From an uncultured Acidimicrobiia bacterium (lineage in GTDB: Bacteria > Acidobacteriota > Terriglobia > Versatilivoradales > Versatilivoraceae), in the NCBI GenBank assembly GCA_963786955.1, contig CAWBAT010000008.1:288001-352000 (forward strand): 64,000 nucleotides of DNA. The letters run 5' to 3'. The first letter of the stretch is position 1, and each line of letters begins with the position of its first letter. This document shows positions 1 to 64,000 of this stretch, piece by piece. A program made the position numbers and the translations under genes. The notes under the pieces are model-generated. The model was not told the origin of the DNA. It did no database searches and saw only the letters and a list, made by a program, of their open reading frames with translations.

Positions 1-1014
1 ATTGCGAAGTTATCTCTCTGGGCAGATACAAACGCCCCACGCGGCGACCCTCACGACGCTCCGCCCACGCAACACTGGGTTAAAGGCTGGACTATCCCCA
101 AACAGCCGGACCTGGTAATCCAAATGCCCAAGCCAATAATGATTCCGGCGCACGGCGAGATTGAATATACCTATGAAATTGTGCCCACCGGTTTAACTGA
201 AGACAAGTGGGTGCAAATATCGGAACTCCGACCCTCGAGTCGCCAGCATGTGCATCATGCCGTGGTTTACATTCGTCCTCCGGGATCCCGCTGGTTGCGA
301 CGTGTTCCCGTCGGCCTCCCTTTCACGGCCTCGAGTTTGGCTGATGAGCAGGATCGACGCGACGCCCACGGAACGGACAGCGACATGCTCCTGGTGTATG
401 CGCCCGGCAGCTTGCCGGATCACCTGCCCAATGGCATGGCGAAATTTATTCCTCGCGGCTCAGATCTCGTGTTTCAGATGCATTACACCACGAATGGTCG
501 ACGAGATTCGGACCAGACGAGCCTCGGCATCATCTTTGCAAAGGAGCCGCCGAAACAAAGAGTATTGATGTTGCAATTGACGAATTCTCATTTCACAATT
601 CCTCCCGGCGTCGACGATTATCGTGTGGAATCGCGTGGGACGTTACCCAATGATGCCACTCTGCTTAGCTTTCTACCCCACATGCATTTGCGTGGCAAAC
701 GATTCGAATACAACATCATTCATCCGGACGGAAATGTTGAAACGCTGTTGCGAGTCAACTACCACTTTCACTGGCAATTGAGCTACCGGCTCGCCGAACC
801 AAGGTTTCTCAAGGCCGGCACAATACTTCAAGCCGTCGCCTGGTATGACAATTCAAAGAAGAATCCTCATAATCCGGATCCAAAGAGTGCGGTCACCTGG
901 GGCGATCAGACTTACGATGAGATGATGGTTGGGTTTTTCGATGTCGCTGTGCCGGCAGCTCTTGGACAAGTGGCAATACTTTATTCGACCCTCAGTCGGG
1001 CACTAGAAAACTGA
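1..1014 (+). CDS. Copper type II ascorbate-dependent monooxygenase-like protein, C-terminal part (5' end outside window)
   Basis: HVHHA, FQMHYT, PHMHLRGK, YHFHWQ and DEMM motifs; probable indel near the 3' end. Confidence 0.7.
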   Translation: MAKLSLWADTNAPRGDPHDAPPTQHWVKGWTIPKQPDLVIQMPKPIMIPAHGEIEYTYEIVPTGLTEDKWVQISELRPSSRQHVHHAVVYIRPPGSRWLRRVPVGLPFTASSLADEQDRRDAHGTDSDMLLVYAPGSLPDHLPNGMAKFIPRGSDLVFQMHYTTNGRRDSDQTSLGIIFAKEPPKQRVLMLQLTNSHFTIPPGVDDYRVESRGTLPNDATLLSFLPHMHLRGKRFEYNIIHPDGNVETLLRVNYHFHWQLSYRLAEPRFLKAGTILQAVAWYDNSKKNPHNPDPKSAVTWGDQTYDEMMVGFFDVAVPAALGQVAILYSTLSRALEN

Positions 1015-1174
1015 CAGTGCGCCTATAAAGTGAACTTAAGACCAAGTGCCAAATAGGAGGTTGGGAACCCTCGCGGTAGCTGGTTACGCATTGTCGAACT
1101 TGAACTCGACGGAAATGCCATCCGATTCCCACACTTGCTCCAACCCCGCAAGCTGATAGTTTGCCCCATTGTTT

Positions 1175-1613
1175 TCTCACGGAGACACGGAGGCACGGAG
1201 AACGCTTTGTAGGTCTCCATTGATGATTCGAGTAATTCCTTCCTTCATCAAGGCCTCTCCAAAATTCAAAAGGTATCCCAACTTCAAACCGGTCAAACGG
1301 AGGTAGGTTAGCAGTTGCTTTTTATGGGCTGGATTGACCCTCTCCACCGATTTCAGTTCCACGATCACTTTCCCCTCCACCACCAGATCGGCTCGAAATC
1401 CTTCTTCGAACTGATCATCCTCAAATTCGATCGGCACTGCAACTTGGCGTTGGACGGAGAGCCCTCGCTTTTCCAGTTGCCGGGCTAACGTCACTTCGTA
1501 CACCGTTTCCAGCAATCCAGGCCCGAGGGCTTGATGCAGATGGATTGCACAATCAACAATTACAGTCCCGATTTCGTTTTCATTCATCTCCGTGTCTCAG
1601 TGTCTCCGTGAGA
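1175..1613. repeat. 27-bp inverted repeats made of 8-mer units (CACGGAGA) bracketing the GxxExxY gene
   Basis: 1175-1201 tctcacggagacacggaggcacggaga vs 1587-1613 tctccgtgtctcagtgtctccgtgaga; 2 mismatches as an inverted repeat. Confidence 0.9.
1177..1587 (-). CDS. GxxExxY protein (PD-(D/E)xK-like)
   Basis: 136 aa with LGPGLLETVYE, RADLVVE, IVELKSVE, QLLTYL, GYLLNFG. Confidence 0.92.
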   Translation of the reverse strand: MNENEIGTVIVDCAIHLHQALGPGLLETVYEVTLARQLEKRGLSVQRQVAVPIEFEDDQFEEGFRADLVVEGKVIVELKSVERVNPAHKKQLLTYLRLTGLKLGYLLNFGEALMKEGITRIINGDLQSVLRASVSP

Positions 1614-1788
1614 GATATGGCTTTGGCTGAACCAATGATTAACAGGCAATATTGCCTTGATAATACGACAATAATTGGATTTTCGGGCAGTTTTGCCCTT
1701 TACCCATTATCAACCAAATTGTGTGCCTATTCTGGTACAACATGCTATGGCTGTCCTCTACAATTGTCAACGGAACAAACTCCTGGAG

Positions 1789-2931
1789 TTATAGAACTGG
1801 TGGTTCTTCGAACCAATCGGTTCGGTCCAACGAAACTATAGGCTCGTCGTCCTTACCATCCAGCGTATCCCGCCAATGTTGGAGCTGAGCGACTTTAGCG
1901 GGGATGGCCTGTTTGGAGGCACACACACGTTGGAAGGGAGTCTGAGGCGAATCATAGATCCGTTTTAGTTTCGAGCCGACTCGAATCTTGCGTCGCAATT
2001 TCACCGAGGGGAGGAACAAGTTTTGAAACAACCGCAGGGGGTGGGAGTAGAGATCGTTGAGAGCCTCCAAGGCGGTGGGAGAATCATAACGCTGGTAGCC
2101 TAACAGGCGACGCACGTGAGTCCAGTTCTTTTGCTCGATGTGAGCATTGTCATCTTTCTTGTAAGGACGGCCACGAGTGAATTGGATCTCGAGGGCCTGA
2201 CAATAGCGATAGAGATGAGCATTGATAAATTCCGAGCCGTTGTCGGAGTCAATGCCCAGCAGTTTAAACGGTAACGCTTGACGGATGGTTTCCATGGCGC
2301 AACGAACTCCTTCTTGCCCTTTGCCTAGCACGGCACGCGTCTCGACCCAGGTGGTGTGGATGTCGGTGAGGTTCAGCGAATGACAGCAGTCGCCGGAGGC
2401 AGCGCTGCCGGCATGCGAGACCAGATCGACTTCGGTGAAGCCGGGTTGGTGAACGTCCCAGTTGTCGGTCTTGATGGGAATGTGATGCTTTAACAACGTG
2501 CCCGGTTTGGTCCGGCCGTAGATCCTTTTTTTGAGTTGGCGCTTTTTGGGGCGGAGCCGATAATCGATGGTGCGGGGACTGAGGCAGAGCAGTTGCTGTT
2601 CCAGCCGGGGCGTCAAGTGAAAACGCTTCCGAGCCCAGGGCATCCACACCGGCAGCAGCGCCTTTAGACGGACCGACCAGGGATAGCCGGCCGCTTCCCA
2701 GATGGCACTGAGCACCGAGATTACCTGAGGCCCATAGCTCGCACGCCGTTTGCGGCGCCGCGGTGGCGACGGCCTGGGCGGAGGACCGTTGAGCAAGCGA
2801 ATGGCGTATTTGCGATGGTACCCACAATTGAGGCAGAACTCGTCGAGGATTGATTGCTTCGATCTCGACGACGCGGTGGAATATCTGTGATGAATCTTTC
2901 TCAAGTATTCCCATCTTGACTGTCGACTCAT
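1789..2931 (-). mobile_element. DDE integrase-core transposase (ISNCY-like), probably C-terminally truncated
   Basis: ILDEFC..GYHRKYAIRLL, EVDLVSH, IDSDNGSEFIN, RPYKKDDNAHIEQKN motifs. Confidence 0.85.
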
Positions 2932-3198
2932 GATGTAACCCCTTTCAATTAGGGTTTTATTGATAACAATCATGTAGAACTGACATCATATTGAACCCCC
3001 CGTTATATTGTTGGCCTTCTGGCATTGTGTTAAGCTTTCGTGATGTCGGTTAACGGAAAGAAGTTAGCCATCGTGTACTCAATCCAAAAAATTCCGGGAT
3101 CCAATTTTGCCGCGGACTAAGCCCATTGCTGAAACCTGCTCTCGGGTTCAGCAGAACCAGCCTAATTAATAGGCAGTCCCTAAACTCCAAGGAGGTGA

Positions 3199-5478
3199 AT
3201 GATGGGCGCACCCTTATCACGTCGCAACTTCTTGTGTTCCACTGCAGGGGGTATGGGCTTCGCTTGGGGCGGTGTGAATGTTCTGGGCGGCCCAAGCCTT
3301 GTTTCTGTTGGCGCTCAGAACTTGCGAGAAACTCCAGCCGGAAAAGAATTCATATACGGTGCCGCATTTTTCCGCCCACCGAATCCACCTCGAGCCCTAC
3401 GCCGGGAGATGCTGAAAACGATTGCCCAGGAGCACAAATTCAACATCATCCGCATTTATTTAGCCTGGGTCTATTGCAACCCTCAACCCGACAAGTTCAA
3501 CTTTGAAGAATTGAATGAAGTCATGAGTTATTGTGACGAATTCGGATTGAAAGTGCTCATGGGCGTCATTACCGAAGAAGCTCCCTATTGGCTGGAGCAA
3601 GCGCATCCGGAAGCCCGCTATGTGGATGCTAAAGGGAATGCTCAGCGGCTCGGGGACAGCAGTAATAATGTGAGCGGAGGATGGCCAGGAATGTGTCTGG
3701 ATTGGGAACCGGTACGCCAGGCGGCTGGCCGCTTCATCCGCGAAATGGCCAAAGTGGTGAGTCAACACCCCTCCATGTATGCCTACGATTGCTGGAACGA
3801 ACCGCACATTGAACCGGCCTGGGCACGGAATATTTGGGCTACTCCGCAAGAGAGGCTCTATTGTTACTGTGATCGAACCATTGCGGAGTTTCAACATTGG
3901 CTCGAACAGCACTACGGCACCCTCGATCAGTTGAACGAAGCCTGGGTGCGCCAATACCCGAATTGGAAGGCGATTGATCCGCCACGATTCATGTCCACTT
4001 ATTTAGACTGGCTGGATTGGCGGCGTTTCATCATTGAGCGCAGCACCGATGAAATGCGATTCCGTGCAGGTAATGTGAGAGCGGTGGATTCCAAGCATAT
4101 AGTTGAAGGCCACGCCGGCAGGAAGCATCCGCTCGACCCGGTCACCGAAGATGGCGTAAACGACTGGCGATTGGCGGAGTTGGTCGATGTCTGGGGCTTT
4201 TCTCATTTTCCTCGATGGGAAAGCTTGCCCGTCTTCTATGGGGCGGCCGTCATGGATCTGGCGCGATCCTGTTCCGGAAAAAAAGAATTCTGGATGACCG
4301 AATTACAGGGCGGTCATGGAAGCAACGGACTGTGGCGTAGTCCGCAGATGAGGGCTCAAGACATACGGCTCTGGAACTGGTTGGCGGTAGCGGCAGGCGC
4401 TAAAGGGATCATCTATTGGGCTTATCACGCTGAAGCTACGGGATCGGAAGCCACCGGATTTGGCCTGGTGGCTCGAGATGGTTCGGCAACCGAGCGGGTG
4501 CTTGAAGCGGCTGAAAATCACCGGCTCATTCAGATGTATTGGGATGTGATCCAAAGCCACCGACCCAAACCGGAGGTTGCCATTCTTGCGGATGAAGACA
4601 ACTTCATTTTGACGTATGCAATGAGTGGAACCGAAGTTCCCGCAACGGAGTCAATCCGCGGCTACTACAAGGCAATGTGGAGTAGTGATTTGTGGGTTGA
4701 TTTTATTGAGCCGAGAAGCCTGGGCAAAGCCAATTACAAAGTTCTCATTGTCCCTTGGCATCTGGTCGGAAAGAAGGAGACCTGTGAGGCTCTGGTTCGT
4801 TTTGTCGAAGCGGGCGGAACGCTCATTCTCGAGACAGCTTTTGGTATGTTTGATGAGCGCTGTTTTTACAACCCCGTCATCCCTCCATACGGGCTGGCGG
4901 AGTCTTTTGGCTACCGCGAAAAGGAAAGCTACTACGTGAATAATGGCGCCGTGACAAACCCTCTCTCTGTCCCTAAAAACCTTCCGCCATCGGACAAGGT
5001 ATACTATGAACCAGAAATCCAATTCTTGCATCCCATCACGACGAAAGTTAAGGCCCACACCTTCTTGACTCCCATTGTATTGAAGACAGCAACGCCAATG
5101 GGCAATTATGATGGGAAGACGGTGGCTGCCACAAAAAAAATAGGGAAGGGGGAGGTCTATTATTTCGGGACAAACCTGGGAGCCAGCATCGCAGGCGGTG
5201 ACAATAGAGGTATTGATTTATTGCAAGCCATCCTCGCACGGGTCGTTTCTCCGCCGGTTCGCGGCAACACGCTTCGACCCAGGCTCATTGAGGGCACTGG
5301 GCGCAGTCTGCTCGTCGTTGTCAACGACGCGGTAGAGGATCAAACCGGGACAATCCAACTTCCTTCGCAGTACCATCGGGCCAAAGACATTCATACCCAA
5401 CGTCCCGTTCAGATCGACCAACATGCCATCCGGCTCACTTTGCCCTATCAAAGCATTTCGATCTTACTGCTCGAGTAA
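3199..5478 (+). CDS. GH42-like beta-galactosidase with Tat signal
   Basis: SRRNFL twin-arginine signal; WNEP..CYC, MTELQGG; trimerisation-like C-terminal domain. Confidence 0.85.
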   Translation: MMGAPLSRRNFLCSTAGGMGFAWGGVNVLGGPSLVSVGAQNLRETPAGKEFIYGAAFFRPPNPPRALRREMLKTIAQEHKFNIIRIYLAWVYCNPQPDKFNFEELNEVMSYCDEFGLKVLMGVITEEAPYWLEQAHPEARYVDAKGNAQRLGDSSNNVSGGWPGMCLDWEPVRQAAGRFIREMAKVVSQHPSMYAYDCWNEPHIEPAWARNIWATPQERLYCYCDRTIAEFQHWLEQHYGTLDQLNEAWVRQYPNWKAIDPPRFMSTYLDWLDWRRFIIERSTDEMRFRAGNVRAVDSKHIVEGHAGRKHPLDPVTEDGVNDWRLAELVDVWGFSHFPRWESLPVFYGAAVMDLARSCSGKKEFWMTELQGGHGSNGLWRSPQMRAQDIRLWNWLAVAAGAKGIIYWAYHAEATGSEATGFGLVARDGSATERVLEAAENHRLIQMYWDVIQSHRPKPEVAILADEDNFILTYAMSGTEVPATESIRGYYKAMWSSDLWVDFIEPRSLGKANYKVLIVPWHLVGKKETCEALVRFVEAGGTLILETAFGMFDERCFYNPVIPPYGLAESFGYREKESYYVNNGAVTNPLSVPKNLPPSDKVYYEPEIQFLHPITTKVKAHTFLTPIVLKTATPMGNYDGKTVAATKKIGKGEVYYFGTNLGASIAGGDNRGIDLLQAILARVVSPPVRGNTLRPRLIEGTGRSLLVVVNDAVEDQTGTIQLPSQYHRAKDIHTQRPVQIDQHAIRLTLPYQSISILLLE

Positions 5479-5569
5479 TGGGGAATGAGATACGACTGAG
5501 TCTGACTTGTGGTGCAGGCGTCCCGCCTGCATCTTTTTTGAATAAGCAGGTATTGATTGGGAGGATTTC

Positions 5570-6340
5570 ATGTCTCGACGTGCCCTTTGGTTGGTGTTAT
5601 TTCTACTCTGCTTCGTCCACTTGGCTGCATTCGCCGGGGATTCTAAGCCCAGTCCGAAGCTCAAGGCTCTGCTCGTTACGGGCGGTGGATATCATGATTA
5701 CAAGAGCCTTGTGCCTCTGGTCACTGAAAAAATCAGTGAATTCGCGAATGTCGGGTGGGAAATTCAATGGGGGCCGGATGTCCTTGCCGACCCCAAGTTT
5801 GGACAGAATGCCGATGTAGTCGTCTATGACATGTGCTTTGACGAGACCATTCATCCTTCCATAGATAATGTTCTGAAGTTAACCTACGAAGGGAAGCCCA
5901 CCGTCGTCATTCATTGCGCCGTGCACAGCTTCAAGGAATCCGATGAGTGGCGCAGACTGGTCGGTGAAGTCTCTCGTGTTCACGACAAGTATCAAGCCTT
6001 TGCGGCGCAGAAGGTAGATCCCAATCATCCCGTACTGAAAAGTTTTCCTGACAATTGGCAAACGGCGGGAGATGAGCTATACCAGACCATTCAAATGGGC
6101 CCCGATTCACATAGTTTGCTCAAGGTAATCAGTCCCGCAACCGGAGCGGAGCACATCGTGTGCTGGACGAACCAATACGGGAAAGGAGTCGTTTTTGGGA
6201 CCACGCTAGGTCATAACATGACAACCGCGCAGCAGGCGGATTATCAGCGGCTTGTAGCCTATGGACTCCTTTGGGCATGTGGCAAGCTTAACGATCAGGG
6301 GAAACCATTACCAGGGTATGAGGGCGGTACAAATCACTGA
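5570..6340 (+). CDS. ThuA domain-containing secreted protein
   Basis: Signal peptide; LLVTGGGYHD, IHCAVHSF, DELY, GTTLGH. Confidence 0.85.
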   Translation: MSRRALWLVLFLLCFVHLAAFAGDSKPSPKLKALLVTGGGYHDYKSLVPLVTEKISEFANVGWEIQWGPDVLADPKFGQNADVVVYDMCFDETIHPSIDNVLKLTYEGKPTVVIHCAVHSFKESDEWRRLVGEVSRVHDKYQAFAAQKVDPNHPVLKSFPDNWQTAGDELYQTIQMGPDSHSLLKVISPATGAEHIVCWTNQYGKGVVFGTTLGHNMTTAQQADYQRLVAYGLLWACGKLNDQGKPLPGYEGGTNH

Positions 6341-6485
6341 GAAGATGACGATGGTAGGGTTTGAGATGAATCGGAAAAAGAAGGTCCAACGCAACTGAGT
6401 TGGGGTAAACTACCGCTTCCTTCTGTGCCCATTCCGGGCCAAACAGAGCTCGTCTAAATTTTACTATGTGACTGGAGAATGCTTC

Positions 6486-7332
6486 ATGCGTTTTGGCATC
6501 AACACATTTCTTTTTACTTCGCCGTTTACCAATGAAAGCACGAAGTACTTTAAAAATTTCAAAGCTTGGGGTTTTGAGTCGGTCGAGATTCCTCTCGAAC
6601 ATGAATCACACATCATTCCTTCGTATATTAAATCAGAGCTCAATCGACACGGTTTGGCATGCGGGGCTATGGGATGCGCCGTTGGCCCTGGGCGAGATCT
6701 TCGGGGCACGGTGGAGGAGCAACAAGCCTGTCTGGAATACATTCACAACATGATCGACATCGCCGTTAAACTCGACTGCCCAACCTTGGTCGGCCCGATC
6801 TATTCTTCAGTGGGCAGGGCGGAATTTGTCCCTGAGAAAGAGCGAAAGGCTCAGTGGAAGCTGGTGGTGGGGCATCTGAAGAAGATTTGCCGTTATGCGG
6901 AAAAAAAAGGAAAGAAAATGGCGCTGGAGCCTCTCAATCGCTTTGAAACTGACTTCATCAACACCTGCGATCAGGGACTTCAGATGGTAAAAGATGTGGG
7001 AAGCCCGGCTCTAGGCCTGCTTTTGGATACCTTCCATATGAATATCGAGGAGAAGAATACGGCGCGGGCCCTTCTTCGGGCAGGCAAGTCGCTCGTGCAT
7101 TTTCATGCCTGCGGCTGTGATCGGGGAACACCCGGCAGCGACCATATTGACTGGAAAAGCATCTGCAGCGGCCCTCAAGAAAATTGGCTATCAACGGGAC
7201 GTCGTCATCGAGTCCTTCACCCCCGATGTCAAAATCATCGCCAGAGCGGCTGCAATCTGGCGAACCATTGAGCCCAAAAAGAACGACATTGCCATCAAAG
7301 GGGTTCGGTTTCTCAAGAACGCCTTGAAATAA
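6486..7332 (+). CDS. Sugar phosphate isomerase/epimerase (D-tagatose/D-psicose 3-epimerase-like), one indel
   Basis: EPLNRFE, LDTFHMNIEE, DRGTPG; C-terminus (VVIESF) continues in ORF 7105-7332. Confidence 0.85.
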
Positions 7333-7385
7333 AGCTTTTCCAAAGTGCAGACGAGTGCTCAGTTGCATCATTCAATGGAATTGTT

Positions 7386-7440
7386 GTAGCCGGGGTCGCT
7401 GACCCCGGTCCATCTAGCCGGGACCAACGGTCCTGGCTAC
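7386..7440. repeat. REP doublet (GTAGCCGGGGTC family)
   Basis: GTAG-hairpin followed by an inverted hairpin ending CTAC; homologous to 8806-8858 and 40007-40059. Confidence 0.75.
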
Positions 7441-7512
7441 AGTTGGTTGTAGCCGGGCCCAATGGGGTCAGCGACAACACCGACTTCTGCGACTTAGCGT
7501 GAGGAGGTTTTC

Positions 7513-8748
7513 TTGAGCGGTCAGAGAGAAATTCAAATGTCTGAGCCCCCGCCTCAAATCAATCGGAATCGTCTGTATGTTGCAAGCTGTGTTTCCATGG
7601 TGACTCTGGCTTTGACGTTCACTGTTCGTGGGGACATTTTGGAAGATCTCAGCCGTCAGTTCCAGCTCAATAAAGAACAGTTAGGCTTGATTTCAGGAGC
7701 CGCGTTTTGGGGATTTGTGCTGGCGATTTTTACAGGTGGTCAGCTCTGTGATGTGTTGGGGATGGGGAGACTGATGTCATTAGCGTTTGTGGGCCATATG
7801 ATTGGAACTCTCACGATCATCCTGGCGGGAGGGTTCTGGCCACTCTGGGTAGGAACGCTGATTCTAGGTCTTGCCAACGGGTTCGTGGAAGGTGCCATCA
7901 ATCCTCTGATTTCAAGTGCGTATCCGGAGCACAAAACTGAGAAGCTCAACGCTTTGCATGCCTGGTTCCCGGGCGGCATTCTGCTCGGGGGCGTCGTGGT
8001 CTACGGACTAACGGCAATGGACGTTAGCTGGCAGGCGAAAATGGTGCTGATCCTCATCCCAACCTTAATCTACGGGCTTATGTTACGGGGCCAGCGTTTC
8101 CCGCTCACAGAGAGAGTTCAACATGGGATCCCAGTCCGGGAAATGTATAAACAGGCCCTTCGCCCTCAGTTTCTGGTTTGGGTATTTTGTATGTTCTTGA
8201 CGGCTTCCACTGAGTTGGGGCCGAACCAATGGATACCCAATATTTTGACAACTACTGCTCATCTGCCCGGAATACTGGTATTAGCTTGGATCAATGGAAT
8301 CATGACTGCAGGTCGCCTGTTTGCTGGCTCAGTTGTGAAACGGTTGTCACCCATCGCACTCTTGATTGCAGCAGCCTGCTTATCCGCCATAGGTCTGCTT
8401 GGGCTAAGCGTCTCCAGATCGCCTGCGCCTACCTTTATCACGGCGACTGTCTTTGCCATTGGTATCTGTTATTTCTGGCCGACGATGCTTGGAGTGACCT
8501 CGGAACGATTCCCGGCAGGCGGTGCTCTATTACTGGCAATTATTGGAGGCGCTGGAAATCTTTCGGTAGCGGTTGTCCTGCCAATCATGGGCCGGATTTA
8601 TGATGCGCAGGGACCGGAGGTTGTGCTCAGAGACGTCGTACTACTGCCCCTCATTCTGATTGCTGTTTTCAGCGCAATTTGGTTGCACGACCGGTCTCTA
8701 GGCGGTTACCGGATCATGAAACTTTCACCAAAAATTTCCGAAGAGTAA
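7513..8748 (+). CDS. MFS transporter
   Basis: About 12 hydrophobic segments; GAGGAGG RBS; motif-A-like GQLCDVLGMG. Confidence 0.88.
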   Translation: MSGQREIQMSEPPPQINRNRLYVASCVSMVTLALTFTVRGDILEDLSRQFQLNKEQLGLISGAAFWGFVLAIFTGGQLCDVLGMGRLMSLAFVGHMIGTLTIILAGGFWPLWVGTLILGLANGFVEGAINPLISSAYPEHKTEKLNALHAWFPGGILLGGVVVYGLTAMDVSWQAKMVLILIPTLIYGLMLRGQRFPLTERVQHGIPVREMYKQALRPQFLVWVFCMFLTASTELGPNQWIPNILTTTAHLPGILVLAWINGIMTAGRLFAGSVVKRLSPIALLIAAACLSAIGLLGLSVSRSPAPTFITATVFAIGICYFWPTMLGVTSERFPAGGALLLAIIGGAGNLSVAVVLPIMGRIYDAQGPEVVLRDVVLLPLILIAVFSAIWLHDRSLGGYRIMKLSPKISEE

Positions 8749-8805
8749 ATCCACCTCGTCATCTGCTAGCCTTGTGCTAAGTTGCACAAATTCACGATAA
8801 CTGTT

Positions 8806-8858
8806 GTAACCGGGGTCGTGGACCCCGGCCCAGGGCCGGCCTCACCGAGGCCGGCTAC
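8806..8858. repeat. REP doublet (GTAGCCGGGGTC family)
   Basis: gtaaccggggtcgtggaccccgg...gccggcctcaccgaggccggctac. Confidence 0.75.
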
Positions 8859-9023
8859 AGCAGCAACGCCGACGGCGCGAGACAAACGATTTCCATGGAT
8901 AGAGCTTTCACGAATTGCAAAGCAAGAACCGGAGTGCATCTGAGAATCAGACGGTTTAGAGTGGCGGCTGATTTGAGATTCTTGGATTGCATTTTTTGGA
9001 GTTAGACTGTGGGAGGATTGGTT

Positions 9024-10130
9024 ATGAGAACTGGATGGATTGGTCACCGTGACACCGCGTTGGACCTTATGGATTCTTTATTCACAACCGACGAGGCGAG
9101 ATGGGAGGCGGTTCGCCGACACGACCCGTCAGCCGACGGACATTTTTTTTATGCCGTGAGTACCACGGGCGTCTATTGCCGCCCATCGTGTGCATCCCGT
9201 CCGGCCCGGCGGGAGAACGTGAGCTTTCACCAGACTGCCGCTGCGGCAGAACGCGCCGGATTTCGGCCCTGCAAACGGTGTCAGCCTACCCAGCCATCTC
9301 GCGCCGAGCGTGAGGCGGTGCTGGTTACGGCTGCCTGCCGGACAATTGAATCGGCGGAAGAAATGCCCAACGCTTTCCGAATTGGCTGACCCAGGCCGGT
9401 GTCAGCCTCTATCATTTTCATCGCTTGTTTAAGCGGATCGTGGGGGTCACACCGAGGGCCTATGCCGCTGCTCACCGCCATAGCCGGGTGCAAGATCAGC
9501 TCCGTTCCGGCTTAGGAGTTACGGAGTCAATCTATGCAGCGGGCTTTAATGCGTCCTCTCGCTTTTACGAAGTGGCGCCAGAAATACTTGGCATGAAGCC
9601 GTCCGCTTATCGAAAGGGCGGCCAAGGTGAGGAGTTATGGCATGCAATTGATCACTGCTCACTGGGTTGTGTCCTGGTTGCAGCCACAGAGCGCGGGGTG
9701 TGTGCCATTCTGCTGGGAGACGATCCGGCCACTCTTCTTACTGATCTCAAGACTCGTTTCCCAAAGGGGAGACTTATCAAACCCAAAGCCGGGTTCTCCG
9801 ACTGGGTAGAAGAAGTGGTCCGGTTTGTCGATAATCCTGCCCGGGTAGAGGGGCTTCGGTTGCCTCTCGATATTCAAGGCACGGCCTTCCAGCACCGGGT
9901 GTGGGAAGTATTACGCGAGATTCCTGCCGGCAAGACGGTGAGCTATGCAGCAATCGCCAATCGTTTGGGTAAGCCCGAGCGCCGTGCGCGCTGTGGCCGG
10001 CGCCTGCGCCGCCAATACTCTGGCGGTCGCCATCCCCTGCCATCGGGTCGTGGCCTCGAACGGAAAGTTGTCCGGTTACCGCTGGGGCGTCGAACGTAAG
10101 CAGCGTCTCTTGGAACGCGAGCGAGAATGA
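9024..10130 (+). CDS. ada: Bifunctional transcriptional activator/O6-methylguanine-DNA methyltransferase Ada (2 indels)
   Basis: Zn site TGVYCRPSC..RPCKRC, AraC HTH and AIPCHRV active site across three ORFs. Confidence 0.9.
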
Positions 10131-10191
10131 AGCGGGAAAATCGAGACCCAAGCCAACAGATGGAGCGGGTGCGTAGGACCTCTAAAAAAGA

Positions 10192-10273
10192 CTCATTTGT
10201 CATTGTTGACTGTTCATTTCCTTTCCATTGAGAAGCTTAAATGAAAAATGGTAATTGACCACTGGCAAATAGG
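10192..10273. repeat. Gene-less inverted heptamer arrays
   Basis: tcatttg-tcattgt-..-tcatttc then aaatgaa-aaatggt-aattgac-cactggc-aaatagg. Confidence 0.6.
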
Positions 10274-10647
10274 ATCGGTACGAAGAAAACATCCCCCGGC
10301 GCCATACTGTATCCCCCCTTCCAAGGGGGACTTTTTCAATTGGAGGAGTGCAGGAGTGGGTCGTCAAAACTGGGTTGGCACTCTATCTAACAAAAGCCCA
10401 CGATGAATGGAGCAAGCACATTCATCGTGGCTACCAATACGCCTGCGACGCCGCGTCAGGAGGAGCGTGCGCGTGAGACCGCTGTCCCCCCGTGCACGCT
10501 TATTGAACGGGGGAGGAGCGATGCGTTTCACCATTGATTTCCGGCCTCGTCGAACTCGGCCCTTATAGGTACTCCAACTCAATGGTGTGGTGTTCTTGAA
10601 CCGGATCGATTATCCTATTCGAAAACTAAACAAAAAGGGGAGAGGTC

Positions 10648-11314
10648 ATGACAGAAACGTTGGCACGAATTTCCAGGACTTGGGAACTCATCCGGATCCC
10701 CGCCATGATCACGCTCGTGGTTACTGTTCTGCGGCTATTAGGCGAATTGCTGCATTGGTCGCCTTTTTGGTTCAACTCGCAGCCAGGTGGCGGAGCCGCA
10801 TTGATCGGCATTGTCTGGCTTGCACCGATCTTCGGCATCTATTTTGCATTGAAACTGAAAGGTATGGGAGAGACTCCCAAAGATGGCCGTGCAATCGGGT
10901 TCGCTTTCATTGGACTGCTGGTCATCGTGGGTGGAATGATTCTTGCTAATGCGATCTTCCACGCGGGACCTGCTTTTTATTATCACCGCCAATCTCATTG
11001 CTGCAGTGGGAGGTCTTATCCAGCTTTATGGCTGGCCAAGCCTCTCAAGAATACTTTTGGCCTATGGTTTCGCTGCACGTATACCGGTCGTCATCGTCAT
11101 GTTCTTTGCAATAAAAGGAAACTGGGGTACCCATTACGATGGCCCACCTCCGGGATTTCCGGAGATGGGGTGGTTCCCCAAATTTCTGATCATCGGGGTC
11201 CTCCCCCAGCTTCTCTTCTGGGTCACCTTTACAATGATTACCGGCGCGCTGGCTGGGGCGATCGCTGTTGCGATCGCGAGGAAACGAAATCCCGCCCTTC
11301 AGCCTGCTTCTTGA
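10648..11314 (+). CDS. Hypothetical membrane protein (one indel)
   Basis: Hydrophobic helices in ORF 10648 continue in ORF 10943-11314; GGAGAGG RBS. Confidence 0.6.
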
Positions 11315-11542
11315 CTCTTAGGCCAAGACGTTGCGGTGACGCGGGCGAGAAGGCATCTTTTTGCTGTTGCCCCAACGGATGCCATGGCGCCGAACCTTAA
11401 GACTTCACGACACCTCAATTTTCGCATAGGCATTGGCGTTTCACCGAATACTTGCAATCCTCAAGTGAGCAAACATATCCTACGTCTCCACAAAAAATTC
11501 AGCATTCTGAATCAACTCAATCCAACTAACAAGGAGAACCCC

Positions 11543-12020
11543 ATGAAAGGAAAAACCTTTCTCTCGATTCTGCTAGCACATGTCGTGGCTGGCCATTTCT
11601 TTAGATTTACGCGCGGCGAGGACACCATTGTGGCGCCTGGAAATTAAACGTCGCAAAATCAAAGTTTGATCCGGGTCCGCCGCCGAAGAGCGGGACAGTG
11701 AAATACGAGGCAACTGACGGAGGATATAAGCGGAGCAGGAGAAACCATTGAGGCCGACGGAAAGAAGACTTCGTTTCAATACACGGCCAAGTACGACGGA
11801 AAGGATTACCCGGTGACTGGATCGGAACTCTTTGATAGTATTGCGGTTAAGAAGCATTAATGACCATACCGCCGAAGCCACCCTAAAGAAAGGGGGAAAA
11901 GCGGTCCGGAGTGCGAAGCGGGAGATCTCTCATGATGGCAAGGTCATGACCATCATCATGACCGGCACGAATGAAAAAGGAGAGAAGGTCCACAACAAAG
12001 CGGTATATGACAAGCAGTAG
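11543..12020 (+). CDS. Hypothetical secreted protein (several indels)
   Basis: AAGGAG RBS; WKLNVAKSK, YTAKYDGKDYPVTG and C-terminal AVYDKQ segments in different frames. Confidence 0.55.
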
Positions 12021-12061
12021 CACCTTAGTGGACACCTCAAGTTTTGCGGGGAAAGCCTGGA

Positions 12062-13047
12062 TTACCAATGGTCGTCGGTACGATGCCAAGTCTTGTCCGG
12101 GTTGTACAGTTCCATGTTCTTGGCGATATTCAAGGAGTCCGGCCCAAGATCCTTCTGGTAGACGATTCCCTCGTAACTGACGATAAAAGTTTGCACTCCT
12201 GTGACGCGATAGTCTGCCGGCACAGCGACAAGTGCAAACCCTCCAATCATGACACCCTCTACCATGAAGTTCATTTCTCCCAGCGGCGCTGCGGGGCCTT
12301 GCCCTTTCAATATCTTAAAGTAGTAGCCGTGATAGGGTTCAGACTTGCTCGTGTAACCCTCTTCCAAAGCTTTGGCGATACTTTCGCCGATCGGGCCGAC
12401 CTGGACTGCCGTCCGCATTTTCCAGCATAGGCCATCCGCTTTCCGGGCTGGCTGATGATTCGCTGCGCGTACTGGTTTATTCCACTGTTGTCGTGTACTT
12501 CCAACGCATATTCCTGCTGAGCCTCCACATAACCACGGCAGATTGCGATTGCGTCCAATTCGTTGGCTCCGATGCGCCGGTCAAGAATCTCCTGACGGCC
12601 CGCCTTGGCGTCGAAATACCACTTTCCGCTTCTCTTCACGATAGGGATCGGAAGCGGCCAGTCGTCTTTGCCTACCGAAAGGACGGCGCGATTGGGGTTT
12701 TTCGGGTCCTTCGTGATCGATGTTTGATCGTGAGCCTTAGTGGCAAACCAAGTCGCCTTCTCTTTGTCCTGTACGTGGTCCTTGGTAACTATAAAGTCTA
12801 CGTTATCCGGCCCGAAAATCTCCTCGAGCCTGGGCACATCAAATTGGGCCAATGCCTGAATCAGCGCATCGGCAGCCTGTTTTGGTGTGTCGAACGCTTC
12901 TTGCTTCTTCGGCTGTGAGGTCTCGGTAGCCTTTGGTTTTTCTTGCGGCGCCGCGTGCAGGGCAAACGCCAGAACACAGGAAAGGCCGATCCCGCAAACG
13001 GACAGGAAGATCTTCATCGGGAATAAGTTGTTTGATTTTGATTTCAT
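12062..13047 (-). CDS. DUF2950 family protein (one indel)
   Basis: WPLPIPIVK, RRIGANEL, PYHGYYFKIL, GFALVAVPADY; adjacent to DUF3300. Confidence 0.85.
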
Positions 13048-13072
13048 TTGTTTTCCCTTAAACATCGCTTAT

Positions 13073-14398
13073 TTACCTCCGGCGACCGCCGCCGCCCCCC
13101 CGTGACCCGCCTCCTCCACCACTTCGACCTCCAGAGGACCCCATGCTCGAAGCGCCTCGTGAGCTGCTGGCGCGGGCACTGGCTCCATTTGAAGAGCCTC
13201 CAAAGGCGCTGGTATTGCGGGAACCGGAACTTTTCGGAATCTGCTGACTACCGATGCGGTCTGCGCCTCCTCCACTGCTCCCACGGTTTGCACTCATGTT
13301 GCTCGGACTCCCGCTGCCGCGATTTGCTGCGCCCACGTTGCTCGCTCCCCCACTGCCACGGTTTGCAGCCATGTTGCTCGAACTTCCGCTACCGCGGTTT
13401 TGACCAGAATTTTGCCCTGCCGCGTGGACATCGAATCCCCGCGAGCCGAGCCACCGTATTTATTTGCGGTTGCCTTGTTCGAATAGGGAGCGCCTCCGCG
13501 ATGTTGCGGATTGTGCTGCCAGTTGTTGCTCCCGCCCCGATTGACATTGTTTACGTTGTTGCGATTGACATTAGTATTTCGGTTAAAGTTATTATTGACG
13601 TTGACGTTGACGTCGTTGTGCCCCCATCCACAGCCATAGCCCCAACCCCCACCCCCCCAGGCTGCTCCGATCGCAATGCCAACGCCGAAAGAGATCGCGC
13701 TCGCGGCCACTACGGCTCCCGCCGAGTACGGTGGGTAATAGATCGGCGGATAAGGATAGATGGGCGGGCCGTAAACCACCGTCGGGTTGTACGAGGGCAC
13801 GTAAACTACCTGCGGGTTGGCCTGCTGAATCACCACGACGGTTTTACTCTCCACCGTCTTACTCTCCACCTTATCTGTTCATTGGACTTCAACTTCCCGC
13901 GTTTTTCGCCTTCACTCGCATGCGTTGCACCGCGTCCATCACATCCGCCTGCTGCGCGAGGAAGGCATTGCCAAGGTCGGTGGTCCACTTAATGTTATCT
14001 GCCATTTGTTTGACGACATCCGGGAGCGCCGCCATCGACTGAATGCTTGGGTCCCAATCCTGCTTCATCACCGCATCCGTCAGAGCTTTGTCTTTCAGAT
14101 TCTTGTTTTTCGCCAACCACTGCTGAAGCTGGACGATCTCCAGCGGATAAGTGGAAGCCACCAATACCTGGCTCAAGAGTGGATCTGGATAAAGCGCGAT
14201 CGGCGCAACCAGCGAATCCAATTGATCATTCGGAATCTTTGGCGCCTCTTGTTCAGGCGATCCGCCCGCCTGCTGCTGCGAAAACACCACTAGCTCGCCA
14301 GGCATCAGCAGGACACAAAGGAAAAGGGTCAGCCCACTTCTGATTGCTCTGCCCCAGGAGCTTGTTCCATTTAGTTCAGGGATCATAATTTTTTCCAC
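13073..14398 (-). CDS. DUF3300 domain protein with Gly/Ser-rich tail (indels)
   Basis: LVAPIALYPDPLL, WDPS, VYVPSYNP, WQHNPQHRGGAPY. Confidence 0.88.
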
Positions 14399-15012
14399 CT
14401 TCCTGTAGCATGTGACGAAAGAAGCTTCAACCCGTTACTCACATCGAAAAGATTAGAATCCTTTCACGATCGCAGCGGAAAAGCTATCACACCCCCAAAA
14501 ATCTGGCAATCCAGATTCTTTACTTTGGGCCTTGGCAAAGCATGGCCAGCGCGAAGAAAATGGTGTGGGATGCGTGAAGCGAACGCCGGGAAAAGGAGCC
14601 GAATATTTACCAGTCCCCCTCGGGGCGACCAATCCACAATTTCCCTAATTTCCTACTCACAACCGGGGAGAGGGATCAAGGGCAAGGGGCCCACAATCCG
14701 ACAAAACTCACACTTGAAAATTGGGATCGGCGGGCATAGGGAAAACGGGGTCTATAAATCATGGCATCCCTAGCGGGGTTTCAATCCGTACTGAGCGGCA
14801 AATCGTGAATGTGCAACGGATTCCCCTTTTGTTGCAGGAATTTCTAAGGTAATTTAAGCGTTGTTTTAACCCCAGGCCAATGCTGAAAGCCAAACCGGCT
14901 CACTGCCGTCGAGATCGAGAAAAACAGGAGGCAGTGGGCTCAATCGTTTTGCAACAAACGGCGAGTCGAACAGTGGCCGTAACTATCTTCAAACTGACGG
15001 AGGATCCTACCC

Positions 15013-16005
15013 TTGAAGTCTTTCATCTCTGCTTGTCTCGTCATCTTATTGGCCACTTATAGCATTTCGGCTGCCGAGTATCCACAGGCCGAAATTTCGA
15101 ATTCAGTCATTCAGGCTAAAGTCTATCTGCCGGATGCGCGTGAGGGATTTTACCGGGGAACTCGCTTCGATTGGTCCGGCGTCGTCTCGACCCTCATTTG
15201 GAACGGCCACAATTATTTCGGGAATTGGTTTGAGAAGCATGATCCGACGCTGCACGATTCCATCAGCGGACCGGTGGAGGAATTCCTTACGGATAAGGCT
15301 GCGTTGGGCTATATGGAAGCAAAGCCGGGGGAACCGTTCGTTAAAATCGGCGTGGGGGCTCTCCGCAAACCGAACGAGGCAAGCTACAGCTCGTTTACGA
15401 CTTACGAGATATTAAATCCGGGGAAGTGGAGCACCAAGAAGGGGTCCACTTGGGTTGAATTTATTCAGGAATTCCCGGATACATCAGGCTACGCCTACAT
15501 CTATCGCAAGAAGATATGGCTCAAAAAGGGTAAACCCCTGCTCGTCTTGGAACACACGCTCAAGAACACCGGACGGAAGGTCATCGACACAAGTGTCTAT
15601 GACCATAATTTCTTCATGCTGGACGCACAACCTTCCGGTCCGGATTTCGTCTTGAAGTTTCCATTTGATCTGCATGCAACCGAAGACTTGAAAGGCCTGG
15701 CTGAAATCCGCGGCAAGGAACTGGTCTATCTTCAGGAGTTGCAGAAAAATCAATATGTCTATACTCACCTGGAGGGATTTGGGTCGAGCCCCGCGGATAA
15801 CGATATCCGGGTCGAGAACCGCAAGACGAAAGCCGGCGTGCACGTGAACGGAAACCGCCCGCTCTCGAAATTGGCGTTCTGGTCCAACCCGAAGCTCGTA
15901 TGCCCGGAGCCTTTCATCAACATGCGCATCGAACCCGGGAAGCAGTCGACCTGGCGAATCACCTATGAGTTTTACTCCGTTCCGACAGCAGGTCAGAGTC
16001 AATAA
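15013..16005 (+). CDS. Conserved secreted hypothetical protein (galactose-mutarotase-like fold possible)
   Basis: Signal peptide; YRGTRFDWSG, YDHNF, CPEPF; GGAGG RBS. Confidence 0.65.
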   Translation: MKSFISACLVILLATYSISAAEYPQAEISNSVIQAKVYLPDAREGFYRGTRFDWSGVVSTLIWNGHNYFGNWFEKHDPTLHDSISGPVEEFLTDKAALGYMEAKPGEPFVKIGVGALRKPNEASYSSFTTYEILNPGKWSTKKGSTWVEFIQEFPDTSGYAYIYRKKIWLKKGKPLLVLEHTLKNTGRKVIDTSVYDHNFFMLDAQPSGPDFVLKFPFDLHATEDLKGLAEIRGKELVYLQELQKNQYVYTHLEGFGSSPADNDIRVENRKTKAGVHVNGNRPLSKLAFWSNPKLVCPEPFINMRIEPGKQSTWRITYEFYSVPTAGQSQ

Positions 16006-16020
16006 GGTTTACATTGTTAT

Positions 16021-16194
16021 GGAGCCCCCTCTTGGAAAAGGGGGGACTTGAGGGGGGTCGTCCCGGATTTGTAATTTTATTAATTGACTTTGTATTAATC
16101 GGAACCGTCGTCAATTCATGCTCAATGGATGAGTTTGCAAAAATGAGTAGTCCCCCCTCACCTCTGTCCCCTCTCCCGCGTTGGGGCGAAGGGA
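16021..16194. repeat. C/G-rich intergenic palindromic repeats
   Basis: CCCCCTCTTGGAAAAGGGGGG hairpin and CCCTCACC..CCCTCTCCC..GAAGGG element; related sequences near 10313-10331 and 14663-14690. Confidence 0.55.
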
Positions 16195-16239
16195 GCCGAT
16201 AATACTTTTGTTCTGTTTGTGGCCCGAAGGATCGTGAAC

Positions 16240-17170
16240 ATGACCCAGAACGCGATAGGCGAATTTCAGACAGCCAATCATCTATTGAACGATCTTGAAA
16301 AGCTGAATGCGACATTCGAGGAAGAAGGCTACCTTTTCTTTAGGAATGTTTTGGATTCGGCTGCAATCCTTAAAGTGAAGCAAGACTTTGTCCACGTGCT
16401 GCAGCAACAAGGAGTCGTCAAAGCCGGTGTGTCAGAACCGATCTGGACGGGTGCGGGGCTAGACCAGATTGATGATGACGCCCTCTATGCCCTGGATTCC
16501 TATCAGGAGCTACTCGATCGGAAATCAAGCCGGCTCTTGTTCGAACAGATCTTCGGCGAGCCGGTATTCATGTATCGCAACACCGACATCCGTTTCGCAC
16601 TACCTAAAGATGAGAAACATCTGACGCCATCCCATCAGGATCATTTTTTCATCCGACAAACCAACCATTTTCGAACGGCCTGGATACCCCTGATGAATAT
16701 TGAATCGAACGTAGGTGGTTTGACCCTGGCGGCACGTAGCCATCAGTCGGGGCTGCTGGAGCACGTGGAGCACGAGACGGCATACTCCTATATCTTTCGG
16801 GGAAGAAAACAGCGCGGAGTTCCTTTGGAGCGTATTCAGCAAAACTGGTTGACGGCGGACTATCGCCCCGGAGATCTCCTGATCTTTCATAGCCTGATGA
16901 TTCATCGAGCACTCCCGAACACTTCCGACAAGATACGGCTTTCGCTGGATGCCCGGTATCAGCCGATTTCTGAGCCAAGAACTTGGCAAGCAGGGAAGAC
17001 CATACTGGAGCTGCGCCAATACCGGCGGCAGGTTCGAGAGATTGCGCTTGCAGAAGGAGCCAGTGAGGAGCTTGTTTGAAACACTCTTGATCGAGATGAT
17101 GAAACAAGGCCTTGAGGCGCGGAAGGAGAATATCAGATCCCTCATGGAACAATTGAAGGTCAATGCCTAA
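16240..17170 (+). CDS. Phytanoyl-CoA dioxygenase family protein (indel near 3' end)
   Basis: HQD, GDLLIFHSLMIHRA, RLSLDARY. Confidence 0.85.
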
Positions 17171-17241
17171 ACCCGCTGGAGAGGAGTTGCTGCAACAGAA
17201 AACAAATAGATCCCTGGCTGCTACCGAGGACCGTTTCTCTA

Positions 17242-19362
17242 TCATTTTTTCCCCGTGTTCTCCTCACTAACTGATTTCCCGGTGATATTGCGAATGGCGG
17301 CATTGGCGGACCAGCGGATGCGGGGATGCGCTTGAAGTTTTTGCAATACCGGCAATGCGGGAGACGCTTCTGGCCCGATGGCGCCCAATGCCACTGCAAG
17401 GCTTCTTAAGACATGCACCTGCTCACCCTCCACCTGGCAGGCCGTTATCAATGCCGGGAGCGCTACAATCGCTGCCTTTCCCTGCCGCTCAATTGCTTGG
17501 GCGGCCATCATTCGCACGTTGGGGTTTTCATCTTTTAATTTCACAATCAACTTACTCAGTGCCGACTCTGAACTCGTACCTGCGTTTCGCAGTGCAATGG
17601 CCGCCAATCCCCGGACAACGTGATCCGGATCATCTAAGGCAAGAACGAGTTGCGAGATTGCCTTCGAGGCTTGGTCTCCCAGCTGCGTCAATCCCCAAGC
17701 CGCTGCCTCGCGCACAGAGTCATCTCTGTCTGCCAAAGCCGTCGAGAATTGATCGATACTGGAAATGGCATCCAAACCTTGTTCTCCAATTCGGCGCAGT
17801 TCGTCAGCCCGCGGGTTATCTTCGCGTGGAAAAGAAGCTACTTTGGAAAGAATTAAGGTGTCGATCCCCAGGTAGTAATTAGAAGACCGGCTGTCTTTCC
17901 CAGTGCATACAAATGTGATGATATGAGGGCCTTTGCTGAGTTGTTCCCAGCCCAGGAGATGATTCTCGGCCACATAAAGTTCGGTATGGTAAAGATTCAA
18001 CCGGCTTTCTTCAACCATGTTGGCTCCCGGTTCGTGCTCCAAATTCAACGCCCCTAGAGGCTTTCCATCCAGAAGCGTTGTAAACTCTCCGTAGTCAGAT
18101 GAATGAGCCACCTGGGCAAGAATCTCATAAAGTCCATCTTCCTCAATATCAATAGGAATAAGAATCTTTGATCCAATTCCCTTGGCCCGAAAGAGAAGCA
18201 GGTCTCGGGACCAGAAAGCTTCCTTAAGGACTTCTGCCGATCCTCCTTCCATTTTCGTTCTGTCAAGGGACCGTTCGACTTCAACCTGACGGGCATTCCC
18301 ATGGGGCACCCTTGCCGCTCCATAGGGAAGCTGCGGCAGGCCCTGAGCGATTCCTTGCTGATACCAGAAGGCAACACTGCTAAAGAGATCACTCCTCCCC
18401 TCAAAGCCAGAACGTACGGTTCCATCAGCGTTATATGTCCAACCGGCAGTTTCAATTTCAAAGCGGAGAGAATGCTCAAAAGGAATAGGGTCGAGCAGAT
18501 GCCAGCGATAAGCAGTCAACCGTGCCCCGGTCCTGGTTCCATCTTCGGCAACAGGCACACCAGTATAAGGACCTTCGGAAATACGCAATCCCCAGGCATC
18601 ATTGAAATAATCTTCCGTTCCAGTGCCCTCAATGCTTGGTTTTTGATTGCCATCCACATAGAAGAACTCATCCCCTTCTCCAAACCAACCCGGCTCGGTC
18701 TGAACGACACTGAGTACTGTCCCCACGTAATGACCTTTTCCCTGGACAGACAAAAATTCATAAGGTCTCCCCTTCGGTTCTGGCCGCTTCTGCCGATAAC
18801 GGGCATGAAAATAGCCGATATTGGGAGGTAATGACTTTCGTTTCTGCCAATCGATGTGATAGTAGAAGTTGGAAACCCTCTCACGGCCTTCGTTGGTGAG
18901 AGTGATCTTGCAGGATTTGAGAAAGGGCATGGGCCAGTAGCCGTTTCTCGATCGGCCGTCCGAACTGTTACGGACCATCAATGAATTGAGAGGGCGCTCC
19001 ATGCCATGGCCAACAGCGAAAAAATCTCCCAAAGGACTATCGACGCTTGGCGTCGAGCTGCCATCATAGTAGACACGGAGACGCAAGAGGCGAGGCCAGC
19101 CATACTCAAAGGCCGCAACTGTGATCCAGATGTGGGTAATCATTCCGGGGCCCGTCAGGTCTGCCAACACGATGGTTTCCCCGGGGATGGGTCTCTTGCT
19201 ATCGTCATTGCTCTCAGGATCTGGGTTGTTGCTCGAAACCCGCAATGCCTGGAAATCTTTGCTTTCAGCCAATTGTGAGAAATCGGAAAAGACTTGTCCT
19301 TCGGCCGCTATGGATGAAAAAAGCAGAGTCAACAGGACTTTACCAGCCAGGCTAATCTTCAT
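17242..19362 (-). CDS. DUF2961 (GH172-like) protein with C-terminal HEAT repeats
   Basis: GPGMITHIW, WFGEGD, GTGTEDYF; repeated VR..AA.AL helices. Confidence 0.85.
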   Translation of the reverse strand: MKISLAGKVLLTLLFSSIAAEGQVFSDFSQLAESKDFQALRVSSNNPDPESNDDSKRPIPGETIVLADLTGPGMITHIWITVAAFEYGWPRLLRLRVYYDGSSTPSVDSPLGDFFAVGHGMERPLNSLMVRNSSDGRSRNGYWPMPFLKSCKITLTNEGRERVSNFYYHIDWQKRKSLPPNIGYFHARYRQKRPEPKGRPYEFLSVQGKGHYVGTVLSVVQTEPGWFGEGDEFFYVDGNQKPSIEGTGTEDYFNDAWGLRISEGPYTGVPVAEDGTRTGARLTAYRWHLLDPIPFEHSLRFEIETAGWTYNADGTVRSGFEGRSDLFSSVAFWYQQGIAQGLPQLPYGAARVPHGNARQVEVERSLDRTKMEGGSAEVLKEAFWSRDLLLFRAKGIGSKILIPIDIEEDGLYEILAQVAHSSDYGEFTTLLDGKPLGALNLEHEPGANMVEESRLNLYHTELYVAENHLLGWEQLSKGPHIITFVCTGKDSRSSNYYLGIDTLILSKVASFPREDNPRADELRRIGEQGLDAISSIDQFSTALADRDDSVREAAAWGLTQLGDQASKAISQLVLALDDPDHVVRGLAAIALRNAGTSSESALSKLIVKLKDENPNVRMMAAQAIERQGKAAIVALPALITACQVEGEQVHVLRSLAVALGAIGPEASPALPVLQKLQAHPRIRWSANAAIRNITGKSVSEENTGKK

Positions 19363-19865
19363 AGAGCCCTCGCAAAATGAGAAAAAGTACTGACAACCCT
19401 ATCCGATGGGGCATGGTTCGACCAGAGGTACCGCATCGGGTCTCGGGACTTTGTCAGAGTCGAATCACACACCCACTCAGATGGTGTACAACCGATATCG
19501 TGAGAACCCAATTCTATGCTGTTCTACATGAGTATGCCTATGAAAACCCAACTGCAATGAAGCAAATCTCGACCACACGTTGTTGAGGATTTTGGTCAAA
19601 CTGTTGAGAGAAGGGAAGCTCGGATTCGGTTGTCCTGAATTTGATTAAATGGACACAAGTTCGGAAAATATCTAGCCTGCATGTGGGAGAGGGAGCGTGG
19701 ATTAGGATGCCGCTTTTCTTGGCATTCTTAGCAGCCACATTTGATGGCGGATCCACCGCCGGGTGGCGAAGCCATGCCTTGTTGGCATGTCCTCATGTCA
19801 TGGAATTCGACTATGTCGGTTAGTTTAGCTGCGAGGTGAAGGATTCTGTCTGCGCTTGCTGAGTT

Positions 19866-21512
19866 CTAGGCTTTCGATGAGCGGACCTTTTCTTTTATGC
19901 GTTGAATGTGCCCACGGCCGAGGGCCTTTACTTCGCATCCAAGCTCGAAGTAACGGCTAATATCCGTATCTTCGAGGATTCCGAAGCAATCGACCACGGC
20001 GATGGGGCCCCCGGCCCATTTGACCACGTCGTCCGGTTTCAACTGCAAGTAGGGCGCATGGCGCACTGCCAGAATCAAGGCCTCTACCCCTTTGAGAGCC
20101 GCCGGCAGATCTTTCTGCACCCGCATGTTGACCAGGTCTTGCTGATTGCGGAAGAACCGGGACCAGGAATGGCCTGGTGCGGGGTAGGTGTCTTGGCTCT
20201 CCAGTTCGTACCAATGACTGACATACGGATCGTGGACAGACATCTCTGCACCCATTTCGGCGAGCTTGCGCAAAACCAGTTCGCTGCCGCTGTAACGCGT
20301 ATCCCCGACATCCTCGCGGTAACTTGCTCCGGCGAGGAGGACCCGCGCGCCGGCAATATACCTGCCCATGTTGCGTAGCGAGTCCCGTGTGAGCTCAGCA
20401 ACATGCAATCCACGGGTATCATTGATATCGATTGCAGCGGTGCTCATCTTGAAGACGCTATCACCGTCTTCAAAGCCCAGGATGTGCCGGTAGGCCCAAT
20501 AACCCAGTCCGCCGTCTTTGGGGAGACAATACCCGCCAATCCCGGGGCCGGGAAAGATGATGTTGCTGTGCGTCGGCCTCGTTTTGACAGCCCGGATGAC
20601 TTTCATGAGATCCACGCCATTCCGTTCAGAGAATATTGACCACTCGTTCAGGAATGCCAGAATGGTTGCGCGGTAGGAGTTCTCAACGATCTTGGTGGTC
20701 TCGGACTCAATCGGGCGATCCATCACCGTCAGCGGGAACTTTTCGACATTAAGCACTTCGTTTAGAAACTTAACGACCCGCTTTCTTGCCTCACTGTTGC
20801 AGCCCGAACAGACTCGCCAGAAATCGCGGATGCTGCTGACGTAATCCTTGCCCGGCATGACGCGCTCGAAGCTGTGGGCCAGCAGCGGCACTGCCTTGAT
20901 CCCGCGGGCATGGAACGCCTTTTTGAGAATTGGCCAAGCCACGAACTCCGTGGTGCCGGGAGCGACGGTTGTCTCGATAAGGACCAGGCATTTGGGTTGG
21001 ATCTTTTCACCAATGGTCTTTAGGGTGGCCTCAAGCGCTGCCATCTCGGCCTCCCCGGTTTTCATGGAGCCCAGGTGATGCTTGGTGTAATCACACTGAA
21101 CGTCCACCACGACGCAATCTGCCAAGGCCAGGCAGTCAGGATTATACGTAGCAACGAGTGTCTTCTTCTCCTGGACGCAGCGGGAGATCATCGGGTCAAC
21201 CTCAGGATCTTCGGACTTTACCGGTGACTCCCCGCGGTTGAGCAGCGGCGTCTTCCAGTAACTACGCGTACTGGGCCGCTGGCAGCCGATAACGAATTTC
21301 GTCGGATGGCCCTTCTTCTTGTGGACCGTGTCGGCCACAATCGCCGCCATCACTGCCCCGACAAAACCCAAACCCATCACGACCACAACTTCTTTGCCTT
21401 CCTTATGGGCGGCGGCGGCAAGCTTCTGGAGTCGCCTATACTCGACCGCGTAATCTTCCTTGGTTGGCAAGGCAAACTTTTCACCGCTCGGACTGATGGA
21501 ATATTCTGGCAT
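19866..21512 (-). CDS. UDP-glucose/GDP-mannose dehydrogenase family protein
   Basis: GLGFVG, ETTVAPGTT, GPGIGGYCLPKD, DTRYS. Confidence 0.9.
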   Translation of the reverse strand: MPEYSISPSGEKFALPTKEDYAVEYRRLQKLAAAAHKEGKEVVVVMGLGFVGAVMAAIVADTVHKKKGHPTKFVIGCQRPSTRSYWKTPLLNRGESPVKSEDPEVDPMISRCVQEKKTLVATYNPDCLALADCVVVDVQCDYTKHHLGSMKTGEAEMAALEATLKTIGEKIQPKCLVLIETTVAPGTTEFVAWPILKKAFHARGIKAVPLLAHSFERVMPGKDYVSSIRDFWRVCSGCNSEARKRVVKFLNEVLNVEKFPLTVMDRPIESETTKIVENSYRATILAFLNEWSIFSERNGVDLMKVIRAVKTRPTHSNIIFPGPGIGGYCLPKDGGLGYWAYRHILGFEDGDSVFKMSTAAIDINDTRGLHVAELTRDSLRNMGRYIAGARVLLAGASYREDVGDTRYSGSELVLRKLAEMGAEMSVHDPYVSHWYELESQDTYPAPGHSWSRFFRNQQDLVNMRVQKDLPAALKGVEALILAVRHAPYLQLKPDDVVKWAGGPIAVVDCFGILEDTDISRYFELGCEVKALGRGHIQRIKEKVRSSKA

Positions 21513-21577
21513 GATGGTCCTTTCTTAAGAAGATGCGTGAACGCTGCCCCCGGATGTAGTTGCGTTCCGAAACCGAT

Positions 21578-21641
21578 ACTTGAACACCCACGATGGGTGA
21601 CCATCGCTAGATCTAAAGTCTAGTGTGTTTGCCAATTCCGC
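21578..21641 (-). pseudogene. Degenerate partial copy of tRNA-Leu (att-like remnant)
   Basis: 58/64 identity with 33321-33384; no acceptor stem; T stem unpaired. Confidence 0.8.
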
Positions 21642-21830
21642 GGGTGGAGCAGACATGCGCCGTTTGCATGTCTTTGTGTCCTTGCACTGTTGTACAGTCT
21701 TCCCATTCACGAGCCATTCGGTTGGGTGTCTCGCCGAAGCCACCGCACATTCGGCGTGCTCGGCGAGACACCCAACATTGACGAAATATTTGACGATCTC
21801 ATTGGGGGCAAAGGGGGTAGGAACTTGGCT

Positions 21831-22379
21831 CTATGCAGTTCTTCGACCCGGCCGGGAATCTGCATTTGCCTTGCTCTCATTAGAAGCGGAGTTAGAAACC
21901 CTATTTGTTTCGTGATGAAAATTTGATTCTGCCTCGACGCCAGTTCTGCCGGAACCTTTCGACTCTTGCGATGGATCCGGATCGGTTGACTCACTCGTGT
22001 TCTCATCCGGAGTGATTGACAAAGGCCCTTTTTTCTTGGCCCTATTTTTCCTTCTTCTTTCCTTAATCAAATCATTCTCAATCAGAACATCAATCACCTG
22101 GTGCAAATTGGTGTCCAGAACGACGCAAATATCTTTGATAGAGAGACCCTGATTTGCAAAGAGGTTACAGATGGTGCACTCGCGCTTCACCTGTGGATCC
22201 AACTCCCTGAGGTTCTCAGGCAAATTAAACTTGGTCTTCGTCTTCTCAAAGCCTTCTTTGGTGTAATCATCGGCGAAGGCAATGAGCATGTGCATCCAAA
22301 ATTTCCTGAAGATCTTGACGAACATCTTATCCATCTCCCCCAACAATCTACAGGCTATCAGTTTAACCCGGTCAATCAA
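21831..22379 (-). CDS. Hypothetical HTH-like protein, paralog of 31821-32120
   Basis: Shared PQxKRxxTICNLFxNxxxSIxDxxxVLD...VIxVL...I-x-(D/E)RR pattern. Confidence 0.65.
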   Translation of the reverse strand: MIDRVKLIACRLLGEMDKMFVKIFRKFWMHMLIAFADDYTKEGFEKTKTKFNLPENLRELDPQVKRECTICNLFANQGLSIKDICVVLDTNLHQVIDVLIENDLIKERRRKNRAKKKGPLSITPDENTSESTDPDPSQESKGSGRTGVEAESNFHHETNRVSNSASNESKANADSRPGRRTA

Positions 22380-22882
22380 GTCATTGAACGATAAAGCTGA
22401 GTGATTAAATCCGGTCCAGACACGGGTCCCGTATAATATATCAGCATGCCGGTCACCAAATTTTCGGAGCTACTTCGTATTTGTCTCAATTTCGAAATTG
22501 TTACATTGTTTCGATCTTTTTGCAAGCTCCATTCATCTTAAATACGCTTTTACTTCAATGACTTACAGAAAATCAGTCCCGACATTTTGGGAAAATAAAA
22601 GCAATAGGGAAAGACTTTTCCATTTTTGTCAGCGAGTATGCATAAACCTAAATATATCTTAATTTCTGCAAATTAATGGGAAAACGCGGAAATAAATTTC
22701 CATAATGTAATCGGCCGGGAAATGCCCTGACCATAGGGTTTTGGAGTCCTCGACGGGGTGGACATATCCTTCCTGAAGTTGCCGAGAGACAAAAACGCAC
22801 AAGAGACAGTGCGCCCACGCCCCCGCTCCACCTGAAAACCCTAAATGCTCCTGTTCATCAATACCCAAACGCATGATGCACG

Positions 22883-22976
22883 GTAGGTACAGGCATCCTT
22901 GCCTGTCGAGCGATAGTTAGATTGAGGATTTGGCCTGCATTTGCGACCAGGTACAGGCAAGAATGCCTGTACCTAC
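22883..22976. repeat. REP doublet (GTAGGTACAGGCA family)
   Basis: gtaggtacaggcatccttgcctgtc ... acaggcaagaatgcctgtacctac. Confidence 0.75.
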
Positions 22977-23044
22977 CTCTAACCTCGATTTGTTAGTGGA
23001 TGGTCGGCCGGAGTACGAACTGGTGCAAGTTGGTGTTATGGAGG

Positions 23045-23240
23045 TTAGGGCACAGGCACGCCCAACCCTTCTACGGGCAGGGTAGTTGTGAAAGGCGGAA
23101 GAGTCATGCTCCCGCCAGAGAGGGGAACGATAAAATCGAAGGTATAACCGGATATGCCAACCGGAACCATATCCGAGTTGTAACGGTTTGCGGACATGTC
23201 AGTCCCGTCATTCTTCTTGAAGGTAACGTTTACATGGGTC
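23045..23240 (-). pseudogene. 3' remnant of a TadE-family gene
   Basis: Encodes GYTFDFIVPLSGGSMTLPPFTTTLPVEGLGVPVP, nearly identical to the end of 26988-27485; lacks the pilin N-terminus. Confidence 0.8.
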
Positions 23241-23488
23241 GTGGATAGCAAATTGATAAGGTAATCACACGGGACGCTCCCTTGGAAAACAAAGTAGTGA
23301 ACATGTGGCATAGCCCGGTTCTTTCGGTGTAGGGATAATTCGGCACGAGTGACCGTGAAAAGCGAGTATAAAAATGTTCTGCTTGGGGGAGTAGCAGAAA
23401 ACTAATTAGGAAGCCTATGAAACTGTTGTTGAGGATAGCAACGTCGTGGGGGTCAGCAAAATTTCAGGACCCGGGCGGACATGACCGC

Positions 23489-23968
23489 CTAACTCGGAAT
23501 GACACCCATGCTTTCTGTATAAAGAGTAGTCTCGTAGGCTGGAACTGAAATGTTAGGGACAATAGGCACAATAAACTGGAATTGGTATCCATTAACGCTG
23601 ACAGAAACTTTTTGGTTTATGGCAACGCCGCTGCTGTCTGAATCGACAGTTACGATAGATACGTTCACCATTGACTTATCCAAACCTGGGACCGTTGGAA
23701 TCCCAGTGCTGATAAGAGGTGAACCATAGACAACCATATTCTTGGTTCGATCGATATTTGTTGCGTCACCATTGCTGCCTACATTAACGACTGCCCATCG
23801 AGCCCCGGCTCGGGTGGACTGTACGATGGAATTATAGGTCCATAAAGCCCGCCCAAATTCAATGATAGAGAATAGCAGGGTGAAGAAAAGCACAACCGCA
23901 AAGGCCATTTCGACCAGAGACTGTCCACGCTCACTTCGCAACCCCGAATTTTTGATTCCCCAGTTCAT
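23489..23968 (-). CDS. TadE/TadF-like pseudopilin
   Basis: ERG|QSLVEMAF cleavage motif, TM helix, IIEFGR, RAGARWA. Confidence 0.88.
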   Translation of the reverse strand: MNWGIKNSGLRSERGQSLVEMAFAVVLFFTLLFSIIEFGRALWTYNSIVQSTRAGARWAVVNVGSNGDATNIDRTKNMVVYGSPLISTGIPTVPGLDKSMVNVSIVTVDSDSSGVAINQKVSVSVNGYQFQFIVPIVPNISVPAYETTLYTESMGVIPS

Positions 23969-23989
23969 AACATACCTCATTCCAAAACC

Positions 23990-24451
23990 TTAAGAAGTTG
24001 GAAATACAATTCGCCCCACAAACTGCATTCGAACACTCGGTCTCATGGTGATTGTGGCAGGCAATATCAGAGAAAACAAAGGCTGATATGGATAGGCCAC
24101 AATCACGTTTGTATACTGCTCAAATGCACTGACGAAAGTCTGCGTCACAGTCACCTGACTAGTTTGAAGATCTAGAATTTTCTTGGTTCCTGTGCCAGTG
24201 GAGTTTCCAAATACCACAACATTCTTGCTTTTGGTTAGTGCGGTTGCGTCCAACGTACCCGTAGAGCTAACCTCTGTCGTGGCAGCATACCGGGCGCCAT
24301 CTCTAACAGCTTTGGCCAAAATGTTGTAGGTGAAATAAGCCCTTCCAAATTCGATCGCTCCGAGCACTAGAAGGAGAAGCAACGGCAAGACTAAGGCGAA
24401 TTCGAGGAGTTCCGCTCCTCGTTCATTCTTGGAATTAACTTTTAGAGACAC
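23990..24451 (-). CDS. TadE-like pseudopilin
   Basis: ERG|AELLEFALVLP, AIEFGR, RDGARYA. Confidence 0.9.
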   Translation of the reverse strand: MSLKVNSKNERGAELLEFALVLPLLLLLVLGAIEFGRAYFTYNILAKAVRDGARYAATTEVSSTGTLDATALTKSKNVVVFGNSTGTGTKKILDLQTSQVTVTQTFVSAFEQYTNVIVAYPYQPLFSLILPATITMRPSVRMQFVGRIVFPTS

Positions 24452-24485
24452 GTTCCACCCTCCATCTGTCAGCCTTCTGATGAAG

Positions 24486-25676
24486 CTATCTGAACAGAAC
24501 TAATTTTGTAATACTACTTGATGTGCTAGTACTGCCCGGACCAGGAGGAGGAGTTGGAACTCCATTTACATCGCATGAACCCACAAATTGCATACAAATC
24601 GCTGCTGACGGCCCACTTGAACCACCAGGGTCCATTACAGGCCTATTTACCATGTAAAAGCACCCCGTACCTTTTACAACATAGTCGGATGAGGAGCCTG
24701 TGGGTATCGTCCCATCATTGATAGGCACGCGAAGAATTCTCCTATAGTTTGCGGTCCTAGGATTCTGTGACATGTATGTATCGTAATCCAAAGGGTTGGT
24801 TGTGACGTAGTCCTGGTCAAATCTGGTTTGGAGAGCTCTTGGAATGTTAGCCCCCCGATCACCTGTAATTGCTGGAAGAGTGGGGCCAGGTCCAACGCAA
24901 TTATTGCTAGAGCCATTAATAATAGTGTCTTTCAGGCATGGAGTGCCATTGCCACAACCACCCGTGTCAGCGAAATTAAAATTGCCCGTCGTACTGTTCG
25001 TGTGACCAATGTCAGCACAGACACTTCCGCTCGAGCTATCTCCTGGGTCTGTTCTCATTGCGTAGAAGGCTTTATAGATGTAACCGTAATTGCCGGTTGG
25101 GTCGGGATCTGGTAGAAGCCTTGGCGGACTGAAAGGGTCGAGCCCGTTGCAAACCGGTTTTTCCAGGCCGGATGCAAGAATCTGAGGAGACTGGCCGGCA
25201 ACAGCCTCCGCTCCAAAGTTTAAGAAGGCAGGAATTCCCGGAACCAACTTTGCAAAGACAATATCGGTTTGTTGTGGTGGAATCACTACTCTTACAAATC
25301 TTATGTTTGCTGCATTGCCTTGCGCAGTGGCCTTATCCACGTAGGTGCCGTTGAGTTGATCCGCAAATGTAATATTGGATTCCGCCAAGGTAATGTTTTG
25401 AGTATTAAACTCGGTCTTGTTATTGAGGCGGCTATTCAAATCTCTAGCTCGATCCACCGCAAGCTGGATACCACCAGATGTGCCATTCAACGCCGTTGCT
25501 CCGGACAGGGCACCGGCGTCCGCCATATTTTGAAGCTGGCCCTTGTTGTTGTACATGTGTCCTAAATCGATAGCGAGACCTAGAAATCCAACCAGTACAA
25601 ATAGGCTTGCTGCAACCAAATAAAGAATTGCACCGCGCTCTTTCTGACGGTCACTTCCAGACGAATTTCCGCTCAT
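24486..25676 (-). CDS. TadG-like pilus tip protein (Tad domain)
   Basis: ERGAIL, LAIDLG, LQNMADAGALSGA; Cys-containing C-terminal domain; start set by alignment with paralog. Confidence 0.85.
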   Translation of the reverse strand: MSGNSSGSDRQKERGAILYLVAASLFVLVGFLGLAIDLGHMYNNKGQLQNMADAGALSGATALNGTSGGIQLAVDRARDLNSRLNNKTEFNTQNITLAESNITFADQLNGTYVDKATAQGNAANIRFVRVVIPPQQTDIVFAKLVPGIPAFLNFGAEAVAGQSPQILASGLEKPVCNGLDPFSPPRLLPDPDPTGNYGYIYKAFYAMRTDPGDSSSGSVCADIGHTNSTTGNFNFADTGGCGNGTPCLKDTIINGSSNNCVGPGPTLPAITGDRGANIPRALQTRFDQDYVTTNPLDYDTYMSQNPRTANYRRILRVPINDGTIPTGSSSDYVVKGTGCFYMVNRPVMDPGGSSGPSAAICMQFVGSCDVNGVPTPPPGPGSTSTSSSITKLVLFR

Positions 25677-25888
25677 CTCCCCCCCCAATAATTCTCCAGT
25701 AGTACATATTCCATTAAAATAATTTGCCAGCTTGTAACTATATTCCATCAGGAAAATTATTCCCTTAATTCTACAACTAAAAATGCAAGTCGAAAATAAG
25801 TTCAATGATGAAAACGAAGAATCCTGACGCCGAGACGCTCTAAGGCAATGTAATACCGGACTCCAATTTCGGAATTCCTCGTAACATG

Positions 25889-25904
25889 TGCAATCGCCCG
25901 GCCA
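25889..25904 (-). promoter_or_regulatory. Putative sigma54 -24/-12 promoter
   Basis: Minus strand TGGCCGGGCGATTGCA, about 210 nt upstream of tadG-like ATG; position conserved in second cassette. Confidence 0.6.
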
Positions 25905-26987
25905 TTGATTCCCAACTAAGCCGCTCCGTCAGGACCCTTTATAAGAGACTGCTTGGATGTCACTATACCTCAACTAGATAGAATCAATTGCAAGCCCACC
26001 GCATGAAGCCGAATCTCAGAGGAAACCGAAAATGACCTTATGCGCAAAGGAAAGAAGTTGCCCAAGCTGAGCAGATGAATTCCATTCGCACCCTCACTAA
26101 GAAGGCAAGCAGACAAACTATCTTTAAACTTTCAAGTGAGCGTGCTGGGTTCTTAGTTTCAATTCTAGGAGGAATTTTCGGAAAGTGTAAGCAATATTTC
26201 ACTTGTCAAGCTGACCGATTTGGGATCAAGCCTCAAAAGATGCATATCTTATTTATATAGAATTACTTACGAGGCTGGCAAAGATCTTTTCTTCTCCTAC
26301 CTTCGCCGGAAGTAGGGATCGAAATTAGAAGTATGCTCCCGTAAGATTCCCATTAACCCTGGCTGGGAGAGACGCTGAAATGTCTTGATCGAGACCCTTG
26401 CCGGCAATCGTTTGGGGATGAGTTCTGGCGCGAAAGAGGCTTTCTCTTCTACTCCTGTAGGTCCGGTGAATTCGGGAACGATCAGACAGCCAGAAGAGGC
26501 TGACAGGAATCCTCGATCAGTTTGGCTGGGAAGCCGCCCACAAGGGCAAGGTTGAAGCAACCCGTGCCATCGAGCCCTTTTGAATGCTCTGGTATATCCC
26601 GGATTTTCTCCGAAACGATCGGAGTCATGTGTTCGAGTTACTGAAGAACTGAAACCGGAAAACCTAGTTCAGAACCTGAACAAGAAAGGAAACGCCGGAG
26701 AGAGCATGCCAGACAAGACGGGAATGGTGGTCGCGTATTTTTGAGCGGGTATGGAAGTCGGCAAGTTCACGGCCGCCATTGCTATAGATAAACAAATTGA
26801 AGCGAGGGTTTATTTCGAAACGATTCGGACCTTAAGCCCAATGCAAGCTATTTCAATACCAAGAAGTTATTGGATAGTTCATTGGAGGGAGAATCAGTAT
26901 TCCCTGAAGCGCGACCAAGAACTCGAGTTGCAAAGTGAGAGGTGGCCGCCGTCGGGGGTAAAGAAACACGAGCGAGCGGCTGGGTGG

Positions 26988-27485
26988 TCAGGGCACAGGG
27001 ACGCCCAACCCTTCTACGGGCAGGGTGGTTGTGAAAGGCGGTAGGGTCATGCTCCCACCAAAGAGGGGAACGATAAAATTGAAGGTATAACCGGTTACGC
27101 CAACCTGAACCACATCGGATTTGTATCGGGTTGCTGACATGTCGGTCCCGGTATTCGTTTTGAATATAACCGCTACATTACTAGTCGTCAGATCGCTGAG
27201 GACAGGAGATCCAGTGCCCGCCGCATTATGGTAAACCACCCAATTCTTAATGGCAGTATCGTTGGTAGGATCTGCGGTAACCGCATACCGCGCCCCAGCG
27301 CGCGTAGCCTGCACAATAGTGTTCCAGGTCCAAAGCCCTCGACCGAATTCAATAATCCCAAAGAGAAGGGTTAAAAACAAAATTGCAGCCAGGGCAAATT
27401 CAACCAAGGTCTGCCCTTTCTGAGAATTTTTTCCCAAGGAATCAAAACGATTATGGGTTCGCAGAAGTCGCATTGAGGTCAACAT
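26988..27485 (-). CDS. TadE/TadF-like pseudopilin
   Basis: KG|QTLVEFAL, IIEFGR, RAGARYA. Confidence 0.88.
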   Translation of the reverse strand: MLTSMRLLRTHNRFDSLGKNSQKGQTLVEFALAAILFLTLLFGIIEFGRGLWTWNTIVQATRAGARYAVTADPTNDTAIKNWVVYHNAAGTGSPVLSDLTTSNVAVIFKTNTGTDMSATRYKSDVVQVGVTGYTFNFIVPLFGGSMTLPPFTTTLPVEGLGVPVP

Positions 27486-27978
27486 AGCGCATCTCTACCC
27501 CCGGAGTGAAATTCAAATTCAAAGTAATCAGTCCCGCGATCACTGAAGTGTAAGGATAAGACGCGGAAACCTTTACCCATTCAGGGGGGGTCGTCCGGCT
27601 TGTTCCCCCACCACGCGGGGTAATCGTAACCATGGCCGTTGTCAATCCCGGTAGAATTGGGCTGCCACTTCCTCCGGTGTTCCCGTATACCACCATGTTC
27701 TGGACATTAGGAAACTCAAGAGCGGAGTCATAAGCATGTCCGCTCATGTAACGGGCGCCTTCGCGAACGGCCTTACTGAGCGTATTGTAGTGATAATAGG
27801 CTCTGCCAATCTCGATGGTTCCTACGACCACGAGAAGCAAAAAAGGGACAACCAGTGCGAATTCGACGAGACTCTGACCCTTCTGCTTCCGGTTCTGGTT
27901 GTACGTCGATGGTGGATGCTGAGCCCCGCCAATTTGGCAGGTGCCTCCGGGTTGTTTGAATTCATCAGCTCTTAACAT
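27451..27978 (-). CDS. TadE-like pseudopilin
   Basis: KG|QSLVEFALVVP, IEIGR, REGARY. Confidence 0.88.
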   Translation of the reverse strand: MLRADEFKQPGGTCQIGGAQHPPSTYNQNRKQKGQSLVEFALVVPFLLLVVVGTIEIGRAYYHYNTLSKAVREGARYMSGHAYDSALEFPNVQNMVVYGNTGGSGSPILPGLTTAMVTITPRGGGTSRTTPPEWVKVSASYPYTSVIAGLITLNLNFTPGVEMRYVDLNATSANP

Positions 27979-28017
27979 GGCTAGACCTTGACTACTTTCC
28001 AAAAATTTCTTATCGCT

Positions 28018-29181
28018 TCAACGCTGAATCACCAACTTAGTGATGCTTGGAAGTCCTATATCTGGAGGAGGGGGCGCGCTGGGATCGAAATAACCGCTCG
28101 CGGTGCACCTCCCGATAAATTCCCCATTGATATCCCCTCCATTGCCTCCAGGAACTTGCTCTCGCAAGAAGAAGCAGCCGTAAGTAAAAATGTAAGCGGG
28201 ACAATTCTTTCCAGAGGTAAATGGCGCCCAAACATATGGCTGAGTCGAAACAAATGGAAGAATGAATCGTCTCTTGTCATTGCCTCCCGCATCCTTATAA
28301 AGGGAGTACTGGTTAGTACAGCCTATGCCACACGTGTATTCGGTTTGAACGGTATCCTGCGTGAAGCGTGCATTCAATCCCTGCTGGACGGGACCCGCAG
28401 AAACTCCTGGTTTAGTGCAGATGGGAGTATTGAGCGTAATGCACCCTTCGGTGGACCCAGAAAGCAAGTCCCGGACGGTAGAGCCGCCGTGATTGCAATC
28501 AACCGGCGGGTCATTTGCCGCCAAAGCATCGCAGAAATCCAGGATCAAGTAATTTCCTGACCCTACGTTTGTAATATCGTTGTTCGGAGCCATACGAATA
28601 GTGTAATACTGTCCAGGTATGTACCGTTCGATGGTTCCATCAGCCTTTTGTGGGATAGGGGAGAGGGGGACAATCGCATCACAGATAGTGTTCAACGGAG
28701 GGCTTTGACCTGCCACCGCACTAGCAGCCACATTCTGGGTGGATCCTATGCCAGGGATAATCTTGATTAAAGCAAGATCCATGGTACGTGTCTTGGTGAC
28801 TTTAATGAACTTGATCGTAGGCGCTACAGCCGGATCACTAGCAGCTGCTGAACTCATGTATCCCGAATCCATTTGTGTGCTAAAGGTCACGTCAGCATCA
28901 ACCACTCCAACGGGGTTGTTGTTAAAGTAATATTTGTTAGCCGCGTTTATGGCGCTAGTCACCGCCCTATTAATCCCTGTTGGGGTCCCGCTCAACTGCC
29001 AGGCACCAGCCAAAGCTGCCGCATCCGTTGCATTTTGCAGGTCAGTTTTCACGTTGTATAACATTCCCATGTCGATGGCGAGACCTGCGAATCCGAGCAA
29101 AACAACCAGACTCGCCGCCACTACGTAAAGAATAGCACCACGCTCTTCTTTTCGATCAGTTCCAGACGAATCTTGACTCAT
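28018..29181 (-). CDS. TadG-like pilus tip protein (Tad domain)
   Basis: ERGAIL, LAIDMG, LQNATDAAALAGA; Cys-rich C-terminal domain. Confidence 0.85.
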   Translation of the reverse strand: MSQDSSGTDRKEERGAILYVVAASLVVLLGFAGLAIDMGMLYNVKTDLQNATDAAALAGAWQLSGTPTGINRAVTSAINAANKYYFNNNPVGVVDADVTFSTQMDSGYMSSAAASDPAVAPTIKFIKVTKTRTMDLALIKIIPGIGSTQNVAASAVAGQSPPLNTICDAIVPLSPIPQKADGTIERYIPGQYYTIRMAPNNDITNVGSGNYLILDFCDALAANDPPVDCNHGGSTVRDLLSGSTEGCITLNTPICTKPGVSAGPVQQGLNARFTQDTVQTEYTCGIGCTNQYSLYKDAGGNDKRRFILPFVSTQPYVWAPFTSGKNCPAYIFTYGCFFLREQVPGGNGGDINGEFIGRCTASGYFDPSAPPPPDIGLPSITKLVIQR

Positions 29182-29385
29182 CTTCCCCCCCAGAATTCTC
29201 ATAGTGCACCCATCTCCATTAAAATAAATCGTCAGCCTCTAACAAAATCTATAGGAAAATCTTTTCCTCGTTCTACTGCTTTGAATCCAAGTCGAGAAGA
29301 AGGTCAATCCTGAAGTTCGTAATCTTCAAATTGGTACACATCGACGCTTCTCCGTCACTGGGCCATGCATTTCCGACTTTATCTA

Positions 29386-29401
29386 GGCAATTGCCCAGCC
29401 A
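29386..29401 (-). promoter_or_regulatory. Putative sigma54 -24/-12 promoter
   Basis: Minus strand TGGCTGGGCAATTGCC, about 205 nt upstream of tadG-like ATG. Confidence 0.55.
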
Positions 29402-29935
29402 GTGAAAGGCACTAATCAGCTTAATTGATCCCGGCTAAAAAGGTTATTTGGATGTCAAAGTATATCAACCCGATGGGTTCATCTTACACAGCTTGAAAGC
29501 CAGGGTAACCATGGATAAGGTTGAGGAATTTCAGAAAGTTGCTCTAGTTTTGTTTCAATCCTGTTTGCCATTGACGGAAAGTGTAATCAGGCTTAGGCGG
29601 AGAAATGAGAGCTTTTCCTGCCGGCTCACTGAACAAATATCTGATTGATAAGAATAATCTTATTTGATTAGAGATAGTGCCTTCCAAAGGGGTTGTTCGA
29701 GGGTACAGATAAACGCAGGAATGACATAGATGCGAATCTGATTCGGTTGTTATCGCTAGAGATGGGTGAGCGTCTTCCCGGGTGGAGGGAACCAGGACTT
29801 TCTATAGCGATGTTAGCTCGGATTGTTGGCTTAGAAGGGGTGATCAGCTTTGTCATTTCGGGAGTGGATTATCAAGTACGCTTCATGGTCATAACAGCCT
29901 CCTAGAACCTGACCCTCAAAGAAGACAGCCTGCCT

Positions 29936-30011
29936 GGAGGGCGTAGTTCCACGACACCTTGCTTTCCAGCGAGCGCGGAGGGGACAAGGTCTCGCAGGAT
30001 TTCAACCCTCC
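29936..30011. repeat. Degenerate GGAG-type REP doublet
   Basis: ggagggcgtagttccacgacacc ... ggtctcgcaggatttcaaccctcc. Confidence 0.45.
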
Positions 30012-30078
30012 AACTGCCATGCCAGGAGGTGAGTTTTTTCATGAAAGTGAGGCCCTGTAATCGACGCAAAGGAATTGG

Positions 30079-30837
30079 TTAACGGTTACCGTTTTTGGCA
30101 TTCAAAGTCGAGCCTGGATTGCGCGAACTTGCTGGTATTGCAGCGAAATCTTGCGTGATGTAAAGGTTGCCATCGGGTCCTTGCGCAATCCCGATTCCTA
30201 CGTCTGTGAATTTCTCGTATAAGATGGTGGCCCGGTGATTCTGTTGGAAACGGGCCTCCGCCATAAATCCGGCTTCCGCGTCCCGGACGCTTGGGTTGAG
30301 GGCAATGTTCTCTCCCGTTACCTGCCAAGGTATACCGGCTGCGGTTATTCGTGCCGAAGGGGTCCTTCCTTTCGGGTCGACATGGGCAATGAACTGTTGC
30401 TCAATCATGTGGCGAGAATGAGCTCGTGCAACCGCAGCTAGTTTTTCGTTCCAGCGGAGGGGTTTAGCACGGCCGCCAGTCTCAGCGAAATTTTTGCGAT
30501 CCACGCGGTCGCGGTTGACGAGTGCCCACATTTGTTTTTCCAAGTCGGCTATGCGATTCGCGCTGCTGCTTTGCCGGGGAGCTGTTCTACTGGGACCAGC
30601 CATCGGGGGAGTACTAAGGCTCGGACCGAAGTGAGGCGGCGCACCCGGTTTGCCGGGCTTCTTCTCTGTTGTGTTTCGGGGTGTCTGAACTTTCTGATCA
30701 GAGGGTCTGGCGATGTCTGACTTGGCAGGCGTTTGAGTTTGGTCTGAACTAACACAGGATATGGAGGCAGACCACATGAACCCAGCTACAAAAACCTCTA
30801 GCCAACAAAGAGGAATAGCTTTCATTCTCAACATCAT
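30079..30837 (-). CDS. CAP (SCP-like) domain protein, possible lipoprotein
   Basis: LVNRDR, ARAHSRHM, GENIA, HRATIL, VGIGI. Confidence 0.88.
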   Translation of the reverse strand: MMLRMKAIPLCWLEVFVAGFMWSASISCVSSDQTQTPAKSDIARPSDQKVQTPRNTTEKKPGKPGAPPHFGPSLSTPPMAGPSRTAPRQSSSANRIADLEKQMWALVNRDRVDRKNFAETGGRAKPLRWNEKLAAVARAHSRHMIEQQFIAHVDPKGRTPSARITAAGIPWQVTGENIALNPSVRDAEAGFMAEARFQQNHRATILYEKFTDVGIGIAQGPDGNLYITQDFAAIPASSRNPGSTLNAKNGNR

Positions 30838-30893
30838 TTTGAATCAGAGAAAGTCTTTAAAGGAGCGACGAAGGCGGGCCGCCGGTCGTGCGC

Positions 30894-31280
30894 TTAGTGG
30901 TCGTGGTCCTTGTCATGGTCCTTTTTATGGCCCTTGTAATAGTCCCGGTCGTGGTCCTTGTCCCAATGGTGGTCATGTTCAACCTGGCCCCGATTGCTCT
31001 TCCAGTACCCCGCAAAGTATCGTTCTCCGTCGTAATGAGGCGACATCCATCTAGCCCCTGCGTACGGTGGCCGAGTCCAATAACCTTCATGCCACTTGTA
31101 ATGCTTTTTCCCCGGATACCAATAACCGGCTACCCATACGAACTCGGGGCTTGGGCATGGAGGTAGAACGTGGACCACATAGGGAGGCGGTGGCGGGCCA
31201 ATCATGATTCCAATGGAGATGTCAGCGCCGAATGCCGATCCGCTGACCAGTAGCATCGCAGCAATCAATGTTGTCCTCAT
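30894..31280 (-). CDS. YXWGXW/WXXGXW repeat-containing secreted protein
   Basis: Signal peptide; WVAGYW, WHEGYW, FAGYW; His/Asp-rich tail. Confidence 0.8.
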   Translation of the reverse strand: MRTTLIAAMLLVSGSAFGADISIGIMIGPPPPPYVVHVLPPCPSPEFVWVAGYWYPGKKHYKWHEGYWTRPPYAGARWMSPHYDGERYFAGYWKSNRGQVEHDHHWDKDHDRDYYKGHKKDHDKDHDH

Positions 31281-31820
31281 GAAGCACCTCATGTTGTTTT
31301 AACCTCCTTTTATATGGCTGATGAAGCATAGCCCACCCAGAAGGTTTGCCGCTTTGCAAAACAAGACAGTTCTCAGCCAGCCGTATAACTTCAGATCATC
31401 TTTTCGGTTCATTTCTTCTAATACTTTACTTTCTCTCGCAAGGACTCGGAAGGTTATGATTTCTGCTTTCTTTTGAACTCACCAACTGTTCCCGCCTTCA
31501 CGGCACTTGGAGCAAAATCGTAATTCCCCTGGGTATCGTTTCCCACTTTTGTGAATGAAAGTTCATACCTTGATTAACTTCGTCCTCGTAAGTTGTTGTT
31601 TTTTCGTGACTGCCGTTTTGGGTGGTACCGTGCAGTCCAAGCGGGAAGAGGTGCTATGAAAATCCTCTTGAGGATACTGTTCTTCGCTGTGGCCTTTGGC
31701 TTCGACTCTAACCTATTTCCCGAATGCCAGCGCGGGGTCGATAGCAGAGAATATTGCTAGCTAATCAACCCGACAATTGCAGACAATTCCAACGTTCTTC
31801 AAGGGAGAGGAAAGCTTCCG

Positions 31821-32120
31821 ATGAGCCAATCGATATCTCAGGATCGAGATGGTTTTCATGTCCTGGAAGGGGAATTCACCTTCCAGGAAGAAACCTGGAA
31901 ACTTGCTCCCCAGAGTAAAAGAGCTGTGACGATCTGTAACCTATTCGTTAACCATCATTACAGTATCCCGGATGTCGCTCGCGTGCTCGATGAAAGCCGT
32001 ACAGATGTTATCCAAGTCTTACTCAGAAGGGGGATAATCAGAGACCGCAGAGTGCGACAGACGATGCCGCCGCAAGGAGTCGAACGCAGGAATACTGTTG
32101 TCAGTACGAACGTGCCTTAG
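31821..32120 (+). CDS. Small hypothetical HTH-like protein, paralog of 21831-22379
   Basis: GGAGAGG RBS; TICNLF motif; C-terminal DRR...ERR. Confidence 0.7.
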   Translation: MSQSISQDRDGFHVLEGEFTFQEETWKLAPQSKRAVTICNLFVNHHYSIPDVARVLDESRTDVIQVLLRRGIIRDRRVRQTMPPQGVERRNTVVSTNVP

Positions 32121-32442
32121 AAATCACGCAAAAACCAAAAATACTGAACAGCGATAACGTATCACTGGAGTAATCTTTCCATCTCGAATGATCACCTCAG
32201 CAATTGTCCGCCCGTAACGGTCTTGACCTTTGGCTTCGACCTTAACCTCTTCCCCGAATACCAGTGAGGAGACAAATTGCTTGGCTCTGTTGCCTAAGGC
32301 CTGCCCCTTTTCAGGCGCGTCAATGCAGCAAAGCCTCTGATTTTATGCGGCAGCGAGCAGGTTGCTTCATTGACAAGGGTGAATCATTCAGTCAATTTCC
32401 TGAGAAGTCTTGAGGGTGCAGATTGTCTCCCTCTAATTGTTT

Positions 32443-33023
32443 GACAACTCCGGGGTGAAACAAGAAAGTCTCCCAACCGTGAACCGCTCAAAGTTACACG
32501 GAAAGGAGACTTTTAGTGAACAATGTTGAAAGCCTAAGCCATACCAAGTGGGAATGCAAATACCACATTGTGTTTATCCCGAAGTATCGCAAGAAAGCGT
32601 TGTACGGTGCACTTCGCCAACAATTGGGGGATTTACTAAGGCAGTTGGCGATGCAACGAGAGAGCCGGATCGAAGAAGGCCATTTGATGCGGGACCATGT
32701 GCATATGCTCGTGTCCATTCCGCCAAAGTACTCCGTATCCCAGGTGGTTGGATACCTGAAGGGAAAAGTGCCATCCACATTGCTCGGACATTCTTGGGAA
32801 AGCCGAGAAACTTCACGGGTGAGAGTTTCTGGGCGAGAGGATACTTCGTTTCGACAGTAGGAAGAGATGAGCAGCAAATCCGCGAGTACATAAAAAAGCA
32901 AGACCAGGAAGACCAGCGAATAGATCAACAAACGATGTTCAGCAAGTAGCCACTTTGAGTGGCTCCAAACATAAACCGCTTTGAGCGGTTCACAAAATCA
33001 AGCCTCCGGCTTTGCCGGAGGTC
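32443..33023 (+). mobile_element. tnpA: IS200/IS605 family element with tnpA only (CDS 32516-32949, one indel)
   Basis: YHIVFIPKYR, DHVH (HUH), FWARGYFVSTVG, YI; right-end hairpin cctccggctttgccggagg; 15-bp inverted repeat 32479-32493/32979-32993. Confidence 0.9.
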
Positions 33024-33304
33024 TTTTGTTTTTTTGCTCTTTCTTATGCGTGCCCTAACGAAAATCCCCACCAGTGTTTAGAAGAGATACGAAGCGGGAT
33101 TGGTATTCACCGGTCGCTCCTGACGGAGCTCTGTTCTTTAACTAACAGCAGATTCTAGATACAGGTCGCCGCTCTGCGGCTTTGTCCTTGATGGAATTTT
33201 CGCCACTCTCAATCTTTCAACAAGCCGTTGGGTTCGACAAAGCTTGTCAAGCAGCCAAGTGATATTTTCGGTCAAGAAAAAAGATGAAAGGAAGTTTGGA
33301 AAGT

Positions 33305-33393
33305 TGGTGCCGGAGGGGGGACTTGAACCCCCACGATGGGTGACCATCGCTAGATTTTGAGTCTAGTGCGTCTGCCAATTCCGCCACTCCGGC
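33305..33393 (-). tRNA. tRNA-Leu(CAA)
   Basis: Full cloverleaf: GCCGGAG acceptor stem, CTAGA-CTCAAAA-TCTAG anticodon arm, long variable arm, TTCAAGT loop, encoded CCA. Confidence 0.97.
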
Positions 33394-33684
33394 CTGGGAA
33401 AAATGCGGATCTACTGCGGTTTACAGCTGCCATCCAAGAAGGCCAACTGTAGAGCAGCCACTATAGTCGAATCACCGGAACGCGTCAAGCCACTGAGGAG
33501 GAAGCCAGGAGGGGGCCTGAAGAGGAATGCGAAACACCCAGGGGAAAAGGGTCAAGGCAGAAGAAATAGGGAACAGGGAACAAGGGAACAAGTGACTCGG
33601 AGAGCATCCGTCTGAACTGCAGATTTTCCCGGCGGGGCCTGCGACAACCCCCTTGCCCCCAGAAACTGTGAAGAAATTGGAAAA

Positions 33685-33763
33685 CGCCGCGTGGGGTCAC
33701 GCGGCCTACAATGATTTCAAAGGGCTTGCCACCGGTTTGTAGGCCGGGTCCCCTGACCCGGCG
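33685..33763. repeat. REP pair (GTAGGCC family, cognate to the RAYT)
   Basis: GTAGGCCGCGTGACCCCACGCGGCG (minus) and GTAGGCCGGGTCCCCTGACCCGGCG (plus). Confidence 0.8.
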
Positions 33764-33805
33764 CAATCTCCCTCCTAATCAACGTGGGGATGTGGCAATC
33801 AGATC

Positions 33806-34801
33806 TTACCAGCGAAAGATGGCGGCGCCCCAAGTCAACCCGGAGCCGAAAGCGGCCAGGACAACCACATCTCCCGAGTGAAGTCGACCCGCTTGGATGG
33901 CTTCATCCAGCGCAATGGGGATCGAGGCTGCCGTTGTATTGCCATATTTTTCGATGTTATTGAAAGTTTTCTCAATTGGGAGATTAAGAGCCTGACTAAC
34001 GGCTTCAACAATTCGCAGATTGGCCTGATGCAGAATGAGTAAACTGAGGTCTTTCAACTCGAGATGATTGGCGGAAAGGGCTTCATGGATGACTTCCTGA
34101 AAGCGTTCGACGGCCTGTTTAAACACAAACCGGCCATCCATTTTCGGGTAATGGCGTCCCTCTCGAAGCATCTCCTGGGAAATTCTTGGATGGCAAATGG
34201 AGGCAGGCGCCTCGAGCCAGAGCTTCTTGGCGTATCGCCCTTCAGCATGAAGATGGGTGGAAAGTAGATGTCCCTGGCCTTCGCCGGCGGGACCTAACAC
34301 GACGGCCCCTGCTCCGTCTCCGAAGAGAACTCCCATATCCCTTCCGTGAGTATTTAATTCGAGTCCGGTAGATTGGACCTCGGCTCCGACCAGCAGGATG
34401 CGACTGTACGTGCCTGTCCGGATGTACTGGTCTGCCACGGAAAGGCCGTAAATAAAGCCCGAACACTGGTTACGCACATCTAGAGCGCCAATTGGCTTGA
34501 TCCCCAGCTTTTCCTGCAGCAGACATCCGGAACCTGGAAACGTATAGTCCGGGGTGAGAGTCGCGAAGATAATAAAATCGATTTCATCAGGCTGGACCTG
34601 TGCTGCCTCGAGAGCTCGTAACGATGCCTGAAAGCCAAGATCCGCAGTGCCCTCTCCCTCTTCGACGAAGCGGCGTTCGCGGATACCCGTCCGCTGCTGA
34701 ATCCACTCTGTAGAAGTATCCATCAGCTTTTCGAGATCCGCATTGGTCACAACCCGCTTGGGAAGAAAAGATCCTGTTCCAAGAATTTTTGAACGCAACA
34801 C
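33806..34801 (-). CDS. fabH: 3-oxoacyl-ACP synthase III
   Basis: RTGIRERR, NQCSGF, LFGDGAGA, HQAN, GNTTAASIP; GTG start after CAGGAG. Confidence 0.93.
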   Translation of the reverse strand: MLRSKILGTGSFLPKRVVTNADLEKLMDTSTEWIQQRTGIRERRFVEEGEGTADLGFQASLRALEAAQVQPDEIDFIIFATLTPDYTFPGSGCLLQEKLGIKPIGALDVRNQCSGFIYGLSVADQYIRTGTYSRILLVGAEVQSTGLELNTHGRDMGVLFGDGAGAVVLGPAGEGQGHLLSTHLHAEGRYAKKLWLEAPASICHPRISQEMLREGRHYPKMDGRFVFKQAVERFQEVIHEALSANHLELKDLSLLILHQANLRIVEAVSQALNLPIEKTFNNIEKYGNTTAASIPIALDEAIQAGRLHSGDVVVLAAFGSGLTWGAAIFRW

Positions 34802-34919
34802 GGTAATCTCCTGAAATATTCCAAAGTCCAGGGTCTTAGGTCGGAAGTCAAAGGTCAAAGGACTAAGGTCGAATGTCGAAGACCCCAAGGTCATCAACTT
34901 CACATTCAAACGTGAAGAC

Positions 34920-35200
34920 TCAGTCCCCCGTCGACGACCAGGGCTTGCCCGGTAATGTAGTTATTGGGCTCGAGTAGAAAGCGGACGGCGCCCAGGCTAA
35001 ATCTTCCGGGCGGCCAAACCGCTGGACAGCCTTGTTTTCGACGAAGCGGTCATATTTTCCGGAACTGACCGAACTCTCGGCCATCCCGGCGATGGTCGCG
35101 CCTGGCGCCACGACATTGACCCGAATATAGTGACGGCCACCACTCCTGTCCAATATCCGCAGGCATGGACCAGGCAACTTGGGGGCAGCATAATTGAGTT
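34920..35200 (-). pseudogene. Short-chain dehydrogenase C-terminal fragment
   Basis: IRVNVVAPG...RFGRPEDLA only; no Rossmann N-terminus seen. Confidence 0.55.
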
Positions 35201-35879
35201 TTTTCAAAACCACGGTCCCTTGCATTAGGAGATCAGCACGGCTCCCGGCGACCGATTGATGAATCAAGTGTTCTCCAATTTCCCTGGCCAGCAACGGGCC
35301 TGCGAAATTGGATTCAAGGACTTCAGAAGGTCGGCAGCATCAGATCCTAAAGCAAGCGAGCAGGCTCTCCGATCAGGCCAGCCGGATGGCCGTTCCTCAA
35401 TCGTGTCGGTTGCGCCTGTAATGTTCCGGCAAAAGTTGAGTGCCGCCATTTCCCCGGGATTTTACCAAGCGCTCTCTAAACGATATCAACAATGGGGACG
35501 GCTTTCAAGCATCAAGGCAAAGAGCCGCGGATTGAGCCGTGGCTGCCTCCAAGCTTTCGCGAAAATTGCTCTGCGGTAATATGATTGATGGAATCGACAA
35601 CAGCCGATTACCCAGGCATTGTAGGCAACAATTCCTTAATTCAGAGTGTGTCATTTTCTGTACCTTGTCCAACCTTGAATCATCACGGAGAAAGCATTTG
35701 GAGGCCGTCCCCGAAATGCCTTGCCCCTGCGCCAAGGAATCAGAGTAGGGTCTTACTCGTTTTTACCACTAATTTACAGGCGTCGCCAAATTTTTAATGA
35801 ATGAGACAAGCAGAATTTCCGAAAAGGTTAGCAGGAGGATTCCCATGGTAAATGGGTCTCCCTCTGGAGTGTGATAGAG

Positions 35880-36130
35880 GGGGAATAACGACTGATCTGG
35901 GAGTTTCTCAATGAACGCGCTCAAGACGATCTTCTTCCTTTTTATAGTCACCATGCTTTCCTTTGACACAGCTTTGTTTCTGAACTGGGCTTTCTTATCC
36001 ATTCTGCTCAAAGCGATGGAGAAGGTCTCGAGTTCTCCAAAGGTAAGAGTTCCTTCCCGACTGATTTCCTGTCTCAAACTCCTGTGCCCTCAGTTTGACA
36101 GGTCCATGACTAATTGATAACATGCCTTTT
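35880..36130 (-). pseudogene. Possible degenerate HU/IHF-like gene
   Basis: LRQEISREGTLTFGELETFSI...RN...VTIKRKKIV weakly resembles the HU arm pattern. Confidence 0.25.
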
Positions 36131-36224
36131 TGACTTTGGTGGGATGACAAGCTTTTATAGGGCTGACGGTCATTTTCTCCTTCCTGAGGAACTCTCTTCC
36201 CAGACCCATTTTGGAGGCATTCAT

Positions 36225-36938
36225 TTGGCGCGGCTGACACGACATGAAATCCTGAAAGAAGACCATTTTCTGCTTGCGGTAGAAAAAATCCGTGATTTCT
36301 TTCTGACACGACGAAAAGCAGTTTTATTGGGCGCGGGGGTTTTTGGAGTTGTCCTCGTGCTTGTCCTCGGGCTTCGCTATGCGCTGGCAACGCAAGACGA
36401 AAAATCGAAAGATGCCTTGAGCAATGCGCTCAAGCACTTCCATGGTCCATTGACCGGTTCTCCAGAGGCACCCAATGTCGATGTGAGTTTTCTTACCGAG
36501 AACCAGAAATTCGAAAAGGCCCTAGCGGAGTTTCAGACTGTCGGTTCGCGCTATGCCTCACGCCCGGCAGGCAAGATCGCAAAGTACTATTCGGGTCTTT
36601 GTCTTAGGAATCTCAATAGGACCGACGAAGCGATCAAGGAATTGGAACCCTTGAGTAGAGAGAAATCCGATTACGGGGCCTTGGCTCTGGAAGTGCTTGG
36701 ATCGATTTATGAGAACTCAGGGAATACGGCAAAGGCCATTGAGGTTTATCAAAAACTCGTTGCGAATGATGCCCCTGCTGCTCCGAACAGTTTGGATTTA
36801 CTACACTTGGCTAAGCTGTATGAGCAGCAGAACAACTCTGCAGAGTCAGTCAAGATCTACCAGCGAGTGATCAAAGAATTTCCTGGGAGCTCTTATGCCA
36901 GTGACGCGGAACAGAAGTTGAAACAACTTTCTCGATAG
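36225..36938 (+). CDS. Membrane-anchored TPR protein (YfgM-like)
   Basis: GGAGG RBS, N-terminal TM helix, TPR repeats. Confidence 0.75.
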   Translation: MARLTRHEILKEDHFLLAVEKIRDFFLTRRKAVLLGAGVFGVVLVLVLGLRYALATQDEKSKDALSNALKHFHGPLTGSPEAPNVDVSFLTENQKFEKALAEFQTVGSRYASRPAGKIAKYYSGLCLRNLNRTDEAIKELEPLSREKSDYGALALEVLGSIYENSGNTAKAIEVYQKLVANDAPAAPNSLDLLHLAKLYEQQNNSAESVKIYQRVIKEFPGSSYASDAEQKLKQLSR

Positions 36939-37063
36939 CCTCTCATCCAGGCAGCGGCCCTTCCCACTATACGGCGTAAGTTGGCGGAAAAGTGGGGCTA
37001 AGCTCACAGTTCCCCGGGACAGCTCTCAAGGTAAGAACAGTCCATCCTCTCTTAATTCCCCTC

Positions 37064-38106
37064 ATGAGTACTCCTATCCGGCAATTGATTGAGTCTCGCG
37101 AAGAAAAAATTCTTGCACCTCAGGCTGCGTTGAGCTCACGAACACGAGGCCGCGCAAAGAAAGAGGAAGAATGTCCCATTCGGACCGCTTTTCAGCGCGA
37201 CCGGGATCGCATTCTTCATTCCAAAGCGTTCCGCCGTTTGAAACACAAGACTCAAGTCTTTCTCTCTCCTGAAGGGGACCATTACCGGACGCGTCTCACC
37301 CATACGCTTGAGGTTACACAGATAGCTCGGACGATCAGCCGCGCCCTTCGATTGAATGAAGATCTGACGGAGGCCATTGGCCTGGGCCATGACTTGGGCC
37401 ATACACCCTTTGGACATGCAGGGGAAGCGATTCTGAGCGAAATTGTCCCCGGGGGATTTCGACATTATGAACAAAGTCTTCGCGTCGTTGAGAAATTAGA
37501 AGCGAATGGTGAGGGTCTCAATCTCACTTGGGAAGTTCGTGACGGGATAGTGAAACACTCTAAAGGTGCAGGCGCGGTCTTTACCAAACAAGACAAAGGC
37601 CGCCCCGCTACTCTTGAAGGTCAGGTGGTTACGAGTCTCCGATATCATTGCCTATGTGAATCACGACTTGGACGATGCAGTCCGCTCAGGGTTAATTAAG
37701 ACCAAAGACATACCCAAGCACATCATTGAAATACTCGGCAATAGCCATTCGAAACGAATCAATACACTCGTGAGCAATGTTATTTATTCTAGCCTGAATC
37801 AGGATCTCCAAGCGGTGACCATGGATGAAGATGTATTGAAGGCGATGCTGGATCTCCGCCAGTTTCTCTATCAAACGGTATACGAACTGAGCATTCCCCA
37901 AGCTGAATTCCTCAAGGCCAAGAAAATCCTGAATGACGTCTTTGTTCATGTTCTTCAACATCCCGAAGACCTTCCTTCCCAGGCTCCAGTCAAAGGGTGA
38001 TTCCATCGAACAGATGACTACCGATTTCGTGGCGGGCATGACGGACCGGTATGCGATCCGTCTCTACGAAAAACTGTTCCTCCCTAAGGTCTGGAATTTA
38101 TTGTGA
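37064..38106 (+). CDS. dgt: Deoxyguanosinetriphosphate triphosphohydrolase (indels)
   Basis: [39 protein letters not shown]. Confidence 0.92.
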
Positions 38107-38153
38107 AGCTGAAGGCCCGGTGCCCTCACTACAAAGGCAAGGGGTTATTGTTG

Positions 38154-38275
38154 GTAGGGCGGTTTCGCCGAAACCGCCGATTGGCGGCGCGTACGGCGTG
38201 CACGCCCTACCAAAAGCGGGTGCAGGCGTCCAGCGTGCGCCACAACCTTGTGCTGCGGGCCCCTAGCCTGCTCTC
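38154..38275. repeat. REP doublet (GTAGGGCG family) plus adjacent GTGG-type REP pair
   Basis: Near-identical to 46466-46522; the adjacent part is the reverse complement of part of the 130-bp unit at 58.3 kb. Confidence 0.75.
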
Positions 38276-38457
38276 TGAGTTACCCGTCCAAACCATTTGA
38301 GCGGACCACCCTTTCCAAACGGTTTCTAAACTGTTAGGATCTACGCTTGATATTTGCATTCCTCCTTTTTCTGAATACTCATCGTCTGATCATTCCGATC
38401 GATATTGTGCAAGAAGAAACAAGGCGCTTGGATCGGCAAAGGCTTGTCCCTTGACCC

Positions 38458-39937
38458 TTGCACCTTGCTCCTTATCGACAGGAGGCACTTACGAGCAAAG
38501 CCGCTGAAGTCGAACTGGTCAAAGGATTGGGACTGATCGATGCCACGATGTTGATTGTGGGATCAATGATCGGTTCTGGGATCTTTATCGTGACAGCCGA
38601 TATTGCAAGAGCGGTCGAGTCTCCCGGCCTTCTCCTTTTAGTCTGGATCCTGGGCGGTGCAATGACGGTCATGAGTGCTCTCAGTTACGGGGAACTGTCT
38701 GCAGCCATGCCCAAAGCCGGAGGGCAGTATGTGTTCCTGAAGGAAGCCTATGGCCGGCTTTGGGGATTTCTCTACGGGTGGACCCTTTTCCTTGTGATTC
38801 AAACCGGAACCATCGCGGCCGTGGCCGTGGGATTCTCGAGATATCTCGGGGTGTTCGTCCCTCTTACTCATGTTTTCTATCAAACAAACATTTTTGGGCG
38901 AGCCATTGTGGTTGACCTGAAACAAATTGTCGCTGTGACCGTGATCTTGTTTCTCTCCTTTATTAATTGCTTCGGGATCCGTCTCGGTGCCCATGTTCAA
39001 AATGTTTTTACTTTTCTCAAAATATTCGCGTTACTGGCTCTGATCGTGCTCGGACTAGGTTTTTCGGCGGGAGCTTGGGCTCACTTCTTGCCCTTCTTTC
39101 CTCATCTGGATTCGATCCATCAGATTGTCATGCAATTTAGAAGCTCTGCCTCTCCATTACTCAATTCCGACTCGACTTTTCTAAACCTGGTTCTCTTGAT
39201 TGGCGTGGCAATGATTGGTGCGTTGTTCTCGGCGGATGCTTGGAATAATCTGACTTTTACAGCCGGCGAAGTCAAAAATCCTTCGCGGACTTTGCCTCTA
39301 GCCCTTTTTAGCGGGACATTTCTGGTCTCTTTACTTTATGTGTTGGTCAACATCGGATACCTTCACGTCTTGCCTGTCGCAGAAATCGCCAAAACCGACA
39401 AGATCGCTGCGACCGTTGCGAATGTTGTGCTGGGGCCAATTGGCAATCGCCTGGTTTCTTTTGCTATTTTAGTTTCCACCTTTGGATGCTTAAACGGGAT
39501 TATCCTATCGGGTCCGAGAGTTTATTATGCCATGGCTCGAGATCAGCTTTTTTTTGCGAGAGTGGCCGAGATCCATCCGCGCTTCCGAACCCCCATCAAG
39601 TCTTTGGCACTGCAAGCAGTTTGGGCCTCTTTATTGACTCTGAGCGGAACCTACAGCCAACTGCTCAGCTACGTCATTTCCGCGGCCTTGTTGTTCTATA
39701 TCTCTGACGGTTTACGGAGTGATCGTGCTTCGCCGATCAAGACCCGACTTGAATCGTCCTTACCGAACCGTAGGATATCCTTATCTCCCCATAGTCTATG
39801 TTGGGTTGGCCGCCATTGTATTGGCTTGTAATTTAGTGGGTGATCCGAAGAACTCCTGGCCTGGTCTCGCGATCATCTTCTTAGGCCTGCCGGCATATTT
39901 TTATTGGAACCGGAAACAAGACCGCTCGGTACTTTAA
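38458..39937 (+). CDS. APC family amino acid permease (one indel)
   Basis: GSMIGSGIF, ELSAAMPKAGGQY, GEVKNP, RPYRTVGYP. Confidence 0.9.
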
Positions 39938-40006
39938 GAGTTTGAGTTACGGGAACGCAAAAGTGTTTGAATGAGTGCACTGTTACACAAATTCATGGCA
40001 ATTGCT

Positions 40007-40059
40007 GTAGCCGGGGTCGTTGACCCCGGCCACAGGCCGGCCTCAGCGAGGCCAGCTAC
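40007..40059. repeat. REP doublet (GTAGCCGGGGTC family)
   Basis: gtagccggggtcgttgaccccgg...ccggcctcagcgaggccagctac. Confidence 0.75.
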
Positions 40060-40206
40060 AACAAGGGCTTCGGCAACTGGGTACTAACCTGGAATTTGAC
40101 GGATCCAAATTCTCCAGCCGAGTACAGGGTACTTAGTTCCACCGTTATTATTGATTATTTCGATTTGCTGTCCCACGTGTGGAGAAAATGAGGACCGGAG
40201 GAGTAC

Positions 40207-41704
40207 ATGTCCATTTTTGCGACCAAGTCTATTGAACAGATCAGAATAGAGGCTGCCGCCAGCGGAGAGCACAGTCTAAAGCGGGTTCTCGGACCAGTCA
40301 ATCTGGTCACTCTGGGAATCGGGGCGATCATCGGTACGGGCATCTTTGTACTGACGGGACAAGCCGCAGCCGCCCACGCCGGGCCGGCCATCGTATTCTC
40401 GATGATTTTGGCTGGATTTGTCAGCGCTTTGGCCGGGTTATGTTACTCCGAGTTTGCCTCCACCGTTCCGATCGCCGGTTCGGCCTATACTTATGGTTAT
40501 GCCACCCTGGGGGAATTTGTGGCCTGGATCATCGGTTGGGACTTAATCCTGGAATATGCGTTGGGGGCTGCCACCGTGGCTGTCGGCTGGTCTGGATACT
40601 TAATTAGTATCCTTCACGATTTTGGAATTCAATTCCCAGCGGCTTTAAGCGCCGCCCCCGGAACCCTGGTTCACCTTGCAGATGGCGGAACGGTAACGGC
40701 TGTATTCAATCTCCCAGCGGTTCTTGTCACCATTGCAGTGACCATCTTACTGGTCATTGGGATTCAGGAATCCGCCAATGTCAATAGCGTGATCGTGATC
40801 ATTAAAGTCTTCGTGGTATTGGCGGTGATTGCGGCCGGGGCACGTTTCATCAATCCGGCCAATTGGCATCCTTTTATCCCCGAGAACCAGGGATAGTTTC
40901 GGCGATTACGGATGGAGCGGCATTTTTCGCGGAGCGGCGGTCATCTTTTTTGCTTATATTGGATTTGACGCCGTCTCGACGGCGGCCCAGGAAGCCAAAA
41001 ATCCCCAGCGGGATATGCCCATCGGCATTCTCGGGTCTTTGATCATCTGCACGGTGCTCTACGTGCTGGTCTCTGGAGTTATGGTCGGATTGGTTCCTTA
41101 TAAGCAATTGGGTGTGGCGGCTCCTATGGCGGTGGCTATTGATGCCGCCAGTGTCGCAGCCGCTGGAACCTCTTGGGAAGGATTTTTAAAGCTCATGCCC
41201 ATCGTTGTTAAATTGGGCGCTTTGGCTGGATTGAGTTCTGTGATGGTAGTGATGATGCTGGGGCAGCCACGGATTTTCTTTTCCATGGCCAACGATGGGC
41301 TGCTTCCTGCCTGGGCGAAGAAGGTTCATCCGAAGTTTCGGACCCCTTACGTAACCACGATCGTGACCGGACTTGGCGTCGCTATTGCATCCGGATTTAC
41401 TCCCATTAAGATCCTTGGAGAACTTGTTAGTATTGGGACCTTGATGGCGTTCGTGATCGTGTCCATTGGAGTCATCTTCCTAAGGTATAACCGGCCGGAG
41501 TTGGAGCGGCCCTTCAGGACGCCGCTGGTCCCGCTGATCCCCATTGTTTCCGCCCTCATCAGCCTGGTTCTCATGGCTAGTTTGCCCAAGGAAACCTGGG
41601 AACGCCTGATTATCTGGATGGTGATTGGAGTGGTGCTTTATTTTTCCTACGGATTCAGCCATAGCGAGTTGCGGAAGAGAGAAGATCGCGTAATAAAACC
41701 TTAG
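40207..41704 (+). CDS. Amino acid permease, cationic amino acid transporter-like (one indel)
   Basis: GAIIGTGIF, GSAYTY, FAYIGFD, EAKNPQRDMP. Confidence 0.9.
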
Positions 41705-41745
41705 CGCTCTGGTTCATCAATATACTGACGTATTATTTAGATGGG

Positions 41746-41801
41746 CGCCGCGTGTGGTCACGCGGCCTACAACATTGTAGGCCGGCTGACCTCAGCCGGC
41801 G
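41746..41801. repeat. REP pair upstream of RAYT
   Basis: GTAGGCCGCGTGACCACACGCGGCG (minus) and GTAGGCCGGCTGACCTCAGCCGGCG (plus). Confidence 0.85.
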
Positions 41802-41821
41802 TCGCTTCTTAAGAGACGAAT

Positions 41822-42349
41822 GTGAACGCGACTCCTCGTTACCCTCACCGTCTACGCCGATTGGGTGAAGTTTGGATTGACGGAGGTCTTCCTCGTTACT
41901 TCATAACCATTTGTGTTGCGGAACGGAACAATGTTCTTGCCAATGACGTCGTCTATTCTCTCTTGGTCGTTTTTTTGCTAGGCAGCCCAAAACGATATCG
42001 TTGGTGGCCAAAACGCTTTGTGGTCATGCCTGATCATTTACATCTGATTGTTCAGCAAGGAAACAATTGTGTTTCACTGGGTCAGTGGATAAAAGCGATG
42101 AAAAGTTTTATTCGATCAAGTAGGGGGCATTGTAGGCCCGGTGACCGCACCGGGCGCCAAGAACTTTGGAGATGGCAGACCGGATTCTTCGACCACGTAT
42201 TACGGAATGATGAAAGTGAATCTGAAAAATGGAACTACGTTCTCATGAATCCGGTGCGTGCGGGTCTTGCAGAACGCCCCGAAGATTGGCCATACGGAAG
42301 TCAGATAGTTTACGATGAAAATGGTCCTCGGCTGATCTCCTCAACATAG
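41822..42349 (+). CDS. REP-associated tyrosine transposase (RAYT / TnpA-REP)
   Basis: YFITIC, VVMPDHLH (HUH), WQTGFFDH, YVLMNPVRAGL, WPYGS; flanked by REPs. Confidence 0.9.
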   Translation: MNATPRYPHRLRRLGEVWIDGGLPRYFITICVAERNNVLANDVVYSLLVVFLLGSPKRYRWWPKRFVVMPDHLHLIVQQGNNCVSLGQWIKAMKSFIRSSRGHCRPGDRTGRQELWRWQTGFFDHVLRNDESESEKWNYVLMNPVRAGLAERPEDWPYGSQIVYDENGPRLISST

Positions 42350-42457
42350 CCGAAGTCAGTAGGAAATATTTCAGGATCGCTGGGTCATGACCCGGCCTTC
42401 AACGCCACCGATTTTAGGTAATGCAACGGAAGATTGTTTAGAAAGGAACGATAGAAG

Positions 42458-43663
42458 ATGCACAAAAAAAATGCTCCAACCAACACACTAAAGTGGGTCT
42501 TTCCATTTGCTTTTCTGGTCCTGAGTTCAGTCTTTTTAGTTTGGGCTGGAATAGGGGAATGTTTCTTGGGCTAAGGCCAGCGGATCCCAGTACTTAGTCT
42601 ATGTGGGCACATATACGGGTTCGACAAAGCGAGAGTAAAGGAATCTATGCTTTTCGAATGGATACCGCAACGGGGAGCTTGACCCCACTCGGACTGGCGG
42701 CTGAGACATCAGCCCAGGATTTCTGGCAGTCCACCCCAACGGCCGTTTCCTCTACGCCGTCAATGAAGTTTGCGAGATCGACGGAAAGAAAGGGGGCGCC
42801 GTACGCGGATTCACTCTCGATTCCAGCACGGGCAAGCTTACCTTGATGAACTGGCAGCCCTCCAAAGGGATCAATCCCTGTTATCTGACGGCAGATAAAA
42901 CGGGGAAAACCATTCTGGTGGCTAATTATGGCGGGACCGCCGCCGCCTTCCCGATTCAACCGGATGGTCATCTGAATGAGGCGTCATCCGTGATGGAACA
43001 TAAAGGATCCAGCACCGATCCGGCACGCCAAGAAGGTCCCCATCCGCATGGGATTTACCTAGACCCGGCCAATCATTTTGCGGTTGTGCCCGACCTGGGG
43101 CAAGACAAAGTACTGGTTTACCGTTTTGATTCCGCCCGGGGAACCCTTGTCGCAAACAATCCTCCTTTTGTTTCCCTGAAGCCTGGAGCCGGGCCGCGCC
43201 ATTTTGCCTTCCACCCAAAGGCGCGTTATGCCTACGTCATCAACGAGCTCAACTCGACCATCACCGCTTTTTCATACGATTCTTCGAAGGGGATTCTGAC
43301 AGAGATTCAGACCCTCTCGACTCTTCCTGCAGAGTTCAAAGGGAAGAATACGACGGCTGAAATTGCGGTCCATCCCTCGGGCAAATTCCTTTATGGCTCG
43401 AACCGAGGACATGACAGTATTGCCGTTTTTCAAATTGATCCAAGAAAGGGACCCTCACCCCTGCTCAGATCCAGTCTACGCTCGGCAAAACACCTCGCAA
43501 TTTTGGCATCGATCCGACAGGCAAATTTCTCTTAGCTGCCAATCAGGATTCCAATACTCTGGTGGTCTTTAAGATCGACCCGAATACCGGACATCTGACT
43601 CCGACCGGTGCACCAGTAAATGTGCCCAAGCCTGCCTGCGTGGTTTTTGTGCCGGTGAAATAA
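42458..43663 (+). CDS. Lactonase family protein (6-phosphogluconolactonase-like), several indels
   Basis: VGTY, ANY, HPHG, DLG, GPRH, SNRGHDSI, ANQDS. Confidence 0.88.
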
Positions 43664-43754
43664 CAGTGGGACGAATCCGGCCGAGGGTCTTGAAGCGCCA
43701 AGGGCGCGAGCGGCCCGTTAGGAACAGCCACACTTCGGAATCCAACGAGAAAGG

Positions 43755-44508
43755 CTATTGGCCGAGATGCGCAATGGCACTTCGCAGCGGAGCACTCGAA
43801 ATCTGGATCAATCCTGCTAAGGGATCATACATTTCCAGGATCAAGAAAATCACACCCGAGACGGATAAGGCGCATAGAAACAAGGTAGCGATGACAGTTG
43901 CGTTCGGAGGGGTGTGCAGACCGAAGCTGATGAAGGTAATGGACAGGCGAGAAAACGATCACGACCAGGAGAGGCAAGGACATCGAGCTACCTGTTGTGC
44001 GAACATCAACATGCGTCTTTGTCCGAGTCAAACGCCATATTTAACGCGCGGGCCTGAAGGGAGCGTTGAGTATCGGTCGTGGGTGAGAGTTCCTGAATCA
44101 TGTCATAGAGGTATTCGGACTTGGACTTCGCCGGGTCCAATTGGGAATGTTTTGAACGGTCTTCCGGCCATATCCGTTCGAGCGTACTGGACAACGCTGC
44201 CGCGCAAGAGATCACGGACTTCCTTCGCTTCAGGCCCATAATGCGCCAGAACGCGATCCAGAGATGATCTCGGCAGACATCTCCGTCATTTCGCGGCTTT
44301 GCGTGTCATAAGAGCCTTTTGCCGAAGCAACCAGCAGACCCAGAACAAGGCCAGTCATCGCCGCGATCGTTCCCATCCCCAGCTTTACAAGATCTCTAGA
44401 AGAGGTATTCAGATGATCCTCGGGCAGAACAGTGCGAAGAAAAACACCAAACAAAGACCCTCCAAAAACGCAAACGAATACAATCAAGCTAATTGCAATG
44501 GGATTCAT
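43755..44508 (-). CDS. DUF4239-like membrane protein (indels)
   Basis: LPEDHL..SRDLVKLGMG, LVLGLLVASAKGSY; C-terminal ISSAPLR. Confidence 0.7.
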
Positions 44509-44784
44509 AATCCAACTCTCCCGAAGACCGTTTGGTCCCTTTCTGCTTTTAAGGCGCCAACCCAATGATTATCGCTACGAGTGCGCAGGTGCTGCGCAGC
44601 AGATCCCCCCTTTTAGCACTAATGGATTTGATTCTCAATCCAATTACAAAGTTTCAGAAGCCCTTGTTGTAAATTGCCCCACTAGGGTCGGCGGAAGGTC
44701 AGCGGCCTCTCTAGCGCCGGCCGGAGTCGGCGACCCATGAGCGCTAACTTTATAAGGCTTTCCTCACCTGCCGCCGGAAGAACG

Positions 44785-45195
44785 AAACGCCAAGAGCGCC
44801 AAGCACGCCAAGAAAAGAGGATACATTTTGGTTAGCCGTCTGATCTTATCCTACCCGTAGTTCTTCCGGATGGTTTCTGGCTACCCGCTGGATGTTGTCG
44901 CGCAACCATATCACGTTCCAACAGACACCAATTAGTCGATTCGCATGTCGATGCGGTCAACCGGCCTCAATAAGCACCCCTTCAAATTCTAGTCTGGTGG
45001 AACAGCGAGTTTGCATTCGACCCGGTGGCGGCGTCTTTGGAGCTCGTGTGCCAGACAAGCCTGATAGGCCGATTCCAGCAGCCCGGGCCCCAAGGCACGA
45101 GGCACTCTTGAGTGCAGCGTCAACAATATCCTGAGCTACTTCGTCGGCGGACTTGAAGGCGCCTACTCTTGGCGAACTTTGCGTTCTTGGCGTTT
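44785..45195 (-). pseudogene. Decayed GxxExxY gene bracketed by inverted 9-mer arrays
   Basis: Minus-strand fragments DEVAQDIVDAALK / VPRALGPGLLESAYQACLAHEL / LEFEGVLIEAG / RIDM; arrays at 44785-44813 and 45167-45195. Confidence 0.8.
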
Positions 45196-45351
45196 CCCAA
45201 TTCTAGGAGTCATTTGCTCAACTGAAGGATCCCGCAATGCATCAATCATCCAAGCTTAGGGTAGCGCTTATGGGCCAGCGACCCCCGCTACAGCACGACT
45301 CGCTAACATTGCGTTGGCTTTTAATGGGACTTTAAGTAGAGACTCTCGCCC

Positions 45352-46357
45352 TTATTTCAACTCAAAATCAGAAGGTCTCATGCCCCGTTTGAACTTACCG
45401 AACCCGAAGTAGGTTGGGATGTACTCACCCACGTAATTCACGTCACTCTTTGCAGGAATTTGGGTTTCCAGGCCCAGCCGCCCAATAACAGGCATTCACC
45501 AGCAGGCGGCGTAATCCTTCGCTCTCCAAATCAACGGCAGCCCCAATGGTAGAGCAGATCACCCGTGAGGTTTTTCCGGTCTCACCGGTGTAATTTCGGA
45601 CCCAGATGAGAGGCATCATCGGATCATTTTTCGTTCCGGTTACAGGCTTGTCCAACGGATGCATTCCTTCCAGAACCTGGCCATAGACCAGCACGACCGC
45701 ATCGGCAGTAAGGTGACTGACACGGTAAACATCGGTGGGTCCCCAAATGTCGTCGACTCCTCTTAGAATCGGGTTATTTTTCTGGGCCTCGTTAACAATG
45801 CCTCGAGTGCTTTCTTTACCATGAATCCCATGATGGGCGATCCAGGTTTCTCCGAGAACCTGCTGGCCGAATCCTCCCGGCCATTCTTTATTCGCCAGTC
45901 ATAACGCGCATAAGCACTTTGTTTGTTTTTTTCAAACGCAAACGCATGGGTGGCTGTACGAATTCCCAGGATGGGTTTGCCCGAGTTCACGAAGTCAGCG
46001 ATGTATTTCATCTCCCGATCGGCGGGCTCCCGAAAGCGGGCAAAAATGACCATCATGTCAGCACTTTGCAAGGATTCTAATCCCGGCAGGTTTGTCGGGT
46101 TGTTAGGGATCGATGGTCCCGTCCGTGGGATCAAGCGCGAAGAGCACCGTACATTTGAATCCGTGTCGAATCGCAAGAATTTGGGCCAACATGGGCATCG
46201 CTTCTTCTGACCGGTACTCTTCATCTCCCGTCACGAACACGATGTGCTTTCCCTTCCCGGGGCCCTGGTTTCCTTCATATACGACCCGATCCGCAGCACC
46301 GATCTCGCGCTGAAAGATGAAAAAGAGAATGATCAGTGCTGGGAGAAGTTTCATCAT
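45352..46357 (-). CDS. ThuA-like domain protein (indels)
   Basis: [34 protein letters not shown]. Confidence 0.8.
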
Positions 46358-46465
46358 TGCCTCATCAATTCGAGCCAACGCCTCTATTCCTACCTTAGCG
46401 TGGAAGAAAACGCATACTCTGGAAGACGGGACGAACCAGGCGTACAGCGACGCGAGTTGCAGTTG

Positions 46466-46522
46466 GTAGGGCGATTTCGCCGAAACCGCCGAATGACGGC
46501 GCGCACGGCGTGCGCGCCCTAC
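46466..46522. repeat. REP doublet (GTAGGGCG family)
   Basis: gtagggcgatttcgccgaaaccgcc...ggcgcgcacggcgtgcgcgccctac. Confidence 0.75.
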
Positions 46523-46820
46523 CAAAAGCGGAAGGCGGGCGTGTACAACATGGGTTTCTGGCGTCGCAGGCTCGGTGACCCAATTCACCTCCGCCGGAGG
46601 GGCGTTAGGGGTGGGTTCTGGTTTAAATATCGGCTCCAAGATTGGGGTTTTATCAAAGCCTCAAGCTCAGCCAGTGCGGGTCAATAGCCTTCCTGGCAGA
46701 TTCTCGACGGGAAGAATTTTCTATCCGTTCACAAGCACATTGGCTATCCTAGACCGAGGCGTCTATCACCCGTTTCTGACTTGCGTGCCTTCAATGAAAT
46801 GAACAGGTATTTGAGCCCCC

Positions 46821-47479
46821 ATGAACTTCTATCTCATCCAACTTCGAAAGAATTCGGTCGTTTTATACGCCGAAGACGAAAGAAGTTCGCTGGAGAGCCC
46901 GGATTCAACCAAGAGCCTGGTGGACACGTGGGTCAATTGGCTTGCCCGCCGGGGTACATGGGCCGCTCGAATATTTCAAGAACCTGACGATTGTTGTCCG
47001 CGACTATTACAATCGATTAGAATACAAAATAGACCCGATGGAACGTGTGTTCAAGCGCATGCGCCACGCTACCGAAATCAACCTCCATTTTGCATCGACC
47101 CTAACTGAAACACGGGCAGCCGAAATGCTGGAGCAACTGTCGGGGCAGAGAGCGCAATAAACATCTTTTCTGGTTTGGAGTGGATTTTGTCGTGGCCATC
47201 GTTGCGATCTTGCTATCGCCCATTCTGATTCCAATTCCGGGACCGAACATTTTTGTTTACTATCCAGGCCTCCGTACCATTAGCCATTTTCGTGCGTGGC
47301 GCGGCGCCCTGCGTGGTCGGAGACTGAAACCCAGGTTGTACTTCCCTCGACTAGAGATCGCGGATATCGAGGCGACCCTAAAGCAGGGCCGCGAGCAGGT
47401 AGATTTTGAACAGGTCCGGCAGTTGGCTAAAACGATGGGATTAGAACAATTGCCCCATTTCCTCCAAAGATTCACTTAG
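46821..47479 (+). CDS. Hypothetical protein resembling the mitochondrial K+/H+ exchange-related family (indels)
   Basis: Three consecutive ORF pieces; PIPGPNIFVYY..LRTISHFRAWRG motif. Confidence 0.45.
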
Positions 47480-47523
47480 AGGAAATGCCGAATGCCGAAT
47501 GACGAATGCCGAGTGAAAGATGA

Positions 47524-47709
47524 AACCACGGGGAACACGGAGGACGCAGAGAACTATTTACTATTTGTTATCGTTTATTGGTTATTTACGATATGCAAAA
47601 ACGCGGACGCATTGCATTAGGCCGTGGAATATATCGAAATAATAAATAGACAATCGCAAATCGAAAATAGCCAATAACAAATTCTTCTCTCGTCCCTGTG
47701 TTCCCGGTA
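47524..47709. repeat. Nested palindromic element, copy 1 (9-mer inverted repeats outside, 7-mer arrays inside)
   Basis: Homologous direct copy at 48741-48930. Confidence 0.8.
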
Positions 47710-47721
47710 GTCTAATTCTGA

Positions 47722-48681
47722 ATGACTATGATTTCTGAATCTGCCAAGAGAGTTTTACGCATTGAAGCGGAGGCTATCACCGATCTCATTGATCGAATTG
47801 ATGTGCGATTTGAAAGTGCTGTCGATGCATTATTTCATTGCCATGGCCGTGTCGTTGTTACGGGTATTGGGAAATCTGGCATCATCTGCAAGAAAATAGC
47901 CGCCACATTGGCGAGTACCGGGACTCCTGCCTTTTTCCTGCACCCCACCGAAGCGCATCACGGCGATCTTGGCATGATTGTCAAGGGCGATATCGTGTTG
48001 CTGATATCCAATAGTGGTGAAACCGAGGAACTGATCCGGCTCCTGAAGACTCTGAAGCGGCTTGGAATCTTCTTAATCGCGATGGTCGGTAATCCTCAAT
48101 CTTCTTTGGCCCGGCACAGCGACATTGTGCTCGATGTCAGCATCCGTCAAGAGGCTTGTCCTCTCGGGTTGGCGCCGACTGCCAGTACGACCGCAGCGTT
48201 AGCCCTCGGTGACGCTTTGGCCATTGCGTTGTATGAAAAACGGGGCTTTAAAGAAGAGAATTTCGCCAGTCTTCATCCCGGTGGAATAGACAAGAGACTC
48301 ATGACCGTAGAGAAACTCATGCACGTGGAGATGCGATACCCGCTGTGGATGTGGACACTTCGATGCAAGCTGTGATCCTATGAAATTTCCGAAAAAGGGA
48401 TGGGGGTCACAGCCGTCATGCAGGATGGGTCGCGGGTTGCAGGAATTATTACAGACGGCGACTTGCGGCGACTCTTACAGAAAGACGTGAATTTTCTAAA
48501 GAAGAAAGCCGGGGAGTGTATGCACTTGAAGCCGCTGACCATCGAACCACAGTCATTGGCAACTGCGGCTCTACAAATCATGGAAGAGCGAAAAATTACT
48601 TCGCTGCTGGTAACGACGAAAGAGGGGAAACTCGAAGGAATCATCCACATTCATGACTTGTGGAAAACGCAGATGTTCTGA
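47722..48681 (+). CDS. kdsD: KpsF/GutQ family arabinose-5-phosphate isomerase (one indel)
   Basis: GIGKSG, HGDLG, SNSGET, APTASTT; CBS pair in the following ORF. Confidence 0.9.
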
Positions 48682-48740
48682 AGATTGCGGAATGTGGAAT
48701 TCAGATTGCGGATAGATTCAGGCGGGTCTCATTAAAAGAA

Positions 48741-48930
48741 AACCGCGGGGATACACGGAGGATGTGAGAGCTATTTACGATTTGTTATCGTTTATTTGTT
48801 ATTTACGATCTGTTAAAAGGCGGACTCACGGCAATAGCCCGTTGGTTATATCCAAATAATAAATAGACGATCGCAAATCGAAAATAGCAAATATCTAATA
48901 CTGCTGTCTCTCCCCGTGTTCCCCGTGGTT
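48741..48930. repeat. Nested palindromic element, copy 2
   Basis: aaccgcggggatacacggag...ctatttacgatttgttatcgtttatttg...aaataataaatagacgatcgcaaatcgaaaatagc...ccccgtgttccccgtggtt. Confidence 0.8.
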
Positions 48931-48975
48931 AGAATATTTTTAATCGCCATTCGGCATTCGTCAAACGGCATTCTT

Positions 48976-49723
48976 CTATTCCCCCTCAACCAGTGCCTTG
49001 GCATAATCGCGGTTCATACGCGCAATAAACTCGACCGAAATTTCTTTCGGGCAAACGGCTTCACAGGAGCTGATATTGGTACAATTGCCAAAACCGGCTT
49101 CATCCATGGCCTTCACCATCTTGAGCACCCGGCTATTTCGTTCTGACTTGTCCCTGCGGGAGCTGACCCAGATGGGAAACCTTGGCTGCCACGAACAGCA
49201 TGGCAGAGGCGTTCTTGCAAGCGGCAACGCAGGCTCCACATCCAATACAGGCGGCCGCGTCCATGGATTTTTCAGCGGCAGGTCTGGGCACTGGAATCGT
49301 GTTCGCTTCGGGCGCCTGACCGGTTGAGACGGAGACAAACCCTCCCGCTTCCATAATATGATCAAAAGCGCTCCGATCCACGACGAGGTCTTTGACTACA
49401 GGGAATGCCCCGGCGCGCCAGGGTTCAATGGTGAGGCGATCGCCATCCTTGAAATGTCTCATATGGAGCTGGCATACCGTTGTTCTCCGATGTCCTCCAT
49501 GCGGAATCCCGTTGATGACCATTGAGCAGGAACCGCAAATTCCTTCTCGACAATCCGAATCGAAAGCAATCGGCTCTACGCCCTTGCCTGTCAAGTCTTC
49601 GTTGACAACATCTAGCATCTCCAAGAACGACATCTCCGGGATCACATTGGGAGCCTGATACTCCACAAACTTTCCCGGTGTCTTCGAATTCTTCTGGCGC
49701 CAGACTCTTAGCGTAAGTTTCAT
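48976..49723 (-). CDS. sdhB: Succinate dehydrogenase/fumarate reductase iron-sulfur subunit (one indel)
   Basis: [32 protein letters not shown]. Confidence 0.93.
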
Positions 49724-49892
49724 ACGAGAATCATCCTTGAAGCGATAACATCTGCGACACTAAGTACTCATTTCATCAATTACAGTGACATCAGCTTGGA
49801 GCTGCCTGTGCGCGCGGGTGGACGGGCGCTCCGACGCACGCTTGAACGCGCGCGGAGCGCGCGTTCCATCTTCCATGGAGGGCGAATCATCG

Positions 49893-51806
49893 TTACTTAT
49901 AGCTCCGCTGACTCATCTTCAATTCTTCATAAAGCAATGGCTCTTTGTGCATCAAGGGTGAATGGCCTTCACCCTGGTATTCCCACGCCGAGACATGCGC
50001 ATAGGCATCATCATTTCGGAGGGCTTCTCCATCACTCGTCTGAAATTCCTCGCGGAAGTGCCCCCCGCACGACTCGGCACGCGTCAGAGCGTCGAGGCAG
50101 AGCAACTCAGCGAACTCTAAGAAATCAGCCACCCGCCCGGCTTTTTCAATGGACTGGTTCAGATTGGCATCCTCTCCCAACACCGTCACGTTTTCCCAAA
50201 ACTCTTGTCGCAGCGCCGGAATCTTCTGCAAGACTTCTTTCAAGCCTTTCTCGTTCCGTGCCATCCCGCAATGTTCCCACATCAATTTTCCCAGCTCTCG
50301 ATGAAATGAGCCCACCGTTCGTTTCCCTTTGATGGACAAGAATCGCTGAATCTTGGCGCTGACCTCACTTTCAATCCGTTTAAATTCAGCATGAGTTTCT
50401 GGAATTCTATTCTGTGGGATAGAGCCAAAAAAATTCCCAAGGGTGTAAGGAAGGATGAAATAACCATCCGCCAAGCCCTGCATCAGCGCGCTGGCTCCCA
50501 ACCGGTTGGCGCCATGATCAGAAAAATTGGCTTCTCCAAGGACGAAGAGTCCAGGGATATTACTCATCAGATCATAATCAACCCACAGGCCGCCCATGGT
50601 GTAATGCACGGCCGGGTAAATCCGCATGGGTGTCTTGTAAGCATCCTCACCGGTGATCCGTTCATACATCTCAAAGAGATTGCCATAGCGCTCCCGGATC
50701 GTATGTTCGCCAAGGCGCTGAATGGCCTCGGCAAAGTCCAGATACACGCCCTTCCCGCCGGGACCTACACCACGCCCTTCGTCACAGACCTCTTTCGCAG
50801 CTCTCGAGGAAATGTCACGCGGGGCAAGATTGCCATAACTGGGGTATTTCCGCTCCAGATAATAATCCCGTTCGCTCTCTGGAATCTGTTGGGCAGGGCG
50901 GGTATCCCCTGACTTCTTGGGTACCCAGACCCGCCCGTCATTTCTCAAGGACTCGGACATGAGAGTCAGTTTTGATTGGTACTCTCCGCTGGCCGGGATG
51001 CAGGTGGGATGAATCTGCGTATAGCATGGGTTCGCAAAGGCGGCGCCCCGCTTGTAAGCACGAAACGTGGCCGTGACATTACACCCTCCCGCATTGGTCG
51101 AAAGATAGAACACATTGCCATAGCCGCCCGTCGCCAGCACGACGGCGTCCGCTGAATGCGAACGAATCTCCCCGGTGACGAGGTTTCGGACCACAATCCC
51201 TTTGGCCACACCATCCACCACCACCAGATCTAACATCTCGGTCATCGGAAAAAGCTGGCAATTCCCCAACCCCAGCTGGCGGGCGAGAGCTTGATAGGCT
51301 CCCAGCAAGAGCTGTTGTCCGGTCTGACCGCGAGCGTAGAAGGTTCGGGAAACCTGCGCACCACCAAATGAACGATTCGACAGCAAGCCTCCGTATTCCC
51401 GGGCAAAGGGTACTCCCTGGGCAACGCATTGGTCGATGATGGCATTGCTGGTCTGAGCCAGCCGATAGACATTACCTTCGCGAGCCCGGAAGTCTCCGCC
51501 TTTGATCGTGTCGTAAAACAGGCGATAAATACTGTCCCCGTCGTTGGGATAGTTTTTAGCAGCATTGATGCCTCCTTGAGCTGCAATGCTGTGAGCCCGC
51601 CGAGGCGAGTCATGAAACGTAAACACCTGGACCTTGTAGCCCAATTCTGCCAGAGAAGCGGCGGCTGAAGATCCAGCCAGGCCAGTTCCAACAACGATCA
51701 CATCAAACTTGCGTTTATTGGATGGATTCACCAGCTTCATTCCCAGGCGATAGCGATCCCATTTGCTGGCAAGGGGACCGGAGGGAGTTTTAGAGTCCAG
51801 TTTCAT
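49893..51806 (-). CDS. sdhA: Succinate dehydrogenase/fumarate reductase flavoprotein
   Basis: [28 protein letters not shown]. Confidence 0.95.
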
Positions 51807-51845
51807 GATTGTTGCATCGCTATTGAGAGCTCATTTTTCGTCCTG

Positions 51846-52520
51846 CTATTTGACGTATCCAAGCAAAACTGCCAGTGGCATTGAAGAATTCCCCACGAAG
51901 ATGACAAGGGCGGAGACCTGCGAGAGGCGGCAGATCAAGTCTTCCGTTCTTTTGCTCTTCAATCCCAATGATTGAAAGGCGCTGCTGACCCCATGACTCA
52001 AGTGCAGGCAGAGCAACCCCATCGCCAAGATGTAAAAAAAGGTGACGCCGGGAGAAGAGAACCCCTCGACTGCCATTCGATACACGTCATGTCTCCCCTT
52101 CGAGTCCTCCAAGTGGAGATACTCGGGATTGGTGACTCCAAGCGTAAATTGCATCAAATGATAGGCCACAAATGAAAATATGACCAATCCGCTGATGAGC
52201 ACAGTCCTGGAGGCAAGATTGGCATAAGGAGGTTTGCTGTTTGCGTAACGAACGGGACGCGCCCGGCGATTCTGCAAAGCTAACTGAATCCCGGTCACGA
52301 TATGAAAGACCACAATGACGAGCAAGATGAGGCGGACCGTCCAAAGCAATCCCGGTTTGGATTTTAAAAACGCCCCATAAGCGTTCAATGACTCCGGTCC
52401 GAGAAAAACTTGCAGATTCCCCAGCATATGGCCAATGACAAAGAGGAATAAGAACACCCCTGAAATGGCCATGAGATATTTTCTGGTGAGGGAAGAACTC
52501 GCAATTAGACCAATGCTCAT
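51846..52520 (-). CDS. sdhC: Succinate dehydrogenase cytochrome b subunit
   Basis: Five TM helices with heme His residues; operon position. Confidence 0.92.
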   Translation of the reverse strand: MSIGLIASSSLTRKYLMAISGVFLFLFVIGHMLGNLQVFLGPESLNAYGAFLKSKPGLLWTVRLILLVIVVFHIVTGIQLALQNRRARPVRYANSKPPYANLASRTVLISGLVIFSFVAYHLMQFTLGVTNPEYLHLEDSKGRHDVYRMAVEGFSSPGVTFFYILAMGLLCLHLSHGVSSAFQSLGLKSKRTEDLICRLSQVSALVIFVGNSSMPLAVLLGYVK

Positions 52521-52561
52521 CTGGATAAATCAGTAGAAATCATTGCAGGGCGAAAAGATTT

Positions 52562-53043
52562 CTCATCGTTCATTTTTCAGTTGTCATTTCCCATTTCGAG
52601 TTTAGTCGTACTTCATTCTAGACTTCAGTGTCTTAACCGATGATGTGACAATTTTAGACAGCTGAGTTGTTTCATCAATGATGTTTGCCATCAATGCCGA
52701 GCTAACAAGTCCACCCTTATTTACGATTTTTAACCAAACGCTGGTTTCGTTCAATTCTTTTAAGACAATCCCCAATTTGTGTATGAAATCCGCGTTACTT
52801 TCAGCGGCTCTCGCTTCACTGTAATTTGCCGCAGGAGAGGTCCCGGAACGTAATATCTGATTTGCCACATGTCTACCTGCTGGAGTCTTAGGAAGGCTAT
52901 TGGAAAGCTTTATGATCCTGACAGCAAATTCAACAAGCCGCGCTTCCAGCTCGTCCGCTTTCTGTTGACTCTGATTCATTGAACCGATACTGGTCCATCA
53001 TCTGTCCAAAATCAAAAATGACAAATGATCAATGAACAATGAA
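52562..53043. repeat. Inverted heptamer arrays bracketing the four-helix-bundle gene
   Basis: 52562-52597 tcatcgt-tcatttt-tcagttg-tcatttc-ccatttc; 53009-53043 aaatcaa-aaatgac-aaatgat-caatgaa-caatgaa. Confidence 0.8.
52602..52979 (-). CDS. Four helix bundle protein (23S rRNA IVP/Avd-like family)
   Basis: QILRSGTSPAANYSEA, DFIHKLGIVLKELNETSVWL. Confidence 0.92.
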   Translation of the reverse strand: MNQSQQKADELEARLVEFAVRIIKLSNSLPKTPAGRHVANQILRSGTSPAANYSEARAAESNADFIHKLGIVLKELNETSVWLKIVNKGGLVSSALMANIIDETTQLSKIVTSSVKTLKSRMKYD

Positions 53044-53052
53044 GCTTGATAA

Positions 53053-54370
53053 TCAGTCGTAGTATTCCAACCCCAAATGCGTGATGAGGTCTTCTCCGCG
53101 CAGGTAGCGGAGCGTATTCTTGAGCTTCATCAATTGAATAAAAAGGTCATGCTCGGGATAGAGCTCTGGCGCACATTGCGGACTCTTGAAAGTAAAAGGA
53201 AAGCCATTCTTGGATCCCGTGCATTTTGGCGCGCTGGGCGAGGTCGAGAAAGAGCACCAAGTCGAGGCATAAGGGTGCCGCCAGGATGCTATCCCGGCAA
53301 AGGAAGTTGACCTTGATCTGCATCGGATAACCGAGCCATCCGAAAATATCGATATTATCCCAGCCCTCTTTATTGTCTCCACTCGGCGGGTAATAGTTGA
53401 TGCGGACCTGATGATGGAAGCCCTTATACAACTCTGGATAAAGTTCCGGCTGGAGGATGTGGTCCAGCACCGAAAGCTTTGATTCTTCTTTGGTTTTGAA
53501 GGACATCGGCTCGTCCAGAACTTCGCCATCGCGGTTCCCCAGGATATTCGTGGAGAACCAACCTCTCAGGCCGATCATGCGCGACTTCAAACCTGGAGCA
53601 ATGATCGTTTTCATGAGAGTTTGGCCGGTTTTGAAGTCTTTCCCGCAAATGGACGCGTCGTTCTTCTGAGCCAGTTCAATCATGGCCGGGATATCCACGG
53701 TCAAATTGGGAGCTCCGTTGGCAAAGGTATCCCCATCTTCAATGCGGCGTAGGCATAGATCATGCTTGGAGAGATTTTGGGGTCATTGGATTTAAGTCCC
53801 TTTTCAAACTTTGCCACCGTCGAGTGGACATCGCTCATCTTAAAAAAGACTTCTGTGCTGCCACACCAGATCATGACCAGGCGGTCGATGTCATTGTTCT
53901 TCTGAAATTCCCGAATATCCGCCATGATCTGGCCGGCCAGCTCAAATTTAGTCTTTCCCTTTCTTGACGTGAGTGCCATTCAGTCTCTTCACGTACTTTT
54001 TGCTGAAGACAGCATCCCAGGGGCGAAGGCGCTGCAGGTCATTCTTCAGGGTGCCGAGGAGGGGCTTCTCTAACACGTTGGAACGCAAGGCGGTTTCGTA
54101 ACAATTTTCCCCATGGATGTCCCATCCACCGAAGACGAGATCGTCCAGGTGAGCCAAGGGGACGAAGTCTTTAATGAGAGGGGTACGCTTCTCGGTCCTT
54201 TTGCCGAGGCGGATCGTACCCATTTGGGTCAGGGAACCGAAGGGTTTGGCTCCATGTTTCCGGATAGCCTCAACGCCGGCAATAAAGGTCGTTGCCACAG
54301 CGCCCATCCCGGGAATTAACATGCCTAATTTACCTTTTGCGGGTGATATTTTCGTGCCTTTTTTGATCAC
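53053..54370 (-). CDS. ino1: Inositol-3-phosphate synthase (indels)
   Basis: PGMGAV, GKDFKTGQT, NILGNRDG, GDNKEGWD, CRDSILAAPL. Confidence 0.9.
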
Positions 54371-54633
54371 AGGTTTGTTCTCCAAGATTGGGGTTATGAA
54401 TACAGCGGGGGAAAAATAACTCAAAACAAACATAGATATTGCTATGAACGGGGGGGATTTGCAACGGATTATTGGTGGAATACTCGACAGGATTTCATCG
54501 AAGAGGGAAATTAATGGGAGCCGATCCAACCTCGACGGGTCAACCAGCTACGGATCCGAATGCTTTCTAATAACCCAAGATGAATTGAAGATCAAGATTG
54601 GCAATCGTGGTTACTTCTTACAGAAGGAATTCC

Positions 54634-54711
54634 GTAGGGGCGAAGCATTCGAATCTGAAGAGGTCATACCAGGGATGAGCCTCTTCCTTTCCGACCAATG
54701 CTTCGCCCTAC
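54634..54711. repeat. REP-like inverted repeat
   Basis: gtaggggcgaagcatt ... aatgcttcgccctac. Confidence 0.65.
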
Positions 54712-54726
54712 ACCACATTCATTGGC

Positions 54727-56849
54727 CTAATCCGGTTTGATGCTTAGTATCGTCGCTGTCCTCGGGGGGATCATCCAACTCACCGGGCTGCCTCGAGACA
54801 ACCCGGTTTTGAATTTTGAATCAGGGTATTCAGCCTGAATGCTAAAGTGCGTTCCCTGGGTAAGGCCAATGGATTCATCGAGACTGAAATTAGCGGGTTG
54901 AGCCTCGGGATTGGGATTAAACAGGAACAAATAGCCATGATCCTGCAGAAGGTGTGCGGAGCCATCGATTTTGCCGGCCTGGGGCCAGTCTGGAAGATCC
55001 TGGCGTACCATGAGATAGACGGCATGGGCGCGTCCCCAATCCAGCCACTTCTTGATCTCTCGCTTGTCTGCCTCCGGCAAGCCGCTTTTGGCGGGGAGGT
55101 AATAGAGTTGGTTGGGAGAACTTGAAATAGCGCTTAGCATGATGTAGTCGATGGCTTCACTGGTCCAGGGACGGCCGTGGGGCGGGCCCATCAGGGGTGG
55201 ACCGACAAAGACTTGTGGCCAATCGATGTAGTGTGGGAAGAAATGATGATGCACCCGGATGCGTGACCAGCGACGAATCTTGTCCCCCAGCACCATATTC
55301 ACGGGCTGTCCACTCAATCCCGGAAGAGCTTCGGGTTCACTGAGCTCATCAATCGTAAAAACAGCATCCACGTTATGCTGTGAGAATACGCCTTGATCCA
55401 TGGGTGGACGGCAAACCGTAATATAAGTGTCCGGCTTCAATTTTCGGACATTCTCAATGAGCTCTCGGAGAGCTCGATCACAGGCATAAGTAGCGTCACC
55501 ATAGAGGTGGTCATGGTCTTTCTTCGGGCAATCCACTCGGGTGATCACGCCGCCGCCTCCAAAGAAATCCCCATCCATTACCCAGGAAGGGAAATAACCG
55601 GTCTTCATTCCATCCAGGCTCAGTTGGTTAATCCAGTCCCGGAAGGGTTTGTTGGCGATGCAATTCCCTTGGATATTTTGAAAGAAAATTTTCCCGGAAA
55701 GAAATGTTCCCTTCAGCCGTCGCCTATCCGGGAACATGGTCCATTCTGGAATATCCGGAAGAAAGGGCCGCCCCTTTTTCTCCCACCAAGGATTGGAGTT
55801 GTTCATCGTAGGCCAAAAGGCCATTTTCAGACCGATGCGCTGGGCGTATTCATATTTCTTGGAAGCGATCGGGCCGGGTTGGTACCGGTCATTGAGGCGG
55901 AGACTATTCATCAGACTCGATCTCGCCCCCCCAGGGAATATTGTCTGTAACCCAGTCAATCCCTACTTCTTTAATCAAATCAAGCGCGCGCAGATCCGAC
56001 TCCAGGGCGGCTTCGTCTTTGTACTCGAAATGCTCCATTTCACACCAGTAACCACAGGCCGCTGGCGCGAAAGCTGTGACGCGGAGGGCCAAGCAGCTTG
56101 CTGGTCATAGCTACCATGGCAGCGGATTCCGACTGTAGTGGCAAGCCGAGTTCCTCTCGATCTAGCGCTCGCCGTTTGTATACACCGAGATAGACAGGTT
56201 CTGATTCCAGCCATTCATTGGCCTTAACTTTTAGGCTGGGCGCGTAGCCTAAACTGAGCGTTCTGCCCCACAGCTCCGAGTCATCGAATGGCATTTCCAT
56301 TCCAGTGAAAATGCCTCCTTTCGTGGTTCGACCGAACCAGGTAACCGTCTTCTGATGGGGATATCGAATTAGAACGAAATCTTGTTCCGGAAACTTCATT
56401 CGGCTTACAACGACATTTTTCCAACCAAACGGGGCAGAGGACCGTAAAGATAATTTCTTAGTGAGGAAATGATCAGATTGTTTCAGGACATAGGTTGATT
56501 TCACTTCATACCCACTGGAGACATAGATCGCTTCAAGGCTTTCAGGGCTGAGTCTTTGGAGTGACTGCAGCTTCATTTTCTTCGGCTCGAGCGTGAATCC
56601 TTCGGTTTCAACCCAGAAACCTTCTTCGCTAATGCCCAGTGTTTCACCAGTGAGTTTGTTGACCACTGAGGAGATCAGGCCGGTGGCAGGATCGAATGTC
56701 ATTCCGATAAGATTGTTCTCGAGGGAGAGTCTCTCATTCGCGGTACATAGCGGAGCGACCAGCAGTATTGCGGGGAGGACAAGAAAGAACGAAATCGCAG
56801 CTCTCATTCTTGAAACAGAAGGACTCAGTCTAGAAGAATGACTCATCAT
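54727..56849 (-). CDS. Large secreted hypothetical protein, possibly glycoside hydrolase-like (indels)
   Basis: Three consecutive minus-strand ORFs; signal peptide; N-terminal LENNLI..FD beta-sandwich-like start. Confidence 0.5.
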
Positions 56850-57068
56850 CGATAAGGGACTCTCTCCTTAGATTAGTGAATTAGAAAATCGAATGTCGAA
56901 CCTGTGTGAATCCGTAATCTACATTTTCGGGTTAATTATCCTTCCGCTTTCATGACCCTTAAGGCCTAAATCTCGGCTAATCAATTTTCGCTAGAATTGC
57001 TTGGTGTGTCTTGGTCCAAGGTTTGGAGTGAATGCAAGAAGAGCATACTCCATCGGCGCCGGGATACT

Positions 57069-57201
57069 TAGTGCTGCTATTCGTAAATACGGTGACGTTT
57101 TTGAGGTTAGGCGCCGCGTGGGGTCACGCGGCCTACAAAGTTTTAGGCCAGGTCACCGACCTGGCGTTAACGTCACCGTATTTATGAAATGCAGTACCTA
57201 G
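57069..57201. mobile_element. MITE-like element: ~30-bp terminal inverted repeats enclosing a REP pair
   Basis: tagtgctgctattcgtaaatacggtgacgtt ... aacgtcaccgtatttatgaaatgcagtacctag. Confidence 0.65.
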
Positions 57202-57286
57202 TCCTCACCGTATAGGCTGCACGGAAATCATGTTGGAATCATATGAATGGCGTCAAAACCTTGTCAACTCAAAAGTCAGGAATAAG

Positions 57287-57454
57287 GTAATGCGTTAGTT
57301 ATCGGGGGAATTTCTGGTAGGGCGCGCTCGCCGAGCGCGCCGCGGACGGCCCGGCGGTCCGTCCCTACCCACTCAGCCGCTACAGAAGCGACAATCTCAA
57401 ATCGTCACCGAAGGCCTTGCCCTTACAGATTTCCCCCCGTAACTAACGCATTAC
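57287..57454. mobile_element. MITE-like element: ~29-bp terminal inverted repeats enclosing a REP doublet
   Basis: gtaatgcgttagttatcgggggaa ... ttccccccgtaactaacgcattac. Confidence 0.65.
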
Positions 57455-57583
57455 GGAAGAAGAACCTTTAGGAAACGACTACTTCGTTGGATGGCACCTT
57501 TACCGAGGCGAGGCGCCGGGATCATGTCTACATCTCGGTGGTAGCGTAGGATCAAAGGGGAGATGAGAACTCAATTCATGAGG

Positions 57584-58111
57584 TCAAATCGAATCGAATT
57601 CGCGCAACATGTACTGATAGAAAGGATCGCTAATGTAGTTTCGGACCCAATTTAGGGTGTGCACGCAACTTTCAAACTGCTCCGAAAGCTTGCGAAAAAT
57701 GACGAAGGGAGGTTGGAGGTTGTTCATTTCCGAAAGAATCATGTAGGAGCGTCTGCCCTGATCTGCGTAATAGTTCAGACTAATGCAACGTTTGCCATGG
57801 TTGAGGCTTTCGGGAAATAATCCCAGGATAAAAAGGCTGAAGTCTCCCACGTGCTTGTAAATGTCCTTCTTATCCACCTCATTGGACTCATCCGTCTTTT
57901 GCAGTAAATCGACGAGATACTCCAACCGACGACCATGCTCGTCCCGAATTTTGTAAAGATTGTCTACATGAATGAACTCAACGAGCAGATTGGACAAATA
58001 CTTATGGATTTCCCGATCCGAAAGGCGTGTCTGTTGAGAGCCTCGTTCGGTCAATGCATGGAATGTCTGCCGAACCGGGTGGTCGGACGGCACTTCTCTT
58101 TCGGAGACCAT
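57584..58111 (-). CDS. Conserved hypothetical protein
   Basis: GAGGAGG RBS; HVGDFSLFILGLFPESL, YY..QGRRSY. Confidence 0.7.
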   Translation of the reverse strand: MVSEREVPSDHPVRQTFHALTERGSQQTRLSDREIHKYLSNLLVEFIHVDNLYKIRDEHGRRLEYLVDLLQKTDESNEVDKKDIYKHVGDFSLFILGLFPESLNHGKRCISLNYYADQGRRSYMILSEMNNLQPPFVIFRKLSEQFESCVHTLNWVRNYISDPFYQYMLREFDSI

Positions 58112-58327
58112 AAAACCTCCTCATTGATTCCATCGTGGAGCCCTTTGTCTTCATTTATCGTTCGCGGCGCGTCGTAATTATTAAAGTTAAATGCAATGGT
58201 CATAGTTTTTAAATGCGATTTTATCTGGACAGTCGGCCAGCCTGAAACGCTCGTTTTCCTGATCGGTTGGGATCGAAGCTAAATAAAGGTAGGGCGGTCT
58301 CGCCGAGACCGCCGATTTGGCTGCGCA

Positions 58328-58722
58328 CCCGGCGGTCGCGCCCTACCTGGAAACGATCTCATAAAGTCTGCAATGCGCAGGCCAGAGGCCCGCACCACAA
58401 GGCTGAGGTTGTGGCGACAGGCGTCCACGCCTGCACTTGATGCTCTGAAATTATTCGCCCGGCGGTCGTGCCCTACCTGGAAACGATCTCATAAAGTCTG
58501 CAATGCGCAGGCCAGAGGCCCGCACCACAAGGCTGAGGTTGTGGCGACAGGCGTCCACGCCTGCACTTGATGCTCTGAAATTATTCGCCCGGCGGTCGCG
58601 CCCTACCTGGAAACGATCTCATAAAGTCTGCAATGTGCAGGCCAGAGGCCCGCACCACAAGGCTGAGGTTGTGGCGACAGGCGTCCACGCCTGCACTTGA
58701 TGCTCTGAAAATGACCGCCCGG
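58328..58722. repeat. Three tandem 130-bp units built from REP sequences (BIME-like)
   Basis: Units start at 58328, 58458 and 58588, nearly identical; preceded by a GTAGGGCG REP at 58289. Confidence 0.9.
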
Positions 58723-60379
58723 TAGGGTCACCGGGCCTCCAATGGCTTCAATCAAAGATCCGCTGCGTTCCTGGGGTGCTCGTTCGCTTACAGAAGACCT
58801 GAAGATCCGGTAATCCAGTTCGCCAAAGAGATTATCTTTCTCTTCCAATTCGCCCAGGTAGGCAGCGTTTAGTTGATTGCACAATAACCCTTCTCGCAAC
58901 TTTTGGAAATGCGTGATGTGATCGGTAAAACGGCGTTCGGCATAGCCAGCGGAGTTGCGCTCAGTCATATGGAAAGCCCAGTCGCTGCTTTGCGCCAACA
59001 GGAGTTCTCTGGCCGCCTGGTTCAGCCCACGCTCAATAACGCCTTTCGGCTCTCGGAACTGGTCTGCCAATTCAACCATGGCGTTCTCTGCCCAATGCTG
59101 GTGCTTATACAGCCACTGATTATTCTCATTAAGCCAAACGCGGTAATATCCTTCATTCCCCCAGCTTGAGCCGGTGGGCTCCATCCTGAATGGGTTTGGA
59201 AATTCTGTCAGAACGTCGGACAAGCTGACCAGGCGGATGTCCGAAGATTGGAGGGATGTCTGCTGCATGACCTGCTCGAGAAAGATGGGCCCTTCGTGCC
59301 ACCAGTGACCAAATAACTCCGCGTCGAAAGGAGAAACGACTACGGGGTTGATCTTGAGGGCTTGTGAGAGGTGGTCAATTTGCGAGCGACGTTGCGCGAT
59401 AAAGTGGCTGGCATGATGATGAGCACGCACCAGCGCTTTCTGAGGATCATAAGGGGCCCGCTGGCTCAAATCGTTACCCCCGGAAATGCGGTGATATTTG
59501 ATCCCAATATTTCGTCGGATACCATCGGGGTGAAGAAACGGCCGGATATACTGGTAAGGAGCATCGAACCCTAGATCCCGATAAAATTCGCGATAGTTCA
59601 CATCGCCAGGATACCCTACTTTGGAATTCCACACCTGAAGACTGGATTCCATATCCCTTCCAAATGAAATGATGTCTGGCCGGTGTTCTTACAGGAGCGA
59701 AAACGCCCTGGGGAGGTCGAGGCTTGCCAAAGAGGAGCCCATGAGCATCCAGAATGAGGTAATCGAATCCAGCCTTTTTAATGAGAGAGTCCATGCCGGG
59801 TTCATACCCACATTCCGCCAGCCAGAGCCCACGCAAAGGTTCATGAAAATGGCGCTTATAAGTGATCCGCGCCATTTCGAGCTGTGCGTTCCGAACCTGT
59901 TCCATCGAGATGAATGGCATGAAGGGATGAGTGCCCGGACAAGTAATGATTTCGAGAATTCCTTGTTCCTGAAGTTCGGCGAAGGCATTCAACAATCGGC
60001 AATGGAAACGGGATTCAAAAAGAGCATGGGCCTCCCGGAAGTTGTGGCGATACAAGATGGCCAGCGCATGAAATTCTGGCGAATGGCGTGTGCGGGCAAC
60101 CTCTTGTTCGGATAATTCCATTCGGTTGGTGAGGTAGCGCAAGGTGCGGAATTGGAGAAGAGGATCGGCCAGCATCTCGGTAAGGGTAGGAGAAATTGAG
60201 AGCGTCAGGCGAGACTGCACACCGTCGCGGACGAGTCTTTGGAGGGACAGAATCAAAGGGATATAGGCTTCTGTGACGGCTTCAAACAGCCAGTCTTCTT
60301 CCAGAAAGGGGTCATGCTCAGGATGTCGAACGAATGGCAGATGAGCGTGGAGGACAAGGGCAAGGTAGCCTCGGCTCAT
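58603..60379 (-). CDS. GH57 1,4-alpha-glucan branching enzyme (DUF1957), one indel
   Basis: [41 protein letters not shown]. Confidence 0.92.
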
Positions 60380-60382
60380 AGT

Positions 60383-62625
60383 TCAGGAGGGTCTCAATCT
60401 CATCACCAGCATCGCCAAGGGTGGAAGCGTCAGATTCAGGCGGCACGGCCAATTTCTCCAGGAAGTTTCCTCGGCCTCTAATCGCGCCCAGGTTGCCGAT
60501 ATTGCGCCCGCCGTAATAGGCGGAATCACTATTCATGATTTCTTCGTAGTAACCGGGCTGAGGAACGCCGATTCGGTAATTATCCCGGACTAAGTGGAGT
60601 GAAATTGTAGATGAAGATTAGATTATCCTCGGGGTTCTTGGCTTTCCTCATGAAACTGACCACACTGTTCTCGTTATCGTGAAAATCAATCCACTCGAAA
60701 CCGCTGTAATGAAAATCCACTTCATACATGGAGGGCTGAGAAAGGTAAAGGTGGTTCAGATCGTGGACAAATTTTTGAAGTTTCTGGTGAGGTTCCCAAC
60801 GCAACAGTTCCCAATTCAGGCCGGCATTGTGATTCCATTCATCCCATTGCCCAAACTCGCCTCCCATGAAAAGCAGCTTTTTTCCCGGGATGGCCATACA
60901 TGTAGCTGTAAAGGAGGCGAAGATTGCTGAATTTGTCTTCCATGAAAAAGCCCGGCATCTTGCCGAGCAACGACCCTTTCATATGCACGACTTCGTCATG
61001 GGAGAGCGGGAGGATAAAATTCTCCGTGAAGGCATACATCAACGCAAATGTTAGATCGTTCTGGTGAAATTTACGATAGATCGGATCGTTGGAGAAATAC
61101 GACAAGAGGTCATTCATCCACCCCATGTTCCATTTCATGCTGAATCCCAGCCCTCCCAGGTAAACAGGCCGCGAGACCATGGGCCAGGCCGTCGATTCTT
61201 CTGCAATGGTTAAGACTCCGGGATGGTATTGGTGGGCAAGCTCGTTAAACCGCTTGATAAAATCAACGGCTTCGAGGTTTTCATTTCCGCCATAGATATT
61301 GGGAATCCATTCACCAGGCTGTCGCGAATAATCCAGATAAAGCATCGACGCAACCGCATCCACGCGCAATCCGTCAATATGATATTGGTCGAGCCAGAAA
61401 AGGGCATTCGACAGAAGATAGTTTCGGACCTCATTACGTCCGTAGTTAAAAATGAGTGTCCCCCAGTCTTGATGTTCGCCCATTCTCTTATCCGCATGCT
61501 CGTAGAGATAGGTTCCATCAAAATAGCTGAGGCCGTGGCCATCTTTGGGGAAGTGCGCTGGAACCCAGTCCAACAGAACCCCGAGCCCGGATTGATGGCA
61601 ACGGTCTACGAAAGACTTAAATTGTTCAGGGGTCCCAAAACGGCTGGTCGGTGCAAAATATCCGATGGTCTGATACCCCCAGGAGCCATCAAAGGGATGT
61701 TCCATGACGGGTAACAGCTGGATATGCGTGTACCCTAAATCGCACACATAGGAGATGAGACGATCTCCCAACTCATCATAGTTGAGATAACGATTCTTTT
61801 CTTCGGTGACTCGCATCCACGAGCCCAAATGGACTTCATAGATCGCCAAAGGGGACTCAAACCAATTCTTTTTTTGCCGCAGCTCCATCCAATCCCCGTC
61901 CTGCCAGACGTACTTGTTGATGTCATGGACGATGGAGGCAGTTTTCGGAGGGACGTTCGAAGTAGGTCCCATAGGGATCCGACTTAATGGCCAGATAGTT
62001 GTTATACCGGGATTTGATTTCAAACTTATAGACACAACCCTCCCCTAAACCAGGAATGAAGATTTCCCAAATCCCGGTGCTTCCACGAACACGCATCGGA
62101 TGGCGTCGTCCATCCCAACGGTTGAAATCTCCAATGACACTGACACGGGCAGCATTTGGCGCCCATGCGGCAAAATGAACGCCGCTGACTCCTTGAATGG
62201 TCCGAAGGTGACCGCCTAGTTTTTCGTATTTTTTGAAATGGGTTCCTTCTCCCATCAAGTGCAGATCAAAATCGGTGAGTATGGGAGGAAAGATATAGGG
62301 GTCGACAAATTGGGATATGATTTCCCTCATGATCCAGAACTCGAATCTCGTACGGAAAGACTTGATCGTGATCGTTAAAGACAGCTTCAAAAAGTCCTTC
62401 CCCGCGGATTTTTCGCATCGCAACGGGGAATCTGACCCGTCCTTCCGGGACAATCCAGGCTTGGCTGGCTTCAGGGAGAAAAGCTCGGACAACGACAACG
62501 GAATGAGGAGTGGAGCCTTCGTCAGGCGAAATCTCCACAACATGCGCACCCAAGACATGAAAAGGATCAGAGTGATCAGAGTGGATCGACTAAGTCAAAT
62601 TCTTTTCCATCGAATCCAGTAGCAT
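60383..62625 (-). CDS. glgB: GH13 1,4-alpha-glucan branching enzyme GlgB (indels)
   Basis: [42 protein letters not shown]. Confidence 0.95.
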
Positions 62626-62698
62626 TTAGCCTTTCTATCTCACCAGAAGAAACTCGTTGGCCTGGGCGTACTCCTCCTTAATTCTTTCCGCGTCCATT

Positions 62699-63334
62699 CT
62701 ATTCTTTTTCCAGAATTAACGTGACCTCCAAAGTGGATTCCACCCTCGATGGTTTGTCAGGAGGATCGGGTTGTTTTAATTCTCGTTTCAAGCCCGTCAA
62801 TTCGACCAGGCTGGAAAGTAGTTTTGTCGTTTCAGGGCAATCCTCGATTTCTAAGGTCAGCCTGGGCAATGGAGTCACTGGAGTTTCAACTTCGTTGGAC
62901 GCAAACACCGAGACCGCCCCAAAATCTTCCGAATGGAGACAAAGTTCGGCCTGGTACCGGCTGCCAGGCAGGCTGCAAACCACCATTCCGAAGCAGCCCC
63001 GGAATCAAAGGCCTGGTAAGAACCCTCGCTAATTTCAATCCACTTCAGGATCATGCGAAAAGCGGATGTTCTTCCTTGGGAAAGGGTGCTAACGCTTTCT
63101 GAAGACGCTCTCGCGTGATCTCCCAATAGGCAAACACTCGAAACGGACTTTGAACCATAAGCTGGAGACGATCTACATTGTATCGTTCGGGGAGTGGGGG
63201 TAACCCTTCAAAAGGAAAATGAACGGACGGATTCAGTCTCAAAGCAGAGGCGTCATTTTGAAAATCCGTGACGCCGATTTCCCAATTGCAAAGAGAAGTG
63301 GGTTGGTTCTTCCAACGGACTTTAACCTCTTCAT
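62699..63334 (-). CDS. DUF4912 domain protein (indels; start uncertain)
   Basis: LPERYNVDRLQLMVQSPFRVFAYWEI and ASNEVETP motifs. Confidence 0.7.
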
Positions 63335-63510
63335 TTAGATGAACCGAGCTGAAATTCCGACTATGAAGTTATCAAAGGGGGAGGAGAAAGGCAAGCAAGC
63401 TTGACTCCCGAAAGCTCTCCTTCTAACCTATTTACGAATTGCCGAGCAATTGGCATTGAGGTCCGCCTCCGTGGCCGGGGCTAAGAAAATCTAGTTTGGT
63501 CGAACATTGG

Positions 63511-64000
63511 ATGCCTCATTCGGAGCCGCAAGGCTATCTTCAAGCCAAAACCGCAGCCAAATTTCTCCATACGCTTTTCCGTGAACATGGATTGAGAGAA
63601 CCCCCAAGTCTCGCGGTCATTTTGGGGTCAGGGCTGGGTGACTTTACGGATTCTTTGACCGCGGAAGTCAAGGTTCCTTATGATTCTATTCCCCATTTTC
63701 CTGCCCCATCGGTAGTGGGGCATTCGGGGAGTCTCGTGCTGGTTCGGCATCGCCGGCGTTGGTTGGTTGGACTCCAAGGGCGGTCCCATTTCTATGAAGG
63801 CTACTCCATGAGGACGGTGACTTTTCGCAGTTCGTGTCCTTGGGATGCTGGGGATCAAGCAACTCGTGGTGACCAACGCCGCGGGCGGAGTGAATCCTCG
63901 ATTTAAGCCTGGGGATTTCATGCTTATCTCTGATCATATCAGTTCATTTATCCCCAACCCATTGGTTGGACCTAATTGGAAAGATGCTGGCACTCGCTTC
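63511..64000 (+). CDS. Purine nucleoside phosphorylase (partial, indel)
   Basis: [30 protein letters not shown]. Confidence 0.9.

Follow-up and report, generated by a model that had tools for sequence, protein, structure and literature searches.

What are the small genes that stand between mirror-image arrays of short motifs in a window of 64,000 nucleotides, the whole stretch of DNA analyzed here? The source organism is a soil or sediment bacterium. An earlier note had named six such structures in intact, decayed, empty and nested states, and had taken them for a candidate undescribed class of small elements. The observation itself is confirmed: small genes bracketed by mirror-image arrays of short motifs form compact cassettes, and five of the six structures are solid, the weak one being the 'empty' pair at 10192-10273. 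The interpretation is partly supported. Each arm comprises three to six degenerate short units, and the cargo ORF encodes either a GxxExxY protein of the PD-(D/E)xK nuclease fold or a four-helix-bundle (4HB) '23S IVS' protein. Probably, though with considerable room for doubt, these are selfish gene cassettes of the intervening sequence (IVS) type, each a promoterless unit of ∼0.45 kb with one small ORF and two inverted arms.

The first cassette holds an intact GxxExxY gene and was correctly read as lying within inverted 8-mer arrays at 1175-1613. Its features are the following:

1587-1613, minus strand: 5′ arm made of units of the CACGGAGA type, of which the last adjoins the start codon; the arm pairs with 1175-1201 in the predicted MFE and centroid folds.
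1177-1587, minus strand: intact GxxExxY / PD-(D/E)xK ORF of 136 aa, characterized by profile matches, invariant residues, a structural model and dN/dS.
1175-1201, minus strand: 3′ arm, overlapping the last codons and the stop.

The two arms are three copies of CACGGAGA and their complement; TRF assigns each a period of 8 and 3.0 copies, and the pair has an inverted-repeat score of 44. The ORF matches TIGR04256 with an E-value of 3e-41 (140.3 bits, cut-off 35, spanning positions 3-116 of the 116 in the profile) and PF13366 PDDEXK_3 with 140.1 bits (cut-off 22). All 34 sequences compared share G24, E27, Y30, D67, E77 and K79, and both the GxxExxY motif and the predicted catalytic D...ExK residues are present. 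The modeled protein has an alpha-beta nuclease core (pLDDT 89) that comes closest to the folds of Cas4, lambda-exonuclease-like proteins and Hjc, every match being weaker than E 1e-3. Homology to the copy in genome G012 runs from 1175 to 1638, so that on the left it stops at the outer edge of the 3′ arm. Between G000 and G012 the GxxExxY dN/dS is 0.057, and cassette ORFs, judged by such substitution patterns, are under purifying selection.

The second intact cassette carries a 4HB gene, and both the heptamer arms and the ORF announced at 52562-53043 are found:

53008-53043, minus strand: 5′ heptamer arm (AATGNNN on the plus strand), ∼10 nt from the stop (53053-53055) of an upstream open frame.
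52602-52979, minus strand: intact 4HB ORF of 125 aa, with TIGR02436 and PF05635 profile matches.
52562-52600, minus strand: 3′ heptamer arm, 42 nt upstream of the start of the Sdh_cyt gene.

The inverted-repeat census delimits these heptamer arms as 52563-52589 and 53016-53042. On one side lies the tail of the open frame ending at 53053-53055, ahead of which is a myo-inositol-1-phosphate synthase match (53147-53704), and on the other the gene for succinate dehydrogenase cytochrome b. The ORF matches TIGR02436 (E 5e-26, 91.2 bits against a cut-off of 24), PF05635 23S_rRNA_IVP (65.2 bits against 33.8) and PDB chain 2rld_A (E 1.2e-19), and its ortholog in G001 shares 78% protein identity, with a dN of 0.13 and saturated dS. 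A catalytic motif is absent from the 4HB protein, so that it does not by itself make a nuclease-driven element, and the ORF listings within ∼100 nt of the cassette contain no large ORF inside it.

The association between arms and genes extends well beyond these two loci. Significant inverted flanks (score >21) accompany 13 of the 19 full-length GxxExxY or 4HB genes of the genome, against 4 of 600 random 340-bp intervals. Conversely, 14 of the 17 periodic inverted pairs with spacers of 251-700 nt enclose a GxxExxY or 4HB gene or fragment, and no third protein family was found within these 17 gene-sized pairs. On contig C8, 81 inverted repeats score at least 15, against a single one in a third-order Markov copy. 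Across many phyla, inverted flanks occur at 201 of 227 loci versus 30 of 691 shifted controls, and the enrichment that the earlier note expected around TIGR04256 and TIGR02436 genes is thereby seen at both scales. Among loci with both flanks available, the figures are 64/76 (shifted controls 17/263) for GxxExxY clade 1, 68/74 (4/145) for GxxExxY clade 2 and 69/77 (9/283) for 4HB genes.

The arms are not interchangeable between families. Pooled lag identity in 4HB arms peaks at lag 7 (0.71) and is 0.70 at lag 14, while in GxxExxY arms it is 0.46 at lag 8 for clade 1 and, for clade 2, reaches 0.46 at lag 10 with 0.37 at lag 9. Family-specific periods had been proposed; arm type does track the family, with a period of 7 for 4HB, but the GxxExxY period is not fixed and is 8, 9 or 10 in this genome and its relatives. 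Per 120-nt flank, both GxxExxY clades show 2.2-2.8 occurrences of a CRCNRAK core at a spacing of 8-10 nt, compared with 0.2 for 4HB genes and 0.3-0.4 for controls; the motif was derived from the same loci, which makes its enrichment over controls partly circular, a reservation that touches neither its transfer to clade 2 nor its absence from 4HB flanks. In five cross-phylum GxxExxY pairs dS is saturated, yet the arms keep the CTCTCACRRAGRCAC pattern. Proteins 60-87% identical are found with the same arms in Planctomycetota, Verrucomicrobiota, Proteobacteria, Chloroflexota and others, and for two cassettes the homology with copies elsewhere gives way to unrelated flanks at the outer edges of the arms or no more than 25 nt from them.

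Between close relatives, cassettes have been gained, lost, internally deleted, nested and once inverted at the DNA level. The clearest case is a family of 9-mer GxxExxY cassettes represented in the window by a decayed copy:

44666-45347, no strand assigned: 683-bp insert, absent from the orthologous site in congener G002, with GCCCTT at each end, of which G002 has a single copy.
44728-45275, minus strand: decayed copy of the ∼636-bp CGCCAAGNN GxxExxY cassette family, with ∼15-nt terminal inverted repeats outside the arrays.
45167-45196, minus strand: 5′ 9-mer arm, unit CGCCAAGNN, period 9 (inverted-repeat census).
44989-45126, minus strand: GxxExxY ORF fragment of 45 aa (TIGR04256 33.7 bits, just under the 35-bit cut-off).
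44784-44813, minus strand: 3′ 9-mer arm, unit CGCCAAGNN, period 9 (repeat and inverted-repeat census).

Arms and fragment bear out the reading of 44785-45195 as a decayed GxxExxY gene within inverted 9-mer arrays, and the cassette (44784-45196) shows a 92-bp internal deletion relative to longer copies. The family has nine dispersed copies in the genome, three distinct internal deletions and 15-nt terminal repeats outside the arrays; it is the only one to combine terminal inverted repeats, dispersed copies and deletion derivatives in the manner of a MITE/IS pair. Presence/absence polymorphism at orthologous sites, for which the earlier note had called for a comparison, is found: congener G002 is empty at window positions 44666-45347 and at L276 1455-2201, and metagenome DNA contig X2 joins 44727 to 45276, skipping exactly 44728-45275; its shorter side covers 112 nt, and it shows 6 differences. 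The junctions differ, with an 8-of-9 direct repeat at the inner 548-bp element (44728-45275), GCCCTT at the ends of the 683-bp insert, and 12 unrelated bases in place of a direct repeat at the L276 site.

These copies are also where the strongest alternative applies, namely that the cassettes are non-autonomous DNA elements with hairpin ends, mobilized in trans by the Y1 (IS200/RAYT-type) transposases of the genome or by some other enzyme of the host; the arms would be transposase substrate, and the small proteins would be a cargo of separate use to element or host. Every CGCCAAGNN-family copy is located within a REP-like mini-hairpin and the genome holds 21 Y1_Tnp matches, so that another enzyme could have spread this family. 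The genome is rich in REP-like 59-bp doublets: one 11-mer taken from them has 70 occurrences where ∼2.7 would be expected, and 87 inverted pairs are present, the largest group having a 35-nt spacer. Moreover, all three long CGCCAAGNN copies are frameshifted, which means that no master copy is seen in the genome, and the family nevertheless stands at nine copies with 15-nt terminal repeats of its own. We consider this explanation unlikely for the cassettes as a whole, as the periodic arms are unlike REP units, single-copy cassettes end at the arrays themselves, and a host transposase would leave unexplained why arm type follows protein family and clade across phyla.

Gene-less structures in the window extend the series of derivatives:

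10192-10273, no strand assigned: weak heptamer pair with arms of 4HB type and no gene, probably decayed (z +0.56 and +0.88 versus shuffles).
47484-47512, plus strand: AATGCCG heptamer array, locally unpaired, with its complement at 48944-48973.
47524-47709, no strand assigned: gene-less nested hairpin with outer arms of GxxExxY type (CACGGRGNN) and inner arms of 4HB type (ATTTRYY); z -3.96.
48686-48712, plus strand: degenerate AATGYGG array, pairing with 48944-48973.
48741-48930, no strand assigned: second nested-hairpin copy, inside the AATGYGG/CGGCATT pair; z -6.98.
48944-48973, minus strand: CGGCATT heptamer array (inverted-repeat census).

The two elements described as chimeric, with 9-mers outside and 7-mers inside, are indeed nested hairpins, and the second has three levels because the AATGYGG and CGGCATT arrays pair outside its 9-mer arms. 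Both adjoin a SIS-domain gene and are kept in all three congeners, the first being present in G002 and as a variant in G001. The supposedly empty 7-mer pair fares less well: its CATT-phased and AATG-phased runs exist, but the inverted-repeat census missed it and its fold is no better than shuffles, and neither G001 nor G002 offers anything alignable at the site. Intact, decayed, gene-less and nested states thus coexist as described, with internal-deletion derivatives of one family observed directly. Gene-less hairpins are, on balance, probably deletion derivatives or remnants of cassettes.

In predicted MFE and centroid structures the arrays pair into a terminal stem that would loop out the ORF, as had been suggested, and terminal inverted repeats would enclose the element as in an IVS. 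Fold z-scores of the two cassettes with the arms as terminal stem are -1.6 and -4.9, the 4HB stem being only marginally better than shuffles (z -1.63). Arm mismatches compatible with G-U pairing stand to A-C mismatches as 63:50 and 68:48 (p 0.26 and 0.08), with no clear sense-strand G-U bias, and transversion mismatches (153 and 148) outnumber both classes; this small bias and the majority of transversions suggest that continuous pairing is not tightly kept. Two RNA runs, examined as contigs, give no cover on the 4HB cassette.

The cassette gene fills a gap between host genes running in the same direction. In this genome 14 of 18 cassettes are co-oriented with both neighbors and none is opposite to both; across phyla co-orientation holds for 30 of 45 GxxExxY and 48 of 62 4HB loci, with one and two loci, respectively, opposite to both, and median gaps of 8 nt and 14 nt separate the 4HB arms from the neighboring ORFs. 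In addition, 4HB cassettes are found at four of four orthologous sites in G002 and at least two in G001, so that they behave as old residents rather than active movers. Co-orientation, tight packing, predicted pairing, these conserved sites and the nested hairpins kept beside the SIS-domain gene would all suit purely RNA-level, vertically inherited stems that serve the processing or stability of small accessory operon genes, genome differences being ordinary deletions. Such an explanation is nonetheless quite improbable given the nine-copy dispersed family with deletion derivatives, the occurrence of similar proteins with the same arms in several phyla, the homology that stops at or near the arms in unrelated flanks, and the weak sense-strand G-U bias.

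Compared with G000 and G001, G002 has one 4HB cassette inverted between its arms, with an intact ORF in both orientations, which indicates that the sense orientation is not obligatory. This case would fit invertible switches in which the arms are recombination sites flipping the small gene on or off relative to operon transcription. It is a single one; only 3 of 107 cassettes across phyla are opposite to both neighbors, no invertase gene lies inside the cassettes, and the contigs examined, which excluded the flipped 4HB cassette, show no mixed orientation, all of which makes switches very improbable. Generic intergenic short-period repeats (slippage-prone SSRs, terminators, REP-like sequences) lying by chance near small genes without any family tie retain almost no credibility, for although many arrays and hairpins are gene-less (29 of 66 periodic pairs have spacers of at most 250 nt) and the sections of PMC4692102 used here report over-represented heptamer SSRs in several bacteria and convergent pairs in Xanthomonas, the enrichment around the two families in the genome and across phyla, and the lack of a third family in gene-sized pairs, contradict it.

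For the IVS-type selfish cassette, which is preferred here, the following course is inferred. Read-through from the host operon would transcribe the cassette, and in the RNA the arms would pair to give a long stem like that of a 23S IVS; because stems of this kind can be cut by RNase III, the insertion would be tolerated. Each protein would recognize the repeated units of its own arms, as suggested by arm sequence being kept where synonymous sites are saturated. As a possible structure-specific nuclease, the GxxExxY protein may take part in spread or maintenance, and new copies would land preferentially in existing hairpins (REP-like mini-hairpins, the loops of other cassettes, rRNA helix tips), giving rise to the nested forms. 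A broader version can be advanced only tentatively: promoterless selfish cassettes would be ubiquitous across phyla, with 23S rRNA IVSs as their rRNA-borne special case, each protein would read its own arm units (a 4HB oligomer in a 7-nt register, a GxxExxY nuclease through CRCNRAK at 8-10 nt), and spread at the DNA level would target hairpins in REPs, cassette loops and rRNA helix tips.

If true, cassette decay would be the source of many unexplained heptamer and short-period intergenic repeats in cyanobacteria, Xanthomonas, Bacteroidota, Acidobacteriota and others. The cassettes would connect rRNA intervening sequences, operon-wedged small genes of both families and the long-noted excess of intergenic heptamer repeats. 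PF13366 and PF05635, among the largest small-protein families of unknown function, would gain a concrete and testable context as the cargo of compact cassettes with family-specific arms; a 2013 survey places PF05635 genes inside cas loci. Annotators would obtain a recognition rule for inserts and their gene-less remnants, and cognate protein/arm pairs would become available for binding and nuclease assays.

Several known systems resemble the cassettes in part. An integron cassette consists of a promoterless ORF with a single attC on its 3′ side and adjoins an integrase gene and attI; this candidate was rejected on anatomy, given two arms per ORF and cassettes singly dispersed between housekeeping genes. 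The DGR accessory protein Avd, presumably related to PF05635, is likewise a small four-helix-bundle protein, but the setting differs, the 4HB cassette of the window lying between the synthase-linked frame and the cytochrome b gene. REP/REPIN sequences are palindromic intergenic elements mobilized by RAYT (Y1) transposases, the enzyme genes being single-copy. The cassettes share with them the palindromic intergenic form and a genome containing REP-like doublets and Y1_Tnp matches, and one cassette family is embedded in REP-like hairpins. They differ in that none of their proteins is a Y1 transposase, the gene is enclosed by the arms instead of adjoining a repeat cluster, and the arms are periodic and family-specific.

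As in MITEs and their autonomous ISs, there are terminal inverted repeats, longer ORF-bearing and internally deleted copies, filled and empty orthologous sites and short direct junction repeats (GCCCTT, and the 8-of-9 match at the inner element). Unlike these, the arms are arrays of short periodic units rather than a single terminal repeat, the junction repeats are too inconsistent to be called a target-site duplication, the sense orientation within operons is strong, and the cassettes contain no transposase, their only ORFs being GxxExxY or 4HB, neither a known transposase family. Intergenic tandem heptamers also recall the SSR/STRR arrays of cyanobacteria and Xanthomonas, and the Nostoc 4HB loci in the sample (L155, L158, L160) have ATAATTC heptamer arms. 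Rehm et al. (2015, PMC4692102), in the sections used here, count 70-75 convergent (inverted) pairs per Xanthomonas genome and treat the arrays as G-quadruplex or SSR sequences with no link to an enclosed gene family.

The closest known relative is the 23S rRNA IVS. According to the passages of Warrier et al. (2016, PMC4990558) considered here, that of Coxiella burnetii measures ∼0.43 kb and holds an S23p ORF (PF05635) in its loop; its terminal inverted repeats pair up into a ∼28-bp stem that RNase III cleaves, and the tandem heptamers that lie just upstream of the ORF differ in number from strain to strain. The ORF is prone to decay, and the element is called selfish, with an origin by transposition proposed; ORF-bearing 23S IVSs are also cited there for Leptospira, Brucella and Xanthomonas. 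Unit size, 4HB ORF, terminal stem, heptamers and decay-prone ORF are thus common to both on the strength of these passages, and 'undescribed class' was too strong a term, although no published description of the design outside rRNA was found in the literature. The single 23S gene of this genome (C5:357151-360105, 2955 nt against 2925 model positions) has no IVS, and none of the ten TIGR02436 matches lies there. Unlike 23S IVSs, the cassettes stand between protein-coding genes outside rRNA; the layout also serves another cargo family of unrelated origin, the GxxExxY nuclease fold, whose arms have a motif of their own; and multi-copy, deleted, nested and inverted derivatives occur.

The earlier note proposed a class of micro-elements in which one small ORF lies between two inverted arms of short repeated units, an arrangement called a cassette here, and named six structures of this class in the window (C8:288001-352000 of genome G000, which comprises 5.65 Mb in 9 contigs at 51% G+C). 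All six are indeed present in the sequence, each in its place, and their main components are the following.

Structures in the window
1175-1201 and, as complement, 1587-1613: arms of cassette 1, each of three CACGGAGA-type units
Between arms 1175-1201 and 1587-1613, minus strand: cassette 1 ORF, 136 aa, matching TIGR04256 (GxxExxY; 140 bits, cut-off 35) and PF13366
44784-44813 and 45167-45196: 9-mer arms of a decayed cassette, with a GxxExxY remnant of 45 aa only
About 52562-52600 and 53008-53043: heptamer arms of the four-helix-bundle (4HB) cassette, enclosing an ORF of 125 aa with matches to TIGR02436 and PF05635
AATGYGG/CGGCATT pair: encloses the second nested ("chimeric") element, giving three levels; fold z -6.98

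In cassette 1 the last arm unit directly adjoins the start codon. Both "chimeric" elements prove real, their predicted folds being nested hairpins. Between these two hairpins lies a SIS-domain (KpsF/GutQ-like) gene (47722-48681) with a stop at 48375, which may be an assembly error because metagenome contigs carry single-base indel differences at 48323 and 48380. The pair at 10192-10273, described as empty, is the weakest of the six: its phased runs are visible, but it was missed by the inverted-repeat census and its fold is no more stable than those of shuffles. At its site the congener G002 has an unrelated ORF of ~250 codons, in a region that is not alignable in relatives.

Profile searches of G000 give 20 TIGR04256 and 10 TIGR02436 matches, nearly all of them flanked, as judged by eye, by short-period arrays whose unit varies among loci. 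To score flanks, the 140 nt on the upstream side of a profile match were aligned locally with the reverse-complemented 140 nt on its downstream side, and the best alignment gave the flank score; flanks were taken from HMM match ends, those from ORF ends being unsuitable because the arms overlap the ORF ends. The score exceeds 21 at 9/13 full-length GxxExxY and 4/6 full-length 4HB genes, against 4/600 random 340-bp intervals. Some low-scoring genes have arms beyond the 140-nt frame, for example C6:465972, whose partner arm appears in the census at a 529-nt spacer. This census (whole genome, 8-mer seeds, distance ≤3 kb) was used instead of a strict lag-match finder, which returned only 42 arrays in all of G000, none of them a named one, owing to the degeneracy of the repeat units. 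It contains 564 inverted-repeat clusters, with both arms periodic in 66 (period 7 in 41, 9 in 14, 6 in four, 8 and 10 in three each, and 5 in one); as a chance control, a Markov-3 copy of contig C8 holds 1 inverted repeat versus 81 in the real contig. Where the spacer of a periodic pair is gene-sized (251-700 nt), it holds a GxxExxY or 4HB gene or fragment in 14/17 cases and a third gene family in none. The 29 pairs with spacers of ≤250 nt are gene-less, with a family fragment in two, and the 20 with spacers above 700 nt are mostly the paired arms of adjacent elements. Units of the gene-less hairpins are those of gene-bearing G000 cassettes (GATGCGR, AAGGTCN, AATGNNC, GAGTTCR, CGCCAAGNN, CACAAAGG and CGCGGATNNN); for the GCAGAAG unit, also seen in gene-less hairpins, no gene-bearing cassette was found in G000.

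The enrichment that the earlier note anticipated around both families extends to other phyla. Three query proteins were used, and for each the 80 top-ranking loci were taken from a one-genome-per-species collection; the 240 loci so obtained are relatives of the queries at 38-96% identity and do not sample the families at random. Their hosts belong to Planctomycetota, Verrucomicrobiota, Proteobacteria, Chloroflexota, Bacteroidota, Cyanobacteria, Cloacimonadota and others; among the best 80 4HB loci, those closest to the window protein belong to MAGs labelled Terriglobia and Acidobacteriota. Controls were intervals of the same length, shifted inside the same loci.

Cross-phylum loci with a flank score >21
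GxxExxY clade 1 (relatives of the window protein): 64/76; controls 17/263
GxxExxY clade 2 (28% identical to clade 1): 68/74; controls 4/145
4HB: 69/77; controls 9/283

Arm type follows the protein family, and the family-specific periods suspected in the earlier note are borne out. At lags 7 and 14 the pooled lag identity of 4HB arms reaches 0.71 and 0.70, against ~0.3 at other lags, and the best period is 7 at 53/69 loci; the heptamer itself differs by clade (ATTTGTC among the nearest relatives of the window protein, ATAATTC in Nostoc, AATTGAT in Bacteroidota). For GxxExxY arms the peak falls at lag 8 in clade 1 (0.46), while in clade 2 lags 10 and 9 stand out (0.46 and 0.37). The GxxExxY argument rests on this pooled profile and on a core-motif count instead of per-locus calls, which at a lag identity of ≥0.6 assign no period in 42/54 loci, the uncalled arms having 2-3 units only, irregularly spaced at 8/9/10. 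All GxxExxY arms have in common the core CRCNRAK (CACGGAG, CACAAAG, CGCCAAG, CACGAAG, CGCGAAT etc.), with 1-3 free bases after it. Per 120 nt of flank, the count of this core is 2.2-2.8 in both GxxExxY clades, compared with 0.2 at 4HB loci and 0.3-0.4 in controls; the excess over controls is partly circular because the motif was derived from these same loci, while no such circularity applies to its transfer to clade 2 or to its absence around 4HB genes. Upstream of the GxxExxY gene it lies mostly on the sense strand (43 vs 19 loci; 52 vs 8 loci). A variant of the GxxExxY cassette has a complete small hairpin (arm, 8-nt loop, arm) as each of its flanks, which places the gene between two direct hairpin copies; it is found in G000 at C6:1001600-1002160 (compared locus L277, 1400-1960) and at loci L065, L077, L084 and L100, and recurs in other phyla.

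Comparison of the window GxxExxY gene with an 83%-identical copy in G012, a genome of another genus, gives a dN/dS of 0.057; for orthologous 4HB genes of G000 and its congener G001, dN is 0.13 and dS is saturated. In five cross-phylum GxxExxY pairs dS is saturated and the arms are still CTCTCACRRAGRCAC, so the arms are kept at the level of sequence and not merely as a pair. Arm mismatches that are G-U-compatible on the sense strand stand to A-C mismatches as 63:50 and 68:48, transversion mismatches being commoner than either, and the mismatches give no clear sign of RNA-only constraint. The GxxExxY protein is predicted to be a minimal PD-(D/E)xK fold and retains the D, E and K residues; a single-sequence search against solved structures gave no match, and a profile search gave one weak match, 2f8l_A (E 0.0086, 58-residue stretch).

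Cassettes tend to run with the genes around them. Across phyla, GxxExxY genes are co-oriented with both neighbouring ORFs at 30/45 loci and 4HB genes at 48/62, and opposite to both at one and two loci, respectively; of 18 cassettes in G000, 14 share the direction of both neighbours and none is opposed to both. The median distance from the end of a 4HB arm to the neighbouring ORF is 8 nt on the upstream side and 14 nt on the downstream side. The window 4HB cassette, an Sdh_cyt gene and an open frame whose tail ends at 53053 are all on the minus strand, the cassette filling the gap between the other two; a myo-inositol-1-phosphate synthase match (53147-53704) is found just upstream of this frame. 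In predicted sense-RNA folds of both gene-bearing cassettes the arms form the terminal stem in MFE and centroid structures, with a z of -4.9 for the GxxExxY cassette and -1.6 for the A+T-rich 4HB cassette. Contigs from two RNA runs cover little of the window.

Filled and empty orthologous sites, a distinction that the earlier note had drawn, are found in G002. This congener is syntenic with the window at 82-90% identity and lacks 44666-45347, GCCCTT being present at both ends of that segment in G000 and once in G002. It also lacks the GxxExxY cassette C3:250961, with 12 unrelated bases where G000 has 747 bp. For two cassettes, similarity to copies in other genomes is confined to the stretch between the outer edges of the arms, or stops ≤25 nt from those edges, and the flanks are unrelated; loci L277 and L280 count only as cassette homologs elsewhere, because their flanks are not conserved in relatives. 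The cassette 1 site was rejected as a clean empty site in G001 and G002, because each has two other genes in that position; a gene-less CACGGAGA pair is present in G001, ~1.6 kb from a gene shared with the cassette 1 locus. The 4HB cassettes are present at 4/4 orthologous G002 sites examined, one of them with three frame-breaking indels (single-copy, assembly frameshift possible) and another inverted between its arms with the ORF intact. Two 4HB cassettes with GATGCGR-type arms (G000 C5:10300-13800 and C4:381200-384200) have same-size neighbours on both sides and dense further arrays, which suggests that the cassette was copied as part of a segmental duplication.

The decayed element of the window belongs to a dispersed family of ~636 bp, the CGCCAAGNN cassette, with 9 copies in G000 and 15-nt terminal inverted repeats outside the arrays. 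Three copies are long and six have internal deletions of three kinds, which are decayed derivatives of the sort that the earlier note described; 92 bp are missing from the window copy. All three long copies are frameshifted, and the shift common to two of them is therefore real; a single-copy frameshift, as in the C6 long copy, may instead be an assembly error. Every copy is set in one mini-hairpin of a REP-like 59-bp doublet, and its position within the doublet varies among copies. This doublet consists of two mini-hairpins bracketed by GYTGTAGCC...GGCTACARC and is abundant genome-wide: one of its 11-mers occurs 70 times (~2.7 expected), and there are 87 inverted pairs, the largest group having a 35-nt spacer. 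In the window it lies at about 44708-44727 plus 45276-45299. In a 252-nt sediment DNA metagenome contig (depth 8, shorter side 112 nt, 6 differences), a single record whose source is a relative about 95% identical, 44727 adjoins 45276. Exactly the CGCCAAGNN family element is missing from it while the outer REP-like part is retained, and the insert is therefore two-layered. The main rival explanation, mobilisation in trans by the Y1 transposases of G000 (21 Y1_Tnp matches), suits this REP-embedded, multi-copy family, but does not account for an arm type that tracks the protein family across phyla.

Other repeats and mobile elements occur alongside. One of the Y1_Tnp (IS200/RAYT-type) matches, split into two frames, is at 32546-32901. 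A 1.1-kb repeat (1858-2956), of which C3, C4 and C6 carry full or partial copies at 99-100% identity, looks like a recently active IS because it is absent from the orthologous G002 site; its minus-strand ORF (1789-2973, 394 aa) matches the rve integrase core weakly (22.7 bits, below cut-off). The G+C-rich insert of about 65-100 bp at 49781-49879, missing there from G002 and G001, represents a different kind of small dispersed element, with 85-90% identical copies at many places in G010 and G012 (two other genera). The 249 bp at 46419-46667, replaced by 59 bp in G002, include the palindrome GGCGCGCACGGCGTGCGCGCC, which recurs elsewhere in G000; one contig in each of two metagenome DNA runs has a 103-bp skip there with 27 other letters between. 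A tandem repeat at 58328-58710 has 2.9 copies of a 130-bp unit (98% matches, TRF score 752). At locus L281 (616-849; G000 C6:465015-465248), a 234-bp element absent from the orthologous G002 site and found at ≥11 other G002 places at 72-83% identity is another MITE-like family.

No paper tying GxxExxY or non-rRNA 4HB genes to inverted periodic arrays was found in a search that covered subscription journals thinly. A 2013 survey describes PF05635 genes wedged in cas operons, and Rehm et al. 2015 (PMC4692102) report convergent heptamer arrays in Xanthomonas, with no link to a gene. The closest published system is the ORF-bearing intervening sequence (IVS) of 23S rRNA. The Coxiella IVS (Warrier et al. 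2016, PMC4990558) has 428 nt. Its ORF encodes S23p, a four-helix-bundle protein; its terminal inverted-repeat stem of 28 bp is cut by RNase III, and strains differ in the number of tandem GACAGAT heptamers upstream of the ORF. The authors term it selfish. The cassettes here share this anatomy. They would be transcribed by read-through, their arms would pair into an RNA stem, as the predicted folds suggest, and by analogy RNase III would cut that stem; the cassette's own protein may recognise its arms, and new copies may land preferentially in hairpins. Unlike the IVS, they lie between protein genes, and the 23S gene of G000 has no IVS. They differ further in a second cargo family, GxxExxY (PD-(D/E)xK), with the same layout and its own arm motif. 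Given the shared anatomy and this second cargo, they are most likely selfish cassettes of the IVS type.
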